Source: Bilabrum cf. latius
Lineage: Eukaryota
Assembly: GCA_965178125.1 (NCBI GenBank)
Contig: OZ237759.1
Coordinates: 620,001 to 684,000, forward strand
Reading direction: 5' to 3'
DNA: 64,000 nucleotides
In this document: one piece after another, positions 1-64,000 of the stretch
Position numbering within the stretch: the stretch's first letter is position 1
How the letters are laid out: every line of letters begins with the position of its first letter
Position numbers and translations under genes: made by a program
The notes under the pieces: model-generated
Seen by the model: the letters and a program-made list of their open reading frames with translations, nothing else
Databases searched by the model: none
What the model was told of the DNA's origin: nothing

Positions 1-1
1 C

Positions 2-730
2 GTGGTTCTCCTCTGTCACGGGATCGAGGGCGACGGTCTGCCCGCGGTCGCTTCAGAGTTCATCCGTGGAGACGCTGCGTACGTGATCGCCAAGTGTCTA
101 TGCGGGCTAAAATCTATCGAGAAAGCGGGAAAGAAGCTACTGCTAGCAGCACAGTGCTATGGAGGACTGGCATTTCGCAGCGAGATGACCAAGCATCTGC
201 CCAAGGACTGGCTCGTGCATGCGGGCAGCGGGGGCAAAACTGAAGCGGATCCCGACCCTGATGGCAAGTGGCACCAGTTGTTCGCCGAGGAGTGCGTCGA
301 CGATCTCGATGACCTCGATGCCGGGGACAAGTGGCAGCACGGTGAGGACGACGCGGGTGCAGCCGCTGCACCAGTGGCAGCAGCAGCCGCAGGCGGCTCT
401 GGTGGAGGCGGAGGCGACGGCGGTGGTGGAGGCGACGGTGATGGTGACGGTGATGGCGATGGCGACGGTGACGGTGATGGCGATGGTGATGGCGACGGCG
501 ACGGCGGAGGCGGAGGCGACGGCGACGGAAAAGGTGCTCCTGATGTACCAGTGGTAGAAATCAGTCGCGCAATGCCGATCGGCCCGCAGGTCGCAGGACA
601 CGTGCTTCCTGAGCAGGAACAACACGTGGGCGGTTTGATACAGACGGCTATCGAAAATAACATGGCGCCAGAGATATCCTACCCTGCTGCTGGTGCAGCT
701 ACACAAGTCATCTTCAGGCTTGTGCCATGA
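2..730 (+). CDS. Hypothetical protein, 5'-truncated by the window edge, with a Gly/Asp repeat
   Basis: Open frame from the window edge to TGA at 728-730; (GD)n low-complexity tract ~400-530; no recognisable family. Confidence 0.55.
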   Translation: MVLLCHGIEGDGLPAVASEFIRGDAAYVIAKCLCGLKSIEKAGKKLLLAAQCYGGLAFRSEMTKHLPKDWLVHAGSGGKTEADPDPDGKWHQLFAEECVDDLDDLDAGDKWQHGEDDAGAAAAPVAAAAAGGSGGGGGDGGGGGDGDGDGDGDGDGDGDGDGDGDGDGGGGGDGDGKGAPDVPVVEISRAMPIGPQVAGHVLPEQEQHVGGLIQTAIENNMAPEISYPAAGAATQVIFRLVP

Positions 731-1039
731 AAGGCGACCAACCGCACTCTGCTGGGGCGGTGTCTACCTGCCTGGTCGCTCGTTGGCCTGATTGGCTTCG
801 CTTTGGCTGTTGACAGCCTACGCACGCTCATGCGTGCAAAATGATCGTACTACACTGCAAAACATATTTTGTGCTGCACGGGATTCTATTCTGTCATGGC
901 AAGCACACACGGTCCTCGCATATACCCACCACACCAAAGGCTTCCCGCAACCACCCCCAGCAACAGCGCCAGCACCACTAGAGGCAATGAGCGCACGGAA
1001 GCACCGCAGCCAAGAGCAGCCAGTTTGCAATATCCATGC

Positions 1040-2005
1040 TCACTCCTCCTTCTTGAGCTGAGCGCGGCCACGGATCCGACCAGTGCGGCGGGCACCGATG
1101 AGACCGGCCTTCTGTCCGGCGGGGGCGTCCTTCTTGGCCGTGGTGGCGTGACCAACGTGCTGATGGTTACCACCACCGAAGGGATGCTCCACGGGGTTCA
1201 TGGCCACACCACGTACCTTGGGCCACTCGTTGCGCTTCACGCGGTACTTGTGGTACGCGCGCCCTGCCTTGAGCATGGGCTTGTCCATGCGGCCGCCGCC
1301 GCCGACGATGCCGACCATGGCGCGGCACGTGGACAGGAGGGTCTTCTTGAGGCCCGAGGGGAGACGGATCTTGGTCTTGCCGGTCTCCTCGTTGTGCTGC
1401 ACAACGGTGGCGTAGTCGCCGGAGCAGCGAGCGAGCTTTCCGCGGTCACCGGTCCTGGACTCGATGTTGCAGATGATGGTACCCTCGGGCATGGAAGCCA
1501 GGGGAAGCACGTTTCCTACCGAAAGAGTGGCTGCGGTTACAAAGTAGCAACAAATTGAAGTATATGGTGGTTGGTGAGCAACAAAGTCAGCGATGGTGAG
1601 GAGACGTGGCAGCGGAAGGTGCAGCACTGCAGGCAGCCGTTGCTCTAGAGTTTCCAGCAGCAAGCGCTCCACTGGGAACGCTACCGCAGTAGAATTGTAG
1701 ACAGTAATCTACGATATGTTCTCACCCTTCTTGCCGAAGTAGACATACTGGCCGGCGTACATACCCTCAGCGGCAACCATCAACTCCTTGTCCTTCTTGG
1801 CGTGGTAAGGGCTACGGAAGACGATGCGCGCCATGGGTGCGCCGCGCCCAGGGTCGTGGATGATGTCCTTGACAACACCTCGCACGTACCCGGATCCCTC
1901 GGAATAGTCGAGCTTCCTGAGCTTGGAGGCACCCTTATGCAAGCGCACATGGGCCCTGAACACGGACCCTCGGCCCTTACGCTGGGTTCTGATCTGCTTT
2001 CCCAT
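1040..2005 (-). CDS. RPL8: 60S ribosomal protein L8 (uL2); 2 exons (2005-1726, 1530-1040)
   Basis: [11 protein letters not shown]...[10 protein letters not shown] and [23 protein letters not shown] are uL2 hallmarks; GTGAG...CAG intron 1725-1531 restores [17 protein letters not shown] stop; no in-frame TAG. Confidence 0.97.
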
Positions 2006-2636
2006 TCTACCTGCATGATTGGATAATATATATTATTAGCATGACGAAAGGTGACATAGTTAAGCTTGGCCCATCCAGTAAACACGCAGAAACTGGAGAC
2101 AGCGCAAGAATCTGCCAGCTATTTGCAGATGCTCTTCATGACATCAGTATCATATGCGGCCGATCAACAGCAACAAGAATCATATTGCAAATTACAGGGA
2201 CATGCTTGCTATAGAACGATTCGACTCACCCCTACAGGCGTATCCTATGCCTCAGAGCTGTTCGTGGTCCCATGGTGATCGGATCAGCGAAGCAAAGAAG
2301 TCGGATATTTTTCGTGAAACGTCACGTCACAGTCCCTCAAGCTGGCTCTCACGTCACGTGAATATTTTGATGCCCATATATCGAATGAACTAGATTCTCG
2401 CTTTGATTTGTTTATTTCAATAGTTTTTCTTGTGCCAAGGAGAAATAGGATGGAATCCAGCCACGCTATCAGATGTAAGCGTGCAATGCTGCTTCATTAC
2501 TGCACTGTTTTGCGTTTACTGAAGAAAGCATGGGCCCTTTGACAGTATCATTTCACTGCTGCAGGTTTCTATTGTTTCCGATACATAGGTCAGTGCCCTA
2601 GAGGGGCATAGCGCTTATTATAACGTATACCAAGGC

Positions 2637-5600
2637 ATGGCTGGGGCGCTCGTCGGCGTTGTAGACGACGTCAAAATGAATCAGAATCTATCATCTTTGA
2701 TCGGGTCGATGAGCAGCGCATTAGTTCGAGAATGGCTATCGATGGGAAGGGGCAGTGACGCAGTCGGAAGTAGCATTGGAAGTCTAGAAGTTGTCAAGCA
2801 GCAGGTCGGCAGGCTATCGCAGCCGGTGTCCAGGACTCGCGCCTTTATGCGGGCCTGTAGGCAAGTCAGCAGTCCTATAGAACCGTAGGTACATTCCAGG
2901 GCGGTGCCTCCTCCGCCCTTGCAAGGCAATGCAGCGGCTGCTAGCGGGATGACTCCGCCTCCTGGTGCCGAGCAGTATCGAACTATGCTTCGCAATGCTC
3001 TGCACCCAGTGGATCAGAAGGGCAGCAATTCCGCTGATGCCCCTATCGATACAGTAGGAGGTGGAAATGAGCAGTGCGAGCGCGTCATCAGAGCAGATGT
3101 CCTCTCCCCGCAGATGCTCGCGGATCTCCTCCGGCTGCAGAGCATCGCCGGCCGTTCGTCCGACCCATCCGAGGTTGCAACCGATATTGGGCTGACAGGG
3201 GCCGAGCTCGCTGCTAGGTAGCTGCTCTTGGCTTGGGGAACACACATAGCCCCGGGGGGTACAGTGCTCGCACAGCGAATGCGAGCACTGGGCCGAGCAA
3301 CTGCTCCATTGGGCGAGCAGGACCAGGGAAGTAGCCTGTGCCTGGACTGTTGCAGGGAACAAGGGGCCCCATATACTCAGTAGGACCAGCTGCCTGATGC
3401 ATACCTTCTCGACGCCGAGAGGTTCCGCTCAATGCGCGGCGCCGGGCACCCTGTCTCGGCTGTCCTGCAGCACGCCAGCCCCGCCCCGCCCCGCCAGGGC
3501 CACCCAATGCCCTCTCTGTTCCCTGGGGCAGAACCGTCGGTTGCAACCGCTTTGGGGTACACGCAAAAGTGTGACGAGTGGTCCATGGTGGTGCTGCCGT
3601 AGGACTCGGAGCCGATCCACGAGCTCGTGGGCCGGCTGGTGGTGCCGTGCACCGCCGTCGAGCGAGCCTGCCACGCGGGTGTGACGAGTGCCCCGAGCAA
3701 CGCCAGCGCCAGCGGTCGAGCGACGGCCATCGCCAGTGCCCTCGGTGAGGTGGCCAAACTGGGAGAGCTTTTGGCCGGCAGGATCGGCGAGCACGCGTAG
3801 AAGCTATCCAGCGGCACAAGGGGCGATGCCGCTGGCCTGCCTAGGTTCCGCAGCCTATCGCGCGGCGCCGCAGGTTGGTTGGAGGACCCCGCCACGCAAC
3901 CGCTGGCTGGTGATACCGTGCACGATGGAGCGAGCACCACCGGTGTGACGAGTGATGGCACTCCAGGGTTCGATCCCGCGACTGCGCCCTTGGACCCGTC
4001 CGGCACCTCCAACTCCCCTGCGGGATTCGATCCCGCGACCCACGCCTTGTCAGCCGGAGCGATTGCCAGAAGCCCCGATGGCAGCGATGGTGCCGGCACA
4101 TCAGCTGGCAGGAGTAGGAGCCCTTCTGACCTGAGATTGGGCCCCGTGAACAGCGACGGGACCTCCACCATGGCACCTCCGGACGACGTGGCGTATTACG
4201 CCGCACAGGGCCTAGGCGCCGCGCTTTTGCAGCGTAGCTCAGGTTCCGCAAAGTAGCACTCGTCATACGGAAGCAGAAGCAATGCCCGGAAGAACCGGCA
4301 CAGGCACTCGTCACACAGCAGCGCACACGCGGCGGGTCGTCACGTCCGGAGTCACACCCACGGAGCCAGACACGCACTCAGTCACGCGCGTGGCCACTCG
4401 TCACTCGACCACCGGCAAGCCGACGAGCCAGCACCGCTGGAGGCAGGGAGTCAACAATTCGGCGGCGCGACCGCTGCCGGCTCACAAGAAGCGGATGTTG
4501 CTTCTGCTGCGACCGACGATGCTGGGATCGAATCGGCAAGCAGTGGCACTGCAGGTGATGCAAAGGAACCGACCACCGCCGGCGCGCAGGAAAGCACGCA
4601 GCAGCCCGAGGATGGACCCACCCCTGATCCGATCACCGATCCTGATCCGATCACTGATCCTGATCCGATCACCGACCCTGATCCGATCACCGACCATGAT
4701 CCGATCACCGACCATGATCCGATCACCGACCATGATCCGATCCTGGCCAGGATGCAGGAGGCCATGCGGAAGAGGCAGGAGGACCCCCTCATGCGGCAGG
4801 CACTCCAGGAGAGGGAGGAGCAAAAAAAGGCAGCCATGGGGCAGGCCGCGGCAGACGTGGCCAAAGCCGTGCAGCTGGTCAAACAGGCGATCCAAAGTGC
4901 AACGGATACCGTCCGGCATGACGGAGCCGCTGCACTCGCTCGCATCTCAAGGGTGGCCAAAGAGGCAGGTAGTGCGGCGGAAGGGGCCGCGCAGTGGTCC
5001 AGGCATTACGCGATTGAGGCATCGATCGGAGCCAGGGAACAACGCGAGAAGGCCGGGGAGCTCGGCGATGCTTGGGCGGTAGACGGCGCCCGCAGCGGCG
5101 CAGGAGCCCAGCAGCCGCACTCGTCACAGCTGCTGGTGTGCCCGCTGGAGCGGCTGGCGGAATGCACAGCTGGAGGTTGTGCAGCTGCCCAAGGCCCTCA
5201 TACAGTCAGCCCTGACGCGGCCGCGGAGGCCGTGGCGGCTGATGCTGCGGGTCGGGCCTGCCAGTGGGCGACAGCAGCGCTTGACCATGCGTGTGACGAG
5301 TGCGATGAGACAGCTCGAACGTTCGCCGATGGGTTTGCTCGTGCGGCCCAGGGGGTGGTTGAGACGCTCTCGCTCGCTCAGAAGCAGGTGCGCGGGGCCG
5401 TGCTCGGTTCCAGGGAACAAGACGGGTTGATGGCGAAGACGACCACACTGGACAGCGTGCTTCGGTTTCGTAGCGAACCATCCTCGGGCGCCGTGACGAG
5501 TGCGATGGACGGATCGGAGCAAGACTCGGAGATCGCCGGTATGGCACGGTGGATGTGCGGCGCGGAATGCGGTGCACCCAGCGATTTGCCCGCCACCAGC

Positions 5601-6393
5601 ACACCACATGGAGAGCAACATAGGTTCGCGAACGTTCCTCAGACCCCCCCTGCCTCGCTCCAAGGCCTCGTTGAGGATCTTCTGCTTGCCGCGGATCTCG
5701 GTGCGGGGACGGTGCTGCAGGCCTGCGAGCAATTGCGGGAGGGGAGGCAGGAGATGCGGTGCCCAGCAAGGACTGATGGTGTGACGAGTGGTACGGATGA
5801 CAAGCAGGATCGGGCACAGCAGCAAGAAGGGGCTGTTGCGCCTGCGCATGTGGCACGACAGGAGAGCGGCGGGTCGCGGCTCCGATCGGATGATGAGGCA
5901 TCGCTTCGGGCGATCGTCACCACGTGGGAGGATCGGCTCCGAGCCGTGCTTCGGGGACGGTTCGGCGACGAACGTTCGCTGAGCGTGGGAGTGGCCGCGG
6001 CCGTGGGAGGCGGCAGCTCAGGCATCGATGGGGAGGGCGGGACCGCGGATCCGATGGCAGCTGCGTCTGCCGGGGCCGAGGGCCCGCAGGCAATGCAGTT
6101 CCGCAGCCTGCGCGGCGCCGCTACCACCGTCTCATCCGCCAGCAGGGAACAAAGGTCGGCACCGCCTTTGGCCACCCCGAGGCACTCGTGGCAGGACCCC
6201 TCCCTTGCCCCGGCCCTGGAGGCGCTGGGGCTCGGCGGCGGCACCTCCGGAATCGAGGACCTGACTGCGCACTCGCCACACATGGGAATCACGGGTGCTG
6301 GAGATCGGATCAACTTGGAGGGGGGCGTGCTACCGTCCTGGGGAAGATCGGGAGGAGGAATGCAGCTGCTGCAGCAAGGGTCGGCAGATGTGG

Positions 6394-6443
<50 letters not shown>

Positions 6444-7397
6444 TAGACCGAGGACTAGACCGAGGATGATACGGTGAAGATCTAGCAGGACAAGGGTGAG
6501 AATGGTGCCAATATTGGAATGGAAGCCAGGCAGGTGCAAGATCAAGAGCAGGAGCAGGAGCAGGATCAGGAGGAAGAGGAAGAGGAAGAGGAGTTCAGTT
6601 CGGAGACGGCACCAGCCGATGACGACCCCAGCACATCTGTGAGCTCTGGCTCCACTACAGAAAGTCCCCTCATTGAGAAAGATGCGAGGCCGGTACATGG
6701 GGCCATGGCCGAGCCCAGCGATGAACGCTCTTCGTATGACGAGTGCAGCGGGGATGCGCTGATGACTGCGGCCCCTTCCGTGGAGGTGGCGGCGTGCCTG
6801 GGGAGGGCGCACCGGGGGGTGCTCGGGGGTGGTGACCCCACCCTGGGGGGCGCCAGGGGTCTCCTCAGGGGTCAGGCGGAGGCGTTGCACCGGGAGGGGG
6901 AGGCCCTGTGGAGGGCGCACGGGGCACTCAGGGAACAACTGGCGCGAGCACACGGTACCAGTCCAAGCGCAGGTACGCGTGGTATTGCGAATGATGACGC
7001 AGCCGTCTCCAAGAAGAAGAGTCCAAAGGCTGCACGTAGTAGCCTCAGATCGAGCAGCGTGCTGCTGCGTCCTTAGGGGAAGGGGTCCGGCAGTGCTGCG
7101 GAACATCTTGCCACCGCCCTGCGCGGAGCCGACGACGTGCTTGCGCAGAAGCAGGAGCTTGACACTGCTACCGAGGATCAGCTGCAGAGCCGGCCCGCGG
7201 GTGAGTGCGAGCAGCTGCGCTCGGCTGCGTTGATGTGCGAGCAGCTGTGGACAAGGGCGTGGGGTGTGTCGCACGAGTGCTCCGCTGGCGACTCGGAATC
7301 GAGCAGCTGCTCGCCCTTGTCTCCTGCTCGTTCGGCTGTGCAGCACGCGCAATGCGAAGCCAGGCAGCGCCTTGCCGAGCTGCTGGGCGAGGATTGA
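2637..7397 (+). CDS. Large low-complexity/coiled-coil hypothetical protein (~1590 aa with TAG read as sense); 5' end uncertain
   Basis: ORFs 2637, 2904, 3879, 4752, 6519 and 7137 share one frame, broken only by TAG (2886, 3219, 3381, 3600, 3798, 4254, 6444, 6456, 6483, 7074); ends TGA 7395-7397. Possible upstream exon ending 2474 (GTAAG donor 2475, CAG acceptor 2564). Confidence 0.75.
4623..4742 (+). repeat. 18-bp coding tandem repeat (PDPITD/HDPITD, ~7 copies)
   Basis: Unit (cct/cat)gatccgatcaccga(t/c) visible directly. Confidence 0.9.
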
Positions 7398-7716
7398 GAG
7401 AAAAGTCTCCGGAAGAGTCGCATGTTTTCTGGTGCCGCATCGCAAGTGGACCATTCAACGCTGAAAGCGTACATTAAGAGTCGCAAACAGTAGCGTAGCT
7501 GCCCAAGCGGATGCTGTGCGGGCCGAAAATTCTGTGGAACTTCTCTCCGCCCCCCACCTCCCCTTGCGGCCACGTTAACCCCTCTTCCAGCGCCTGCTGT
7601 ACGCCGAAGCTCTTGCTGAAGTTAATCTGGGGGTGATTTTCCATGGGATGCGAGCAAAGCCGGAACCACGTTCTTCGCAATTGTAGCTTCATTGCCAAAT
7701 GACTTGACGTTCTGAA

Positions 7717-8370
7717 ATGACCATAGCGCAATATATGGTATACTTGTTTTTCATTACTTGGGCTTGTGGTCGTGGCGCGCCCACGGAGGGTGCTCAGAAA
7801 CTTGTTGATGACCTCCGAAGAAGCATGTCCGGTCGCCCCGGTTGGCGAAGAGAGGCCAAAGACTTGATATTGCGAGAGCTGCATGAACGGCAGTCAGTAT
7901 TATACGATAAGCCTGGTGCAGGCAAGATTCCGGATGCGTTTCGCACAAGTGGAGCCTTGGCACCTATGCAATGCAGACGAAACTGCAACTGCGAAATAGA
8001 GCGAGATGAAGTAGAAGTAGTACAACCAGCTGGTACTAGCGACTCAATTCGATAGCGAACGTAGGGACAGTTTGATGAGGTTGCTGCAGAGCGGGTGTTT
8101 CGGTGCGGGTGTGACTTCACGATGATGTACGCGGATGAGGTTGAAGTATAGCAGGACGATAAGGTCAAGACTGCCCCCAGCGACAACAAAGAAACCAAAA
8201 GAATACGAAAAGGTTCCTCTACAGAGTGCGAGTGCGGCAAGATGGAGTGCCGCTGGGACTGGAGCTCGCCGACAGAGCATGAGCAGCCAGCCGGCTCTCG
8301 AAACGAGGACGACGAGGAGCACTTTGTGGAAATTTACCCCGGGGGTGCCACTCTGGAAACAAATGCATGA
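7717..8370 (+). CDS. Small secreted Cys-containing hypothetical protein (217 aa with TAG as sense)
   Basis: Hydrophobic N-terminus MTIAQYMVYLFFITWACG; frame continues through TAG at 8053, 8062 and 8149 to TGA 8368-8370; CxC motifs (CNC, CGC, CEC). Confidence 0.6.
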
Positions 8371-8521
8371 CAACGATATCATTGATTGTTGGCTGAGCTG
8401 CATATCTGCACGATTGGCAGGCAAAGCACTTCTCTCAAGTCGAATCGCTGTGCCAGCTGTGGCTGTACCAGACAGGCGGCTGCAAGCTTCACGAACTAGA
8501 TGGTTCACCCCATCCACCGGC

Positions 8522-10768
8522 TCAATCGCTCGATTTCTTCCCCGCCTCCTCCTTGGCCATCTCTCTGGCCTCTGACGACACCGCAACATCCTGCAGCCTC
8601 TTGCGCATCTCGGCCTGCATGGTCTTCACCGCCTCCTCCACGCTCTTCTTGTTCCTCAGGGCAGCCCCCAGCGCGCTCGTGCCCATGAGCACGACCTCTA
8701 CTTCGGGCACCACGCCCTTCCACTTCGCGTCTTCGTCGCCTGCAGGCAACGGCGGGGTGGAATCGCCACCAGCACCGCTCGACGCGGCGCCGCCATCTGC
8801 GGAACCGGCCCGGGCCCGCTTCAGGTAGGCCTTTACCTCCTGCAGGGCGGCCACGGCTTTGCCCACCCCTTCCACCCTTGCGGCACTCGTGCTGCCGTCG
8901 CTGCTGCTGCTGGAACCCATAAGTCCACCCAGCCAACCTCCCGACGAGGAAGCCTCGTCCTCGCCGGCAGGCACGGCCAGGAGAACCGCCCTCGCCACTT
9001 CCTTGGGCAGGCCAAGGTCCACCAAGACCGCCTCATCCGCGGGGGAGGGCCCCAGCGGCTCGTTCCACATCTGCTGCATGGCGCTCGACAGCACGCCCAG
9101 CTCTTCCACCAGGCAGGTCCGGAGGGTCCTCAGCTGCACGACTCGATCCGTGGCCTCATCGGACGCCTTCAGCAAGGCGCCAGTGTCAGCGGCGGGAGCG
9201 GAAGATCCGGAGCCGGAAGCAGCTCCTGCGGCAGTGGCAGAGGCAGGATCCTCGGGATCCTCGCTGCTGGTGGCGGCGCGCAGAGCCTCGGACGCCTTCT
9301 CGGCGAGCTCCTTGGCCCGGTTCATCTGCACCGTGGCCGCACTCATCACACGCTGGGTCTCCGTGTACCTCATGCTCAGGCGCGCGTTGGCCTCGTCCGC
9401 CTCTGCCACCGCCACGGCGATCACGTTGTTGCTGACACTCGCGGTGTGCCCCGCCTCCCCCGCCGAGGCGCCACCGTCGCCGTCCCCGTCAGCACCCCCT
9501 GCCCCTGCGCCCGACCCCGAGCTCGACGGTTCCGCAGCACCGCTCTCCGGTGCCGCGCTCGAAGCAGCGATCGGAGCTGATGCCTCACCGCTCGCAGCCC
9601 CTGCAGCTTCGGCAGCACCACCGGGTGTCGTGGATGCACCGCCGGACGCTTCGCCCGCGGCCATCCTCTGCTTCTTCTTCCTGGCCCTTTCCTCGAGACG
9701 TTTCCGGGATTCTTCCGAGAACATGGACGCGGTCAGCCTCTTTTCCTCCTGCAGAATCCTCTGCTTGCCCTGCTCGAACCGCTCCTGCACCGTCATGGCG
9801 GCTTGCTTCTGCTGCAGCTCGAGGAATTGCTGGGCCTCCCGCAGCTGCTTCTTCCGGTCTTCCTCCTCGAGCGCGGCCCGCTGCTCCTCCTGCTCTTGCC
9901 TTTCCAGTTGCGCGGCGATGATCTTGTTCTGCGTTTCGGCCGCGAGGGACTCGAACTTCTCCTCCCGCTTCCTCAGGCGATCGGCCAGACGCTCCTGCAC
10001 CTCTTTGGAGGTCATCGTAGGCTTGGGGCAGGGAATCATGTCGCTCCACATCCAGGGGAGCAGCTCCGGGTCGATGCTCATGTCGTCTTCATCGATGGAA
10101 CGGATCTTTGGCTGCGGGGCCGATTTCTTGGCTGCCCCAGCTCCCGCGCCCTTGGCTTTACCCTTGGCTATTGCGGCCTCCGCCAGCTCCGCAGTTTCCT
10201 TTTCCTTCTCTGCGAGGACCGTGGGGTCCTCCCGCAGCTCCCACGGCGGCAATGGCGCGGCGCCGATCCGTACCGAATACGTCGTCTCGGGCTCGAGCCC
10301 CTGGAGGAAGCACTGCCGCGTGCGGCGCATGTCGCACGCTCGAGGGGCGCTAAACAGGCCGCCCCAGATCCAGGAACTGTAGTCGGTCTTGCGGTACTCG
10401 ACGCGATAGACGATTGTCTTGCCCTTGTATGGATCTTGGTCAATCTCCGCCTATAGCTTTGCGACCTTGGCTTTCTTGAACTTTGCCCTCTTGGACAGAG
10501 AGCGGTGGTAGAAAGCCTGGCCCGGCAAGCGCCAGCGCAACTTGATCTCCGTGTCGGAGCGAACATCAAAGTCGACTGAATCGGGTTTGATCTGCAAGTC
10601 CTTGTCTGCATCTAGCAGCTTTTTCATGCCCGCCACATATGCCTCGCGCTCTTCACGCCTGCGGCGGCGAAGGTCCCGCTCCTCGACATGAGACAGCTTG
10701 CGAGTTCCTGGCGCTGCTGCATCGCGCTTTTTAAGTTGTGCAGCGAGCTCAGAACTCGGTGCGGCCAT
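8522..10768 (-). CDS. Fibronectin type III domain plus coiled-coil protein (748 aa)
   Basis: ORFs 10768-10451 and 10330-8522 are in frame and joined through TAG 10451; FN3 signature spans the TAG (SDTEIKLRW...IVYRVEYR...LQGLEPETTYSVRIGA); E/Q/K/R-rich coiled coil follows; TGA stop. Confidence 0.8.
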
Positions 10769-11246
10769 GGCTTAAGCGATAGTGTCTGCGTGATTGTGCG
10801 AGAATCCAACGTGGTAGGATCGCTGTGGCTGCCATAAACTCAAAGTGGCAGGACTCCAACCAAATCATCCCGACAGGCACGTCCATACATAAAGAATCAT
10901 GCGATTGGAATGAGAAGGCTAGTTTACTTTCAATCAGGGCACGATAATTCACGGAATCCTAGAAACTTCTTGACTACACCGGTAGCATAGCACGCATACA
11001 CGCGAGGCCCTGATCAATGCGCCAGGAAAAGCTGCATTTCACTTACTCAGATACGCGTGCAATATAAATGGCTGCCTTTTGTGGCAACTACAACGAACGA
11101 AAGGCAGGCTTGTGTGCCTGGCTATTCCTGGCCAAGTCTATCGGCGCCGCGCATCTGGTTCCGTTCCACGAACGTGGGCCACGTTACATGGCCAGCCCAA
11201 GCAAATCTGTTCATGGGTTTCAAGTTAAACGTACCAGAGACGGGCA

Positions 11247-12975
<1,729 letters not shown>

Positions 12976-13253
12976 GGTGGACTTTTGCTCAGCGACGGAT
13001 CCTAATGACGTCGCCCAGGCAAGTGCAACTCCGCGGAACCGGAAACGACGATATTGCGCGGCGCCGCCCGATCAGCCCGATGAAGCGCAACGAACGTGTT
13101 CAAGAATTCTACCAATCCATTCCCCCTTCTGTAGCTCTCGAGTGACCACAAAGCGACATGCCAGGTAAATCTACAACTATGGAACATAGGGAAAGTGCGG
13201 AATCTAGAAGATAGGCTTAGAATCGAGACAAGAGAGCCAGGCGTAAAGCTGGC

Positions 13254-15043
13254 ATGATGGACGAACTTACCGGCTTCTTCAGGAAAACCTTAACGGGAGA
13301 TGACCATGCATCGGTCCGCGATTTCGTTCGCAAAGCATTTCGCAAGCGCCTAGTGGGCGACGAGGGCCGCTCGATTCGTGGCACAATGTGGAACACGTTC
13401 CAAAGGTGAGCTTCTTGGCTGCAGATTGCACTACCAGTTGACAAATAAGCGTGCAGATCAAAGCTTCCGATGCATTAATATGCATTGACCGATCTCTTCG
13501 TCTTACACGTGTGTGAAATCTTGATGTTGGATCTATCAAGTCTGCCAATAGTCTGGCAAGTCCATAGTTCTACCAAGCTCCAATGTATCGCAGGGAAGAC
13601 GTAGTTCTCTTGCGTGACAAAATATCCTTCTTCCTCGGGGTGGTCAACTTGCTGGTTGCAGAGCTGGTGCTCGTTCAGTTTCCCGACTACTTCCCGTGGC
13701 TATTCTCGTTCTGGTTTCCGACGCTCATGGCTCTGCGCCTGTACTACTACTCCGAGGCCCACTACGAATTCTTCCTGATCGATTACTGCTACTTTGTGAA
13801 CTTTATTGGCCTGGTGCACGTCTGGATCGTGCCCGAATCGCCCTTCGTGTTCGGAATGTTCTATGCTGCCGCAACCGGTCCCGTGTGCGTGGCCATCCTG
13901 GCGTGGAGAAACGCCCTAGTGTTTCATTCGCTGGACAAGCTGACCACCCTCTTCATCCACTCCTTCCCAGCCATGCTCGCCTTCTCCCAGCGGTGGCTCG
14001 CCAACACGACCCACTCGAGGATTTGCAGGGATGGAGAGGCCGAGTACAGGCCGGGAGACGGCATGCTTTGGGGGACCGTGTACTTGTTCCCTGGGGAACA
14101 GCATGTGCTCGGCGGCGAGGCGGGCGAGATGGAGACGTGCGCGCCCCCGCACTCCGCCATGGCCCTGATGATTTCCGGTCTGGCCTATTACGCCTTTTGG
14201 CAGGTGGTCTACCTCTTCATCACCGAGGTCGTCTTCTCCACGTACCTCAACCAGCACCCTGAAGAGCTCACCTCGATGCGGTACTTCATCGAGAGGGGCC
14301 AGAAGACGGCGCTGTACCGCCTCGTGACGAGTGCGATGGCCTCCATGGGGTGCATGAAGCGCGGGGAACAACTCAAGCTGGGCGAGGCCAGGACACTCGT
14401 CACATTCGTTCTGTCGCAGCTGCTGTACACGATCATCACCATGCTGCCCCCGCTCCTTTTCCAGGGCAACATATGGCTCTCGAGCCTCTGGCTGCTGGCC
14501 ATCGGCCTCAACGCCGTCTGGAACGGGTCCACCTACTACATCCAGATCTTCAGCAGGCGATACGCCGAAAATTTCAGCGAGATGTTTGTCAAGCAGGGCA
14601 AGGGCAGGAGGGATCGGATCGTGGAGGAGGCGGCGGCGCAAGGGTCCAAAACCGAAGGTATAGACAAGGGCAAGGGCAAGGGCAAGGAGAAGCCGAAGAG
14701 GGAGGCCGACGCTGAGGGTTCCTCGGTGGACGGCTCCAGTGTGACGAGTGCGGGAGACCGGGACGGTGCCTCGACGATCTCACACTCGTCATCCTCCGCA
14801 GCGGGCGCCAGGGAACAACGGGATGGCGGGGGAGACGACTCCTTGTCCGGGGCACGAAGCGAGGTATCATCCGTGGGCAGCGGCTCGGCAGGCGCGAATG
14901 AGGAGGACGCCGCCGATCGCGCGTACAGGCGCGCATTCGTCATGGGGATGGCGGCTGCAGCTGTGATGCAGGAGAACTAGGGGGATGGGGGCGACGGGAC
15001 ACCGAGCCTCAGCGGGGCCTACAGTCCAGACGGAGCGAACTGA
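13254..15043 (+). CDS. GPC1: Glycerophosphocholine acyltransferase (Gpc1/DUF2838 family); exons 13254-13405 and 13594-15043
   Basis: DKISF, DYCYFVN, GP...WRNALVFHSLDKLTTLFIH and WNGSTYYIQIFSRRY match the Gpc1 family; phase-2 intron 13406-13593; reading through TAG 14978 gives TGA at 15041-15043. Confidence 0.85.
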
Positions 15044-15148
15044 TCTAGATCTAGATTAGTGTAGGGGTTGTGTGCCCGCGTTACTGACCAGGCCAAAGGC
15101 CAAATACGGCGATTTACATGCGAGTTGATACAAAAATGAGCCCACAAC

Positions 15149-16363
15149 TCATGTCACACGTCGCGATTTCTGTCTGCTGCTGCTTCTCGCCTTGGCACCT
15201 GCCATTGCACCCTCCTCGGAATCGGCCTTGCCTGCGGCTGCCCTGCCCCGTTTACTTCCGATGCTATGTCCATCTTTGCTATCATCTTCCGACTCAGGTG
15301 CCTGTTTTTCTTTGGCAGGCGCTCTTTTCCGGCTCTTGGATGATCCAGAACCATCGCCGCTCCCGCTTGGCTCGTGCTCGGTGATCGTCGATGAGCGAGC
15401 GCCGGAACTGCCTTTGGATGCATGCGTTGAACTACCGCGTGATGCCCCGGTCTCGGTCTCAATCCCGTGCTGGTCACAAACGGCAGCGGCCCACATGGCG
15501 TGCTGGAGCAACTGCTCGGTCCATGGCAGGGAGGCGAGCACTTTGCCTGGGTTACTGCTTCCGGAGCTTGTCGAGATCTTGGTGCCAATCGTCGCCGATG
15601 ATGATGACGCAGCCACCGAGGAGGATGGTGGTGCAGAAGATGAGGATGAAGATGAGGATGACCCTGCACCTGATCTGGGCCCCACCTCCTTCGGTTCACT
15701 GCCAGTCGCCGCCCCCGATCCACTCCCACTATCACTACCACTATTATCAAAGGCACGCTCCTCTTCATTCAACCGGCCGGCCAGCACCTGCAAGTCCCTA
15801 GCAAAATTCTCCAGCACAGGCATGGTGTACTGCCGGCAACCCCACGCCTCCAGAGCCTCGTCACACATGAACGGCACCCTGGGATCGTAGGCCGCCAGAA
15901 TGGCGCTCGCAGTTGCTGGACCTACCCCTTTCAGGCTGGTGACTGCGCCCACGGCCGAGCGTAGGCCGGCGGAAGACAATTTGTCCGGCTGCGTTCCGGC
16001 GCCCCTTAGCTTCTTAAGGATTGCAAAAGCCTTCATCGACGCCTTCTTAACGGCTTCGTCGTCTAATCTATCGACGTGCTGCTGCAGCCCCGGCCTAAAT
16101 TTCCCCTTGTTCAGCTTCCACGTCATCAACCGCGACAGCTCTGGCTGCGTCATGTACGGCTCCGGCTCCCTGGCGAGAATGTTGGCATGCAATTCAGTAA
16201 CGAACCACACATCGTCCCGCTTAAATCGTTTACCGCGGGGAGTAGTTTTCTTCTCTTGCACAGCGCCAAGTGCATCATTGTACTTTCGCAGTGCAGATCG
16301 CCACGCTGCTGCATCGCCTCCTTGTAGCATGCGTTTCACTACTCTTGAGCAGAAAGTGGGCAT
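15149..16363 (-). CDS. Amun-like protein with helix-hairpin-helix (DNA-glycosylase-like) motif
   Basis: ELSRLMTWKLNKGKFRP and LKGVGPATASAIL...PFMCDEA resemble the Amun family; start at ATG 16363 or 16330; TGA stop. Confidence 0.75.
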   Translation of the reverse strand: MPTFCSRVVKRMLQGGDAAAWRSALRKYNDALGAVQEKKTTPRGKRFKRDDVWFVTELHANILAREPEPYMTQPELSRLMTWKLNKGKFRPGLQQHVDRLDDEAVKKASMKAFAILKKLRGAGTQPDKLSSAGLRSAVGAVTSLKGVGPATASAILAAYDPRVPFMCDEALEAWGCRQYTMPVLENFARDLQVLAGRLNEEERAFDNSGSDSGSGSGAATGSEPKEVGPRSGAGSSSSSSSSSAPPSSSVAASSSSATIGTKISTSSGSSNPGKVLASLPWTEQLLQHAMWAAAVCDQHGIETETGASRGSSTHASKGSSGARSSTITEHEPSGSGDGSGSSKSRKRAPAKEKQAPESEDDSKDGHSIGSKRGRAAAGKADSEEGAMAGAKARSSSRQKSRRVT

Positions 16364-16491
16364 TGCTAGTGGGTAAAAGTATAATTTAAGCAAGAATTGT
16401 GGCAGGACTTTGCGATCCGGCTGCTCAGATGTGGCGAAGGCGGTCGATTTTCATTCAAATTTGCAGCCCACTGAAGTGCAACTGCAACAAA

Positions 16492-19400
16492 ATGCCTCGC
16501 GTTCGTTCGACACTCACGAGCCCTGACAGTCTTGAATGTGTGCACAAGTCCTCTCGTAGAAGAATTGAATTGCGGCGAAACTGGCGATGCCGAATGTCGA
16601 AGTCAGGCTAGGGCTCTAAACACACAGCCACTGAACCGTTGCTGGCAGGCTCGCTAGCATCAATACGAATCGGTCGAAAAAGAAGGCGCAGTGCACAAAC
16701 CGAATCAGTTTGGGGTGATATAGAATAGACTGACCGGGATCGAAGCAGGCAGACCCTGAGGGCTCGAGCACGCCAACTGATGCTCAGGCGACAAGAAGCC
16801 GCACTCAAGTCAGTCCCGGCGGTACCAGATACCAAACCGCAGAGCAAACCATAGAGACAAACCACGAAGTCCCAAGAGGCGTGGTGGTCCAGCGGCAAAC
16901 TCTTCGACATGTGGCCCAGGCAGGTGGCATCCTTTGAGGCGATCGATCGCGCCTGGCGACGGTGGGCGCGCAGCTGCTCCAACGAGCACACACGCAGGGT
17001 AAAGAGCAGCCAATCTGTTGGAGCTGACGACAATTTATCCGCCTAGTGCGCTTCCTCGAAGGCTGGAGGAGACCCGCGGCCCGTGAGCGAGCAGAGCAAC
17101 TGCTTCGCTCTCGCTCCGCCCCGGCTGCTCGTCGCTTCCTTCGAGACCTCAAGGAACGGCCGACGAAGGTTCGCTGCGTGCGGGCTGGACCGCTTGTGGA
17201 GGCGGGTGCTCCGGATCCCGCCCCGGGATCGGCACGTGTACGAGATCATCCGGGAGGGCTGCGCCTGCCACCTCTACTTCGACATCGAGTACAAAGTGGT
17301 CACAAATCCACGGGTGGATGGCGGGGCCGCCACTGCCCTTCTACTCAGGGAGGCGCGAAGGCTCCTCCCAATGGTATTCGGGGCCGATAAAGGCCGCTGT
17401 TCCCCGAAGCACGTGCTGGAGCTGGACTCGAGCAGGGCGGGGAAATTCTCAAGGCATGCGGTTGTGAGGCTGCCATCGGGCGCCATGTTTGCGACCAATT
17501 CGCACGTGGGAGAGTTCGTGCTGCTGCTGCTGCGCTGGCTGCAGGCTCGCCGTGATGCCGCCATACGGGAATGGTGCAGGCGACGCGCAGCAAATGAGCC
17601 CTAGTCTGTGCCTAGTGCTAGTACTGGTGCTGGTGCTGGTGCTGGTGCTGGTGCTGGTGCTGGTGCTGGTGCTGGTGCTGGTGCTGGTGCTGGTGCTGGT
17701 GCTGGTGCTGGTGTAGGCACGGGTACAGGGACCAATACTGGTCAAGATGCCAGTACCAGTGCCAGCAAGGCAGGAGATTTGACCAGAAATCAGGCTGCAG
17801 ATCATCCTAGAGAAGATGATCGGATCAGAGATCGGATCAAGGACCTAGAGCTGTGCTCCCTGTGGGTGGAGGAGGAAGAGGAGGAGGACGGTATTCGTGG
17901 TGCCGCCGCTGGGTACAATTCCGCTGGAAACGGGGCTGCTGCTGCTGACCAAGGTGCAGCACAGGGTACGGCGGAGGCAGTGGCAGATCGTTTGATCCGA
18001 TCGTTCGGGTGCCGCGCATTTCTAGCTGACCTCGCCGTGTACACGCGGAACCGGGCCATGCGCTTGGTGCTGTCCACAAAGTTCGGCAAGCGGGCGGTGC
18101 TTGCACCTGCCGGCACTAACCAGTTCGGCGTGCTAGCGGAAGCGGGCGCAGAGGGGGGGGCGGGGAAGGGTGGCGAGACCAAAGAAAGTAGTTCTTCTTC
18201 TTCTTCTTCTGTTGCTGCTGCTGCTGCTTGGGCCAGCGACTCATCATCTGCCGGGCCTCGTGCCTTGGACTAGGCCTAGCATGACCGGGAAGAAGAAGAC
18301 AGCGCACCATTGGCGACTCCACTGGTCCACACACCGAGCAAGGAGAGAGTGTAGTTACTACTCGCCGGAGAAGACCCAACTCTAGAAGCCGAGTCGATAC
18401 CTTGGGGCAGCGCAATCGGAGCAGGAGATTCTGCTGGAGATCGAGAGGGCCAAGCAGCAGGTGACGGCAGCACACATGGAAGTGTTGCTGGAGCGCTGCA
18501 TGACTTCAGTGCGGGCCGACTCTATATACTATCTGTTGGTATGTTACAGCGGGAAGTTAATCGTGGGCAGTCGCATCGAAGCGCGTTGAAGAGAGGAGGA
18601 AATGATGCAGTGGAGGATGCAGATTCGGTTGGCGGGATGTCTGTGGAGGAGCTGGAGGCCCTTGCAGATTTGGCTGCCGAGGCAGAGCAAGAGCTGCATG
18701 AGCAAGGCGTCGACAAGAAAGCGAGCGGTCGAGACAAAGGACGAGAGAATCAGCGCAGTTAGCTCGGTGGAGTGGAAGGTGGGGCCGCCGAAGAAGCTGG
18801 TGCCGAGGAGCTCAGCTCGGACATGGATGTGGACGAGCTCATGCGGCTTGCTGCTTCATTCGAGGAAGACCCTCCGGCAGGTGCTTCTCAGGAGCAGCAA
18901 CAGGAGGCCTGCACGCGTGCAAGCGCTTCGAGTGGAGCGAGCATCAGCGATGGTGCACCATGCCAAGCGCTAAGGAGAGAGACCAGGTAGGGCTCCAGCC
19001 AGGTGTACCCATCGACATAGGCGGGAATCGCTTCCAGTGGTGATCGTCGTAACGCGCCGTCACTGTCGTAGTAGGCAATTGATGCTCGTGATGGTACCAA
19101 TGACATTGTTGGTGGAAAGGCTGGTGAGGCAGGAAGCGCACTTGCAAATGCAGTTGCAGGTGCAGGTGTGGCACGATCTTTCGGCCTCGGACTGCTTGGG
19201 ATCAGACCCGTTCCAAGCCATTCAGGACGCGGTGGTCAACTCAACCATCAGATCAAACCACCTTCCATGGTACCAGCCACTTCCTTAGACCATCAAGCCC
19301 CAGACGCAGCTCGGTACCACCATGATGATTCAAAGGCACAAGACGACTCGCGTGCAGCCGGCATTGCTGCGGGCATCGACACGGACTCTGCCTCTGTGTG

Positions 19401-20814
19401 CTCGCAGTCGACCTCGGCAAGCATCTCCACGATGGGCAGTGCCACCCAGGGTACAACCCAGGGTACAACGAAACCATTCAGGCGGGTCATCCAGGCCGGG
19501 TCGCCAGAGTGGGAAGAGCAGGTGTTCAGGGCCTGCCTCGTGACAGACGCGCTGCCGCCTGTGCCCCTGGCCGGCTACCTCGCCGGGCGAGCCTTGAGGA
19601 TGCGAAGAGCTGCAGGCGGCTCTGATTCTGACTCCGAGTCGGATGCGGAGGGAACATCGCAGCGTGATGGGGGTTCGTCCATGCCCCCCGCATCCACATC
19701 TTCGGCCCAAGCTGCGGAGAGTGCTGACGCTTCCGACAAGCCCGACGCGGATGCAGACGCAGACGCACTGGTTAAACTGGTAGAATAGGCTGAGGCTGGG
19801 GTAGACCGTGCCGTGCCTCGGCAGCACCCGCTGACCCACCAACCGCTGCTGTACCTATGGCCACCAACGCATGGCACAGGGCCTAGGCCGGCACTGACCG
19901 ATTCTGAGAAGGGGTTACCAGATGCTGGCGCCACCAAGTCGCTGCCATGTGCAGCGCAATCAGGTGCAGCGCAATCAGATGCAGCGCACTTAGGCGCATC
20001 GGACGCATGTGAAAGCAGAGCTAAGTCTGGCTCCACTACTGCGCACACGAATGCAGCCGAACAGGATAAAGAACACCATGCTCAACGTTCCGTCAGCGGC
20101 CCGAGCATACAGGCTGGCTGTACCCACGCAGCAGGTAGCGATGCCAAGTACCCGAAGTGTCATATCCTCGCCAATCTGCTCGACCCTGCTAGAACCATGC
20201 CGGAATTTGGCCTTGGCTCCCACGCTGGTGCTGCAGGGCGTACGCAGACTGGGATCCTTCGCCGGGCCATGCATGGCGCTGATGGGAGCGGTCCTGCAGA
20301 CCCGTTGGAGCCTACCAATGGTGCCAGTATGGGCACCCAAGGTAGTCGTCACATCTCACACACTCGTCACACTGGTGGAACGCTCGAGGGATTCGGGGCC
20401 ACGTCACCATACCCTTAGCTGGACTCGTTCGTGGTACACGTCGCTGGCAGCAACGGGGGCCCTCGGGCGAGGATCCGGCAGTGGAGGGTTCTGCATGATG
20501 TTGTTCCCCAAGGAACAGGCTTATCTACATCATAGAGCGGCGTTGGCGAAGGCAGTGTGTCTGCGGGCGGGACACCGTTGGTTGTGCCACGAACCGTGCA
20601 GTACAGCATGGTTGGGAATCGTTTCTGTCGGCGGGTGGGGAGGTAGCACAAGAGCAACAACGTGTCGTATTCGGTTGATGTGGTGCATGGCACTGTGGTG
20701 CAGATGTGCACCGACGTAGATTGCCGCGGTTTCCGATCGGATCGCATTGCAATACCGTGGGAACTGGTGCCGAGCATAGGCGGCGGTGACGGTGCTTTAA
20801 ACATCGAGTCGTGA
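16492..20814 (+). CDS. PRIMPOL: DNA primase-polymerase PrimPol (AEP domain plus C-terminal Zn finger), ~1440 aa with TAG as sense
   Basis: RQ motif (WPRQ), HVYEII...LYFDIE (motif A DxE), KFSRH (motif B), DLAVYTRNR.MRL..STKFGK (motif C), SPYP*LD, Zn finger FCRRVGR*HKSNN...QMCTDVDC; one frame with 17 TAG and no TAA/TGA until TGA 20812. Confidence 0.92.
17624..17713 (+). repeat. (GCTGGT)n hexamer microsatellite encoding an Ala-Gly tract within PrimPol
   Basis: About 14-15 copies seen directly. Confidence 0.95.
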
Positions 20815-22211
20815 ACTAATGGCGTTTCGCTTGTGCTTGTGCTGATACAGAGGCCAGCATATGTCGTGCTTAGACAATGATCGCAGAGCTAGCATCGGAA
20901 ATGCATCCTATCCTACAAGGCAATCTCCAGCCCGCACCTTTGTCTCCATGCGATAGGCCTCGTGCTCGGGCTCGGAGAGGACATTGCTCCGCTCACCACA
21001 TCCGGATCCATGGTACGTGTACACAAAAGCGTTCTTAATGATGGCTAAGTGCCATACTAAGCTAGTACGTGGCTGTCCTACGCGACAAAGCTAGCAGCTC
21101 CGCGAAATCATCGCTTAGCTGATATCAGCCAGCATTCCTACTGAAACACAGTGTTGAGATAGTGCAGAGAGGGCCATCCTTCGAGGTCTTCGACCTCCTC
21201 CTCAGCCGAGGCACACGCCCCAGCATGCATCATCTCGGCTCGTGCAGGCCTCCAGGGGATGGCAAGACGCAGTGCACTGTGTAGGGCAGGCCCCAGGAGA
21301 TTGCATGCGGTACACCCCGGATACTGCAAATTCCCCCCTACTTTCCCATTGCAAGTTGACTGGCCTCATAGGCGTGTCGTCGCTACATGGCTTCCTGTCC
21401 CTGTTCCCCGCCCTGGGGTCCTTGTGCGCTGCTCCTTGCATCGCCACTTTGAACCTTGATCTGTCCTCTCAGCTTGCACGTACAAGTCCTGGCCGACCTG
21501 CCATGCGCCCCGTCTATCCACCCGCCTGCTGGCCTCATCTACGCGCTGCTGGCCATCCAATGCTGCGGCCCGCTGCCACTCGCGTCTGCCTTGTGCCTGG
21601 CACCTGGAGCCCCCTTCCTCCCGTTGGATTATCCCACTGACATCGCACTATCCTGGATCATCGCCTGTGCCGGTGCCCCCTGCTGGTCCTCTGCCTCGCC
21701 GGCGCCCCACCTGAACTTCCGGATCCTCTCTGCTCCCCGTCGTTTCAATCCTGATGTCCCAAGTACATATGCAGAACGGATGGAGGACGCCGTGTGGGGT
21801 AGGCCTCCAGGAGATGGAGGGACGCAGTTTACTGCCTAGGGCAGGCCTCCAAGAGCTGCACCAGACCAGCAGTACCGGGGATGGATCGGTCGGTCGGGGC
21901 GTCCTCTAACCCAATGGCCCAATTAAGACGGAAATGGGGAAATGGGTGCATCGGGCTGGTGAAGTCTGACACTCACAACTCATCACGACACCTCCTACCC
22001 GGCAGTTTGTGCCCGTCACTCGGCTAAATTGTATACTCCCGTGACATCCGGACCGTGACTTCCATGACAGCTTCTTTTACAGACTCATACTGCTCACAAC
22101 GCGAGATCTCGATATCAGAGACCTTATTGGCATTACCAACAGAGACACACCCAATCAATGATCCGATCCCGATGGAATCCTGGAAGAGGCTCAGTCGTGC
22201 AGGCGTGTTGC

Positions 22212-24995
22212 TTAGGTCTTAATTATGAAGGCCAGCAGGAGCGATGGAGGGGCGATGTCCACTTCTTCATCTTCCCCAACGTTGCGCTTTGGGTGCGTCA
22301 TGACACGTGTAGCGTCAGCCCAGGATGAAGATCTGCGGTACGCTGTCCCGCTGTCCAAGTATACACCACGTGCAATTGTGCCAGCCAACACTGGCATCCC
22401 TGCGTTTGGGAGAGTGACGCGACGATCACGAGACCCAACAATGAGACCCTCCTTCTGCCAGGCTTTTGCCGAGTCATATCCGCTACGCGAGCTGCCTACC
22501 TCTTCTTCAATCATCCCAACGTATAGCTGGTGCTCGTGGTATGGCGCGTCCCGCAGCATCAGCTTGCCTTCCATCTCCAGGCCAATCTGGTCAAAGAACC
22601 GGCCATCCACCTTGCCTCCGACTGCCTCCACCCCTGCTGGATACTTCCCACGCATGTCTGGCACCTTGAACTCGGTGGGAAGCATCCCTCCCCGGCTCCT
22701 GTTGGTGTACGTGTCGCCGATGACCGACCACAGAGTGGGATACCCGGCCTTGAATAGCACCCTCCCGTCACAGGGCAGCCATCCAATGGGCACCTTCGCT
22801 GGGTCACGCACGTCTGCAGAGTGCATTACAATGGTGCCTGCAGGGACTGAGCCACCGGAGGATACCCCGCTGGATCCACCGGAAGACGATGCCTGCACGG
22901 AGCCATCGTCCCCAACCATCCCCGTGCTGCTGCTGCTCGCGACACCTCCCACGGCCGACTGCACTACCAAAAGATACTCGGCACTGATGGCCCTCCCCAC
23001 GAAAAGCGCCCCCCCGCTCACGCCATCCGCCTGTGTCACTACCCGGCCATCGCTAGATCGAGCGTAGTAGTTCGCAGACGGCACCAGCGACCGGTAAGGG
23101 TGCCTTAGAGCCCCAGACAAGACCACGGACACAGCGCTCCCGCCATCCCGCAGCAGTGCACTACCTTCCAATTCATCCTCTGGATGCCTCGAGAACCGCG
23201 TGATGCCAACAGGCAGCGGGCCTTCCTTTAACAGACCCACTCGGGCCAGCGCAGACGGATCGGAAGAGCCTCGGTGTAGTAGCAGCACGGAATCAGCCCG
23301 TGCAGGTGTACCTGCCAGCCCCACTCCCACCGCAATTGTGCTCTTCCTTGAGTTGCCCAGGCTCTGAGGGCGACCCAGCGTGACCTGAAGACGGCCGTCC
23401 CCCGACGCCACTGCATCCCTCACCACGGCAGCTGCGCTCCCATCCCGATACACGATTGCGAATCGGCCTGCCTTGGCGCACGGTGAACTGAACCTGCCCA
23501 ATGGTGCATAGCCCAGCAAGCCCTTACCGCATGGAATCGTGCCCACGGACAGACGCAGGGCAGAAGGGGCACTGGACCCGGCGTCCATCAGAACGGGCGG
23601 CATCATTGAAGCTTGCGGAGACGATCCCATAGTGACGGCGATGCCCCTGACGAGTATCGCCTGCCCCTGGTCAAAGTCGCGATAGGCCATGATGATCTGG
23701 CCCTCTGATAGCAACCCCAGGGCCATGTGCTCGATCCTGCCGCTGCTCGACACTGGCCCGCTGGCAAGCGAGACAGGCCGGTTCCCTGCACCGCTGTCCA
23801 TGCCCATCAGGTGGTACCGTGTGTCTTTGGTTCCAGCTCGCTAGTACACGACAAGGAAAGCGCCTGCAGATGGAGCGATTGCGGACAGGTACTGCCCCGC
23901 CTGCAGTGGTTCAAGCACGGTGACACTAGAGGGGGAGAGAACCTCTGCCGTGTCTGGCTTAACGGAGGCCGTCAGTGCAACGACTGCGCCGTTTCTCCCA
24001 TCTTTGAGGGACACAACCAGCTGCACCTCATGAGCAGAGCCTGTTGCAGATGAGGGCCCTGATGAGCTCGGCTATCCCACAACCACGGCCGCCATCGCGC
24101 CATCTCGCATGCCATCCGTCCCCAGCCATGACGCGTCCATCCTTTCCCAGTCGGCACTTAGAGAGGCTGAGATGGCGGCTGATGACCGCGAGGCACGAAG
24201 GGTGGTGATAACTACATCACCCACGCTGTTATCGTCCCCAAGAGTAGAAGAGGCGCCCACGTACACGCACACTGCGGCGTTGGAGGCGAGCGGTGTGCAC
24301 GAGGGCGGGGCCGCTTGCTGTGCTGCTGCAGGTGAGCCGGACGGGGACAGCCCGGTGCTTGCTACTGTCAGCACCCCATGCCAGCCATTGGCAGTGGAGT
24401 TGTCCCGCTGTGCCCCCGCCCGCAGCAGCGTGGCACCAACGACCCCTGTGGAGGGATGCACCTCCAAGGCAAACACACCCTCACCCGCCCACAAGGGAGC
24501 CAGTGCCACGCGGTCCAAGGCGGCATTGGGCAACGCGTTGGCCGAGGCCTGGATGTCCATGCCAAAGCCAGCCGACACGTACCCATTCAGACCCGCGCTG
24601 ACTGCAACCATGGGCATAATGGCAGGCGCGGAGGTAAAGTTGGTCATCGGCCGGAGGGGCACGGTCAGCGATCCGGATAGCGACGAGGATGTGCCCATTG
24701 CCTCTATGTCTCCATCCACTCGCATAGACCCCGTGAATCCCACTGTTGCGCCCTAGAATGGCGTGGTTGGAGTATCAAGCCCTACATCCGCAAGGAAGGT
24801 GCTCCCGTCAGCTTGGGACAGATTGACAGACGTGAATACGCTAGTCTACAAAATGGGCTTTAGAGGGCATCTCTGATCCGCATGTACCCGGTATTCTAAT
24901 ATTTGAATTTGTGAACAAGCAACTGGGCCCAATGGGTGGACAATTGAGCAGGCATGCAAGACGTAAGTGGGGTGGCCATTAAAGGCCTTGGGCAT
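22212..24995 (-). CDS. Protein with phage tail-fibre-like segment and C-terminal phage tail collar domain; 5' end uncertain
   Basis: VPAGTIVM...PIGWLPCDG...YPTLWSVIGDTY...FKVPDMRG...PPSLLLAFIIKT is the tail-collar signature; ORFs 24743, 24026 and 23807 share one frame and join through TAG (24753, 24072, 23841); ends TAA 22212. Start is ATG 24995 or a spliced upstream exon. Confidence 0.75.
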
Positions 24996-25096
24996 CCTCT
25001 TCTCTCTCACCTCGGAGCCAGACCCCCACTCAATCGTGAAGTCAACCCTGGATCAGATCGAATCCAATTGATCTTCTGCGTGTCCCCCGCCTACCC

Positions 25097-28000
25097 TTAG
25101 CCGCGTTTTGGCATCGCCCCCCACATGCGCATTCCCTAGGTATCTTGTTCTGCCATTTCGGGCAGGCTGAGCTCGATTTGTCGAGCCATCAATGCCTGGG
25201 TCTGGACTGCATTCCCAGGCTACGAGGGTTGCTTCAGAGCAGCAGTTGGGCTCGCAAGAGGCCCCAATGTGCCACTAGGATTCACAGCGGAGCTTACTGG
25301 TGCCGTGTGGTCTGCCTGCTGCGTCCCGTAACCACGCTTCTCTTGCGTTGCCTGGGGTCTCGTTGGTTTAGATGAAGCGATTGCTTTAGCTCGCAAGCGT
25401 TTCCGTTCCTACTCCAGCCTCTTCCCAGTCTTGGCAGCAGCTGCTGCCCAACTTGACTTGCCCTTGCTAGTCGGGCCACTAGCCTGAGGCGGGCTGGCAG
25501 CAAGCATCTCCGAGGCAATGGTATCGCGCTTGGTCTACTTCTTCTGCGGCTCGTGCGTCCCGCTGCTCTGGCTAGCCAAAAGCCTACCCGCGTAATCAAG
25601 GCCCTACTTGTCTGATGCGCACGGCTTTGCAAGCTTGCCTTGCAGAGATTCAATCGTCGCTGCCCTCCTCAGGCTCCTGCCGGCCTGCATAGACCTCAGC
25701 CCACTGGCAGTGCAAGCAGCCGGCATGCTGACATTAGGCCGGCCTGGCTTGTTCCCTTGCGCATTGTTCCCCAGCAGAATGGTGCTACCAGCCTTGCCGA
25801 CGAGCCCTCCCATGCAGGCAGCATACGTCACATAGAAGGCCCAGTGCGGGTCCTTCAGCATGGCACGCGGGTCGCACACCATCGCCAGCCCGAACTTGGC
25901 CCTGGACACAGCGACGTTGGTGCGGCGTGGATCCACCAAGAACCCCAAACCGCCACGCGTGCCGCATCGAACCGTGGACAAGACCACCAGATCCGCCTCA
26001 GTGCCCTGCAAGCCGTCTGCCGTTCCGACCCGCACTGCCTTGGACGGCTTCTTGCCAAGCTTGTCCTGCAGCTGGTCCCTGATCTGGCGCACCTGAGCCT
26101 TGTAGGGACTCACAACAGTAACGGTGGGCTGCGGGTGCTGCTCTGACAACTCCGCTGCTGATGGTCGCGGCCCACTGCTGCCAGCACTGCCAGAGTGGAT
26201 ACCCCCTATAGAGAGAGATTCGACTAGGTCTGCCACGATCTCTGCCTCACGCCGATTGCTGGACGACACCGACGCGCCCTTAACTATACCGCCGTCCTGC
26301 ACACACACGACTAGCATGGGCAGCCTCTCTACTGCTACTGGACGCACGCGCGGATCATCGCTCCCTGTACCGCTCGACGGTCCGCCTGATGGGAGTGCGT
26401 CACCTGCCTGCGGCACTGCCTTCATTGAAGCACGGGCATTGCGCACAGCCTCCAACACAGCTATCCCGAGCTCTGGAGACATGGCGCACAGATGAAGAAC
26501 GAGGCGTGCGGCGGGGCCAAACGATTCCGGGTCCAGCTGAGCACCTGCGGACAGCAGCGATGGCAGCTCTGCAAGCTCAGCATCAGTCAGCGCCGGCACA
26601 CGTCCACTGAAGTGACATGCCTGGGTCGCAAGCATTTCCTGGATTACCATACAGCTCTTGGCCTGCCCCGGGTCGCGGCATGCCAGCGCACCAGTCCGCA
26701 GTTTGGCGCCTTGTGCCCCGAATGCAGACCCGACGAACCACGCAGACCGGACGGATCCTCCGTAGTCGCAATAGCTCCACGCCAACAGGGCAGGTACGCA
26801 GCGAAACGACTGCGTCAGCTGTACAACATGACGAGGACCACTAAAGCCGCCATCGTCAGCACTGCCTTCGTCCGACAGCTCCGTGGATAGCACGGCAGCA
26901 TCATCCCAAGCAGCTTGCGCCCCGCCCGCGCTAGACTTCATGCGGCGCATCAGGTCCAATGTCCGTGCACTCGTGTCCGCACAGCCGACATCTAGACTCA
27001 CGGACGACTTAACCGCAGGCAAGATCTTCTCGATCGCGCCTCCTGCGATCGGCAAGGCTGACACTCCCACAAGTTGCTCGATGAGCGAGATCCCGCCCCC
27101 CGCTGCATTGCTGAACCCACACTTGAGAACAGGCCCCAGCTGTCTGGGATCTCCCGCCAGCAGCAGAGTGGGCAGCTGCAGGTCTACAGCGCTCCTACAC
27201 CTTTGCTTTACGGTTGCGACCAGGTAGGCCATCAACAAGATGGGCACCAGCTGCGCCTGCCGCAACTGACTCGCTTCATCGACGACGATGTAGTCGAAAT
27301 CCAAGCCCTCGCACGCCTTTGCGTCTGATTTCGATGCTGCGTGAAGTGCTCGGAACAGCCACTTGCTGGCGGTGTCCACAGTCGCAGCTACCAGCCTAGC
27401 GCTGCCCATCTCCTCCGGATCGACCAAATCCGCCCTGCACACCTGCTACAGAACAGCGGCTTGGTTGCCCCCCCCCTGCTGAGCAGCAGCCTAGGGGGAG
27501 CGGGACCCAGCCACGGCCCTGTAGACCAATCCCTTGATGCCTTCATCTCGCAGCAGGCCAGCCTTGCTCAACCTCGTGATTGTCTTGGTGAGCATCTGCT
27601 CCACGGCGAAGTTGGTCTGCCCAAGTATCAGCACGCGCGGCTTGTCGGGACTCGCCGCGAGGTGCGCCAGCAGTGCGGACACAGTGGTAGTCTTGCCAGT
27701 CCCCGGGGGTCCAAACAGCACCGATACCGTGGGCCGCTGCAGCGTCATTCCAACTAGGGCCAGCTGCTCCTGGTTGAGTCCTTGAAGGGCACTTGACGTG
27801 CCATCTCTGTCGCACTGTGCCTTAGCGAAAGCAGCCAGATCGGTGACGCTGTTGCCGACTGAAGCATCGCTGGCTGCATCATGCAGCTCAGTCGAAACTA
27901 GTGGCACCGATTCTGGTATTGACAGAGCTGCTTGCAGTGCCGCTGCTGCAACGGACTAGGACGCCGATGCTACTGGCAGTGCCTGACTTTCCTCCACCTC

Positions 28001-29959
28001 CTTCTCGTTGTGCACCGAATTCAAACCACGGGTGGATGGTGTTGCCTGACTGCAAAAGGGTTTCGCTTGGGGAGCGAACACCTCTTGCAGTGCAGGCAGC
28101 ACCATCCTGACCCTGGTCCTTAGACGATGCTCGGATCCGGATTCCGGATTGCCCATGTCCATGCCTCCATTTGGCCAGTACAGCCTTTCAAACGCTGACT
28201 CTGCGAATCTCTCGTCTGGCACTGAGACACCACGGGCTGAGCCTGCGGCGTCACTAGTGCGATCCCCGGCGTGGCTTTCGCGCCGATCACGGGCGGAGTC
28301 GGACTCTGATTCTGAAGAAGCCGCTAGGATCAACCGCATTGCATCCCGACGGGCTTGGTGCACCTCCCGAACCTGGGTCTACGTAATGGAAGCAAAAATC
28401 GTAACCCCGGTACGTCTGCACTGCTCCAGCTTGGCTTTGAACCGGTCCTGGTCTTTGTTGGGGCGCTTGAACCCGACGAGAACTGTCCCTATTCGACCTC
28501 CTCCTGGTGCTGCCAATGCTGAAGCCTTACGGGTCACCATATCGAACTTGGCCAGAGTCTAGGGCGTTCCCTCTGCCACTTCTTCGTCCTCCGCATCGAA
28601 AAAGTACATTTCAACGAGAAGGTGCACCTCCTTCTTGTTGCTGGCTTCGTCCCACCAGGCCGGCAGGGTCTTCATCAGAACTTGACCCAGGCGAAGCTCG
28701 ACCTTTTTGTTGCCTGCTCCTTGATGCTACTTGCCGCCGAATTTGCTCCGTGCAGCCGATGCGCCCGCTCCGGCATGTGCCCGTGTAGCTGGGGGCATCA
28801 TTATCGACCTTTTCGTGGTCGCACCAGCACCTGCTGCATCGCTGCCGTGCGTTGACTGAGGCGACACGTAGAAGCCGAGCACTTCTGCTCCATGCATTGC
28901 AGATTGCGTGTACTTTCGGTACTCCGTCGCGTACTCAATATCTTCGACCAAGGACTGCACCCGGGTCACGTGCAAGAGGTCTCGTCCCGGCCCTTTGAAC
29001 GCGCCCTCCTCCAGCAAGGCTTCAATCGCCAGCGGTTGGATCGCATGGTCTCCCCCCTTGCTGCCTCGAAGCTGGTCCTCCTCGATCGGATCCAAGGCGA
29101 GAAGGCCATCGTGTGGGATGGAGTCTCCTCTACGCTGCATCTTATTCACCTCCATTCGACGACGATTCAGCTCCTTGCTGCTGAGCTCCCTGAAGCACTG
29201 CATGAACTTGGCGCCCTCCCGTGGTGCGGGGACGAGACCGGCCGGCGCCTGAAGCAGAGCCGCAGCGTGCGCGATCGTCAGTGTTTTTTCCTTTAGACCC
29301 TTCGACGGCTTGAAAGAAAAGACACCCACAGCCGCAGCAGTCGCTGCGGCTTCTGCGCCGTCCTCGCCCTCCTTGTCCTTGTTATTCTGCCCCGCCAGAA
29401 TCTCGACAGCCTCCTCCAGGCATCGCACCTTCTTACCCTCATCCTCGCTGAGCAGCTCAAGGCAAACCTCGCCAAGGCAGATCCAGCGCGACGTTGAACT
29501 TGCTTGCCCCTAAATACTCCACCGATACGTGGTCACTGGCGGCATGGGAGCACCAGTTGGAGCATCGCGAAGGATATCCTGCTCTCTGATTGCCACCAAG
29601 CAAGTGAAGCTCTCCACAGCACAGCAGGTCTCCTTTATGTCTTGAATAATAATCCGTACCTGCTCGCGATCCAGATCATCAGCCATGTCCGGGGCCTGCT
29701 GCGGACGCACGGCGCTTACGTACACCTGTGGACGCGCCTTGCCTCGCTTTCCCCCCCTTCCCTTTCGCGAGCGTGCGTCAGCACACGCAGCCAAAGCAAC
29801 ATCAATATCATTGGAAATCCAATGATACTACGCTACTCGCCACTGGGAGCGGCCTGACTCCTAAATGCCAAGCACTTCGCATTGCGAACGGTCTGGACGT
29901 TCTAACTGGTTCAGGGCCTTTCGTACCGTCTTAGTGACCTTAGCCGGCGCAGTCGGCAT
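25097..29959 (-). CDS. Superfamily 1 helicase, Upf1/DNA2/NAM7-like (~1620 aa with TAG as sense)
   Basis: LNQEQ, Walker A GPPGTGKT, Walker B DEASQ, GDPRQL, SPYKAQ, TADGLQGTEAD, RRTNVAVSRAK; five track ORFs lie in one frame separated only by TAG, two of them (27491, 27446) between Walker A and B; ATG 29959, TAA 25097. Confidence 0.88.
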
Positions 29960-30277
29960 AGTTATCAAATAACTTGCCTAGTAGTGGGGAAAACAGGGTT
30001 GGGATGCTAGATCCGAAGAGGACCTATGCGGGGATGCTTCCCTGGATCTTTCCAAAAAATGAAACTCTATATCATAAAAAGCTCAATTCGCACGCCATTA
30101 TCACGTCACGTTGACGAAAAGCAACATCTCTAAAAGAGCCATTCTCTTGTACTTATCGGCGCTAGAAGTGGAAACCTTGATGTATTTTAAATAGTAAACA
30201 GTTTGCATAGCTCAATGTGGCCTTGCCGGCAAGATCCGCAAGATCCAAAAGGTCCACCGATTCGAAGGCGGATAAAC

Positions 30278-32107
30278 TCACAGCTCCTCCTACTCCTGCC
30301 ACAGGAACGGCTGCGGCACCGTGCGGAACCGCGTGGCTTGCGCGGCGCCCTTCGGCTGGGTAATCCAGAGGCCGGCACTGCTCACAGAGGAAGCCAGGCT
30401 GGCGTCGCTGGGCGCGGCGGGGCCAGGCCGGGACCGCACGGATTCCGGCAGCTCGATCGCTGCAGCAGCAGGGAATGAAGAAGAAGGCGAACCAGGCGGG
30501 GCCCACACCTCTCCGTCCGGAATCGTAATCACGGTGGTGCTGTTCGAGTCCTGGGGGTTGAAGACGGTCAGCAGAAGGTCCTTGCCCTGCTTGGTCGCGT
30601 ACTGGGTGGGTGACGAGTGCGCTCCCACAGCAGACAGGTCCGGCGTGAACCGCCAGACTGTTCCCTCAGGAGTGTTGGTCCCCGTGAGCAGGTAGGACTG
30701 AAGCCAGTCCAGCAGGCCGTTGTTCTCTGGCAGCCAGCGCCTGGAGGCCTTGCTGCAGCCTGCCACAGCGCTCAGCTCCACCAGGGTTGCCGAAGTGATG
30801 TCGTTGTCCTGGGGGCTAGCGGGGCACAGCTTGGGCTCCTGCGGCTTCTCGCACGGGTTGAAGTAGAGGAAGCCGTCGTTCGGCATGAGGCCCAGGTGCA
30901 GCAGGATCTCCTGGTAGTAGTCCGTGTTGGCGGTCGGGTTCGGTGCGGCGTCCCCAGCGAAAGACCGGTAGGCCACCCACGGCTTAAATCGGAAGTGGGG
31001 CGCCGCCAGCACGTACATCCTGGCGTTGAGGATGTTCTGCCGCAGCGCGTTGAATGGGGTCCAGAGGTACTCATAGTCCGCTCCCAGGTTCGAACCCGAC
31101 TGGCCGCCGGGCATTCCCCTTGTCTCAGCTATTTGTTTCACGGCGTGGGTCATTCCCGGAAAGTACGGTCCGCTATAATTGTGGAACCACCCGTAGTACT
31201 CGTTGGCCTGTGAGTCCCCGACCACCATAGGCCCCAGCTTGTCCAGTTCCGCATTGGGCGCCACGCATTCGAGGAAGCCGTTGAGCCCCGGAGCGCAGTA
31301 CTTGTGGGCGGTCTGCCCGAATCCGTAATCGCTCAAGTGGGCCTCCTTGTTCCCTGCGCTCTGGGAGGCCTCCCAGAAGGACTCGTTCGAGTAGGCCGCC
31401 GCCCGGGCCGTCTGCACGTAGTCCCACGCCAGGGAGTTGTTGTTGAAGCCGTTCGTGACGTTCACCTGCATGGCCTTCTCTAGCCAGCCTGGGGAGGAGG
31501 TGTCATTCGGGGTGATGAATCCGGCGGCCTCCATCAGCTTAAGCACTTCGGGGAATCGGCTGTCACGCTCGATGGCTTGGAACCGCGCGGAAATGCACTC
31601 CGGGGTCGGGCCTGGGTTCAGGTACACGGAGAAGATGTCCATGCCCTCCTCCACGTCGAGAACCATTTCATCGTACTCGCCCCCGGCTGCCTTGTAGGCC
31701 TTGAGCCAGGTTTCGTGGTTCTGACGCGTCACGTCCGCGGCGTGGCCCCACCAGATGGAGAAGTTGCCGTGCCTGCACGGTGCACCGGGCGGAAGGATGT
31801 TGTCTTTCGGGTGTGTTGAAATGTGAGCATTCTGTCCTGAGAATAGAGGTCGCCTGCCAGGAACATACAGGTCCGAGTTGTTTCGCATGGTCTCGATCGC
31901 TTTCTGAACTGTCTCGGTGAGGTTGTAGTTCTCGGTTCGATAGTACAGCTCGACATCTGCCCGAACCATAGGGACCAAATTATTGTTCTTCAAAGCCGCT
32001 GTAGCATTGAATGGGTTCCATGCCACGGCCCAGTGCTCGTATGCGTCGGATCCACTGCAACGCGTCGAAGGGCCGCCAAATGCAACTGAGGATACGGCAG
32101 CAATCAC
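30278..32107 (-). CDS. Hypothetical probably secretory-pathway protein (~610 aa); start unresolved
   Basis: Long ORF with strong GC3 bias and many N-x-S/T sites; reading TAG 30290 extends it to ...WQE*EEL-TGA(30278). No in-frame ATG at the 5' end, so a missing exon is likely. Confidence 0.7.
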
Positions 32108-32416
32108 TTGCGATGCTAAAGGCGCACCGACCCCGTACTTTCGTGATTGATTTCATATTATATCAGTTCGGATCGTTCTTTGGAGATATTTCGTAGGAAA
32201 TAAGGAGAAAATCCGCATCTAGGCCTAGGGATCTGCCATTTTTTTGTGATCCGGATGAATACGAACCGCCCCTGAATGCGGCATAATTCAAAGGCTGATC
32301 AATCAAAAAAAAAGTCTAATCGCAAACTGGACAGTCAAACAAAACCCTCTAACGCTGCATCTTGCAAAGATATTGACTGACTTGAACTCTACTACATAGC
32401 ATTAGATTCTGGCACG

Positions 32417-35107
32417 ATGACATCTTGGGTAGACGCTCTGTTTCCGTATGGGCCACCATTTTGGCATAGACTATTATTAATATATTCCTTGTCCATTGCC
32501 GGCATGCTGTGGTCCGAATTGGCCTTTTGGTCCGCCACCGAAGTTGCGTGGCCCCACACTAGCAGTACGTTTGTCCGATTCACGCAGCAGCTTGCCGTAG
32601 CTGGAGGCTACGCTGCGGGTACAGTAATTGCAATGGAAGTGATCGAGGCGTACGGCTCATTGATATTGAAGCTGTCCCCGTAGAGGAGCAACCCCGGCAG
32701 TGCATCATCGAGGCAGTTTCCCAGAAATGTCAGAGCAGTCGCGGGGCACGCGCCGGATGCTTCGATTACTGTTTCCATGGGCACGGCGCTACCTGATCGA
32801 GGTCGAGCAGATGGCGATAAATGTAATCCGCCAGAACCTGGGTCACCGGAAGCCATTCGATCAGCAGAGCGAGCAGGCGAGCACGATCCAGCTCGAGCAC
32901 CTGCCCTGGCAGTGGAGGAGGCGAGCGCAATCGAAGTGGCGTCGCTCGCTGGAGGGGGAAATCCCCGAGGCACGTCGAATCCACTCGGATACACCTCCAA
33001 CTATGCCCCTCAGTCCTCCTTTCAGTGGACGGCCCGCGGCACTCTGATCGTTGCCATGTGCGCCGGTGCATTGTATGGCTGGCAGGCGGAAGGAGCGCTT
33101 GTTGGCACCGTGTACGAGGCTCTGCCGTTCAGCATCGTGTCCACCGGAATCCAGTGGCACATGCTTGTGAGCATCTTGCTCGGCTGGGTGCTCGCTTCGG
33201 CAATGCTCGCTCATCCGTCGGGGGGTTTGGTCGCAAGCAGGTGCTGCGCCTGCTGCCACTGCTGCTGGTCGCAATGCGACGACGGCCCCGGCGTGCCCGG
33301 TGACTTTCAGTGGCAGACGTGCGGCGCTGATGTGATGAGTGAAGCGTAGCGACATCCGCGGCTGCTTGTTGCAACCGCCAAAGCAGGTCACGCGTTGGCG
33401 CCGGACCGCTCGTCGCCGACACCTACCATGGGCGCCGCGCAAAGCGGTTCCGCAGCACTGGGCGGGGACGAGGACAGGCCCCTCCTCGACGACACCGAGG
33501 AAAGCCCGCAGGCGGACTCGGAGCGGATATTAGGACCGAGCACAGCCGATGTACATCCCCGGGAGGTGCTGCTGGCTCTGGCATCGACGGGCCGCGCGGG
33601 CGGCTGGAGCCTGCCTGGGGTGGCGTGCACTGCACTGCAGTGGGTGCTGCTGGGCATGCTGTGGGGCTCATGGGCGCCGCAGTGGTTTCAAGACACGGGT
33701 CCGCCGGGGGAGAGCAGCTCCATTTCCAATTCCGGGTCATTGTCCGAGTCGTTGCTTCTCGGGTCGCGAATCGGCGGCTCCGGCAGCTGGGAGCTGGTTG
33801 AAACTGGATCGGGTTCCGCAGTGCGCGGCGCCTCTCTGGGGAACAGTTCCGCTGGCGGGGAGGATACGTACGATGTGCATCCCAACCTGTCCGCTGCACT
33901 GCAGTTCAATGCATTCGCGGTGCTGATTCCCATGGTCCTCATGCACGCAGCCATCGGCGCTCTGCTGGCATGCGCCGCTGATCCGATCCGATTTGTCCCC
34001 TCGTGGTGCATTGCACGGTCAATTTCTGCGAGTGGGCAAGAAGCCCCAGAAGAGCACTGCACTGCGGCGCTCTGGAGGTGCACAGTGCAGTTTTCGCAGA
34101 AGAGATACACCAGGGATAGTGAAGCTGGTGTGGCGAGTGACGGGGAACAACAGCAAGCAGCTGCATCCGGCAGCCTAGACGGTGCACGGGCAAGAGCGGC
34201 CGCCTCGCAGGCGGCATCCACAACCAGTGTGACAATCGTTTCCGCCTTCACCCCTTCCCTGGTTGAGCGACTGATATGGTACCTGTACATCGCCGCGCTG
34301 ATCGTGCTGCAGGGCATTGCAACGGGCGGGATCGCCATCGTGGTGTGGCCCGCCATCGTAGGCTTTGCCGTGTGGGTGGCATCCACGGAGGGTTCGCGAA
34401 GAACCTTCGCTGCGGGGGCGTGCGCATGCTGCCTCGGTGGGTACTGCGGCTGCGGGCCTACAGGCGCCCAGGGAGGCATGTGGGAGCCGGGCACCACCAG
34501 GCGATCGCACTCCGATCGACGCGAGGCATCACACCCAGGTGCATCGAATGGTGGTGCCTTTTCTGCTGGTGGTAGATCTGCAGCACCACCTGAGGCAGAT
34601 CCAAGTCAGGTTCAGCAGGAGGTGCAGCAGGGACACTCATAGCATGGTCAGGACCGGGGCCAGGACCAGGCGCAGAACGAGGAGGCGGAGATCGGGGGGC
34701 TGTTCGTGCTACTCCACGGGTGGATCGATGTGGTGGCGGCTGTGGTGGGATCCACCGGTGGAGTGGTCGCGACAGGATCGGATCAAGGATCGGATCGAGG
34801 GGATCGCGTGCTGGCCGCGCCGGGATCTTCACGAGCGCCCAAGACCTCGCAAAGGTATTCATGCGCGTAGCTGTGGATCGATCGAGGATTGGCAGCTGCA
34901 CTGTGCCTAGTGTGCTATTTGGGAGGGGCGGCGATCACGTACCACGCATGCCAAAACGTGTGGGCCGATGCACGGGAGAACGACGAGGCAGAAAACTGCC
35001 GGCCGTTTACCACGGGCACGCTGTACATTGCTCTGGACGTGTTCGCGGGTTGTTTGTTCTTCTTGGGTGCGATATCGGCCTGTGCGCGCAGGTGGTCGTG
35101 CTGCTGA
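32417..35107 (+). CDS. Multi-pass membrane hypothetical protein (~896 aa)
   Basis: ORFs 32417, 32777, 33395 and 34889 share one frame, joined via TAG 32681, 33347, 34640, 34868; about ten hydrophobic segments; TGA stop. Confidence 0.72.
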
Positions 35108-35184
35108 CGGTTTGCATTAAATGAAGAAGAGGAAATAAACGGCATTTTGCGGCAATGCGACTTCAGGGCGAGCATTTCGCATCA

Positions 35185-37026
35185 ATGCGCGCAGTATTTG
35201 GAATACTTTCTCTCGTTTCAATACATCATGCGTATGGCGGCATCATGGATGGCGCGTAGCTTTCCCTACAGTGGTGTGCAGCAACAGATCCCAACCAAAT
35301 GTTCGCCCTTGACGAGTCTAGTTCGTAGATACGCCATGAGCCGTCAGGCTTGTGCGTTTCGGCCCCGTATGGCTCTCCCGGTCATGTAACTCTTGAGCTG
35401 GAATAGTGTGATGCTAGCGATCCGGCGCAGACGTGGACGTATAATGCGAGCACAAGCGTGATTACGGGAGTGCCTCCTTCATCTTCGGGTGGCTGCTTGG
35501 CATGGAACACCTAGGGTGGTCCTGGAATTGAAGGAGTAAACAGTACTGTTGGACTCTGGACCTGCTCCTAGACTGGATTCAATTCCTACTTTGCCGCCGG
35601 TTATCCGTACAGCAACCACCTAGGAGCCAACTATACGACACCGAACAATGAGACGTTTAGCGGCCTGTGCGTGACAGCAACGCCTCTTCCTCCGTTACCA
35701 CTACCGACAATTGAGCAGGTCAAGTGGCAGGACGACTACATCGCGTGCTTCGTCCACTTCAACATGGGAACCGCTGCCGGCACGCAGGGCTGCAACTGCG
35801 CCGATGCTCCCCCCTCCATCGAGACCTGGGCCCCGGGCCACGTCAACACTGACGAGTGGATCGACACCGGCATTGCGATGGGTTGCAGCCGCTTCATCTA
35901 TACGGCCAAGCACTCCTGCGGCTTCTTGACCTGGGACTCGCAGGTCCCCGCCAGCACGTACAACTACTCTGTCGGTCACAACCCCAACCCCTAGGGGCAG
36001 CAAGATGTCGTGGCATCTTTCGTGAAGAGCGCGAGATCGAAAGGGGTGGGCGTGGGATTCTACTACTCTGTGGTCAGCAACAGCCTGCTGAACGTCTGCC
36101 GCGGAGTGGTGGGTCCAAGCCCCAAGCCAGGGCAGAGGCCAGTCACCCAGGAGCAGTACAACCAGATCGTGTTTAGCCACCTTCGGGAGCTGTGGGGGAA
36201 CTACGGTCCGCTGGACGAGATTTGGTTCGATGGTGGATACCCTGCGAGCATGAAGTCAGGCCTGCAGCAGCTCTTCAAGGAGCTCCAGCCGCGCGTGGTG
36301 GCCTTTGGTGCTGTGGACCTCATGCCCTCCCCTGTCCGGTGGGTGGGCACAGAGTCGGGATACGCGCCGTACCCCCAGTGGAGCGCGGGCACTCCCAGCG
36401 GGCAAGGCAGCCCCGAGGGCGCGCTGTGGCTCCCGGCCGAGACCGACTTCACGCTGCAGAACTATGACCAGTGGTTTTATAATCAGGGCGCCGGGGTTCG
36501 ATCCCCGCAGGAGCTCCGCAGCATGGTCGAGACGTCGGCGGGGCACAACACCGCGCTCATCATCGACATCGCGCCCATGCCCAACGGGTCTGTGCCGGTG
36601 GCACAGCAGCAGGCTGCCAAGGGCCTGGGCCAGTACCTGAGGGCATGCTACGGGCACGCTGCTGGTGTGACGAGTGCAAACGGGGAGCGCACGGTGACTC
36701 TCGATCTGCCCGGGTCATCCGGTGCGGGCATCGACCGGGTCATGGTGCGCGAGAACGTCACGATGGGTCAGCTGATCCGATCTTTCGAGCTGGTCGGGGT
36801 GACGAGCGGCGCCGCGCACGTATCCCTGTTCAACGGAACCTCGGTCGGCCAGCGGTACATCTCGGTCCTCCCGCAGCCCATGGACCTGGCTCAGGTGGTC
36901 ATGCGTGTGACGAGTGTGGATGGCCGCGCCCCACCGGGTGCCCCGTTCGTGCAGGAGCTGTCTGCGTTTGCGTGCGGTCAGGCGGCCAGTGAGCACGACG
37001 AAGAGATGGGGGGCAGCCTAGGCTGA
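35185..37026 (+). CDS. Secreted alpha-L-fucosidase (GH29) with N-terminal ricin-B-type lectin repeats (613 aa)
   Basis: Signal peptide MRAVFGILSLVSIHHAYG; ricin-B motifs (S*IRHEPSGLCV, CDASDPAQTW); GH29 motifs FVHFNM, AKHSCGF, GFYYS, EIWFDG, RWVGTESG; six in-frame TAG (35257, 35326, 35404, 35512, 35569, 35992); TGA stop. Confidence 0.88.
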
Positions 37027-37340
37027 CTGCGTCACAGCAAAAACTCCGCTGACCGCCAGCGCGGATACTCAGCGAGTCTGCGCTTGCATACAGCACTGCA
37101 TGTTCTACTGCAGTACTCTGCGAAACCAAATCACTGAATCAGACATGTTGCCGTCGAAACATTTGCATGAGCCGTAGATCTAAGCCGTGTGTGCCAGGGG
37201 TAACGTGTTATTTCTGATTTCACGATGGGGGAGAGTCTAGGCCTGCTCTCTTCCAGTCTCGATCAAGCTTCAAGCCAGGCTTTCACCTCGTTGGTAGCCA
37301 ATTAGGTGCTGTACGCTTTTCGTTTATTGGTATTGTGAAC

Positions 37341-40300
37341 ATGGCATGGACTACTAGTTCGAACCTTGGCGCCCACAGCACCAGCGATCGCCGGTCACGT
37401 TCAGGCTGCTCTGTGCCTCATGGTAGCGGTCTGGCACGTAATTCGCGCATAAGTACTCTTACTACAGTCTTCTTGGGTGTAGTATTTCTGGCGCATCGGC
37501 CGGCGGGGCAATCATGTGACTACGATTACGTTCTCAGTAGCAGCGGTGCCAGCGGCGGCTTCGTTCGGCTAACAGACGGAGCAAAGTTTAGCAGCTTGCC
37601 TAAGCACAACGGCAGGCTACCACACTTAAGTGTTCTCCCAAGGGATGCGTCCATTGTGTCGCCGAGTCTGGCAGCAGGTGCAGCTGGGCCGATTGGCGTT
37701 CGCTTGTCGGCAGGGCCTTCGCACGCCGCCTCCCTCATGATCGCCAAAAAGCCCCGGATGACAATCGTTGTCGGCAGAGGGAGCTCTTTAAGTGAGCTTA
37801 GTTCCTTTGGTCCATCCAGAATTCCGTTTAGTCTTCCATGATGTTCACCTATCGGACCTTCTCTTCTTCACCCACATCATGCTCGCAGGGATCCGATCCC
37901 GTCAGAAGTATTCAGGGAGCCCTTCAACGGCAGACACACAGCCCAGTATTTACAACAAGCAGATGTCCTGCAGACTTCGACCGCCTAGGGCTCCAAGTAC
38001 GGCTCCCGTGTTTTCGGGCACCACAACGGATCGGGCTCTGCTCGCGATCGCACACGACACGCTGCGTCTCGAAGGCCCACCTCCCAGCGCCCCCATCGAT
38101 GCTATTGTTCCTGTTGCTGGATCTGATCCGGCTGTGGCCACCATGGGTGCGTTGCAACTTCCCGAGATTGCTGTGTTTGAATGGGTGCGAGACACTGGCC
38201 TTGCCATCCCGCTCGATGAGGGTGCCGGAGCTGTCGAGGCGTACATTTGCGCGACCGGCGGAACCGTTCTGTCCGTTGCAGGGAATAGCACTACTGATGC
38301 AGGGAATAGCACGGCGTCTGCTTTGATTTCAACCTCAGGCCAGACCGCTGCTGCGCCATTTGTGTCACGGAACGATTCGCTCCGTGCAGCCGCCCGAATG
38401 GCCCTCGACCGCTTTCCGGCGTGGACTGGCGGTCCCTCGATAGGTAGCGTCGCTCAGTAGCAGGGGTACTACGAAACAAACGTTACTGCGCTTGTGGCAG
38501 CCGCCGTGAAGGCAGGTGGATCGGAAAGCGGCGCGGGCAGGGGTTGCTTCGTGGTGGTGCGGGGACTTCCTGGCGCTACCGACCTGGTTGCGCAGATGCG
38601 GGTGGTTGGAACCGCATCCGGGGTCGGGGAATGGTCAGGAAGACCAGAGCCGGCTGCGACCATGACTGGCGTGCCGCAGGTGGTGCTGAAGCCCCCCATC
38701 GCAGAGAGCAGCCTGCAGCGGATCCTGGGATACACTGGCCTGATTCTCCAGTGGCTGGCACCCCTCGACTCGGGGAGTGCAATCGTCGGATACGACCTGT
38801 AGGAAGAAGCCAGACAGGTGCAAGGTCCGAGCCCTGACTTTGGTGGAGCCTCGGGGCGACGACTCGGTGGTGTGACTTCCGGTGGAGGTGACGCGGCGTA
38901 GTATGATGGCGGCAGTGGCAATAGCAATGGCGGGAAACTATGGAGTGGTGTGACCGCTGTTTCGGATCTTCGTGCAAGTCACACGTCGTTTCGAACGTGG
39001 CGCGCGAATATCGTGGGCTCTGTCAGTGCCGGCATCACTCTCAGTGAAGAGGTGCCGGTGGAAATGCTTCCAGGCAGGTTTCTAAGCTCCACCGGTGGAT
39101 TAGCAACAGGAATCGGATCGTTGCAGGACCTCGAGGACCAGGTGCCCGGGCCTTTGGCCCTTGAAATCATCCGGGGGCTCCGGCGGGAGAACGAGTATCG
39201 ATTCCGGGTTCGTGCGGTGAACCAGTTCGGTGCCGGTGACTGGAGTCCCATGTCAGACTGGTACTCTGTGAGCGGCACGATCCCGGACGGCCCGACCCTT
39301 GCCCTTGAACAGGTCGGCAGCGCAGCAGAAATCGGCGAAGCAGCAGTGGGCGCGGGCGCACATGAAGCTGTTGCCACCGATTGGGTTTCGAAAGCCGTGC
39401 TGGATGGCCCTGATGCCGCACTGGTCGCATGGAAAGACGCTTTTGATGGCGGGGCAGACATCACAGGCTACGTGGTGTAGCTGACTTTGCAGGAAGTAGC
39501 GGACGCTCCGCTCGACTTTGATGCAGTGCGGCTGGTAAACGTAGCGGGTGAATCAAATCAATCCAACAGTCAAGTTGGATACTTGGTACCAGCAGGTCCA
39601 GGAGTCGATTTGCCTCCGTGCGAGTCTCCTGTTGTTGGCACTAGTGGCAATTCGAGCGTCACCGGCGCTACTGACGGCGGGGGCATAGCATGCAACGGCA
39701 CCGTGGGAAGCAACACGACCAAAGCCACCATCGGTGGCCTTCGGTCCGGTAGCGTGTACTTTGTACGCGTAGCTGCGTTGAATGCGAGGGGTAAAGGCGC
39801 GTGGAGTTCCGACCTGTAGATTCGCACCCCTGCTGGGGTGCCTTGCCCACCCGCGGCGGTCGTCTTTTCCAACAACCGAACGTCGCTGCAGGACGGTAGT
39901 GGCCGCACCCGCAGCTCTGTGAACCTTCGATTTTTGCCCTCGAAATGCACGGGAGGAAGGGACTAGTCGATACGAAGATACGACCTTTCCGTTCTTAGGC
40001 AGATTGGGAGTGCCCCGGCGTCCGTCGAGGCGATTGCCGTAGGTCGCGTGTACCCCGGAGTCGATTTCGCCATTCCGCAGTCGGCAGTTGCACCGGGATT
40101 CAGCGCGAAGCTGCGTCTGACGGCAGAGAACACAGCCCGACTGCTGTCTGTGCCAGTGGACACCGTGGTCGTGGCACCAACCGACGTGACCTTGCCACCT
40201 GTGGCAGCTGCATCTATTGAGGATGAATCGACTCTTCCAGTCGAATGGGACGAACTTCGCGCAGCAGGTCGCCTACAGACTGCAGAATTCGCCGGCGGTC

Positions 40301-43300
40301 AATCCTCAGGCGACGACGTGGATCGTCTGTAGCCCGACGCCACATCTGCCGTCCTACTCGTGGCACCGCCAGAAGATGTCCCTGGTGCCCCTGTGACCGC
40401 CCTCGGAGTGGAAATCAGCCTGCAGGACCTGCCTCGCGACATGCAGTCTTTGTCTGCTATCGCAACGGAAGATGGATGGGTACCGCTGTCGTTCGGTGGA
40501 TCCACCGGTGGAGCAGTTCTTGACCTGCCCCCAGGCAACCGCACTGGGGCCGCTGAGAGGCAGCGTCTGGTGGACCTTGGGAGGGTTCCAGCAGACAGCC
40601 TGAGGTGGAGCATCGCTGCAATCAACTCGTCAGTTGGAGACGGCGAGATTGACTCCACGGAGCACCAGACCGAGCTTGCTCCTGTGGACCTGCCACCGGC
40701 AAACGGCACCGATGTGGGCGATGCCGCTGCGGGCTCCCACCTGCACTCGCACCCCACGGGTTTGGGCATTCACCCGAGCGTTCGGGCAGTCCGGATCGAC
40801 GGTGTTCCCCCCATGGGCGAGATACAGCTCCGAGTAGTGAGCTACAACAAGCACGGTCCTAGCGTCTACTCGCCTGTGGTTGTCATACGTTCGGCTTCGA
40901 CAGTCCCCTAGCGCCCGCCACAGCCAGCTGCCACTGCTCCGCTGACGTACGACACCTCCACAGTGTCTGTGGATGTTTCGTGGAATGTTGACACCGACGG
41001 GGACGGGAACGGTCAGCGCATCACTACGGTCGAGGTGCAGTGCAAGCCTGCTCTCTCTGGGTCGACTAGGTGGGTGACTGCCACATCGGACACGCAGCTG
41101 TCTGGAGATCCGGTGTCAATCAGGCGCATCCAGGGGTGTGAACTGAAGCCAGGAGTGTCGTACGAGGTGAGGCTTCTCTCAATAAACTCGGTGGGAAGCT
41201 CGACGCCTTCTGACGCAGTGACTGTGACGATTCCGTCCGTCACGTGCAATGCAGGCTTCGAGCAGTCGCTTGACGGGACGCAGTGCCAGAGGTGCGGCTC
41301 AGGGAACGTGTCAACGGTCGCTCGGTCCATTGACAAGGCAGTCTGCGTGCCGTGCCCCCAGGGGGAAAGAGCCAGTTCCATCAGGGATGTGTGCCTGGAG
41401 CGGCCGCTGGCACCGCTCATTGGCACTCGAAGGGCCGTGAGGGAAGGTGACAGGCTGACTATTCAGGCGCAATGGGTCCTGCCGACAATGGTACAGGCAA
41501 AGCATCAGGCCCCTCTTGTGAACTTGTATATTTACGCCAAGCGGATAGCTGTAGAGGATGGTGGTGCGCCAGCACTTTCCGACACGAATTCTACAGACGC
41601 GGGAAAGGGATCTTCCGGTAGAATAGTCCCTGAGACAGCAGCTGAGCTTTCATCCAGCCCTGAATGGGTCCTTGTCACTACTGCGGATCCCACCACGGGG
41701 GCAAGTGGGAATGTGGAGGCGCGGGAGGTTCCTGTGAGCCAGGCGCTCCGGCCTTCAAGGACGTACGTTCTTGTGGCCGCTCTGCAGAACGATGTCGGTG
41801 TGTCGTTGCCATCGGAGCCGGCCGTGGTGCTGACACCGGATCTGACGTGCTAGCCCGGATTTGAGAAGTCCCCGGACCTCACACAGTGCCAGCGGTGCGG
41901 TGCAGGCAATGTATCGTTGAGCGCACAACTGTTGCAGAACGCTGTGTGCTCGCCGTGTCCAAGCGGCACACGAGCTAACGAGCAACGTGATACCTGTCTC
42001 GAGCGACCCCCGCGGCCACTGATTGGCCAGCGGCGTGCCCTACGTGCAAACGATCGATTGGTGATCGAAGCAGAATGGGCTCTGCCGGCACTTACGGAGC
42101 CTCGGTTCTAGTCGCCGCTGGTTCGTGTGTCTGTATATGCTCGGCGCATACCAGTGGATAGTGACGGTTCCGCCGGAACAGCAGGGAATCCCGCCGATGA
42201 TGACACTGGTGATGGGTCGTCGGTGCAGGGTCTGGTGCCAAGCACTGCCGCAGAGCTGGCAAATAGTGCCGAGTGGACTCTGGTGAGCACCGGGGATCCT
42301 TTGGCGTCGTCATCAGGCGAGATTGTGGCGCGCGAGGTGCCTGTGGGCACGCCATTGCGACCCAGCAGGGCGTACGTCCTTGCAGCCACTCTTCAGAACG
42401 AGGTGGGCGTGTCCTTGCCCTCGGAGCCGGCCGTGGTGCTGACCCCGGATCTCGTGTGCCCAACTGGCTTTGCAGGTGCTGAGGATGGACTGACATGCAT
42501 CGAATGCGAATCCGGTTCCAGCAGTCCTGGTGGAAGCGTGTCTGCTTCAAGATGCGCCCCCTGCGAGCCCGGGTTCTTCACCCCGGATGGTGCCCCGCGA
42601 TCAGTCTGCCGAGAATGTCCCAGCGGTACGTTCCAGTCCGGGCCAGATAGGTGTGACCCGTGTCCCTAGGGGCAGTACTCACCCCCAGGACAGGCAGTGT
42701 GCACGCAGTGCCCCCAATAGAGCAGCGCGGGCTCTTTGTTTCAGTGCACTCAAGGCCAGGTGCAGATCGCCGCGCTTGGCGTGTGGGTTCCTCCCCAGGA
42801 GCACGGTGCGCCTGTGACGAACGCGACAAGGGTGTTCGCCTGCCCACTGGCCTCGTCCTGCATCTCGGAAGCTGTGACCAACGAGACAACAGGGGAGACA
42901 AGGGTCCAGAGCACCTGTGCCGAAGGATTTACGGGGCCTCTATGTGCCAAGTGCGAGGAGGGATACGCCCGCATGGGAGAGGCCTGCCTCCCTTGTCCGA
43001 AGAATGAGGCTACCACCACTGGCCTGGGCGTCGTAGGTGCAATCGTCGGAGTGGCAATCATCACATTTGTGGTCCGGAGGTCTGTGCTGGGGAATCCACA
43101 ATCCATCAGTAGCGTGGCCACGAAGATTTTTCTCAACTACGCTGCTGTTCTAGGCCAGCTGTCTCAGTTCTCGTTGCCGCAGCCTCCCTTGTTCGCCTAG
43201 TTCTCAGCCTACTTCACCACCGCATCGACTGGGGGCATGTCCCCCAGCGGGGTGTCAGCGTAGTGCGTAGCACAGCTGCCTTTTACAACCACGATTTGGG

Positions 43301-44988
43301 TCGGCGCTGCCGCCCCACTGGCCGTGACTGTCGTGCTTGCGCTGTTGCTGCTAGTACCGCACATGCTGCTGTAGATCCCTTGCATCGATGCAGCCTGCAC
43401 CACGCTCGGGACAACAATTCTGTGTGCTTGCCGGCGGCTCGGATGTTGTCCCGATGGTGATAGTGTGGGGGGCATACCTAGTATGGCACCATCGGTACGA
43501 GGTGACACGTTTAGCGCCATAAACGTCATGAGCAACCGGTAGATGCAATCCCAAAAGAACAGCAAAGATTCGAGTGGAAGCAGTGGCGCCGCCGCTTCCG
43601 CTTCGCCTACAAGGGCCGCCGAGGATACCTTTCAGGCAAAGCATATCTAGCGGAGCCCATCGACTGTGATAGTTCGCTCCAGTAGCAGGAGAAACAGCGA
43701 CCGTAGCAAAGCTGTAGTGACTTCGTAGCCTGCATTGGCCTTGTCTCTCATGAGACCAGCGACGGTGGCACCCGGCACACTCCCTCGCACTAGCCGAGCA
43801 CTCACAATTCATGACATGTAGATGCAGCAACAGAAGAGGCAGGCACGGTTGCATGAACCCTCTTCGTTTTCCTCAGTTGGCACCACGCCGAGTCCCTCCC
43901 TGCTGGACTGGTTCCTGGCAGCCTCTGTTGTCGTCCTATTCCTCGTGCACACCACCGTCACTGAGACGATGACCAAGGCTTTCATATGCTTGCCCGAATC
44001 GCTCCCAGTGAATGGGTAGGAGGGCTAGGTCCTTGTTGCAGACGTTGAAATCATGTGTGGGGATCCGCGCGTCGTGCTTCCAGGTGTCATCGGGCTGCTG
44101 GCGTGGACGATCGGAATCCCGGTGCTGGGGATGTTAATCTTGTTCAGGTATCGCGAGAGGCTGGACGAGCCGCGCATTCTGATGATGTACGGTTTCCTAC
44201 ACAAAGGGTACGGCAAGAACGTGTGGTTCTGGGAGGTGGTTGTCCTGATGCGGAAGGTCCTCGTCCTGGCGATGGCAATCACGGCGAGGGACGATCCGTT
44301 CCTGAGTGCTTTCTATGGCTCTGCCGTTATCGCTGCCGCGCTCTTCTTACAGACGCTTGTGCAGCCCTACCAGTCTGCCCACCTTAACGCTGCTGAAACA
44401 GTGCAGCTGTGTGCGATATTTGTCACGCAGTTCGCGAGTATCCTGTTTTGGCATCAGGAGCAGGCGACCGCATCCGCTGGGAACGGAGCGATTGCCGTAA
44501 TGTTCTTCGTAAATTTTCTGGCTGTTCTCTTCATCGCCAGGGCTGCACTCTTATTGCGACTGGAGGAAGCAGCAACGCATAAGGAGGGAGCATCTACGAA
44601 GCAGTAGTAGCCGGGCTGGGTGGACTGTCTCACGTGCGGGGTATTCGGTGCTAGGAGCGGGTCTACGTGCGGATGGGCCTCACCCGTGCTCTTGCTTTGT
44701 GGAATGGATAAGGAGAAGATAAACGCGAGGCGGACAGCACTTTAGAGAACAAGTGGGCCCGCTGCTGGCAGCCGAGAGGCACATCAGCCACATAGGGCGC
44801 AGCAGTCCAACAGTTCCATGCCCGCAGTGGGTGTCAACAAGGTGGATGTGCGCATATTTGGAACACCCAGGAGATAGGGCTAGTCAAAGCCTGACTTGAG
44901 TTCCACATCTTCGGTTGGCGGGACTAATAAAGGCGTAGCGCAAACGGACGGAGGGCAGACGTACGTCGAAGTTGGGGTGAGAGTCTGA
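37341..44988 (+). CDS. Giant surface protein: FN3 repeats, Cys-rich repeats and multi-TM C-terminal domain (~2516 aa); exons 37341-37791 and 37889-44988
   Basis: FN3 motifs (GLRRENEYRFRVRAVNQFGAGDWS, DGGADITGYVV), CxxCP repeats, CAEGFTGPLCAKC, TM region with YGFLHKGY...FWEVV..RK and QPY..LN; phase-1 intron 37792-37888; ~26 in-frame TAG and no TAA/TGA over 7.1 kb; TGA 44986. Confidence 0.88.
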
Positions 44989-44994
44989 TTCAAG

Positions 44995-45035
44995 TTAGAG
45001 CGCAGCCAGAACTCGATCTGGAACACAGTTAGAGC

Positions 45036-45083
<48 letters not shown>

Positions 45084-46024
45084 CCAGCAGCACCAGCAGC
45101 ACCAGCAGCACCAGCACCAGCACCAGCAGCAGCCCCTGCGCAGGCAGGCACGAAGCCACCACCGCCGCCAGCGCCGTCAGCCCCAGCGTGGTCCCGAACA
45201 GCGTGCCGGGGAACACAAACACGAACGGCATCTCTGTGATCAGATTCAACTGAAGTGTCAGTGTCACGCTCACCAGCACTCCGATCCCCGTCCCCAGCAA
45301 GAACGCACTCGTCACAACCGACAGAGCCTCGGCAAGGTACACCACAGTGGTCTGCGTCCCGGTCAGCCCCAGGGCCCGAAGCACCCCCAGCTCCCTCGAG
45401 TTCTCCCGGATCGTCGCAGAGAAACTCAGCCACGCAGCGAAGAAGCACAGCGCGATCGACATCACGGCCACTGCGTTGAAGAGCACCAGCATGCCCTCGG
45501 CTGCCAGCTCCGTGGACTCGAGCAGGTTGGCAGTATCCTGCACCTGGAACCGATCGTCGGGTACCAGCATGCGCTGCAGTGCGGCACCTCAATATCATCT
45601 TGTAGGGAAAAGATGTTCATCTGCTGAGCCGGGACCTGACCGTCTTTGTCTCGCACGAACATCCTCCCTCACTCATAGGCTCATTTGGGGGTGGGGAACA
45701 TGGCCCCGGCAAACAGCACGAAGGCCACTGCCGTGCTCACCATGCTGTGCCCGCCCCAGTTCTTGGTCACCACCGTGTGCAAAGGCGCGTTGGGCCCCCA
45801 CACGAAGAGTCGCGCCACCAGTGGCTCGAGAGGGGGCCCTGCAGCATCTGCGCTATTAGGGCCAGGCCATGAACCCTGATCGCATGTTCCACTGATGCTT
45901 GAAACCACTTGCGGTAGTGTCTTACGTCAGATACTAGGGAGCACACCGATCCCACTTCCCGGCACAATGGACTCCCACCGAACGATGACCCAGGGCACCC
46001 CTTGAGTTGCATTGTCAGCCTCAT
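44995..46024 (-). pseudogene. FtsX/ABC3-type permease C-terminal remnant, apparently degenerate
   Basis: ENSRELGVLRALGL...YLAEAL plus flanking TM helices match FtsX-like permeases; in-frame TGA at 45589 with an apparent frameshift just upstream of the 191-aa ORF; C-terminus runs into a microsatellite. Confidence 0.55.
45035..45132 (+). repeat. (CAG)n/(CAC-CAG) trinucleotide microsatellite
   Basis: Seen directly; reads as poly-Leu/Val in the FtsX-like frame. Confidence 0.95.
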
Positions 46025-46560
46025 CCTGCGTCATCTACGGTTGCATGCGTGAATCTCAAGGCTAAGGAGATTTCATTTTATGTTGTTACAAATAAAAGTG
46101 CGTTAGTATGTTATTGATCATCCTGTTTAACTCAACATCGCTAATAATGCAAAATGCGAGACGATCTTGAAGCACGATTCGGAGTCAAATGTATTTTCCG
46201 AGAAGCAAGACTTTCGTCATCGAATCTCTCACAACCATACAACATACACAGAAAGTTAAGCAAGCTTTGTGCAAAAAGCGTAAAATTATATAGTGGTACT
46301 ACACGCATTGATTGTAACAACTTGAGCTACACACCTTTCGGGTAGCTAGCTACAAGTAAGGTCTCATTTGTAAGAACGCCTTCGCGTGCCATTATCGTGC
46401 GCGTGTGAGATAGTTAGCCCGTTTCTGAATTTTACTGACCTCAATACCCCACTTCATTTATCTTGCTCTGACACGTTTGTCTGTCGCTGAGCTGGACGGA
46501 GGCAATTTGAAGATTTCCCACCATTCGGTTTGTATCTCGCAGACGGAAGACCTGACCATC

Positions 46561-49500
46561 ATGCATGCAGCTGCTTCATCATCGAGCAGTTCATCCAGTT
46601 AGCATCCAATGCAACCCTCCGATGGTACTTTGGGTCGTCAAATGCTATCAGCTGCATCAGCCGCTGGCGCTTCGCTCCGACCGTCACGAGCATCCGACAC
46701 AGGCGCGGAGCCTACTAGTAGTCGCCCGGGCCCTCAAGACACAGATGCTTGGAAGAAGCTACTTACAAAGACTTGGGAACAAGTGCGGGAAACAAGCCTG
46801 TTCAAGAAAAGATGCGTCAGCATTCGCAACAGCAACATCGACAGGCGTGCGACGCTAGTCTCCAATTCTCCCGCGGTGGCCGGGGCTGCATCCAGTACCA
46901 CGGAGGAGCTGTGGACGCTGGACATGGGCAACCCTATGGACATCAGGAAATTCTTCAGGCTAAATGCCGCGCAGTTCCCAGGGGATGGGGCTGATGCAGT
47001 GAAAGCAGGACCGGGCGCGGCTGGCGAAATGGTCGGATCAAGCGGCAGTGGGAGGTCACGGGGAGCTGGTAGTACGGGTGCTTCCTCTTCACTCGGAGCC
47101 AGCGTCATCTTGGACGAGCTGCACAAGCCAGACACCACAGAAATACCGAGGAGGGACCAGCCGATTGTACCTTCGTCCGACTCTGGCCGGGACGACTTGG
47201 CTAGAGCTACGTATGAAGAGTTCAACAGGGCGGTGTTCGGGGGCCAGCTGCCGTCCTGCAGACTGCGGCGCACGGTGCAGTCAGCGCGTGAAGCAGTTAA
47301 TGAGTACTCCAAAGTGGTCCTAGCATGGTACGGCAAGGCGCACGTGACCAGGACAGAGCTATTCAGCTCGGCAGGAGCAGCTCGTGAGCGGCGGTGCATC
47401 ATCCTGCTCCCCCGCTTGGCGCTGACCGGGGTCAACAGGCTCAAGCATGCCATGCTCCGAGCCATGTGCACGACTGCTGGATGGCTGCTGGACGGTGGTA
47501 ATTCATTCGCGGGCTAGGCCGGTGATCTGTGGAGGATGCACGCCGCCACGCGCGTGCCGAGTGTCCCTGTACTGGCACCTCCAGCCTACCGAGTATTCTT
47601 CCCTTTTCGGTGGAAGTGTACGGCTTGTCAGCACGTGCATGGTGCATGCAGACACAACCGTGCCATTTCTGAGACGCACCAGTGCAGCTGCGGCAACGGC
47701 AGGCTCCAGTTTATCAAGAAGTTCGACGTGGCTCAGTTCCACAGTCCAACAGGCGAAGACGGCGACACTGCCGTTGGGGCGCAACGCAAGCGTCACATGA
47801 AGAAGCTGTCGTCACCAAGCCGTCCCAGAGAAAAAGATGCAGCTGTTGCAGCCAGAGTAAGGGGCAGCTTTGGGCAGAGAGTCCATGTGGGCTTGACCGC
47901 AAGCTCAAGGCGGCGGCGAAGTTGGAGACAGAGGCAGGGCACGCCGTCTCAGTCTCACACTCCTGCCTCTGGCGCAGGCGCCCATACCTTCAACAACTAC
48001 GCCGCACCGGGGTCCAAGCGGGCACGGCCTGACCAATACAATCAGGGAACCAACGACAGCGAGACAGGCAACGACAGCAGTCCAAGCAAGGTCGCGAGCG
48101 GCAGCGGCATGGAGACTGGTGCGCAACAGCCCCGTGCCAAAATGCGGAGAACCGAAGGTGGCGCTTAGTCTAGTGAGGGCGATTATGGCATCGACAGCGA
48201 TGACGACATAGAGGTGGTCGAGTTGTCGCCGGGCGGTGCACGCAGATACAGACTGATGAGTGGTGGAAATACACACAATCCGGAGGCATCCGACCAGGAC
48301 CAACAAGCTGCGACAGACGTACCACGCGGGCAGTAGGCGATGCAGCACGACGATGAGGACGGCTTCGAGCAATAGGACGTGAGCGATGTCATCCGAGCGC
48401 CGCCGCTGTCAGTCAGTGTGCTTGTACCTGTGACAGCAGGATCGAACCCAAGCGAAGCTGTGGGTGAGGGCTTCAACTCAGGACCACAATCGTCTGCAAG
48501 TCAGCTAGCCGGCATTGATGGGAATTGGGAACTTATGGGCCCTAGCTCAAATTCCAGTTCCAGTTCCGGTTCCAGTTCCAGCAGCATATCGAGCGCTGAC
48601 ACCAAAGCCAGTGTATGGCAGGAGGACCGTGCAGTGCAGCAGACCCACATCGGGTCCAGCGCCCGCCCTGGCTCCAGCACATGGAGAGTAGACCGTGCAG
48701 TGCAGCAGACCCACATCGGGTCCAGCGCCCGCGCTGGCTCCAGCACATGGAGAGTAGACCGTGCAGTGCAGACCCACATCGGGTCCAGCGTCCGCCCTGG
48801 TTCCAGCACATGGAGAGTAGACCGTGTAGTGCAGCAGACCCACATCGGGTCCAGCGTCCGCCCTGGTTCCAGCACATGGAGAGTAGACCGTGCAGTGCAA
48901 GAAGTACACATTGATGTTCCCGAGCGTGCGCATAGCTAGGCCACCGAGGTGGTGTCACACGCTAGCATCGCACCAGCAGTTTCTGCGACCTGTGCATCAG
49001 ATGCAACTGGCGCTGCGGCTGGACGTAAAGTCGACAGAGCGGCTGATGCAATGCCGCCGCCCGCCCCGCGTACTCAAGAGCATGGCATAGTGACAAAGTC
49101 GAGCGAAGAGGATCCCTGGGACCGCAGCTTTCGGCGATAGCTCCTGGTGTGTCTCAGACCCTTAGGATACAATCGCAGGGGGGACCAGGCCATAGTCGAA
49201 ATAGACCTGCGTATGAGGCTGTGGGATTTCGTCTAGCAGGCTAAGCATGTCAGACTCAGTCTATCCTGCTGTTGGAGCACGCCACTGGCGACTGGGACTG
49301 GTCTGAGCGCTTTAGAGAGGAGCATGATGAGCGTGATTCGGGCCAAAGCGATACACAACAACTCGGCACAAGCATTCGTAGACCTGGCACGCGAAGAGAT
49401 GGGGGCGGGTTCAATTCGCTGGCGGGACATGGACCTCCGGTACCTGTTTTCCCCACTGGTGCTCGACCCCACGGAAGTGCGTGCGATCCTGGTGGTGCGG

Positions 49501-49890
49501 GCCGGATCGACAGTGGCTGTACGGAAGCAGGTGGTTGCTAGCCTCCCGGACAGAACCAGCGTTCCTGATGCAAACTGGCTGGCAAAGGCTGCAGCAAAGC
49601 GCGGGATTGTGATCGTCGGTGTGCCGCCGTTGGCCAAGCTGCCCCACGCCAGGAACATGGCCTTGCTGCTGGCAGGGCAAGTGCTAGCGCAGGCTGGACC
49701 GAGCTGTCGGCTGTTCGCTGGAAGCGGACCCGCATCGACGTGCGACGCGAGCTGCGTGCTTGAGGCAGCTCAGGGGATCACACGGGCCCGTGGGGCAACC
49801 ATGGCGTCGCTGCTTGCCAGGTTGGAAAGGATGAAGGTGCTAAAGTGCGCCGATGGACCGTCGCGGGAGGCACTGCGGCAATTGCTTTGA
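46561..49890 (+). CDS. GCNA/ACRC-like SprT-domain protein lacking catalytic residues (~1110 aa); 5' end uncertain
   Basis: DDLARATYEEFNRAVFGGQLP...RLKHAMLRAMCTTAGWLLDG...WKCTAC...CSCG parallels the GCNA SprT domain and Zn ribbon; one frame with TAG at 46600, 47515, 48166, 48334, 48373, 48937, 49138, 49234; TGA stop. Confidence 0.72.
48625..48900 (+). repeat. 66-bp coding tandem repeat (DRAVQQTHIGSSARPGSSTWRV, ~4 copies, one of 63 bp)
   Basis: Seen directly. Confidence 0.92.
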
Positions 49891-50409
49891 TTTTAAAATC
49901 CAGAATGAAGAAGACCTGGCTGTATTCGAGCCATATCTCAATTTATGACACCGTGTATGCCGCCACTGGGAAAACCGGCAAAGTAGAAATCGGGCCGGAC
50001 CGCCTGACATGCTCAGCTAGCTACTGACGGGCGAATGATCGTAACTATTCTATGCCATCCTTATGCTTGTCCCGGGTCAGTAATTGGGACCACGGAATTC
50101 TTGTTTCAAAGGGCCCATAGAATTATTGCTGCGAACGATAAGCAATTCACCTTCTAAATTCTCGGCCCGTTTGGAGGATTCATCCCATGCAATGCCGCAT
50201 CAGGCGGTATCAACTACAATTGAACTTCATATCACTTGTCTGTGTTAGAGCAAAGCACATTACAGCCAATATCGCTAATAATCCAAAATCCGAGATGGTG
50301 CTGCACTTTCGGCTCCGAGCTTACTCCGAGTCGGCCACCAGGATTGGTGACGCCGACAACGATGCGTGGACTCCTCACAACTAGTAGTCGCGATCGGACT
50401 CACCCGGTC

Positions 50410-53400
50410 ATGGCAGCGATGCAGGGCCAGAAGAGAAGGTGAGACGCCCCCGGTTGCACAAACCAACTTGAAGTCCGTCTGCAATACGGGACAGCCCGCG
50501 AGCGGCTGCGGCTGGTGCGTGGAGCTATCCCCAAACTGGCCGCTACCAATACCATCCGGGCACTTGCACAGTCCAAACCAGACTACAACCAGGAAATGCA
50601 AGCCATGAATACCCACTTCACAAACGCAGCAAGCGACAGAGGCGACCAAAGGCGCTTCCCACGAGTCTAGATCCGCTGTTCTCGCAGCTGGTCCAGGCTC
50701 TTTCCAAAAAGGACTGCACCGGGAGCGAGGCACTTTGGGCGCAAATCGTCACCGAATGCACCGACTTGGACTTTGACCAGACCATGGTACTGAAGTACTG
50801 TCCTAGGGTGGCGCGCGAGACTGGCGTAAGTGCTTCTGCGTCGACCTTGGCCCAAGGCAACGCTACCTTCCAGTTCCAGTTGCGGCATGATCATGATGAT
50901 GCGAACGATTTCGATGATGAAGACACAAACTGTTCCAAATCGCAACACTTCTGTACGGTGCCTGGCCTGGTTGATGCTGTCGCTGCTGCTGCCGTTGGGC
51001 AGAGTGGCGCGGCCAGCAAGGAGCTCCCGGCTACATCTCCAGGGCTCGAAGTACCGGAGGCCCACTTACCGGCACCAGAAGCGAACTCTCACCCTCCCAA
51101 CCTCCTTCGCACGGAAGATCTTCGCTAGTGTTGGACCACGCACCTCACCAGGTTGAGCTAGATTCGAAGGGTGAAGACGTCGACGTTCTCAGGCGAACGA
51201 AGCATTCCCGCAAAACCGAAGGTAAGCCACCAAGTCATGCGCGCTGAGGCGTAGTTTGACGTGCCACTGTCGAAGAACGACCTAAAAATCGGGGCTAGTT
51301 GGTCGCGCGCAGCCGTACCAAGGGCTGCGAGTGCTGTTGCGGCGAGGTGTTTCGCTGCCTCTTCCGCCATATTGGTACTGGAATAGTGCACAAGCGCATT
51401 GCACGGGTCTGTCGCGAAGAGCGGGGCCATTTGCTCGCTTTTCACGGCTTGATTGATTGACTCGCGAGTAGCCGCATCTGCGTCCCGCAAAGCCTGCAGG
51501 CCAGCGCTACGCACTTCTGCTACTAAACCTTCCATATTCAACTTTAAATTTCTTAACGAATTATATATAAAGACTGTGAAACAAAGTACGTCTCTATAGC
51601 TCTGCTCACAACTGAGCTGAGCATCAACGGCCGTAGTTCCGTTTAGAACCCTCTATCTTCGCGAACCTTCGCTTCGAATTACCAAAACGCAGGATGATCT
51701 TACTGTGGTGCATCTGGCAGCAAATCTGCCAAACACATCAGTACTGGAGATTCTCTTGCAGGCAGGGGGAGATGCGCACCAGCCCAGCAGGCGAGCAGTT
51801 GTAAGATGAGCTTCACTCCAGTCTGCGCTATCTCGGCCCGTCTCGTTGCTCATGCATCGATTTCCTTGCTACGACCCAGAGTTTCTCCACGCATCGCAGC
51901 ATCCGCGGTACCCTGTCCAGCTCGCTGCGAAAAATGGTATGTGGCGAGCAGTCAAACTCCTGCTTGACTCTGGAGCGCAGGAGTCCGTGTACGCCAAAAC
52001 GAACGTAAGTGCGGTGTATCCGAAAGGGTTGATGCTCGATCATGCGATGCTGTCAATATACTGTAATGAAGATTGCGCTTCTTGTGCCTGCTCGCTCCCA
52101 CAGTCTGCCGGGAGGCCGTACGATGAGTGTGCCGACGAACCGCTCACTTAGGCCATCCGAGGACACCATCCGGAAGCTTGCATGGTGCTAGTGCAGTATG
52201 GAGCTCCATTGAGCATGTTAATTAGCGTGAGGAGTCTAGCATGGAATATACTTGGCTCACATCACATTGTCATGTTCGTGATTGCAGGGCAACGTCCACC
52301 GCATTGCATATCATTTGATGCATCCCACTCTATTGCAGATTTCTCAATCAAAGAGCGTGTCGCTGCTGCAGTTTGCAGTGCATGTGGCATAGACGACTGC
52401 GTCGCCTGTCGCGTCCTCCGACGCATAGTTGATCGTCAGCGCACTGAGCGCCAGCGGAACCTCGGACCGGGCTGCCTTCATTCGAACCATCGTGGAAGGG
52501 CTGCCGGAGGGAAGGCGGACCGAGCTCAAGGAGGCGATGCGCGATGTGGTTGCTGTGTCATCAGGGGGTACAGGAGCTGCTGCCGGAGCGGCTGCTGGTC
52601 AAGCGGCAGTGGCACCAGGTGAGGGAGCAGATGCGTCGGGCATGTCCTCGGGCCTGGTAGCAGGTGCTTCAGGCATATCTTCGGGCCAGGCAGCAGGTGC
52701 TTCAGGCATATCTTCGGGCCAGGCAGCGGCCGACTCGGTAACTTCTAGCCGAAGATCCGCCCAAACGGCCCAGTCGCCTTCAACACTCAGGAGTGGGCTT
52801 GATGGACACGTGCGGCCCGGCAGCTTGGCACCTGACTCCCGTTCTAAACGGTCAAGGGGTAGTGGCCGGGTCCTTACAGCTGATGCTCGCTTCATGCCAC
52901 GCAGTGGTGGCAAGACCACGGCCAGCCTATCGTCAGGTATGGGCTCTATCAGTGGGTCTGGCCATGCACGCGGGGCCTCTCTGTAGGGTATGGCAACTAC
53001 AGCCGTTGCCCCCACCCGTTCGGGCAGTTCAGGATGCGCCCAACCACCCGGCTCTGTGATACTTTGCTCCGAAGATAAGGGCCAGGATAAGGGGCGAGGA
53101 ATGCCAGAGCAAGGTGTCTTAATTCATGATGCCGACAGTCGTAGTGCAAGTCGCATGGCATGCGACGTCCCGAAGTAGGCACCATCACAAACGAGAGACT
53201 TGAACTAGCGAGGTTCAACCAGAAGGCCTTGCATCGCGTCCAAGCGCACGAGGCCAGGCTAGGGGCCTTCCTCGGGATCCAATGCGGGGTGGAAGCCGGG
53301 AAGGCTCGATTACAGGCCTTCCTCGGGATCCAGTGCGGGGTGGAAGCCGGGAAGGCTCGATTACAGGCCTTCCTCGGGATCCAGTGCGGGGTGGAAGCCG

Positions 53401-56400
53401 GGAAGGCTCGATTACAGGCCTTCCTCGGGATCCAGTGCGGGAGACTCTCCTAGCGGTGTTGTGCTATTTCATGGACCACGCGATAGGCCCCTGCCGAAGG
53501 CAACCCATCACACCAACCTATAGTCTTTAGGTGGCACGCGCAATGGCAAGATCGCTCGACCTCGACCAAGCTGTGAACCTCATACCAGGCCGGCTGCTGC
53601 GGGTGCGAAGCGTGGCAGACCCGAGAACCCGGCTTCAGATCAGGACGCAAAGAGGAGGAGGACGCTGCGCGGGACTAGCACGTCTGGACATGCCTCGAGG
53701 ATCGACAGCGACAGCGACAGCGATGTTGAACTTGTCTCAAGCAGTCCAGCTCGAGGACGCAGGGACGCAGCGAGTCGTGCCCGCTTACAACCCCTGGAGG
53801 GTGACAGCAATCCTGGCGTTGACTCTTCATCATCCAGCCCAGCATCCGATCCAGATGTAATTTCTGCCATGTACGCTGCTGAACCTGGCCTGAAAACACT
53901 CTGCAGGCACCCGATCAGCAGCACAGTCATTCGAGAGGTACGGCAATCAACCGAGGCACAAGGAAGTCAGATGATGCAGTCTGGAGGTGCGAGTGGGTCA
54001 GACCAATCTTCCGGTCTAGGGCGTGATCCTGCACGTCTTCCAGACGATTTAGACAATGCTGGAAAATATGGAACCCTAGACAGCAGCAGAATTCCAGACT
54101 ATCAAAGAACAAGCAGCCATGGCCAGCCAGACGCTGCCCGCCAGGCCAAGGCACAGCAAGACGCTGCCCACCAGGCCAAGGCTCAGCAAGACGCTGCCCG
54201 CCAGGCCAAGGCACAGCAAGACGCTGCCCGCCAGGCCAAGGCACAGCAAGACGCTGCCCGCCAGCCCAAGGCGCAGCAAGACGCTGCCCGCAAGGCCAAG
54301 GCACAGCAAGACGCTGCCCGCCAGCCCAAGGCACAGCAAGACGCTGCCCGCCAGGCCAAAGCGCAGCAAGACGCTGCCCGCCAGGCCAAGGCACAGCAAG
54401 ACGCTGCCCGCCAGGCCAAGACACAGCAAGACGCTGCCCGCCAGGCCAAGGCACAGCAAGACGCTGCCCGCAAGGCCAAGGCACAGCCAGACGCTGCCCG
54501 CCAGGCCAAGGCACAGCAAGACGCTGCCAGCCAGGCCAAGGCACAGCAAGACGCTGCCCGCCAGGCCAAGGCACAGCAAGACGCTGCCCGCCAGGCCAAG
54601 GCACAGCAAGACGCTGCCCGCCAGGCCAAGGCACAGCAAGACGCTGCCTGGCAGGCCAAGGCACAGCAAGACGCTGCCTGGCAGGCCAAGGCACAGCAAG
54701 ACGCTGCCTGGCAGGCCAAGCCACAGCAAGACGCTGTCCGCCAGGCCAAGCCACAGCAAGACGCTGCCCGCAAGGCCAAGACACAGCAAGACGCTGCCTG
54801 GCAGGCCAAGGCACAGCAAGACGCTGCCCGCCAGGCCAAGGCACAGCAAGACGCTGCCCGCAAGGCCAAGGCACAGCAAGACGCTGCCCGCAAGGCCAAG
54901 GCACAGCAAGACGCTGCCCGCCAGGCCAAGGCACAGCAAGACGCTGCCCGCCAGGCCAAGGCACAGCAAGACGCTGCCCGCCAGGCCAACGCACAGCGAG
55001 ACGCTGCCCGCCAGGCCAAGGCACAGCAAGACGCTGCCCGCCAGGCCAAGGCACAGCAAGACGCTGCCCGCCAGGCCAAGACACAGCAAGACGCTGCCCG
55101 CCAGGCCAAGACACAGCAAGACGCTGCCTGGCAGGCCAAGGCACAGCAAGACGCTGCCCGCCAGGCCAAGGCACAGCAAGACGCTGCCCGCCAGGCCAAG
55201 ACACAGCCAGACGCTGCCCGCCAGGCCAAGGCACAGCAAGACGCTGCCCGCCAGGCCAAGACACAGCAAGACGCTGCCCGCCAGGCCAAGGCACAGCAAG
55301 ACGCTGCCCGCCAGGCCAAGACACAGCAAGACGCTGCCCGCCAGGCCAAGGCACAGCAAGACGCTGCCCGCCAGGCCAAGGCACAGCAAGACGCTGCCCG
55401 CCAGGCCAAGACACAGCAAGACGCTGCCCGCAAGGCCAAGGCACAGCAAGACGCTGCCCACCAGGCCAAGGCACAGCAAGACGCTGTCCGCCAGGCCAAG
55501 ACACAGCAAGACGCTGCCCGCCAGGCCAAGGCACAGCAAGACGCTGCCCACCAGGCCAAGGCACAGCAAGACGCTGCCCGCCAGGCCAAGACACAGCAAG
55601 ACGCTGCCCGCCAGGCCAAGGCACAGCAAGACGCTGCTCGCCAGGCCAAGACACAGCCAGACGCTGCCCGCCAGGCCAAGGCACAGCAAGACGCTGCCCA
55701 CCAGGCCAAGGCACAGCAAGACGCTGTCCGCCAGGCCAAGACACAGCAAGACGCTGCCCGCCAGGCCAAGACACAGCAAGACGCTGCCTGGCAGGCCAAG
55801 ACACAGCAAGACGCTGCCCGCAAGGCCAAGGCACAGCCAGACGCTGCCCGCCAGGCCAAGGCACAGCAAGACGCTGCCCGCCAGGCCAAGGCACAGCAAG
55901 ACGCTGCCCGGCAGGCTAATGCAGATCATTTCGCGGCAAAGAGGCATCTTGATCGCATGCAGGCTGACATTCTTTCTGAGTTCAAGGCAGGACCAAGACC
56001 AAATGCTGCCAATAGTGCTATGGTGAATGGATCGCGCTCTGGGTCGGGTAGCATTTTGCCAAGAGCTCATCGTGCATCCGGGATCCATCGCAGGCATAGT
56101 ATGAGAGGGCGAAGTCGCAGGCTTTTTGGCATACTTCATCAGCCATGGGTGCAGTCTGTTGTGCGAAGCATGCGCCGGCTAGATGCAGACACTGGACCGA
56201 TTCAAAGGAAGGTTGAAGGCATGGCTCGCGATTACTTGCGAGAGCTTCAGAATCACGGGACTATGGCAGTCGCATTTTTGGCTTACTTGTCCCGTCCCAG
56301 TGCTGGTGAGCTGGATGGGATAGTCCATAACCATCTGGTCTCGTTGCACCCAAGGCTTCATGACCAAGCTAAGGCCACCCAGACTACACCGGAAGTCTTG

Positions 56401-57828
56401 GATGCGGTACGAAATGCTTGGTAGCAACTTGCGCATGCTGAATCCGAGGAGTGGGAGGGAATTGTAAAGCGACACATCTAGCTTGCTTTGGAGCCCGTTC
56501 GGATGCTCCAAGACCAGCTGAATCAGCTGGGTATGAGAATGCGGACCGACTTTCAATGGGTATGCGCCCCACGTCCGAACAGTGCATTTCTTCGTAGGCT
56601 GCGAGACACAGCGCGAAGCATGTATGCGCGCGACCGGTCAGGACATGCTGCGCAGTCTCAGCCAGGGGCAGCCTCCGCGCCCGCACCGGCACCAGCACGA
56701 GCACCTGCACCTGCACCGGCACCGGCACCTGCACCTGCACCTGCAAATACACCTGCACGACCCACTACGAGTGCAGTTCGGTCAGCATTGAGTAGGCTGC
56801 CTCGACCCAGCGTGGAGGGCCGTCGCAACGCCATGGCAGCAGCAGCAGCAGCTGCTGCATCAGTCGCTACAGGCGGCCTCGTGAGACCATTCCATGCAAT
56901 CGGGGAAGCAGAAACCGTTGCTGTGCCCTCATCAAGCGGTGTGATTCCTGGACATGCCGAGAGAGAACAGCTTGGCGTTGGCCTTTCTGCGTCATCTGAT
57001 AAAGAGCAGCCGATGCAGTTGTTCGGCACGGATCCACCGGTCTCTAGTGGGGGTTCTCTCCCGCAAGATTATGCAGCTAGCGTCGACGGAAGACCGCGTG
57101 TACCCCTTTATCTGGCTGCAGGTGCTACGGACTCCTTATTAGATGTAACTGGTGCTGATTTAGAGCCTGCTTCCTCCCATGCCCCGTCAGTGGAAAGCCG
57201 AACCGTATAGTCATGGTTTACATCCGAATCTGCACTGCAAGATCATGGACTGGGACCTAGCAGCCAGAGAACGGGAGCTTAGCTGCATGTGCAGGGTGCA
57301 CAGGCCGATCACCGCAACGAAGCTGAACCTCGCTACCGTGATCGTCATCCATTCGCTGGTACGAGTGGCACAGGGGATGGCGGAGGAGAACGTGCTGACG
57401 GCCTCACAATGCCAGGAATACCGAGTGGTGCCGGGGGCCTTCCGCCGCTGCCTATCCTCGGCCTTCCACCGCTGCCTACCCTCGGCCTTGCAGCGAGCCC
57501 ACGTCCCCCTGGAGGTGCAGCGTCGTAGGGTTCCTGTGACGGCGCCAGACTGTTTCAAATTGGAGGTCGAAGCGCTGAGAGTCCCGGTCTGCACGGTCCT
57601 GGAGAAGCCGCAGGGCCTGCACCGTCTGATGCAGCAGGAACTGCAGCTGCAGCAGGTGCAGTCCCTCAGGTAGGTACTGACCGCGGTCAACCGAGAAAAG
57701 AGAGCGCAGACGAGCCAAAGCACAGCGTAATCAGACGGCAGGGTCCAGCCGGAGGCAAGCCTGACGTCGAAGGCACTGGATCTAGATCCGGGGTAGCAGG
57801 TGCTACCCATAGGTAGCAAGGTGTTTGA
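50410..57828 (+). CDS. Ankyrin-repeat protein, paralog 1 (~2016 aa); exons 50410-50438, 50630-50825, 51693-51800, 51900-52004, 52104-52226, 52339-57828
   Basis: Ankyrin-like TVVHLAA..VLEILLQAGGD, YPVQLAAKNG..AVKLLLDSGA, EPLT*AIRGHHPE..VLVQYGA; all five introns GT-AG, phase-compatible and at the same positions as in paralog 2; last exon broken only by TAG; TGA 57826. Confidence 0.75.
51089..51535 (-). CDS. Possible small gene nested antisense in intron 2 of ankyrin paralog 1
   Basis: ATG 51535 just after an AT-rich tract (51540-51590); helical-looking MEGLVAEVRSAGLQALRDAD...; with TAG as sense ends at TGA 51089, or may splice at GTGAG 51148. Confidence 0.4.
53262..53441 (+). repeat. 51-bp coding tandem repeat (~3.5 copies; PSSGSSAGWKPGRLDYR)
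   Basis: Seen directly. Confidence 0.9.
54124..55923 (+). repeat. 30-bp coding minisatellite, ~60 copies of QQDAARQAKA
   Basis: Unit cagcaagacgctgcccgccaggccaaggca with sparse recurring variants and no indels. Confidence 0.98.
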
Positions 57829-58717
57829 GTTTGATGTGTATAGAATCATATGGTTAATCCAGCACATTTGGCAACGTAGAGCTACACCAGTGGCCTACCA
57901 CCTCCTGGCCGCGTCTGCGCCCCCCGCTGTGCCATCCGGGATCCTCGTGCAACCTCGGTGGACAACTTGCGTCCGGATAGGAAAGGAGCAGGCGTGCCGA
58001 TCAGGCCTGATGCCGATGGCCGTGAAGCCCTCCTCCAGGAATTAAGCCCGGAGCTCAAATTTTAATGCATTAAAGCATGAAACTATTGTAGTAGACAAAT
58101 GCAGACAAGTGCGTGATTTAAATCTAAATCTGGTTTTGCCACCTAAACTTCTTGCGTGGTAGATCTAGCTATAGACTTGTCAGAACTATTGCAAAGTCAG
58201 ATGCTTGAAAATTTTAGATAGTGTCTCGTTCAATGTAAGATATGACACAACTTGAAAGACCTAAATAGTCTGCTGCAGTAGATAGACAGTGGGGGTTACG
58301 CGAAATCTGCCAACAGGTAGGACTGGGTGGCCAAATGAAGCAAAGCTCCACAGGCTGACTAGCATCTCCCTCAAGAGACAGTCTCAACTAAAAACTAGCA
58401 TAGTCTAGCACAAGTTGTGGGCTGGCGCCGCGCATAAGCAAGCAGGAACGGTGCGACCGAACATTGCACGGAGCGCCTGATCACGATCGCACATCAGAAT
58501 CCAACACATCCGTGTTAGGAATCTAGTGATTGTAACTAATTTAATCTGGAATTTTGAATAGTCGCCATTCTATTCAACTCAAATAGCTCAAAAATGCCAA
58601 CAAAAGGAAATGCGAGACTCTTTCTCGGCTCCGAATCGAAAGTGTCCGGGCGGGAAGCATTCACACAAGCAGGCGACGACTCCGACATTTCGCACCCTCT
58701 GTATAATCCGCCAGGAG

Positions 58718-61700
58718 ATGCTTCGAACGTGAGTACGCGACAATATAAACCCCGAGCTTGCACCGGGCAGCTTCGGAGCGCAAACCTTGGCGGGGTCATG
58801 TGAATGGTGTGCAGCAGGCACCGACATGCATGATTGAGGCTAGCGTCACGATCGATACTAACCGCACAAAATACTCCTACGCGCCGCAGCAGAAGAGTGC
58901 GGAAGCCCCGAACCTTGACACAGGAACAACTCCAACTCCACACGAAGCTACGCGTGGCACTGTCCAAATCGGACTGTGCCCCATCCGAGGCTGACTGGAC
59001 CGATGTGAAGAAGCAGCGTGACATTGCGGTAGTGCTGCAATATAAGACAGACGTGCTCTTGGGGACAAAAGTAAGTGGTGCAAGCCGTGCTTGGCCACGC
59101 CTAGCTAGGCTTACTGCAACCTAGCGAAGCTGGATACTTATCAAGATGAAGATTCAAACAATCCGGATATTTATTTCAAAATAGTAAAGCAGGTGACCGA
59201 AGCAAGCCTGATGCATCTTGCTGCAAAATAGCCAAATTGGGAGGTTCTTTAGCGTATTATCGAGCTTGGTGGCGATGCCAACTAGGGTAGTCATCATCCA
59301 AATGTGAGCAACTTGCATGTCACGAAAACTGTTGAGATCATTATTCGCAGGGCGGTTCGTTGGTTCCAACAAACTAGTTCTGGCTGTTACTGAACCATTT
59401 AATACGAGCAGCATCCCTTGTATCCGATCCAGTTCTCTGCATTCGAGGGTCTTTGGAGGAACATTGAGATTCTGGTTAAAGGTGGGGCGAAGCCGCTCGT
59501 ATATGGACAAGTGAGATTCAACAGGTTCATATACCGAACCTGCAGAATCCTTCTCAATATATCTAGTTGTAATCTTGCTCCGTGGTTCCGCAGATGTACG
59601 ATGAGTGTGGAGACGAGCCGCTCACGTTGGCCGTCAAGGGCAGCCATCCAGAGGCATGTGCTATTTTGGTGCACCTGGGTGCCCCTTTGGACATGGTGAT
59701 TAACGTGAGCGATCCTATATTACTATGTATGGAGTTTGAACTATGTGTGGACAGCATTGAAGTGTCAGTCACTGCTACCATCCCGGCTGATTGTCTTGGC
59801 TTTGTGTCCGCAGAGATCGCAATCAACGAAGATCACACTCCTGGATCTCGCCATTGGTCGCGTTGCAGTCAAGCGCCAGGAAGCACGCAACTTGCCGGGC
59901 TCCGTTGCTAGCCAGCTTGAAGAGGCGGATATCATTCTGAAAGCCATGCGAGCAGCGAATGCACTGCCTGGTGAACAGGGAAAGCCAAGCTCTACACGGT
60001 TCGTGCGTGCCATTTTGGAGGGGCTCCCAAGCGACAGGAGTTCCGAGCTCGTATTGCACCTGCCAGAGTACTAGACAGAGACAAAGGCATACGGGGCCGC
60101 TACGGATGGATCGTCGTCGTTGTCATCTTCCTCATCGGCAGCCTCATCAACTGCATCTAGGGCTAAACCTGAAGCGCGTGTAGCGGCGTTATTGTCGACA
60201 ATTTCGCCGTCCTCGTTGACTACAGTATCATCGTGCGCTAGATCATCAGTTCCAGTGATGGCTTCCGCCGGACCAACGCCTTCAACGGATGCAATCCCAG
60301 GAGGTATATTGGTCCGCCCAATGCCGCATGCCGATGGTGCTGCCATGAGCAGCAACAGCAGCAAACCTCAGACCGTGACAAATATGGATCGCGATAGATT
60401 ACCTGCAAAGAGCGCGCATACCGACTCCCGCGGCATGTTTTCAATTGGATCCAAGCGCAAGAGGAGCCTTGCCTTCGCCAGTAGTGAAAGGAAGCAACTA
60501 CTACCACATGATGATTCGAGTGAATAGGCAACCAAGGTCCCATCAAGCTGGGCAGCCGGGCCTGGTGCTTTCTCAAGAGAGAGGAAAGGTAGCAGCAGGC
60601 TTGCTATCACGGCCCCACCTGCTGGGAAATCAGGTAAAGCTGAAGCACAAGGTCTGGCGTCTTAGTCCAGCTACACGATGGCCAGCGCTGGAAGCCCGGT
60701 CATGAATGGCCATTCCGCCTCATTCAGCGACGTGGATGGACTTGCATCAGATGTTGAAGACGACAATACGGCCCATCAATTTGTCGACCGGTCTCATGGG
60801 TCAGCTGGACAGCTGTACTCTGGAGCTGGTCGCTCGAACTTTGCACCAGCCTGGCTCTCTACCCTGTAGGCCAACTGGACGCAATCGGCACAGAGAATGC
60901 TGCAGAGACAAAGAGACCTGGAGGAGGCCGCAGGATAGGAAGCTGCGCCAGCTGCAACAGGGTTATTGCGAAAGCTTCGTCATGTGGGCGACACGGAGGT
61001 CGCTCTAGTGAAGCAGCTATGCAGACACCAAGCTTCAGCGCTGGACCGCGTCGTTTATCGATAGCTTATCGAGCAAAATCCAACGTTGGAAAGCAAGAGT
61101 AGGAAACAGTCCAACTGCAGCCCGAGCGTTAAGTCAGTCGTCGCAGAAGGGTGGAAACGATGCTCCGATGCCGCTAACAAGCGGCTGCTCGACCGAGGCA
61201 CAGAATGCATGAGGGCCGCTCATCTCGAAATTGCACGCCTGGTCCAATTGTGCAGGTAGAACGGGGGCATCCCTGACGATATTATTGCTTTTTTGCGTGA
61301 TCCTGATCCACGCAGCCAACTGCTGGCCGAAATCCAGTCAAGGGCGCAGGTGACCTACGGCGCAAGAGACGAACACAACTCTGCTGGCAACGATGATACA
61401 AAGTCAGTTCCAATGGCGATGCAATAGGATATGAGGGTAAAACTGCTGGACGCTAGGCAGGGCATGCAACTGAAGTCAAGTTCAGTGACCAGGCACATTG
61501 GTATGCAGGGCGGCAGCCTTCGCCGCGATCCGTAGCTCCAGACGGTCCTGGCAGCTCAACGCGGCCCCGCGGCACTCATGGCCGGGACACCAACACCCTC
61601 CACCATAAGGGTTACTCCTATGGCCCCTTCAAAGGAACCACCAAGAGTTAGCCGAGTCGCACTCGGAGCCATTAGCACCAATGACGGCTCCGCGCAGTCA

Positions 61701-63560
61701 AGTGACATCACCAGTGGCAGTTCGTCTGGGGAGCCATACCGCGGAGTGACTGCTTCGCACCCTGCACCAGCCAGTTTCCAAGTCAGTACCGGCACGAGAT
61801 CTCGACCGGCTGCTCCTGTGAAAGAGGATTCAGACGGCGTTTCAGTTGTGCCTTCTGAGGAGGGTGACACTGAAGAAGACTCGGATGAAGACTCGAATGA
61901 AGACTCGGATGAAGACTCGGATGAAGACTCCAGTGGAGGCTCCGACGGCACTCTGGCCAAAGATTCAGCCGCGGTCCTGCAAACGATCAAAGCAAGGTGG
62001 CGCATTATCGCCAATCACATTCTGCCGAAGTGGGTGTCCGAGCAGTCGGCCATCTTGCAAGATGCCAGCGCCCCAGTGGAGAAATTCATCAGGAGACTCA
62101 TTCGGAAAGGCCGCCCAGCCGGGCCGCTGCTCGCGTACCTCATGCGGCCCAGTGCGCATGCGCTCGAGGATGCAATTTTTGTTCGACTCCACGAAAAAAT
62201 GCCGTAGCTCAACAGTGAGCCGCCGTTTGATATGAGTGGTGATGGACACCAGGTCATGGGGAAAAAAGAGAAACTTTGTGCGGACTGGATTCGACAACAC
62301 TGTTGCAGGGCCGACGCGAGTTCCCGTGCATGGCTAGAGCAAACTTTGACTGCGGTGAGGACTTTAATGTGTCAGCTTCAACTGTGCGGTCAGATGCCCT
62401 CTGCTGCCCTGGATTTCATATGCGAGCCTTTCCCTGACAGTGGGCTGCTGAAGAATGCTCGCACGATTGCATAGGAATGGATTCACCGCGGGACAACTGG
62501 ATTCCTCGGAGCCAACCAGGACCAACGCGCCGGTTCGTCTCTGAATGTAGAAGAGTCGAGATCAGAAGTGCCAGCGCTATCCTCATCACTAACACCCGCA
62601 TCTGCGCCAGCTCTGAACGTGCCGACTCGTCACATGCGGAGTGAAACGCAGTCAATCATGCCACGCCGGCTTCCATTGAGGCGCAGAGCAACCGGAGCAC
62701 CCAGCTCCACGGCCCATGGTGCGCGTACAAAAGTAGCTGTAGCCTGTCAATCTGCGCAAAGTGCTGCCCAAACGCTGGAATGTGCCGGATTTCAGGCTAA
62801 TACCGATGATACTAGAGCAAGACGTCAACGATCGGCCACGTCCTGTGCGGACACCGCAAGACATCAAGGATCAGCCACGTCCAGTGGGGACAGTGCAAGA
62901 CGTCACGGATCGGCCATGTCCAGTGGGGACAGTGCAAGACGTCAAGGATCGGCCACGTCCAGTGGGGACAGCGCAAGACGTCAAGGATCGGCCATGTCCA
63001 GTGGGGAAGTAGTTGAACCGCATAGCACCGTAATAATAAGCCGGATACCCATATTCAGGCGGGGCTCTGCGTAGGCGCTACCCGCTGCACGGCTTGTCGA
63101 CGAGATGGAACTGCACAAGGCAGCCCAGGGGTGCGTGGATCGGGATCAGGATGCGGATCCGGATCCGGATAGGCTTAAGTTTTGTCAGTAGTACCGCAGT
63201 AAGTTGGGGGCCCTTCCTTTGAACCGGGACGGTGAGAAGTCTGCTGCAGCTCCGGTCAAGGGAGTGAGCATGCAAGGAGTTGGAGATGCAAGATGGCGAG
63301 CTGGTGCAGTGCAGGGTCAATGCAGTGCCTGTGCAGGCAGCAGAGCCGAGCTTGAAGTGCAAAGGAACGCAATGGGGCACAGTGCAGCTGCCAAGATGAT
63401 TGCTGGAAATAATGCTCCCACAGACATGCAGCTTGCCACGTTCGACACGCGTGCGGTGTTAGCTGCAAGGGCAGCTGGGCACGGGGCCAACGTGCATGGA
63501 CCACGCGATGCTCAAAAGGCGATCGAAATGATAATTGCTGGTTTGGATGGAATCAATTGA
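58718..63560 (+). CDS. Ankyrin-repeat protein, paralog 2 (~1419 aa); exons 58718-58728, 58890-59070, 59193-59303, 59412-59510, 59594-59704, 59814-63560
   Basis: Exon-by-exon similarity to paralog 1 (ALSKSDC..SEA.W, HLAA..PN..VL..GGDA, HPLYPIQ, YDECGDEPLT); last exon joins ORFs 59736, 60120, 60678, 61578, 62232, 62568 and 63204 via TAG only; TGA 63558. Exon 1 is tentative. Confidence 0.75.
62814..63008 (+). repeat. 39-bp coding tandem repeat (ARRQGSATSSGDS, 5 copies)
   Basis: Seen directly. Confidence 0.9.
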
Positions 63561-64000
63561 TGTATACTCGTGTATATTTAGACGCTTTGCTTGGTCAATC
63601 GGCCCGGCCTATTCCCCCTTTCTATGGATAGCTATTCTGGATCCCCTGTGTGGGTATCGGGCAGATGACCCGGCTGACCAGCTCATCCCACCGGTCCTCC
63701 ACCCAGCTAATGAGCTTTCGCTTGTTTCCTCCTCCACCCCTAGTGCCTTGCTTGACCTGTCCCCGACCTTTTCCTCCTTAGCTTCACTTCATCGCATCCG
63801 ACCCTGCACATTTAAGGGGGGCTGCGTCCAGCGCGTGACCTCGATCTTAGAGACCGTATTGGCTTCACCGAGTAGCCTTCACGCAGCTGGCGGTCACTAT
63901 CCTTTTGGATACTGCTTCCGCTTTCGTAGCGCGGTATCAAGACCTCCTTGAATCATGCTCTTAAATTGGGGTTTCCCCCTTCACAAACACACCAAACCGG

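Follow-up and report, generated by a model that had tools for sequence, protein, structure and literature searches.

Probable reassignment of UAG, most likely to glutamine, with UGA and UAA kept as stops in nuclear DNA of Bilabrum cf. latius

Gene content of the window

The DNA analysed here (the window) is a stretch of 64 kb from Bilabrum cf. latius, and positions are counted from its first letter. Its GC content is 59%; the at least 16 genes that it carries lie on both strands, and its spliceosomal introns measure 90-261 nt. The gene frames are collected in Table 1; an Rfam search of the window gave no match. The RPL8 gene has a GT..AG intron at 1531-1725, its exons are free of TAG and the one TAG in its frame is intronic. 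Its spliced joint, 1530>1726, occurs in runs X5 and X6 and not in the DNA run X1. Two introns upstream in the PLP enzyme gene (12459-12565 and 12633-12865) are likewise backed by spliced joints, and the relatives of this enzyme reach 88% and 97% identity. The helicase has just three weak matches in the protein collection. The gene at 37792..44988 contains an internal repeat and has close-relative fragments, P0124 and P0125; the latter, a standard-code ORF fragment in the protein collection, ends where the window has TAG. No related loci were found in metagenomes for this gene, in viral contigs for the PrimPol-like gene or in genome contigs for the DUF2838 gene.

Table 1. Gene frames of the window, with the TAG codons that they contain and the codon that ends them
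Gene	Position	Strand	TAG	End	Basis and remarks
RPL8/uL2	1040..2032	-		TGA	Pfam Ribosomal_L2_C 6.7e-46; PDB uL2 alignments
Long low-complexity gene	2637..7397	+	10 after ATG 2637	TGA	Upstream intron 2475-2564
FN3-like/coiled-coil gene	8522..10771	-	1 (10451-10453)	TGA	
O-acetylhomoserine sulfhydrylase-type PLP enzyme	11247..12545	-	0	TGA	Pfam Cys_Met_Meta_PP 3.1e-109
DUF2838/GPC1-type gene	13592..15043	+	1 (14978)	TGA	Pfam DUF2838 6.7e-34; exon after intron 13404-13591
Weak-HhH-match gene	15149..16450	-	0	TGA	Ortholog in L001
PrimPol-like gene, UL52-type Zn finger	16390..20814	+	17	TGA	Pfam Herpes_UL52
Phage tail collar domain gene	22212..25052	-	4	TAA	Pfam Collar 6.2e-11
Superfamily-1 helicase (AAA_11/AAA_12)	25097..30082	-	15	TAA	Pfam
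Family not assigned	30278..32152	-	1	TGA	Single TAG 4 codons ahead of TGA
Multi-pass membrane protein	32381..35107	+	4	TGA	
Ricin-B lectin + GH29 alpha-L-fucosidase	35125..37026	+	6	TGA	Pfam; PDB alignments
FN3 / Cys-rich / TRP-like membrane protein	37792..44988	+	26	TGA	Pfam
Gene without Pfam match	46429..49890	+	8	TGA	Earlier called SprT-like
QAKAQQDAAR-type long tandem array gene	52282..57828	+	13 (0 in array)	TGA	Last TAG 4 codons ahead of TGA
Paralog-like gene, family not assigned	59709..63560	+	13	TGA	

Stop codons in the gene frames

The 16 gene frames hold 17,004 in-frame codons, with 122 TAG and not a single TAA or TGA. Over these intervals, TAA and TGA together occur at a rate of 1.79% in the remaining five frames, so that about 304 would be expected in frame, and the probability of 2398 codons without either is 1.7e-19. 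TAG, on the other hand, is equally common in frame (7.17 per 1000) and off frame (5.65-7.65 per 1000). Under the standard code the window has 22 ORFs of at least 300 aa, the longest of 966 aa. Reading TAG as sense raises these figures to 43 and 2398 aa, and the maximum stays at 966 aa when TAA (24 ORFs) or TGA (73 ORFs) is read as sense instead. Every frame in the window ends in TGA (14 of 16) or TAA (2 of 16).

The preliminary description, made from the letters of this DNA, had reported runs of in-frame TAG unaccompanied by internal TAA or TGA, and the absence of both holds for all 16 frames. Recounting returned its numbers for the PrimPol-like gene (17), the FN3/TM gene (26), the gene at 46429-49890 (8) and the fucosidase (6); its ten TAGs for 2637-7397 are those after ATG 2637, with 11 in the frame 2523-7397. 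The TAG positions that it named (20644, 27491, 27446, 35992, 10451, 52149 and 59229) are all in frame. Pfam matches to GH29, ricin-B, fn3 and the UL52 Zn finger have TAG inside them, and the contexts proposed for 20644 (UL52-type Zn finger), 35992 (GH29) and 10451 (FN3-like gene) were borne out. The two helicase TAGs, 27491 and 27446, described as lying between Walker A and B, are placed between AAA_11 and AAA_12; they fall at residues 864 and 879, in a variable insert and not in conserved motifs. Some of its domain labels did not survive: the supposed ankyrin repeats at 51810-52619 score 19.5 bits with Ank_2, below the Pfam cut-off of 27.3, those at 59046-59390 have no Pfam match, and neither does the "SprT-like" gene at E<=0.01.

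TAG codons in spliced transcripts

Six GT..AG introns of the window are skipped by contigs from runs X5 and X6 and kept by the DNA run X1. The run labels read "RNA? (probably DNA)" for X5 and "RNA?" for X6, and we infer their transcript content from the intron-skipping joints. Over 2565-4708 the spliced contigs of both runs show no other letters and leave the TAGs at 2586, 2886, 3219, 3381, 3600, 3798 and 4254 unchanged; the same is true of TAG 14978 of the DUF2838 gene in a spliced contig, again with no other letters. There are no joints around the TAGs in the spliced contigs, and DNA and transcript assemblies agree letter for letter. A further X5 contig (8452-10785), also without other letters, leaves TAG 10451 as it is. 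Eight TAGs in intron-skipping contigs, taken as RNA on account of the joints, and one in a further contig are thus unaltered, so that neither splicing nor editing removes them; either of these, according to the preliminary description, would have refuted a sense UAG.

Conservation in a related species

The metagenome contig L001 is syntenic with the window at 72-79% nucleotide identity. Its ortholog of the FN3-like gene is open only if three TAG codons are read as sense, and amino-acid identity to the window's protein is at the same level before the window's TAG (49/103) and after it (267/574). Mismatches between the two sequences fall on codon positions 1, 2 and 3 in the numbers 267, 249 and 418, a third-position excess. 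Past the first TAG of the PrimPol-like gene, 212 codons could be aligned with L001, at 56% identity. The L001 ortholog of the DUF2838 gene has CAG opposite TAG 14978 and ends in TAA, and among the complete genes of L001 three of four terminate with TGA and one with TAA. As judged from these alignments, the sense use of TAG is common to both species.

The residue encoded by TAG

Twelve aligned ortholog or paralog positions reveal the residue opposite a TAG: Q in four of them, and L, A, S, G, T, E, R and N once each. Against a background frequency of about 5%, Q is the sole enriched residue, and CAG, which is a single change away from TAG, accounts for two of its codons. Summed over these positions, BLOSUM62 scores rank Q (17) ahead of E (6), S (4), K (1) and L (-20). 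Pfam bits summed for each residue substituted at TAG also place Q first (245.1), followed by E (243.4), T (243.1), K (242.8), R (241.8), Y (239.9), S (239.7) and L (230.1). The neighbours of TAG are more hydrophilic than those of any other codon class, a soft support. A likelihood based on neighbour composition was dropped as uninformative and skewed by tandem repeats, and only the hydropathy ranking was retained. The TAG column in GH29 has N or D in four PDB homologues and does not discriminate between residues.

These comparisons, moderate in strength and covering few positions, make Gln the most likely residue. It is rather unlikely that UAG is sense with another meaning, be it Glu, Lys, Thr, the Ser of Scotinosphaera or the Leu of the rhizarian exLh. 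Such a meaning would be in keeping with the eight of 12 aligned residues that are not Q, with a Pfam score for Q that exceeds those of E, T and K by only 1.7-2.3 bits and with the UL52 test, in which R and E outscore Q; the enrichment opposite TAG, the substitution sums and the hydrophilic contexts all argue against it. Leu and Ser are disfavoured by the sequence comparisons. Ser lies 5.4 Pfam bits below Gln, and Leu 15 bits below, being the lowest real residue in each of three tests (122.0, 83.6 and 24.5 bits) save for a near tie with Trp, which was scored in one test only (122.3 bits, 0.3 above Leu).

Interpretation and remaining roles of the stop codons

With a probability of roughly 0.8, we conclude that UAG encodes an amino acid, most likely Gln, and that UGA, as the main stop, and UAA terminate translation in this nuclear DNA, which comes from a eukaryote rich in GC (59%) and poor in introns. 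We take UAG as sense because the frame statistics, the TAGs in spliced contigs, the conservation across TAGs in a relative with the same feature and the domain scores agree, and all four point the same way as the preliminary description, which had UAG as sense and UAA and UGA kept as stops.

UAG could also be ambiguous, coding for an amino acid within genes and ending translation close to the 3' ends of some mRNAs, which would be compatible with the reading above. Ambiguous stops are known in UAA of Blastocrithidia and in the stops of Condylostoma. What suggests it here is the presence of a TAG four codons ahead of TGA in two of the 13 genes that contain TAG (30278-32152 and 52282-57828), where we estimate about 0.4 such near-end cases by chance. 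These are two cases only, homologues for comparison are lacking for both C-termini, and the genes with conserved C-termini (RPL8 and the PLP enzyme) end in TGA. We consider such a dual role unlikely.

A joint reassignment of UAG and UAA (UAR=Gln), with UAA just rare owing to the high GC content, is very improbable. Readthrough would be possible at both TAA terminators of the window, TGA following them after only 30 and 7 codons. If TAA tracked TAG in the way CAA (250 of the 836 standard Gln codons in the frames) does among Gln codons, around 50 in-frame TAA would be expected and there is none; reading TAA as sense does not lengthen the ORFs, and the DUF2838 gene of L001 terminates with it. That the code is unchanged, and that the TAGs are pseudogene lesions, missed introns, sites of RNA editing or faults of the assembly, is hardly credible. 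Nothing positive favours it beyond the mostly low-complexity, homologue-less nature of the affected proteins; of the three stops TAG alone is found in frame, the TAGs are not spliced out and read the same in independent assemblies of DNA and transcripts, and conservation and third-position bias persist beyond TAGs, with a relative sharing the trait.

Returning to UAG as a Gln codon, such codes elsewhere suggest how it might work. UAG would be decoded by a tRNA whose anticodon is CUA and which probably arose from tRNA-Gln(CUG), and eRF1 would have lost recognition of UAG while keeping that of UAA and UGA. The tRNA gene search found none within the 64-kb window and just a tRNA-Arg(TCG) in L001; the eRF1 gene is absent from the window.

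Affinity of the host

Among representatives, the GPC1 homologue search gave one match at 83% identity and the next at 38%. The best named match is a cercozoan MAG (37% identity). Five of the 20 best matches bear a name, which in four of them is that of an organism: Cercozoa sp., Pinguiococcus, Tribonema and Cantina. The best named homologues are SAR taxa and not metamonads, a weak lead. A quick, unfinished IQ-TREE run on GPC1 (61 rows, the window and 60 of the 150 listed matches) groups the window with P0126 on a long branch, surrounded by unnamed sequences. RPL8 scores about as many bits against animals as against plants and gives no placement; the best named matches of the PLP enzyme, at 62-65% identity, are of mixed taxa including bacteria, and the Atlas search returned DUF2838 clusters only. 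The PDB chain 11he_L8 was considered as this organism's ribosome and rejected, being an L8 chain of mammalian type in which a duplicated segment is scored two times.

Novelty and significance

UAG and UAA nearly always change meaning jointly, and changes of TAG alone are rare. Lineages that separate the two show that the eukaryotic termination machinery can distinguish them, and serve as natural models for one-stop-codon engineering. A further case that offers transcript data, a contiguous genome and one or more related species would make the suppressor tRNA and the eRF1 changes directly identifiable and the reassignment datable. Standard-code annotation would fragment most of the long genes, and re-annotation with TAG=Gln is called for.

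The type of code is already known, from Iotanema and some ciliates. Besides the papers cited here, our literature search, whose coverage stopped short of subscription journals and supplements, returned none that describes a GC-rich non-ciliate with a UAG-only code, and the Bilabrum lineage seems to add another case, one that may be unreported. The idea of an independent, possibly undescribed case had been voiced in the preliminary description; it fits a residue that is not Leu, a main stop that is TGA and not UAA as in Iotanema, a genome that is not ciliate-like and the negative literature search. We tentatively propose, at somewhat less than even odds, an independent and unreported origin of UAG=Gln in a non-ciliate lineage that is isolated and little sampled, may belong with SAR and already has a genome assembly and transcript data. 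The change would be old enough for species diverged by about 25% in nucleotides to share it, and UAG would perhaps retain a residual stop role.

Comparison with known codes

About five lineages, ciliate or non-ciliate, are named with the UAG-only property in the accessible text of the sources, and the earlier list of such cases (Iotanema spirale, a rhizarian and some ciliates) agrees with what that text of PMC5304391 and PMC11687900 contains. UAR=Gln is reported for Amoeboaphelidium, hexamitins and ulvophytes. Amoeboaphelidium protococcarum (PMC6299283, PMC5304391) resembles the window as a stop-to-Gln reassignment in a non-ciliate and differs from it in reading both TAG and TAA as Gln, whereas TAA is in frame here in 0 of 17,004 codons. 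Scotinosphaera, a green alga of a probably GC-rich lineage with UAG=Ser, as cited in the accessible text of PMC11687900, shares the UAG-only reassignment; in the window Gln outscores Ser by 5.4 Pfam bits and by 13 BLOSUM units, and Ser stands opposite TAG once in 12 positions.

The rhizarian sp. exLh, in which UAG encodes Leu, is likewise a non-ciliate with a UAG-only reassignment, and UAG is rare or absent in its ribosomal protein genes (PMC5304391, accessible text), as it is in the RPL8 exons here (none). Unlike exLh, the window disfavours Leu, which is lowest in three Pfam tests (near tie with Trp) and opposite TAG in one of 12 positions. The codon table of the window is the same as that of phyllopharyngean ciliates and Protocruzia, given as UAG=Gln, a table-15-type code, in the available part of PMC11687900. 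We judge the window to be unlike ciliate macronuclear DNA in its 59% GC, its length of at least 64 kb, its at least 16 genes on both strands and its introns of 90-261 nt.

Iotanema spirale (Fornicata) has UAG=Gln with UAA and UGA as stops, and its eRF1 carries GTS>GGS. According to the accessible text of PMC5304391, UAA ends 104 of 119 Iotanema genes, whereas TGA ends 14 of 16 here. UAG is a minority Gln codon in both, at about 8% in Iotanema and 12.7% in the window if TAG is Gln. As far as the same text goes, Iotanema is like the window in that UAG alone has been reassigned, most likely to Gln, while UAA and UGA terminate.

Results

TAG in Gene Frames and Spliced Contigs

Both strands of the 64-kb window (59% GC) carry long open frames. 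The DNA comes from a eukaryotic nucleus, neither virus nor organelle, since it contains an RPL8/uL2 gene with a canonical GT..AG intron. A number of other long frames match no known family, and in the whole window ARAGORN detected no tRNA gene and no Rfam family was found.

Features of the window (positions in nucleotides)
Feature	Position	Strand	Remarks
RPL8/uL2, cytoplasmic ribosomal protein gene	1040-2032	minus	Pfam 6.7e-46; intron inside
18-bp tandem repeat CCTGATCCGATCACCGAY	4621-4740		PDPITD units; within 2637-7397 gene
FN3-like gene	8522-10771	minus	
O-acetylhomoserine-sulfhydrylase-type PLP enzyme	11247-12545	minus	recognisable
DUF2838/GPC1-type protein	13592-15043	plus	recognisable
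HhH gene	15149-16450	minus	
PrimPol-like protein with UL52-type zinc finger	16390-20814	plus	recognisable
Poly-(Ala-Gly) run, (GCN GGN)n	17600-17900		inside PrimPol gene
Phage tail collar domain protein			recognisable
SF1 helicase			recognisable
Ricin-B + GH29 fucosidase	35125-37026	plus	recognisable
FN3/Cys-rich/TRP-like membrane protein (FN3/TM)	37792-44988	plus	recognisable; 2398 residues
Poly-Q/H run	44989-45624	plus	frame directly after FN3/TM
197-codon frame	44998-45588	minus	GC3 0.83; 0 TAG
10-residue array (QAKAQQDAAR and variants)	~54000-56200	plus	inside 52282-57828
Omitted segment	1531-1725		absent from X5/X6 contigs
Omitted segment	2475-2564		same
Omitted segment	10786-11046		same
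Omitted segment	12459-12565		same
Omitted segment	12633-12865		same
Omitted segment	13404-13591		same

Some local features deserve mention. The stop-to-stop frames of HhH and PrimPol overlap head to head by ~60 bp (16390-16450); these divergent genes therefore have a very short upstream region in common. DNA contigs are broken at the (GCN GGN)n stretch, where 17609-17723 is left out as repeat. Two letters are left out at 4674 in contigs of the DNA run and of X5, and contigs break at 4708-4713; this gap most likely reflects repeat-length variation or assembly collapse, because the window's reading frame continues uninterrupted for 900 codons more. A small minus-strand gene may lie opposite the poly-Q/H run. 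The 10-residue array keeps all six frames open for long and is the source of the longest standard-code ORF; it is rich in Gln codons, with no TAG among them.

The preliminary description held UAG to be a sense codon throughout the window. The observation is confirmed, and the reading is supported by frames, spliced contigs, conservation across TAG in a relative, and domain scores. Under the standard code, no ORF exceeds the 966 aa of the tandem-repeat array, and reading TAA or TGA as sense leaves this maximum unchanged; with TAG as sense, the longest ORFs measure 2398, 1848, 1661, 1624, 1474, 1283 and 1153 aa. The 16 gene frames hold 122 in-frame TAG, none of them in the RPL8 exons, PLP enzyme or HhH gene, and terminate at TGA (14) or TAA (2). 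As chance control we used the five other frames of the same gene intervals, where TAA and TGA make up 1.79% of codons: over the 17,004 in-frame codons this rate predicts 304, versus 0 seen, whereas TAG, at 7.17 per 1000 codons, is on par with its off-frame frequency (5.65-7.65). The chance of a 2398-codon frame without TAA and TGA is 1.7e-19. Our recount reproduced the per-gene TAG counts and coordinates initially reported, and the frequent in-frame TAA/TGA named there as contrary evidence did not appear in these frames. Two labels fared worse: the ankyrin match falls under the Pfam cut-off, and for the "SprT-like" gene Pfam gives no match.

Six sequencing runs contain the stretch, and we aligned contigs of three to positions 1-20000: X1, a DNA run, and X5 and X6, labelled "RNA? 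(probably DNA)" and "RNA?" in the data source. The X5 and X6 contigs omit six segments bounded by GT..AG, read directly or as the reverse complement; no X1 contig omits any of them. We take these intron-skipping contigs to be transcript-derived. One contig per run (X5, X6) joins 2474 to 2565 and continues to 4708 with no other letters, thus carrying the TAGs at 2586, 2886, 3219, 3381, 3600, 3798 and 4254. The TAG at 14978 is present in a contig joining 13403 to 13592, and a third contig (8452-10785) covers that at 10451. No other letters occur in aligned contigs of the three runs over 1-20000. An mRNA check had been proposed at the outset; since these contigs carry them unaltered, splicing-out and editing are excluded for 9 of the 122 TAG codons, all within the first 20 kb.

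Relatives and Lineage

Among protein-collection relatives of the PLP enzyme, P0005 and P0004 reach 97% and 88% identity, the rest ≤67%. P0004 is encoded on L001, a metagenome contig of a related species (9030 bp, 55% GC), which follows the order of window 9.0-17.3 kb; the matched pieces are 68-83% identical in nucleotides, mostly 72-79%. Its FN3-like ortholog is in two parts under the standard code and forms one 793-codon frame with its three TAG as sense; its PrimPol fragment has two TAG, and of the four genes complete on the contig, three terminate at TGA and one at TAA. Coding conservation continues past TAG. FN3-like identity is 49/103 residues before and 267/574 after the window's TAG, with nucleotide mismatches of 267/249/418 by codon position; in PrimPol, 212 aligned codons, all downstream of the first TAG, are 56% identical (mismatches 86/65/139). 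A closer relative is known from standard-code ORF fragments, and P0125 (90% identity) terminates exactly at the window's TAG for residue 1040 of the FN3/TM protein. Judged from these comparisons, the UAG-sense trait is evidently common to at least one relative. L001 also has a tRNA-Arg(TCG) gene (2196-2267) between the HhH and DUF2838 orthologs, missing from the syntenic spot of the window, as the ARAGORN result implies.

RPL8 is about equally similar to animal and plant PDB chains, and the best named matches of the PLP enzyme (62-65% identity) are prasinophytes, a labyrinthulomycete, chytrids and bacteria. A search of 1.84 billion representatives gave the GPC1-type protein a single relative at 83% identity, with the next at ≤38%; among the 20 best that were looked up, four carry an organism name, all SAR (Cercozoa sp., Pinguiococcus, Tribonema, Cantina). 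In a quick, unfinished tree, window and relative share a long branch among unnamed sequences. These similarities point to an isolated, poorly sampled lineage, for which SAR affinity is only a lead.

Amino Acid Assignment

We considered aligned residues, Pfam scores and context, each of modest power. Eight positions come from window and L001: L, A, S, T and Q (CAG) lie opposite window TAGs, and Q (CAA), G and E opposite L001 TAGs. P0124 (95% identity) has Q opposite TAG 2076 and R opposite TAG 2079, and the FN3/TM internal repeat has CAG (Q) opposite TAG 1440 and AAT (N) opposite TAG 1354. Q thus occurs at 4/12 positions versus a background of ~5% (binomial ~0.002), and the summed BLOSUM62 scores put Q (17) ahead of E (6), S (4), R and N (2 each), K (1) and L (-20). 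In a Codetta-like test, three regions were translated with TAG as each of nine or ten residues, drawn from Q, E, K, R, T, S, Y, L, A and W.

Pfam scores by residue read at TAG (W only in GH29 + ricin; A only in fn3 and UL52)
Region	Scores
GH29 + ricin	Q 131.0, K 130.2, T 129.6, E 129.3, S 128.9, Y 128.4, R 128.3, X 125.9, W 122.3, L 122.0
fn3	Q 87.2, T 87.0, E 86.8, K 85.9, Y 85.9, R 85.8, S 85.3, A 84.7, X 84.4, L 83.6
UL52	R 27.7, E 27.3, Q 26.9, K 26.7, T 26.5, A 26.0, X 25.7, Y 25.6, S 25.5, L 24.5

Q ranks first in two regions and third in one. The surroundings of TAG contain the most hydrophilic residues of any class. Taken together, the three lines make Gln the most likely reading of UAG. 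Glu, 1.7 summed Pfam bits below Q, or Lys would be a less likely alternative; their BLOSUM62 sums are lower. Ser, the Scotinosphaera assignment, is disfavoured by its BLOSUM62 sum and a 5.4-bit summed Pfam deficit. Leu, as in exLh, is clearly rejected (15 bits below Q, negative BLOSUM62 sum). Read as Gln, TAG would provide 122/958 Gln codons (12.7%) in the 16 frames.

Discussion

TAG lies in frame, is retained in mRNA and is followed by sequence under coding constraint. It may keep a residual terminator role at some gene ends: in the genes 30278-32152 (minus-strand TAG 30290-30292, its sole TAG) and 52282-57828 (plus-strand TAG 57814-57816), TAG stands four codons upstream of TGA. We retain this possibility because ~0.4 such cases are expected and two were seen, although these could be chance. 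A coupled UAR=Gln code, reported in Amoeboaphelidium (PMC6299283, PMC5304391), is unlikely, because in-frame TAA is absent although CAA makes up 250/836 standard Gln codons.

By analogy with Iotanema and ciliates, a tRNA with anticodon CUA would read UAG and not UAA, so the two codons can separate. Recognition of UAG might be lost by eRF1, as with the GTS>GGS change reported in Iotanema (PMC5304391). Both a CUA tRNA and an eRF1 change have been proposed for Iotanema and ciliates (PMC5304391, PMC9161772, PMC11687900).

Our data support the reading that a non-ciliate eukaryote, together with at least one relative, uses UAG as a sense codon, most likely for Gln, and stops at UGA and UAA. This code may already have been reported. 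The runs date from 2025, and their submitters may well be aware of it; no paper on such a lineage was found in the literature covered, most subscription journals and supplements lying outside it. Reported UAG-only codes include those of the rhizarian exLh (Leu; PMC5304391), Scotinosphaera (Ser; cited in PMC11687900), Iotanema spirale (Gln; PMC5304391), and Protocruzia and several phyllopharyngean ciliates (Gln or Leu; PMC11687900). In exLh and Scotinosphaera the residue differs from the probable Gln of the window. Iotanema and ciliates have the same codon table; however, the main stop of Iotanema is UAA (104/119 genes) and that of the window TGA, and the GC-rich window DNA is not ciliate-like. 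This is a known type of code, UAG-only, in a further lineage.

Follow-up and report, generated by a model that had tools for sequence, protein, structure and literature searches.

A nuclear genetic code that probably reads UAG as glutamine and keeps UAA and UGA as stops in a flagellate probably related to Cafeteria

The stop codons UAA and UAG have long been held to be coupled. Here we report that the protist nuclear genome (48.6 Mb, 60% GC) containing the 64,000-nucleotide stretch analysed (the window) very probably translates UAG as glutamine and terminates at UAA and UGA, a code of the NCBI table 15 type that a Cafeteria-related bicosoecid lineage would have evolved on its own. UAG is found at glutamine positions and does not act as a terminator, and genes end in UAA or UGA at homologous C termini. 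The uncoupling of UAG from UAA, which the first-pass annotation had proposed from the window, holds across the whole genome. Because a CUA anticodon decodes UAG but not UAA (PMC5304391, PMC11687900), UAA can remain a stop. Annotation of this genome needs table 15, as internal UAGs are carried by 85 of 102 sampled genes, which would otherwise be truncated.

The host is probably a bacteria-eating flagellate, a bicosoecid stramenopile related to Cafeteria. One eRF1 tree groups it with Cafeteria roenbergensis (support 93/85), the nearest named nad7 is that of Cafileria marina (71%), and the nearest named matches show about 70% identity. The mitochondrion has a tRNA-UCA and uses code 4. A literature search found no variant nuclear code in stramenopiles, which would thus be an added lineage for such codes.

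Reading through TAG raised the number of window bases under open reading frames (ORFs) of at least 400 amino acids (aa) from 17,661 under the standard code to 50,514, whereas reading through TAA gave 17,682. In 400 kb from 20 other contigs, ORFs of at least 500 aa covered 88,111 bases under the standard code, 308,229 with TAG as sense and 88,675 with TAA as sense. The annotation had counted 16 gene ends at TGA and two at TAA in the window; our recount, about 15–16 and two, is close. A coding model retains 17 window ORFs (14 TGA-ended, 3 TAA-ended), among which the TGA-ended ORF at 2–730 and the TAA-ended ORF at 44995–45588 look like antisense or low-complexity shadows, and two further TGA-ended frames (59709–63560 and 7708–8370) lie below its threshold. 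Contigs of three runs, X1–X3 (two studies), were taken as RNA solely because GT..AG and CT..AC introns are skipped in them; being contigs, they do not allow poly(A) sites, transcript starts or expression levels to be read. The window features on which the analysis draws are as follows.

1040–2032, minus strand: gene for ribosomal protein uL2 (RPL8), probably with at least one intron, ending QLKKEE-TGA
13403–13592, plus strand: GT..AG intron, skipped in X1–X3 and not in a further run, X4
16390–20814, plus strand: PrimPol-like gene with a C-terminal Herpes_UL52 zinc finger, 17 in-frame TAG, TGA stop
22212–22214, minus strand: TAA stop of the tail-collar-domain gene, at a homologous C terminus (FIIKT)
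22212–24995, minus strand: collar-gene coding sequence from the first ATG, 927 aa, Pfam Collar near the C terminus
24766–25096, minus strand: probable 3′ UTR of the helicase mRNA, without a visible poly(A) site; it overlaps the collar gene at that gene's 5′ end
25097–25099, minus strand: TAA stop of the SF1 helicase gene, past which the spliced-run contigs extend 170–330 nt
25097–29959, minus strand: SF1 (AAA_11/AAA_12) helicase coding sequence from the first ATG, 1620 aa
35125–37026, plus strand: alpha-L-fucosidase gene with a beta-trefoil lectin domain, 6 in-frame TAG, TGA stop
37792–44988, plus strand: frame of an fn3/cysteine-rich membrane protein, 2398 codons, 26 in-frame TAG, TGA stop

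Both TAA stops lie where the annotation had placed them, one directly after ...LLAFIIKT and the other at the end of the helicase frame. The collar gene has four in-frame TAGs (24848, 24755, 24074 and 23843), and the helicase gene has 14 after its first ATG and one more upstream, at 29980. Among the three closest collar matches, P0380 (54% identical) is the only one that reaches the C terminus; it ends ...PPSLVVGYLIKT at the same place, its YLIKT aligning with FIIKT, and the FIIKT end followed by TAA is thus supported by homology as a gene end. A similar terminal motif closes only 13 of 150 collar-domain matches, and tblastn of the collar C terminus against phages gave weak matches only. The helicase C terminus is not conserved, and the support for its TAA is therefore indirect only; the contigs that cover it end at 24766 (X1), 24903 (X2) and 24925 (X3). 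A Gln-rich repeat protein (52282–57828) gave no internal evidence on the code, because its repeats have no TAG.

The claim that no TAA interrupts the reconstructed frames is partly true by construction; circularity is avoided in the Pfam-match tallies, the dyneins and the fall of the coding score. The host statistics exclude a low-GC stretch (L095/L096). A hand count of stops inside 65 Ras matches gave 48 TAG, 1 TAA and 2 TGA, and inside 148 kinase matches 85 TAG, 2 TAA and 3 TGA; all three TAAs are intronic, and one of the five TGAs was inspected. The coding score is +1.9 after TAG (n = 536), −4.8 after TAA (n = 17) and −4.8 after TGA (n = 73). If UAA were also glutamine and merely rare through GC bias, with apparent TAA stops read through to the next TGA (coupled UAR codons, as in table 6), such a TGA is close at hand, only 7 codons beyond the TAA of the collar gene and 30 beyond that of the helicase gene, and 3 of 73 ATPase matches in endogenous virophage-like elements of the same genome do contain TAA. 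However, the score collapses after TAA just as after TGA, eight aligned dyneins have no TAA in 36,996 codons where coupling would predict about 12 (p about 7e-6), and in four Rab/Ras genes TAA directly follows a CC, CxC or CaaX motif. CAA-rich virophage genes (31% GC; CAA:CAG 178:26) likewise end their frames at TAA and contain TAG 112 times; the TAA in the one full-length viral copy faces no Gln in its sister copy, and the other two matches are partial. With no in-frame UAA read as Gln in the genome tests and no UUA tRNA found in incomplete scans, we consider a coupled code extremely improbable.

UAA and UGA thus appear to be the two terminators, and UGA is dominant, as annotated: 96 of 116 sampled genes end in TGA and 20 in TAA. 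This TAA share is comparable to the shares of A-ending codons in NNR pairs (0.13–0.26; p = 0.19), and the ends of AT-rich endogenous viruses of the same cell are mostly TAA. The roughly fivefold excess of UGA would therefore reflect the preference of a 60% GC genome for G over A rather than a weak UAA stop. No enrichment of tandem stops was seen after the stop (in frame, 5 TAA, 8 TAG and 14 TGA per 540; off frame, 7, 13 and 25 per 1080).

Gene ends at TAG, which would point to a context-dependent code, were looked for and none was found among 20 C termini with prenylation motifs (16 TGA, 4 TAA) or eight genes sharing a conserved dynein end (6 TGA, 2 TAA). A code of the Condylostoma or Blastocrithidia type, in which UAG would be glutamine internally and a terminator near the poly(A) tail, might draw on 10 of 90 sampled genes, the window helicase included, in which a TAG precedes the apparent stop by some 15 codons or fewer, and the contigs offer no poly(A)-anchored ends to set against it. 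Nevertheless, TAG is neither depleted nor in excess near 3′ ends, where its share of Gln codons stays flat (0.07–0.115); the stretch following a gene's last TAG looks as much like coding sequence as that following its last CAA (0.137 versus 0.115 per codon); and the helicase contigs continue past the TAA. The marks of such a code, a recoded codon that also terminates genes and becomes scarce just ahead of the genuine stop, are absent from these data, and we regard it as very unlikely.

The amino acid at UAG, which the first-pass annotation had not named, nor the lineage, is most consistent with glutamine. In 8 of 30 Ras-family loci TAG occupies the invariant switch-II Gln (DTAGQ), and in eRF1 it occupies position 44, where 88 of 93 homologues have Q. 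The eight dyneins contain 107 TAGs, and the residues opposite them fit CAG best, then CAA: Q accounts for 17.7% opposite TAG and 20.7% opposite CAG, with L at 5.9% and Y at 0.5% opposite TAG. Where TAG falls in a conserved dynein column, that column is Q in only 10 of 24 cases, compared with 199 of 399 for CAG. These samples draw on 9 of the 19 dynein matches and 30 of the 65 Ras matches, and a split dynein (L067/L068) was dropped from the alignment. PRP8 proved a poor test, as none of its four TAGs lies at a conserved Q; two fall in conserved columns, opposite P (40/40) and H (39/40). A relative whose eRF1 is 92% identical has TAG where the host has CAG, and TGA where the host has TAA. That the TAGs are edited to CAG in RNA, or are assembly errors, is scarcely credible: all that speaks for it is that TAG and CAG differ by a single base, and against it the X1–X3 contigs cover the helicase gene, its TAGs included, with no other letter, X4 matches the assembly, a cognate tRNA is present and the relative has an in-frame TAG at another site. 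No editing of UAG was seen in the spliced contigs, which drop rare variants, such that partial editing could escape.

The predicted CUA-anticodon tRNA exists as a single gene (contig C23:907607–907679, minus strand; 69.8 bits, clean cloverleaf). That CUA is the only such anticodon holds as far as the scans extend: no UUA-anticodon tRNA was found by Rfam with 63 of 780 candidates scored, a census that also did not recover nuclear Trp, His, Asp and Leu tRNAs, or by two pattern scans, of which the first recovers 31 of 42 known tRNAs and the second was assessed among the 100 of 123 matches listed; intron-containing genes would escape. Four tRNA-like pattern matches, each forming 4 of 5 stem pairs, were judged not to be tRNAs. 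The tRNA-CUA is closer to tRNA-Tyr than to either host tRNA-Gln, with 20 of 24 acceptor- and anticodon-stem nucleotides identical to host tRNA-Tyr, and its D-stem and G73 are Gln-like. As TyrRS may charge a tRNA-CUA with the C1:G72 acceptor pair, a eukaryotic Tyr determinant, UAG could be ambiguous or partly tyrosine. C1-G72, U35 and A36 are Tyr determinants (PMC9976931), all consistent with this reading, as is the PRP8 TAG opposite His; TyrRS, however, needs A73, whereas the discriminator here is G73. Furthermore, Tyr is no more frequent opposite dynein TAGs than opposite CAG (1.0%), compared with 42% opposite TAC, and the catalytic Ras Gln tolerates TAG in eight loci, leaving partial tyrosine decoding a slim chance. 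Charging with Gln would fall to the one GlnRS found, which looks ordinary relative to human GlnRS and has a changed anticodon-domain motif.

The annotation had also predicted an eRF1 that is blind to UAG. The sequence is compatible with this: the GTS and YxCxxxF motifs and T32 are intact, the NIKS motif reads TAVNIKS, and UAG recognition would be lost or weakened by substitutions around this pocket (human numbering: G29A, N30D, I35V, S60V, L69Q, E107Q, F117P and N129S). None of these changes by itself marks an eRF1 as UAG-blind. S60V/TAVNIKS does not qualify as a signature specific to UAG, since TAVNIKS is shared by the UGA-blind Euplotes eRF1b, and L69Q was rejected as diagnostic because wheat has it, as do 6 of 94 homologues (L in 88). 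A second eRF1_1 match, on contig C20, is pelota. The eRF1 gene holds two in-frame UAGs, at codons 48 and 73; lying in the part that encodes the N-domain, they may make termination at UAG subject to feedback, a weak signal (p = 0.08 against the 5′ background).

Most of the endogenous virophage-like elements follow the same code as the host, with TAG making up about a third of Gln codons in the code-adopting families; one family has no TAG in the seven genes seen. Two regions were read in detail, and the other ATPase families are known by stop tallies alone. The elements encode an MCP_V20_C match at the cut-off, Chromo, Prim-Pol, and weak AAA and peptidase matches, have terminal inverted repeats around about 22 kb, and carry a putative integrase core and penton named by motifs and gene order. 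Scanning IMG/VR with the capsid protein revealed no relative. The code would sort resident virophages into families that adopted it and a TAG-free family readable in hosts of either code, and with both kinds in one genome it can be asked whether the host range of eukaryotic viruses is limited by a variant code.

We tentatively offer a possible route to this code, which would be the first code change in stramenopiles and new in starting from tRNA-Tyr. A duplicate of tRNA-Tyr(GUA) would have become an amber suppressor by G34C and then acquired Gln identity by A73G and a Gln-type D-stem, keeping the Tyr acceptor and anticodon stems. UAG would first have meant Tyr, or been ambiguous, and only later have come to mean Gln, in a cell that is GC-rich and has UGA as its main stop, and the resulting code would sort the virophages. 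The Tyr-like tRNA challenges the default origin from a mutated tRNA-Gln(CUG).

The code type itself is already known from a few unrelated protists; the lineage, the dominance of UGA and the tRNA ancestry appear new. Iotanema spirale, an unrelated fornicate, has an identical codon table, with no UAG-terminated genes and with stray in-frame UAA and UGA that are intronic, but its main stop is UAA (104 UAA, 15 UGA), its eRF1 has T32G, and its tRNA-CUA was merely predicted, from tRNA-Gln(CUG) (PMC5304391). The same study considers the 'Blepharisma' label of table 15 an error. The phyllopharyngean ciliates Hartmannula sinica and Trochilia petrani, and Protocruzia tuzeti, share the table with UAG as Gln; about 80% of genes in these ciliates have internal UAGs, without 3′ depletion, as in the host (PMC11687900). 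In H. sinica and T. petrani, by contrast, UGA ends only 8–13% of genes, UAA is argued to be kept as the preferred stop and no suppressor tRNA was detected (PMC11687900). In the handful of exceptions compared, UAA stays the dominant stop, and this is how its retention is usually explained, whereas here UAA is a minority stop and is still kept. UAG is Leu, with UAA and UGA as stops, in the rhizarian exLh and in Tara ciliate MAGs, a CUA tRNA having been found in two MAGs; the tRNAs of UAG = Leu lineages derive from the cognate isotype, unlike the Tyr-like tRNA here, and exLh eRF1 has L69A rather than L69Q. UAG is Ser in Scotinosphaera, again with UAA and UGA as stops (as cited in PMC11687900), and crAss-like phages, with bacterial release factors, use the same table 15 with TAG as Gln (PMC9523058).

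Endogenous mavirus-like elements in Cafeteria are likewise integrated, capsid-encoding DNA viruses. So are the endogenous viral elements of Streblomastix strix, which, like those described here, form AT-rich islands in a GC-rich host and follow its variant code, in that case UAR = Gln rather than UAG alone (PMC10120064); the capsid here is of the virophage type (MCP_V20_C), and code-adopting and TAG-free families share one genome. The genome analysed here is contiguous and contains the decoding tRNA, eRF1 and GlnRS together, which the published UAG = Gln cases compared did not offer, and the separation of UAG from UAA by eRF1 therefore becomes directly testable in this lineage.

The nuclear assembly from which the window is taken (G000, 48.6 Mb in 111 contigs; window at C25:620001-684000) reads, as judged from sequence, with UAG as glutamine and with UAA and UGA as stops throughout the genome. 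In the window, which is ~59% GC and dense in genes, open reading frames of at least 400 aa cover 50,514 bases when TAG is sense; the standard code gives 17,661 and TAA as sense 17,682. Pfam domains of eukaryotic type occur in the TAG-restored frames (SF1 helicase, fucosidase, fn3, PrimPol-type Zn finger, Collar and uL2). A coding model retained 17 window ORFs, 14 ending in TGA and 3 in TAA, of which two are probably shadows, and two further TGA-terminated frames scored under its threshold; this tally lies near the 16 TGA and two TAA models of the first-pass annotation, whose TAA stops are located at 22212 and 25097 as it claimed. The first closes the collar gene (22212..24995, minus strand), which ends PPSLLLAFIIKT-TAA. 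Among its three closest matches, the homologue P0380, the sole one extending to the C-terminus, ends PPSLVVGYLIKT, and a similar C-terminal motif occurs in 13 of 150 collar matches. The second closes the SF1 helicase gene (25097..29959, minus strand), whose C-terminus shows no conservation.

The collar gene encodes a 927-aa eukaryotic protein that ends in a phage-tail-collar domain and has close homologues at 54–72% identity. Helicase transcript contigs run through 24766-25096, beyond the first ATG (24995) of this downstream, same-strand gene, and the two transcripts therefore overlap. The window also holds a long tandem repeat protein of AQQDAARQAK-type units (52282-57828), none of whose 13 TAGs was found at a Gln position of the matched repeat units, and a short dispersed SINE- or MITE-like repeat (21370-21830) with depth far above its flanks in four of four runs.

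The meaning of UAG was read from conserved proteins. Eight dynein heavy chains free of introns were aligned (36,996 codons, 107 TAG). Residues that face TAG there best fit the CAG profile and, second, that of CAA: they are Q in 17.7%, E in 10.8%, L in 5.9% and Y in 0.5% of cases, with Q at 20.7% opposite CAG. Conserved dynein columns hold Q in 10 of 24 cases with TAG versus 199 of 399 with CAG. Of 30 Ras-family loci fetched, 8 have TAG for the invariant Gln of DTAGQ in switch II. In eRF1, TAG stands at the site corresponding to Q44 in human, where 88 of 93 homologues have Q. As counter-evidence, two PRP8 TAGs at conserved columns face P and H. Contigs from three intron-skipping runs (two studies) cover the helicase gene and show no other letters at its TAGs, so no UAG editing is visible at the level of contigs, in which rare variants are lost.

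A coupled code, in which UAA and UAG would both be Gln, predicts ~12 in-frame TAAs in the dyneins, and none was observed (p ~7e-6). The coding score remains positive past TAG (+1.9, n=536) and falls past TAA (−4.8, n=17) as it does past TGA (−4.8, n=73), and the TAG share of Gln codons stays at 7–11.5% whatever the distance to the stop. Hand counts of in-match stops gave 48 TAG, 1 TAA and 2 TGA in 65 Ras Pfam matches and 85 TAG, 2 TAA and 3 TGA in 148 kinase matches (from 116 scored of 413 candidates); all three TAAs are intronic, as is the one TGA inspected of five. Homology-anchored dynein ends comprise 6 TGA and 2 TAA (n=8), and ends marked by a Cys prenylation motif 16 TGA, 4 TAA and 0 TAG (n=20). 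The eRF1 gene stops at TAA here and at TGA in a 92% identical metagenomic relative, which has TAG at a CAG site of G000. UAA thus remains a stop, as first proposed, and the dominance of UGA also held: closed gene-like ORFs in 629,512 sampled bases end in TGA in 96 cases and in TAA in 20 (n=116; 63 and 12 in the randomly placed stretches only). The TAA share of stops, 0.17, fits the A-ending shares in CAR, GAR, AAR, AGR and TTR (0.13–0.26; p = 0.19), so that no special mechanism is required for UGA dominance.

Endogenous virophage-like elements, of which the genome holds many AT-rich families, bear on the same question; the first was met through a randomly placed sample stretch.

G000:C14:296,270-318,350 (extracted as L129, L095 and L096): virophage-like element, ~22 kb, 31% GC, bearing terminal inverted repeats and genes of virophage type
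G000:C40:322,500-331,200 (L259, L260): second family, seven genes read, TAG-free

With TAG as sense, ORF cover of the C14 element grows from 5,586 to 16,060 of 20,000 bases. AT-rich ORFs of the 50-kb region contain 112 TAG, 178 CAA and 26 CAG codons and stop at 27 TAA and 6 TGA, a few of these ORFs being antisense shadows. The element's ATPase has 73 matches genome-wide, with in-frame TAG in 65 and TAA in 3, the only full-length copy among the latter having its TAA at a non-Gln site. The C14 family, with 15 near-identical ATPase copies, follows the host TAG = Gln code with TAA as its main stop. The C40 copy has 0 TAG against 80 Gln codons in its seven genes (p ~1e-13 against the C14 region), six of which stop at TAA; the family's four ATPase copies lack TAG, and GC-rich DNA breaks the element near 331 kb. 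Either code would allow this family to be read, and it may have arrived recently. In the AT-rich DNA that this cell carries, TAA is thus the main stop and not a Gln codon.

The predicted CUA-anticodon tRNA is present as one gene:

G000:C23:907607-907679, minus strand: tRNA-CUA (L005), 69.8 bits, single copy

It folds into a perfect cloverleaf (−25.6 kcal/mol, z −2.7). The claim that CUA is the only such anticodon stands for the CUA gene itself; for UUA, Rfam (63 of 780 candidates scored) and two pattern scans found no tRNA, in a census that is incomplete. One pattern type retrieves 31 of 42 known tRNAs; the looser one gave 123 matches (control 187), 100 of them assessed by eye. Four doubtful UUA-pattern matches were rejected as tRNAs.

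The acceptor and anticodon stems of tRNA-CUA share 20 of 24 nt with tRNA-Tyr(GUA) and 12 of 24 with tRNA-Gln(CUG) of the same organism, against a maximum of 17 and a mean of 8.8 nt in 222 cross-isotype pairs. C1:G72 and the 5-nt variable loop are Tyr-like; the D-stem and G73 are common to tRNA-CUA and tRNA-Gln(UUG). We infer that the tRNA may have arisen from tRNA-Tyr and then switched identity. Nuclear tRNAs for Trp, His, Asp and Leu were all missing from the Rfam census, and an unrecovered isotype, for example Trp, could be nearer to tRNA-CUA than Tyr. C1-G72 and A73 are described as eukaryotic Tyr determinants, and E. coli GlnRS as able to charge some amber suppressors (PMC9976931); Panek et al. 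predicted a suppressor derived from tRNA-Gln(CUG) (PMC5304391). Met/iMet tRNAs and the Pro(UGG) tRNA (L039, L025, L035, L047-L049) share 16–17 of 24 stem nt, possibly reflecting a second identity recruitment in this genome. In the anticodon domain of GlnRS (L164, on C33), FFGL stands opposite human FKRL. The missing Arg may be the G36 contact, going by E. coli GlnRS, but such motifs may also be widespread among plants and protists with the standard code.

A release factor blind to UAG had also been predicted.

C35, L051:3552-5424: eRF1, 4 exons, 438 aa, the single eRF1 gene found

A second match proved to be pelota. The first intron junction of the gene yields A-D where a conserved G-N precedes GTS. 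G31, T32, S33, E55, N61, K63, S64, R65, S70, Y125, C127 and F131 are intact. Comparison with as many as 92 homologues shows five changes that none shares (in human numbering G29A, N30D, I35V, E107Q and F117P), whereas S60V, N129S and L69Q are shared by 1, 2 and 4, respectively. UGA recognition is reported to require S33 and S70, and the intact pair fits UGA still being a stop; L69A slightly raises UAG read-through (PMC4381064). Unlike Iotanema eRF1, that of G000 lacks T32G, and its TAVNIKS motif is also present, along with S70A, in Euplotes eRF1b (PMC4695839), so that blindness to UAG is plausible only. The N-domain itself contains UAG at codons 48 and 73, one being the final codon of exon 2. 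Euplotes recodes UGA. UAG accounts for 2 of the 3 Gln codons that fall within the first 75 codons; compared with the 5′ background of 0.176, this is not significant (p = 0.08), and putative autoregulation through these codons is only a lead.

The organism is probably a bicosoecid stramenopile. Its eRF1 is nearest, among named sequences, to that of Cafeteria roenbergensis (68%), the eRF1 tree joining G000 to the Cafeteria clade (support 93/85), and its nad7 is nearest to that of Cafileria marina (71%); metagenomic relatives reach 88–92% eRF1 identity. A tRNA with a UCA anticodon lies on the 38.4-kb mitochondrial contig, which reads under code 4; both traits have been described for the mitochondria of these two bicosoecids (PMC6723347, PMC6972860). 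This contig (C111; L052, L053, L131, L132) is 24% GC and has 10 tRNA genes (ARAGORN), which implies much tRNA import; 30 of 30 listed ORFs end in TAA, and TAG seems unused as a mitochondrial stop. Host 18S genes (1700 nt) form a tandem array on C12. A second, very different 18S gene of 1802 nt (G000:C95:6099-7900, L075; one match, 17.9-kb contig), which looks dinoflagellate-like, is probably on a contaminant contig.

In the available text of the genome paper for C. roenbergensis, only the mitochondrion is said to have a non-standard code (PMC6972860), which suggests that the change arose independently in this lineage. In open-access literature on the code, the lineage, viruses and suppressor tRNAs, supplements being outside its scope, no stramenopile nuclear reassignment was found, although an earlier description is possible. 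Endogenous viruses that follow their host's code have been described in Streblomastix (PMC10120064). On every criterion tested from the genome sequence, the code is of the table-15 type, reported in Iotanema, Hartmannula, Trochilia and Protocruzia (PMC5304391, PMC11687900). UGA is dominant here, whereas Iotanema has 104 UAA and 15 UGA stops (PMC5304391) and the phyllopharyngeans studied have UGA at 1.7–13.1% of gene ends (PMC11687900). The present case differs further from earlier reported UAG = Gln cases in its lineage and in that the decoding tRNA is identified, with a Tyr-like scaffold. What appears new is the lineage, the stop usage and the decoding tRNA, in a code of a type already known.
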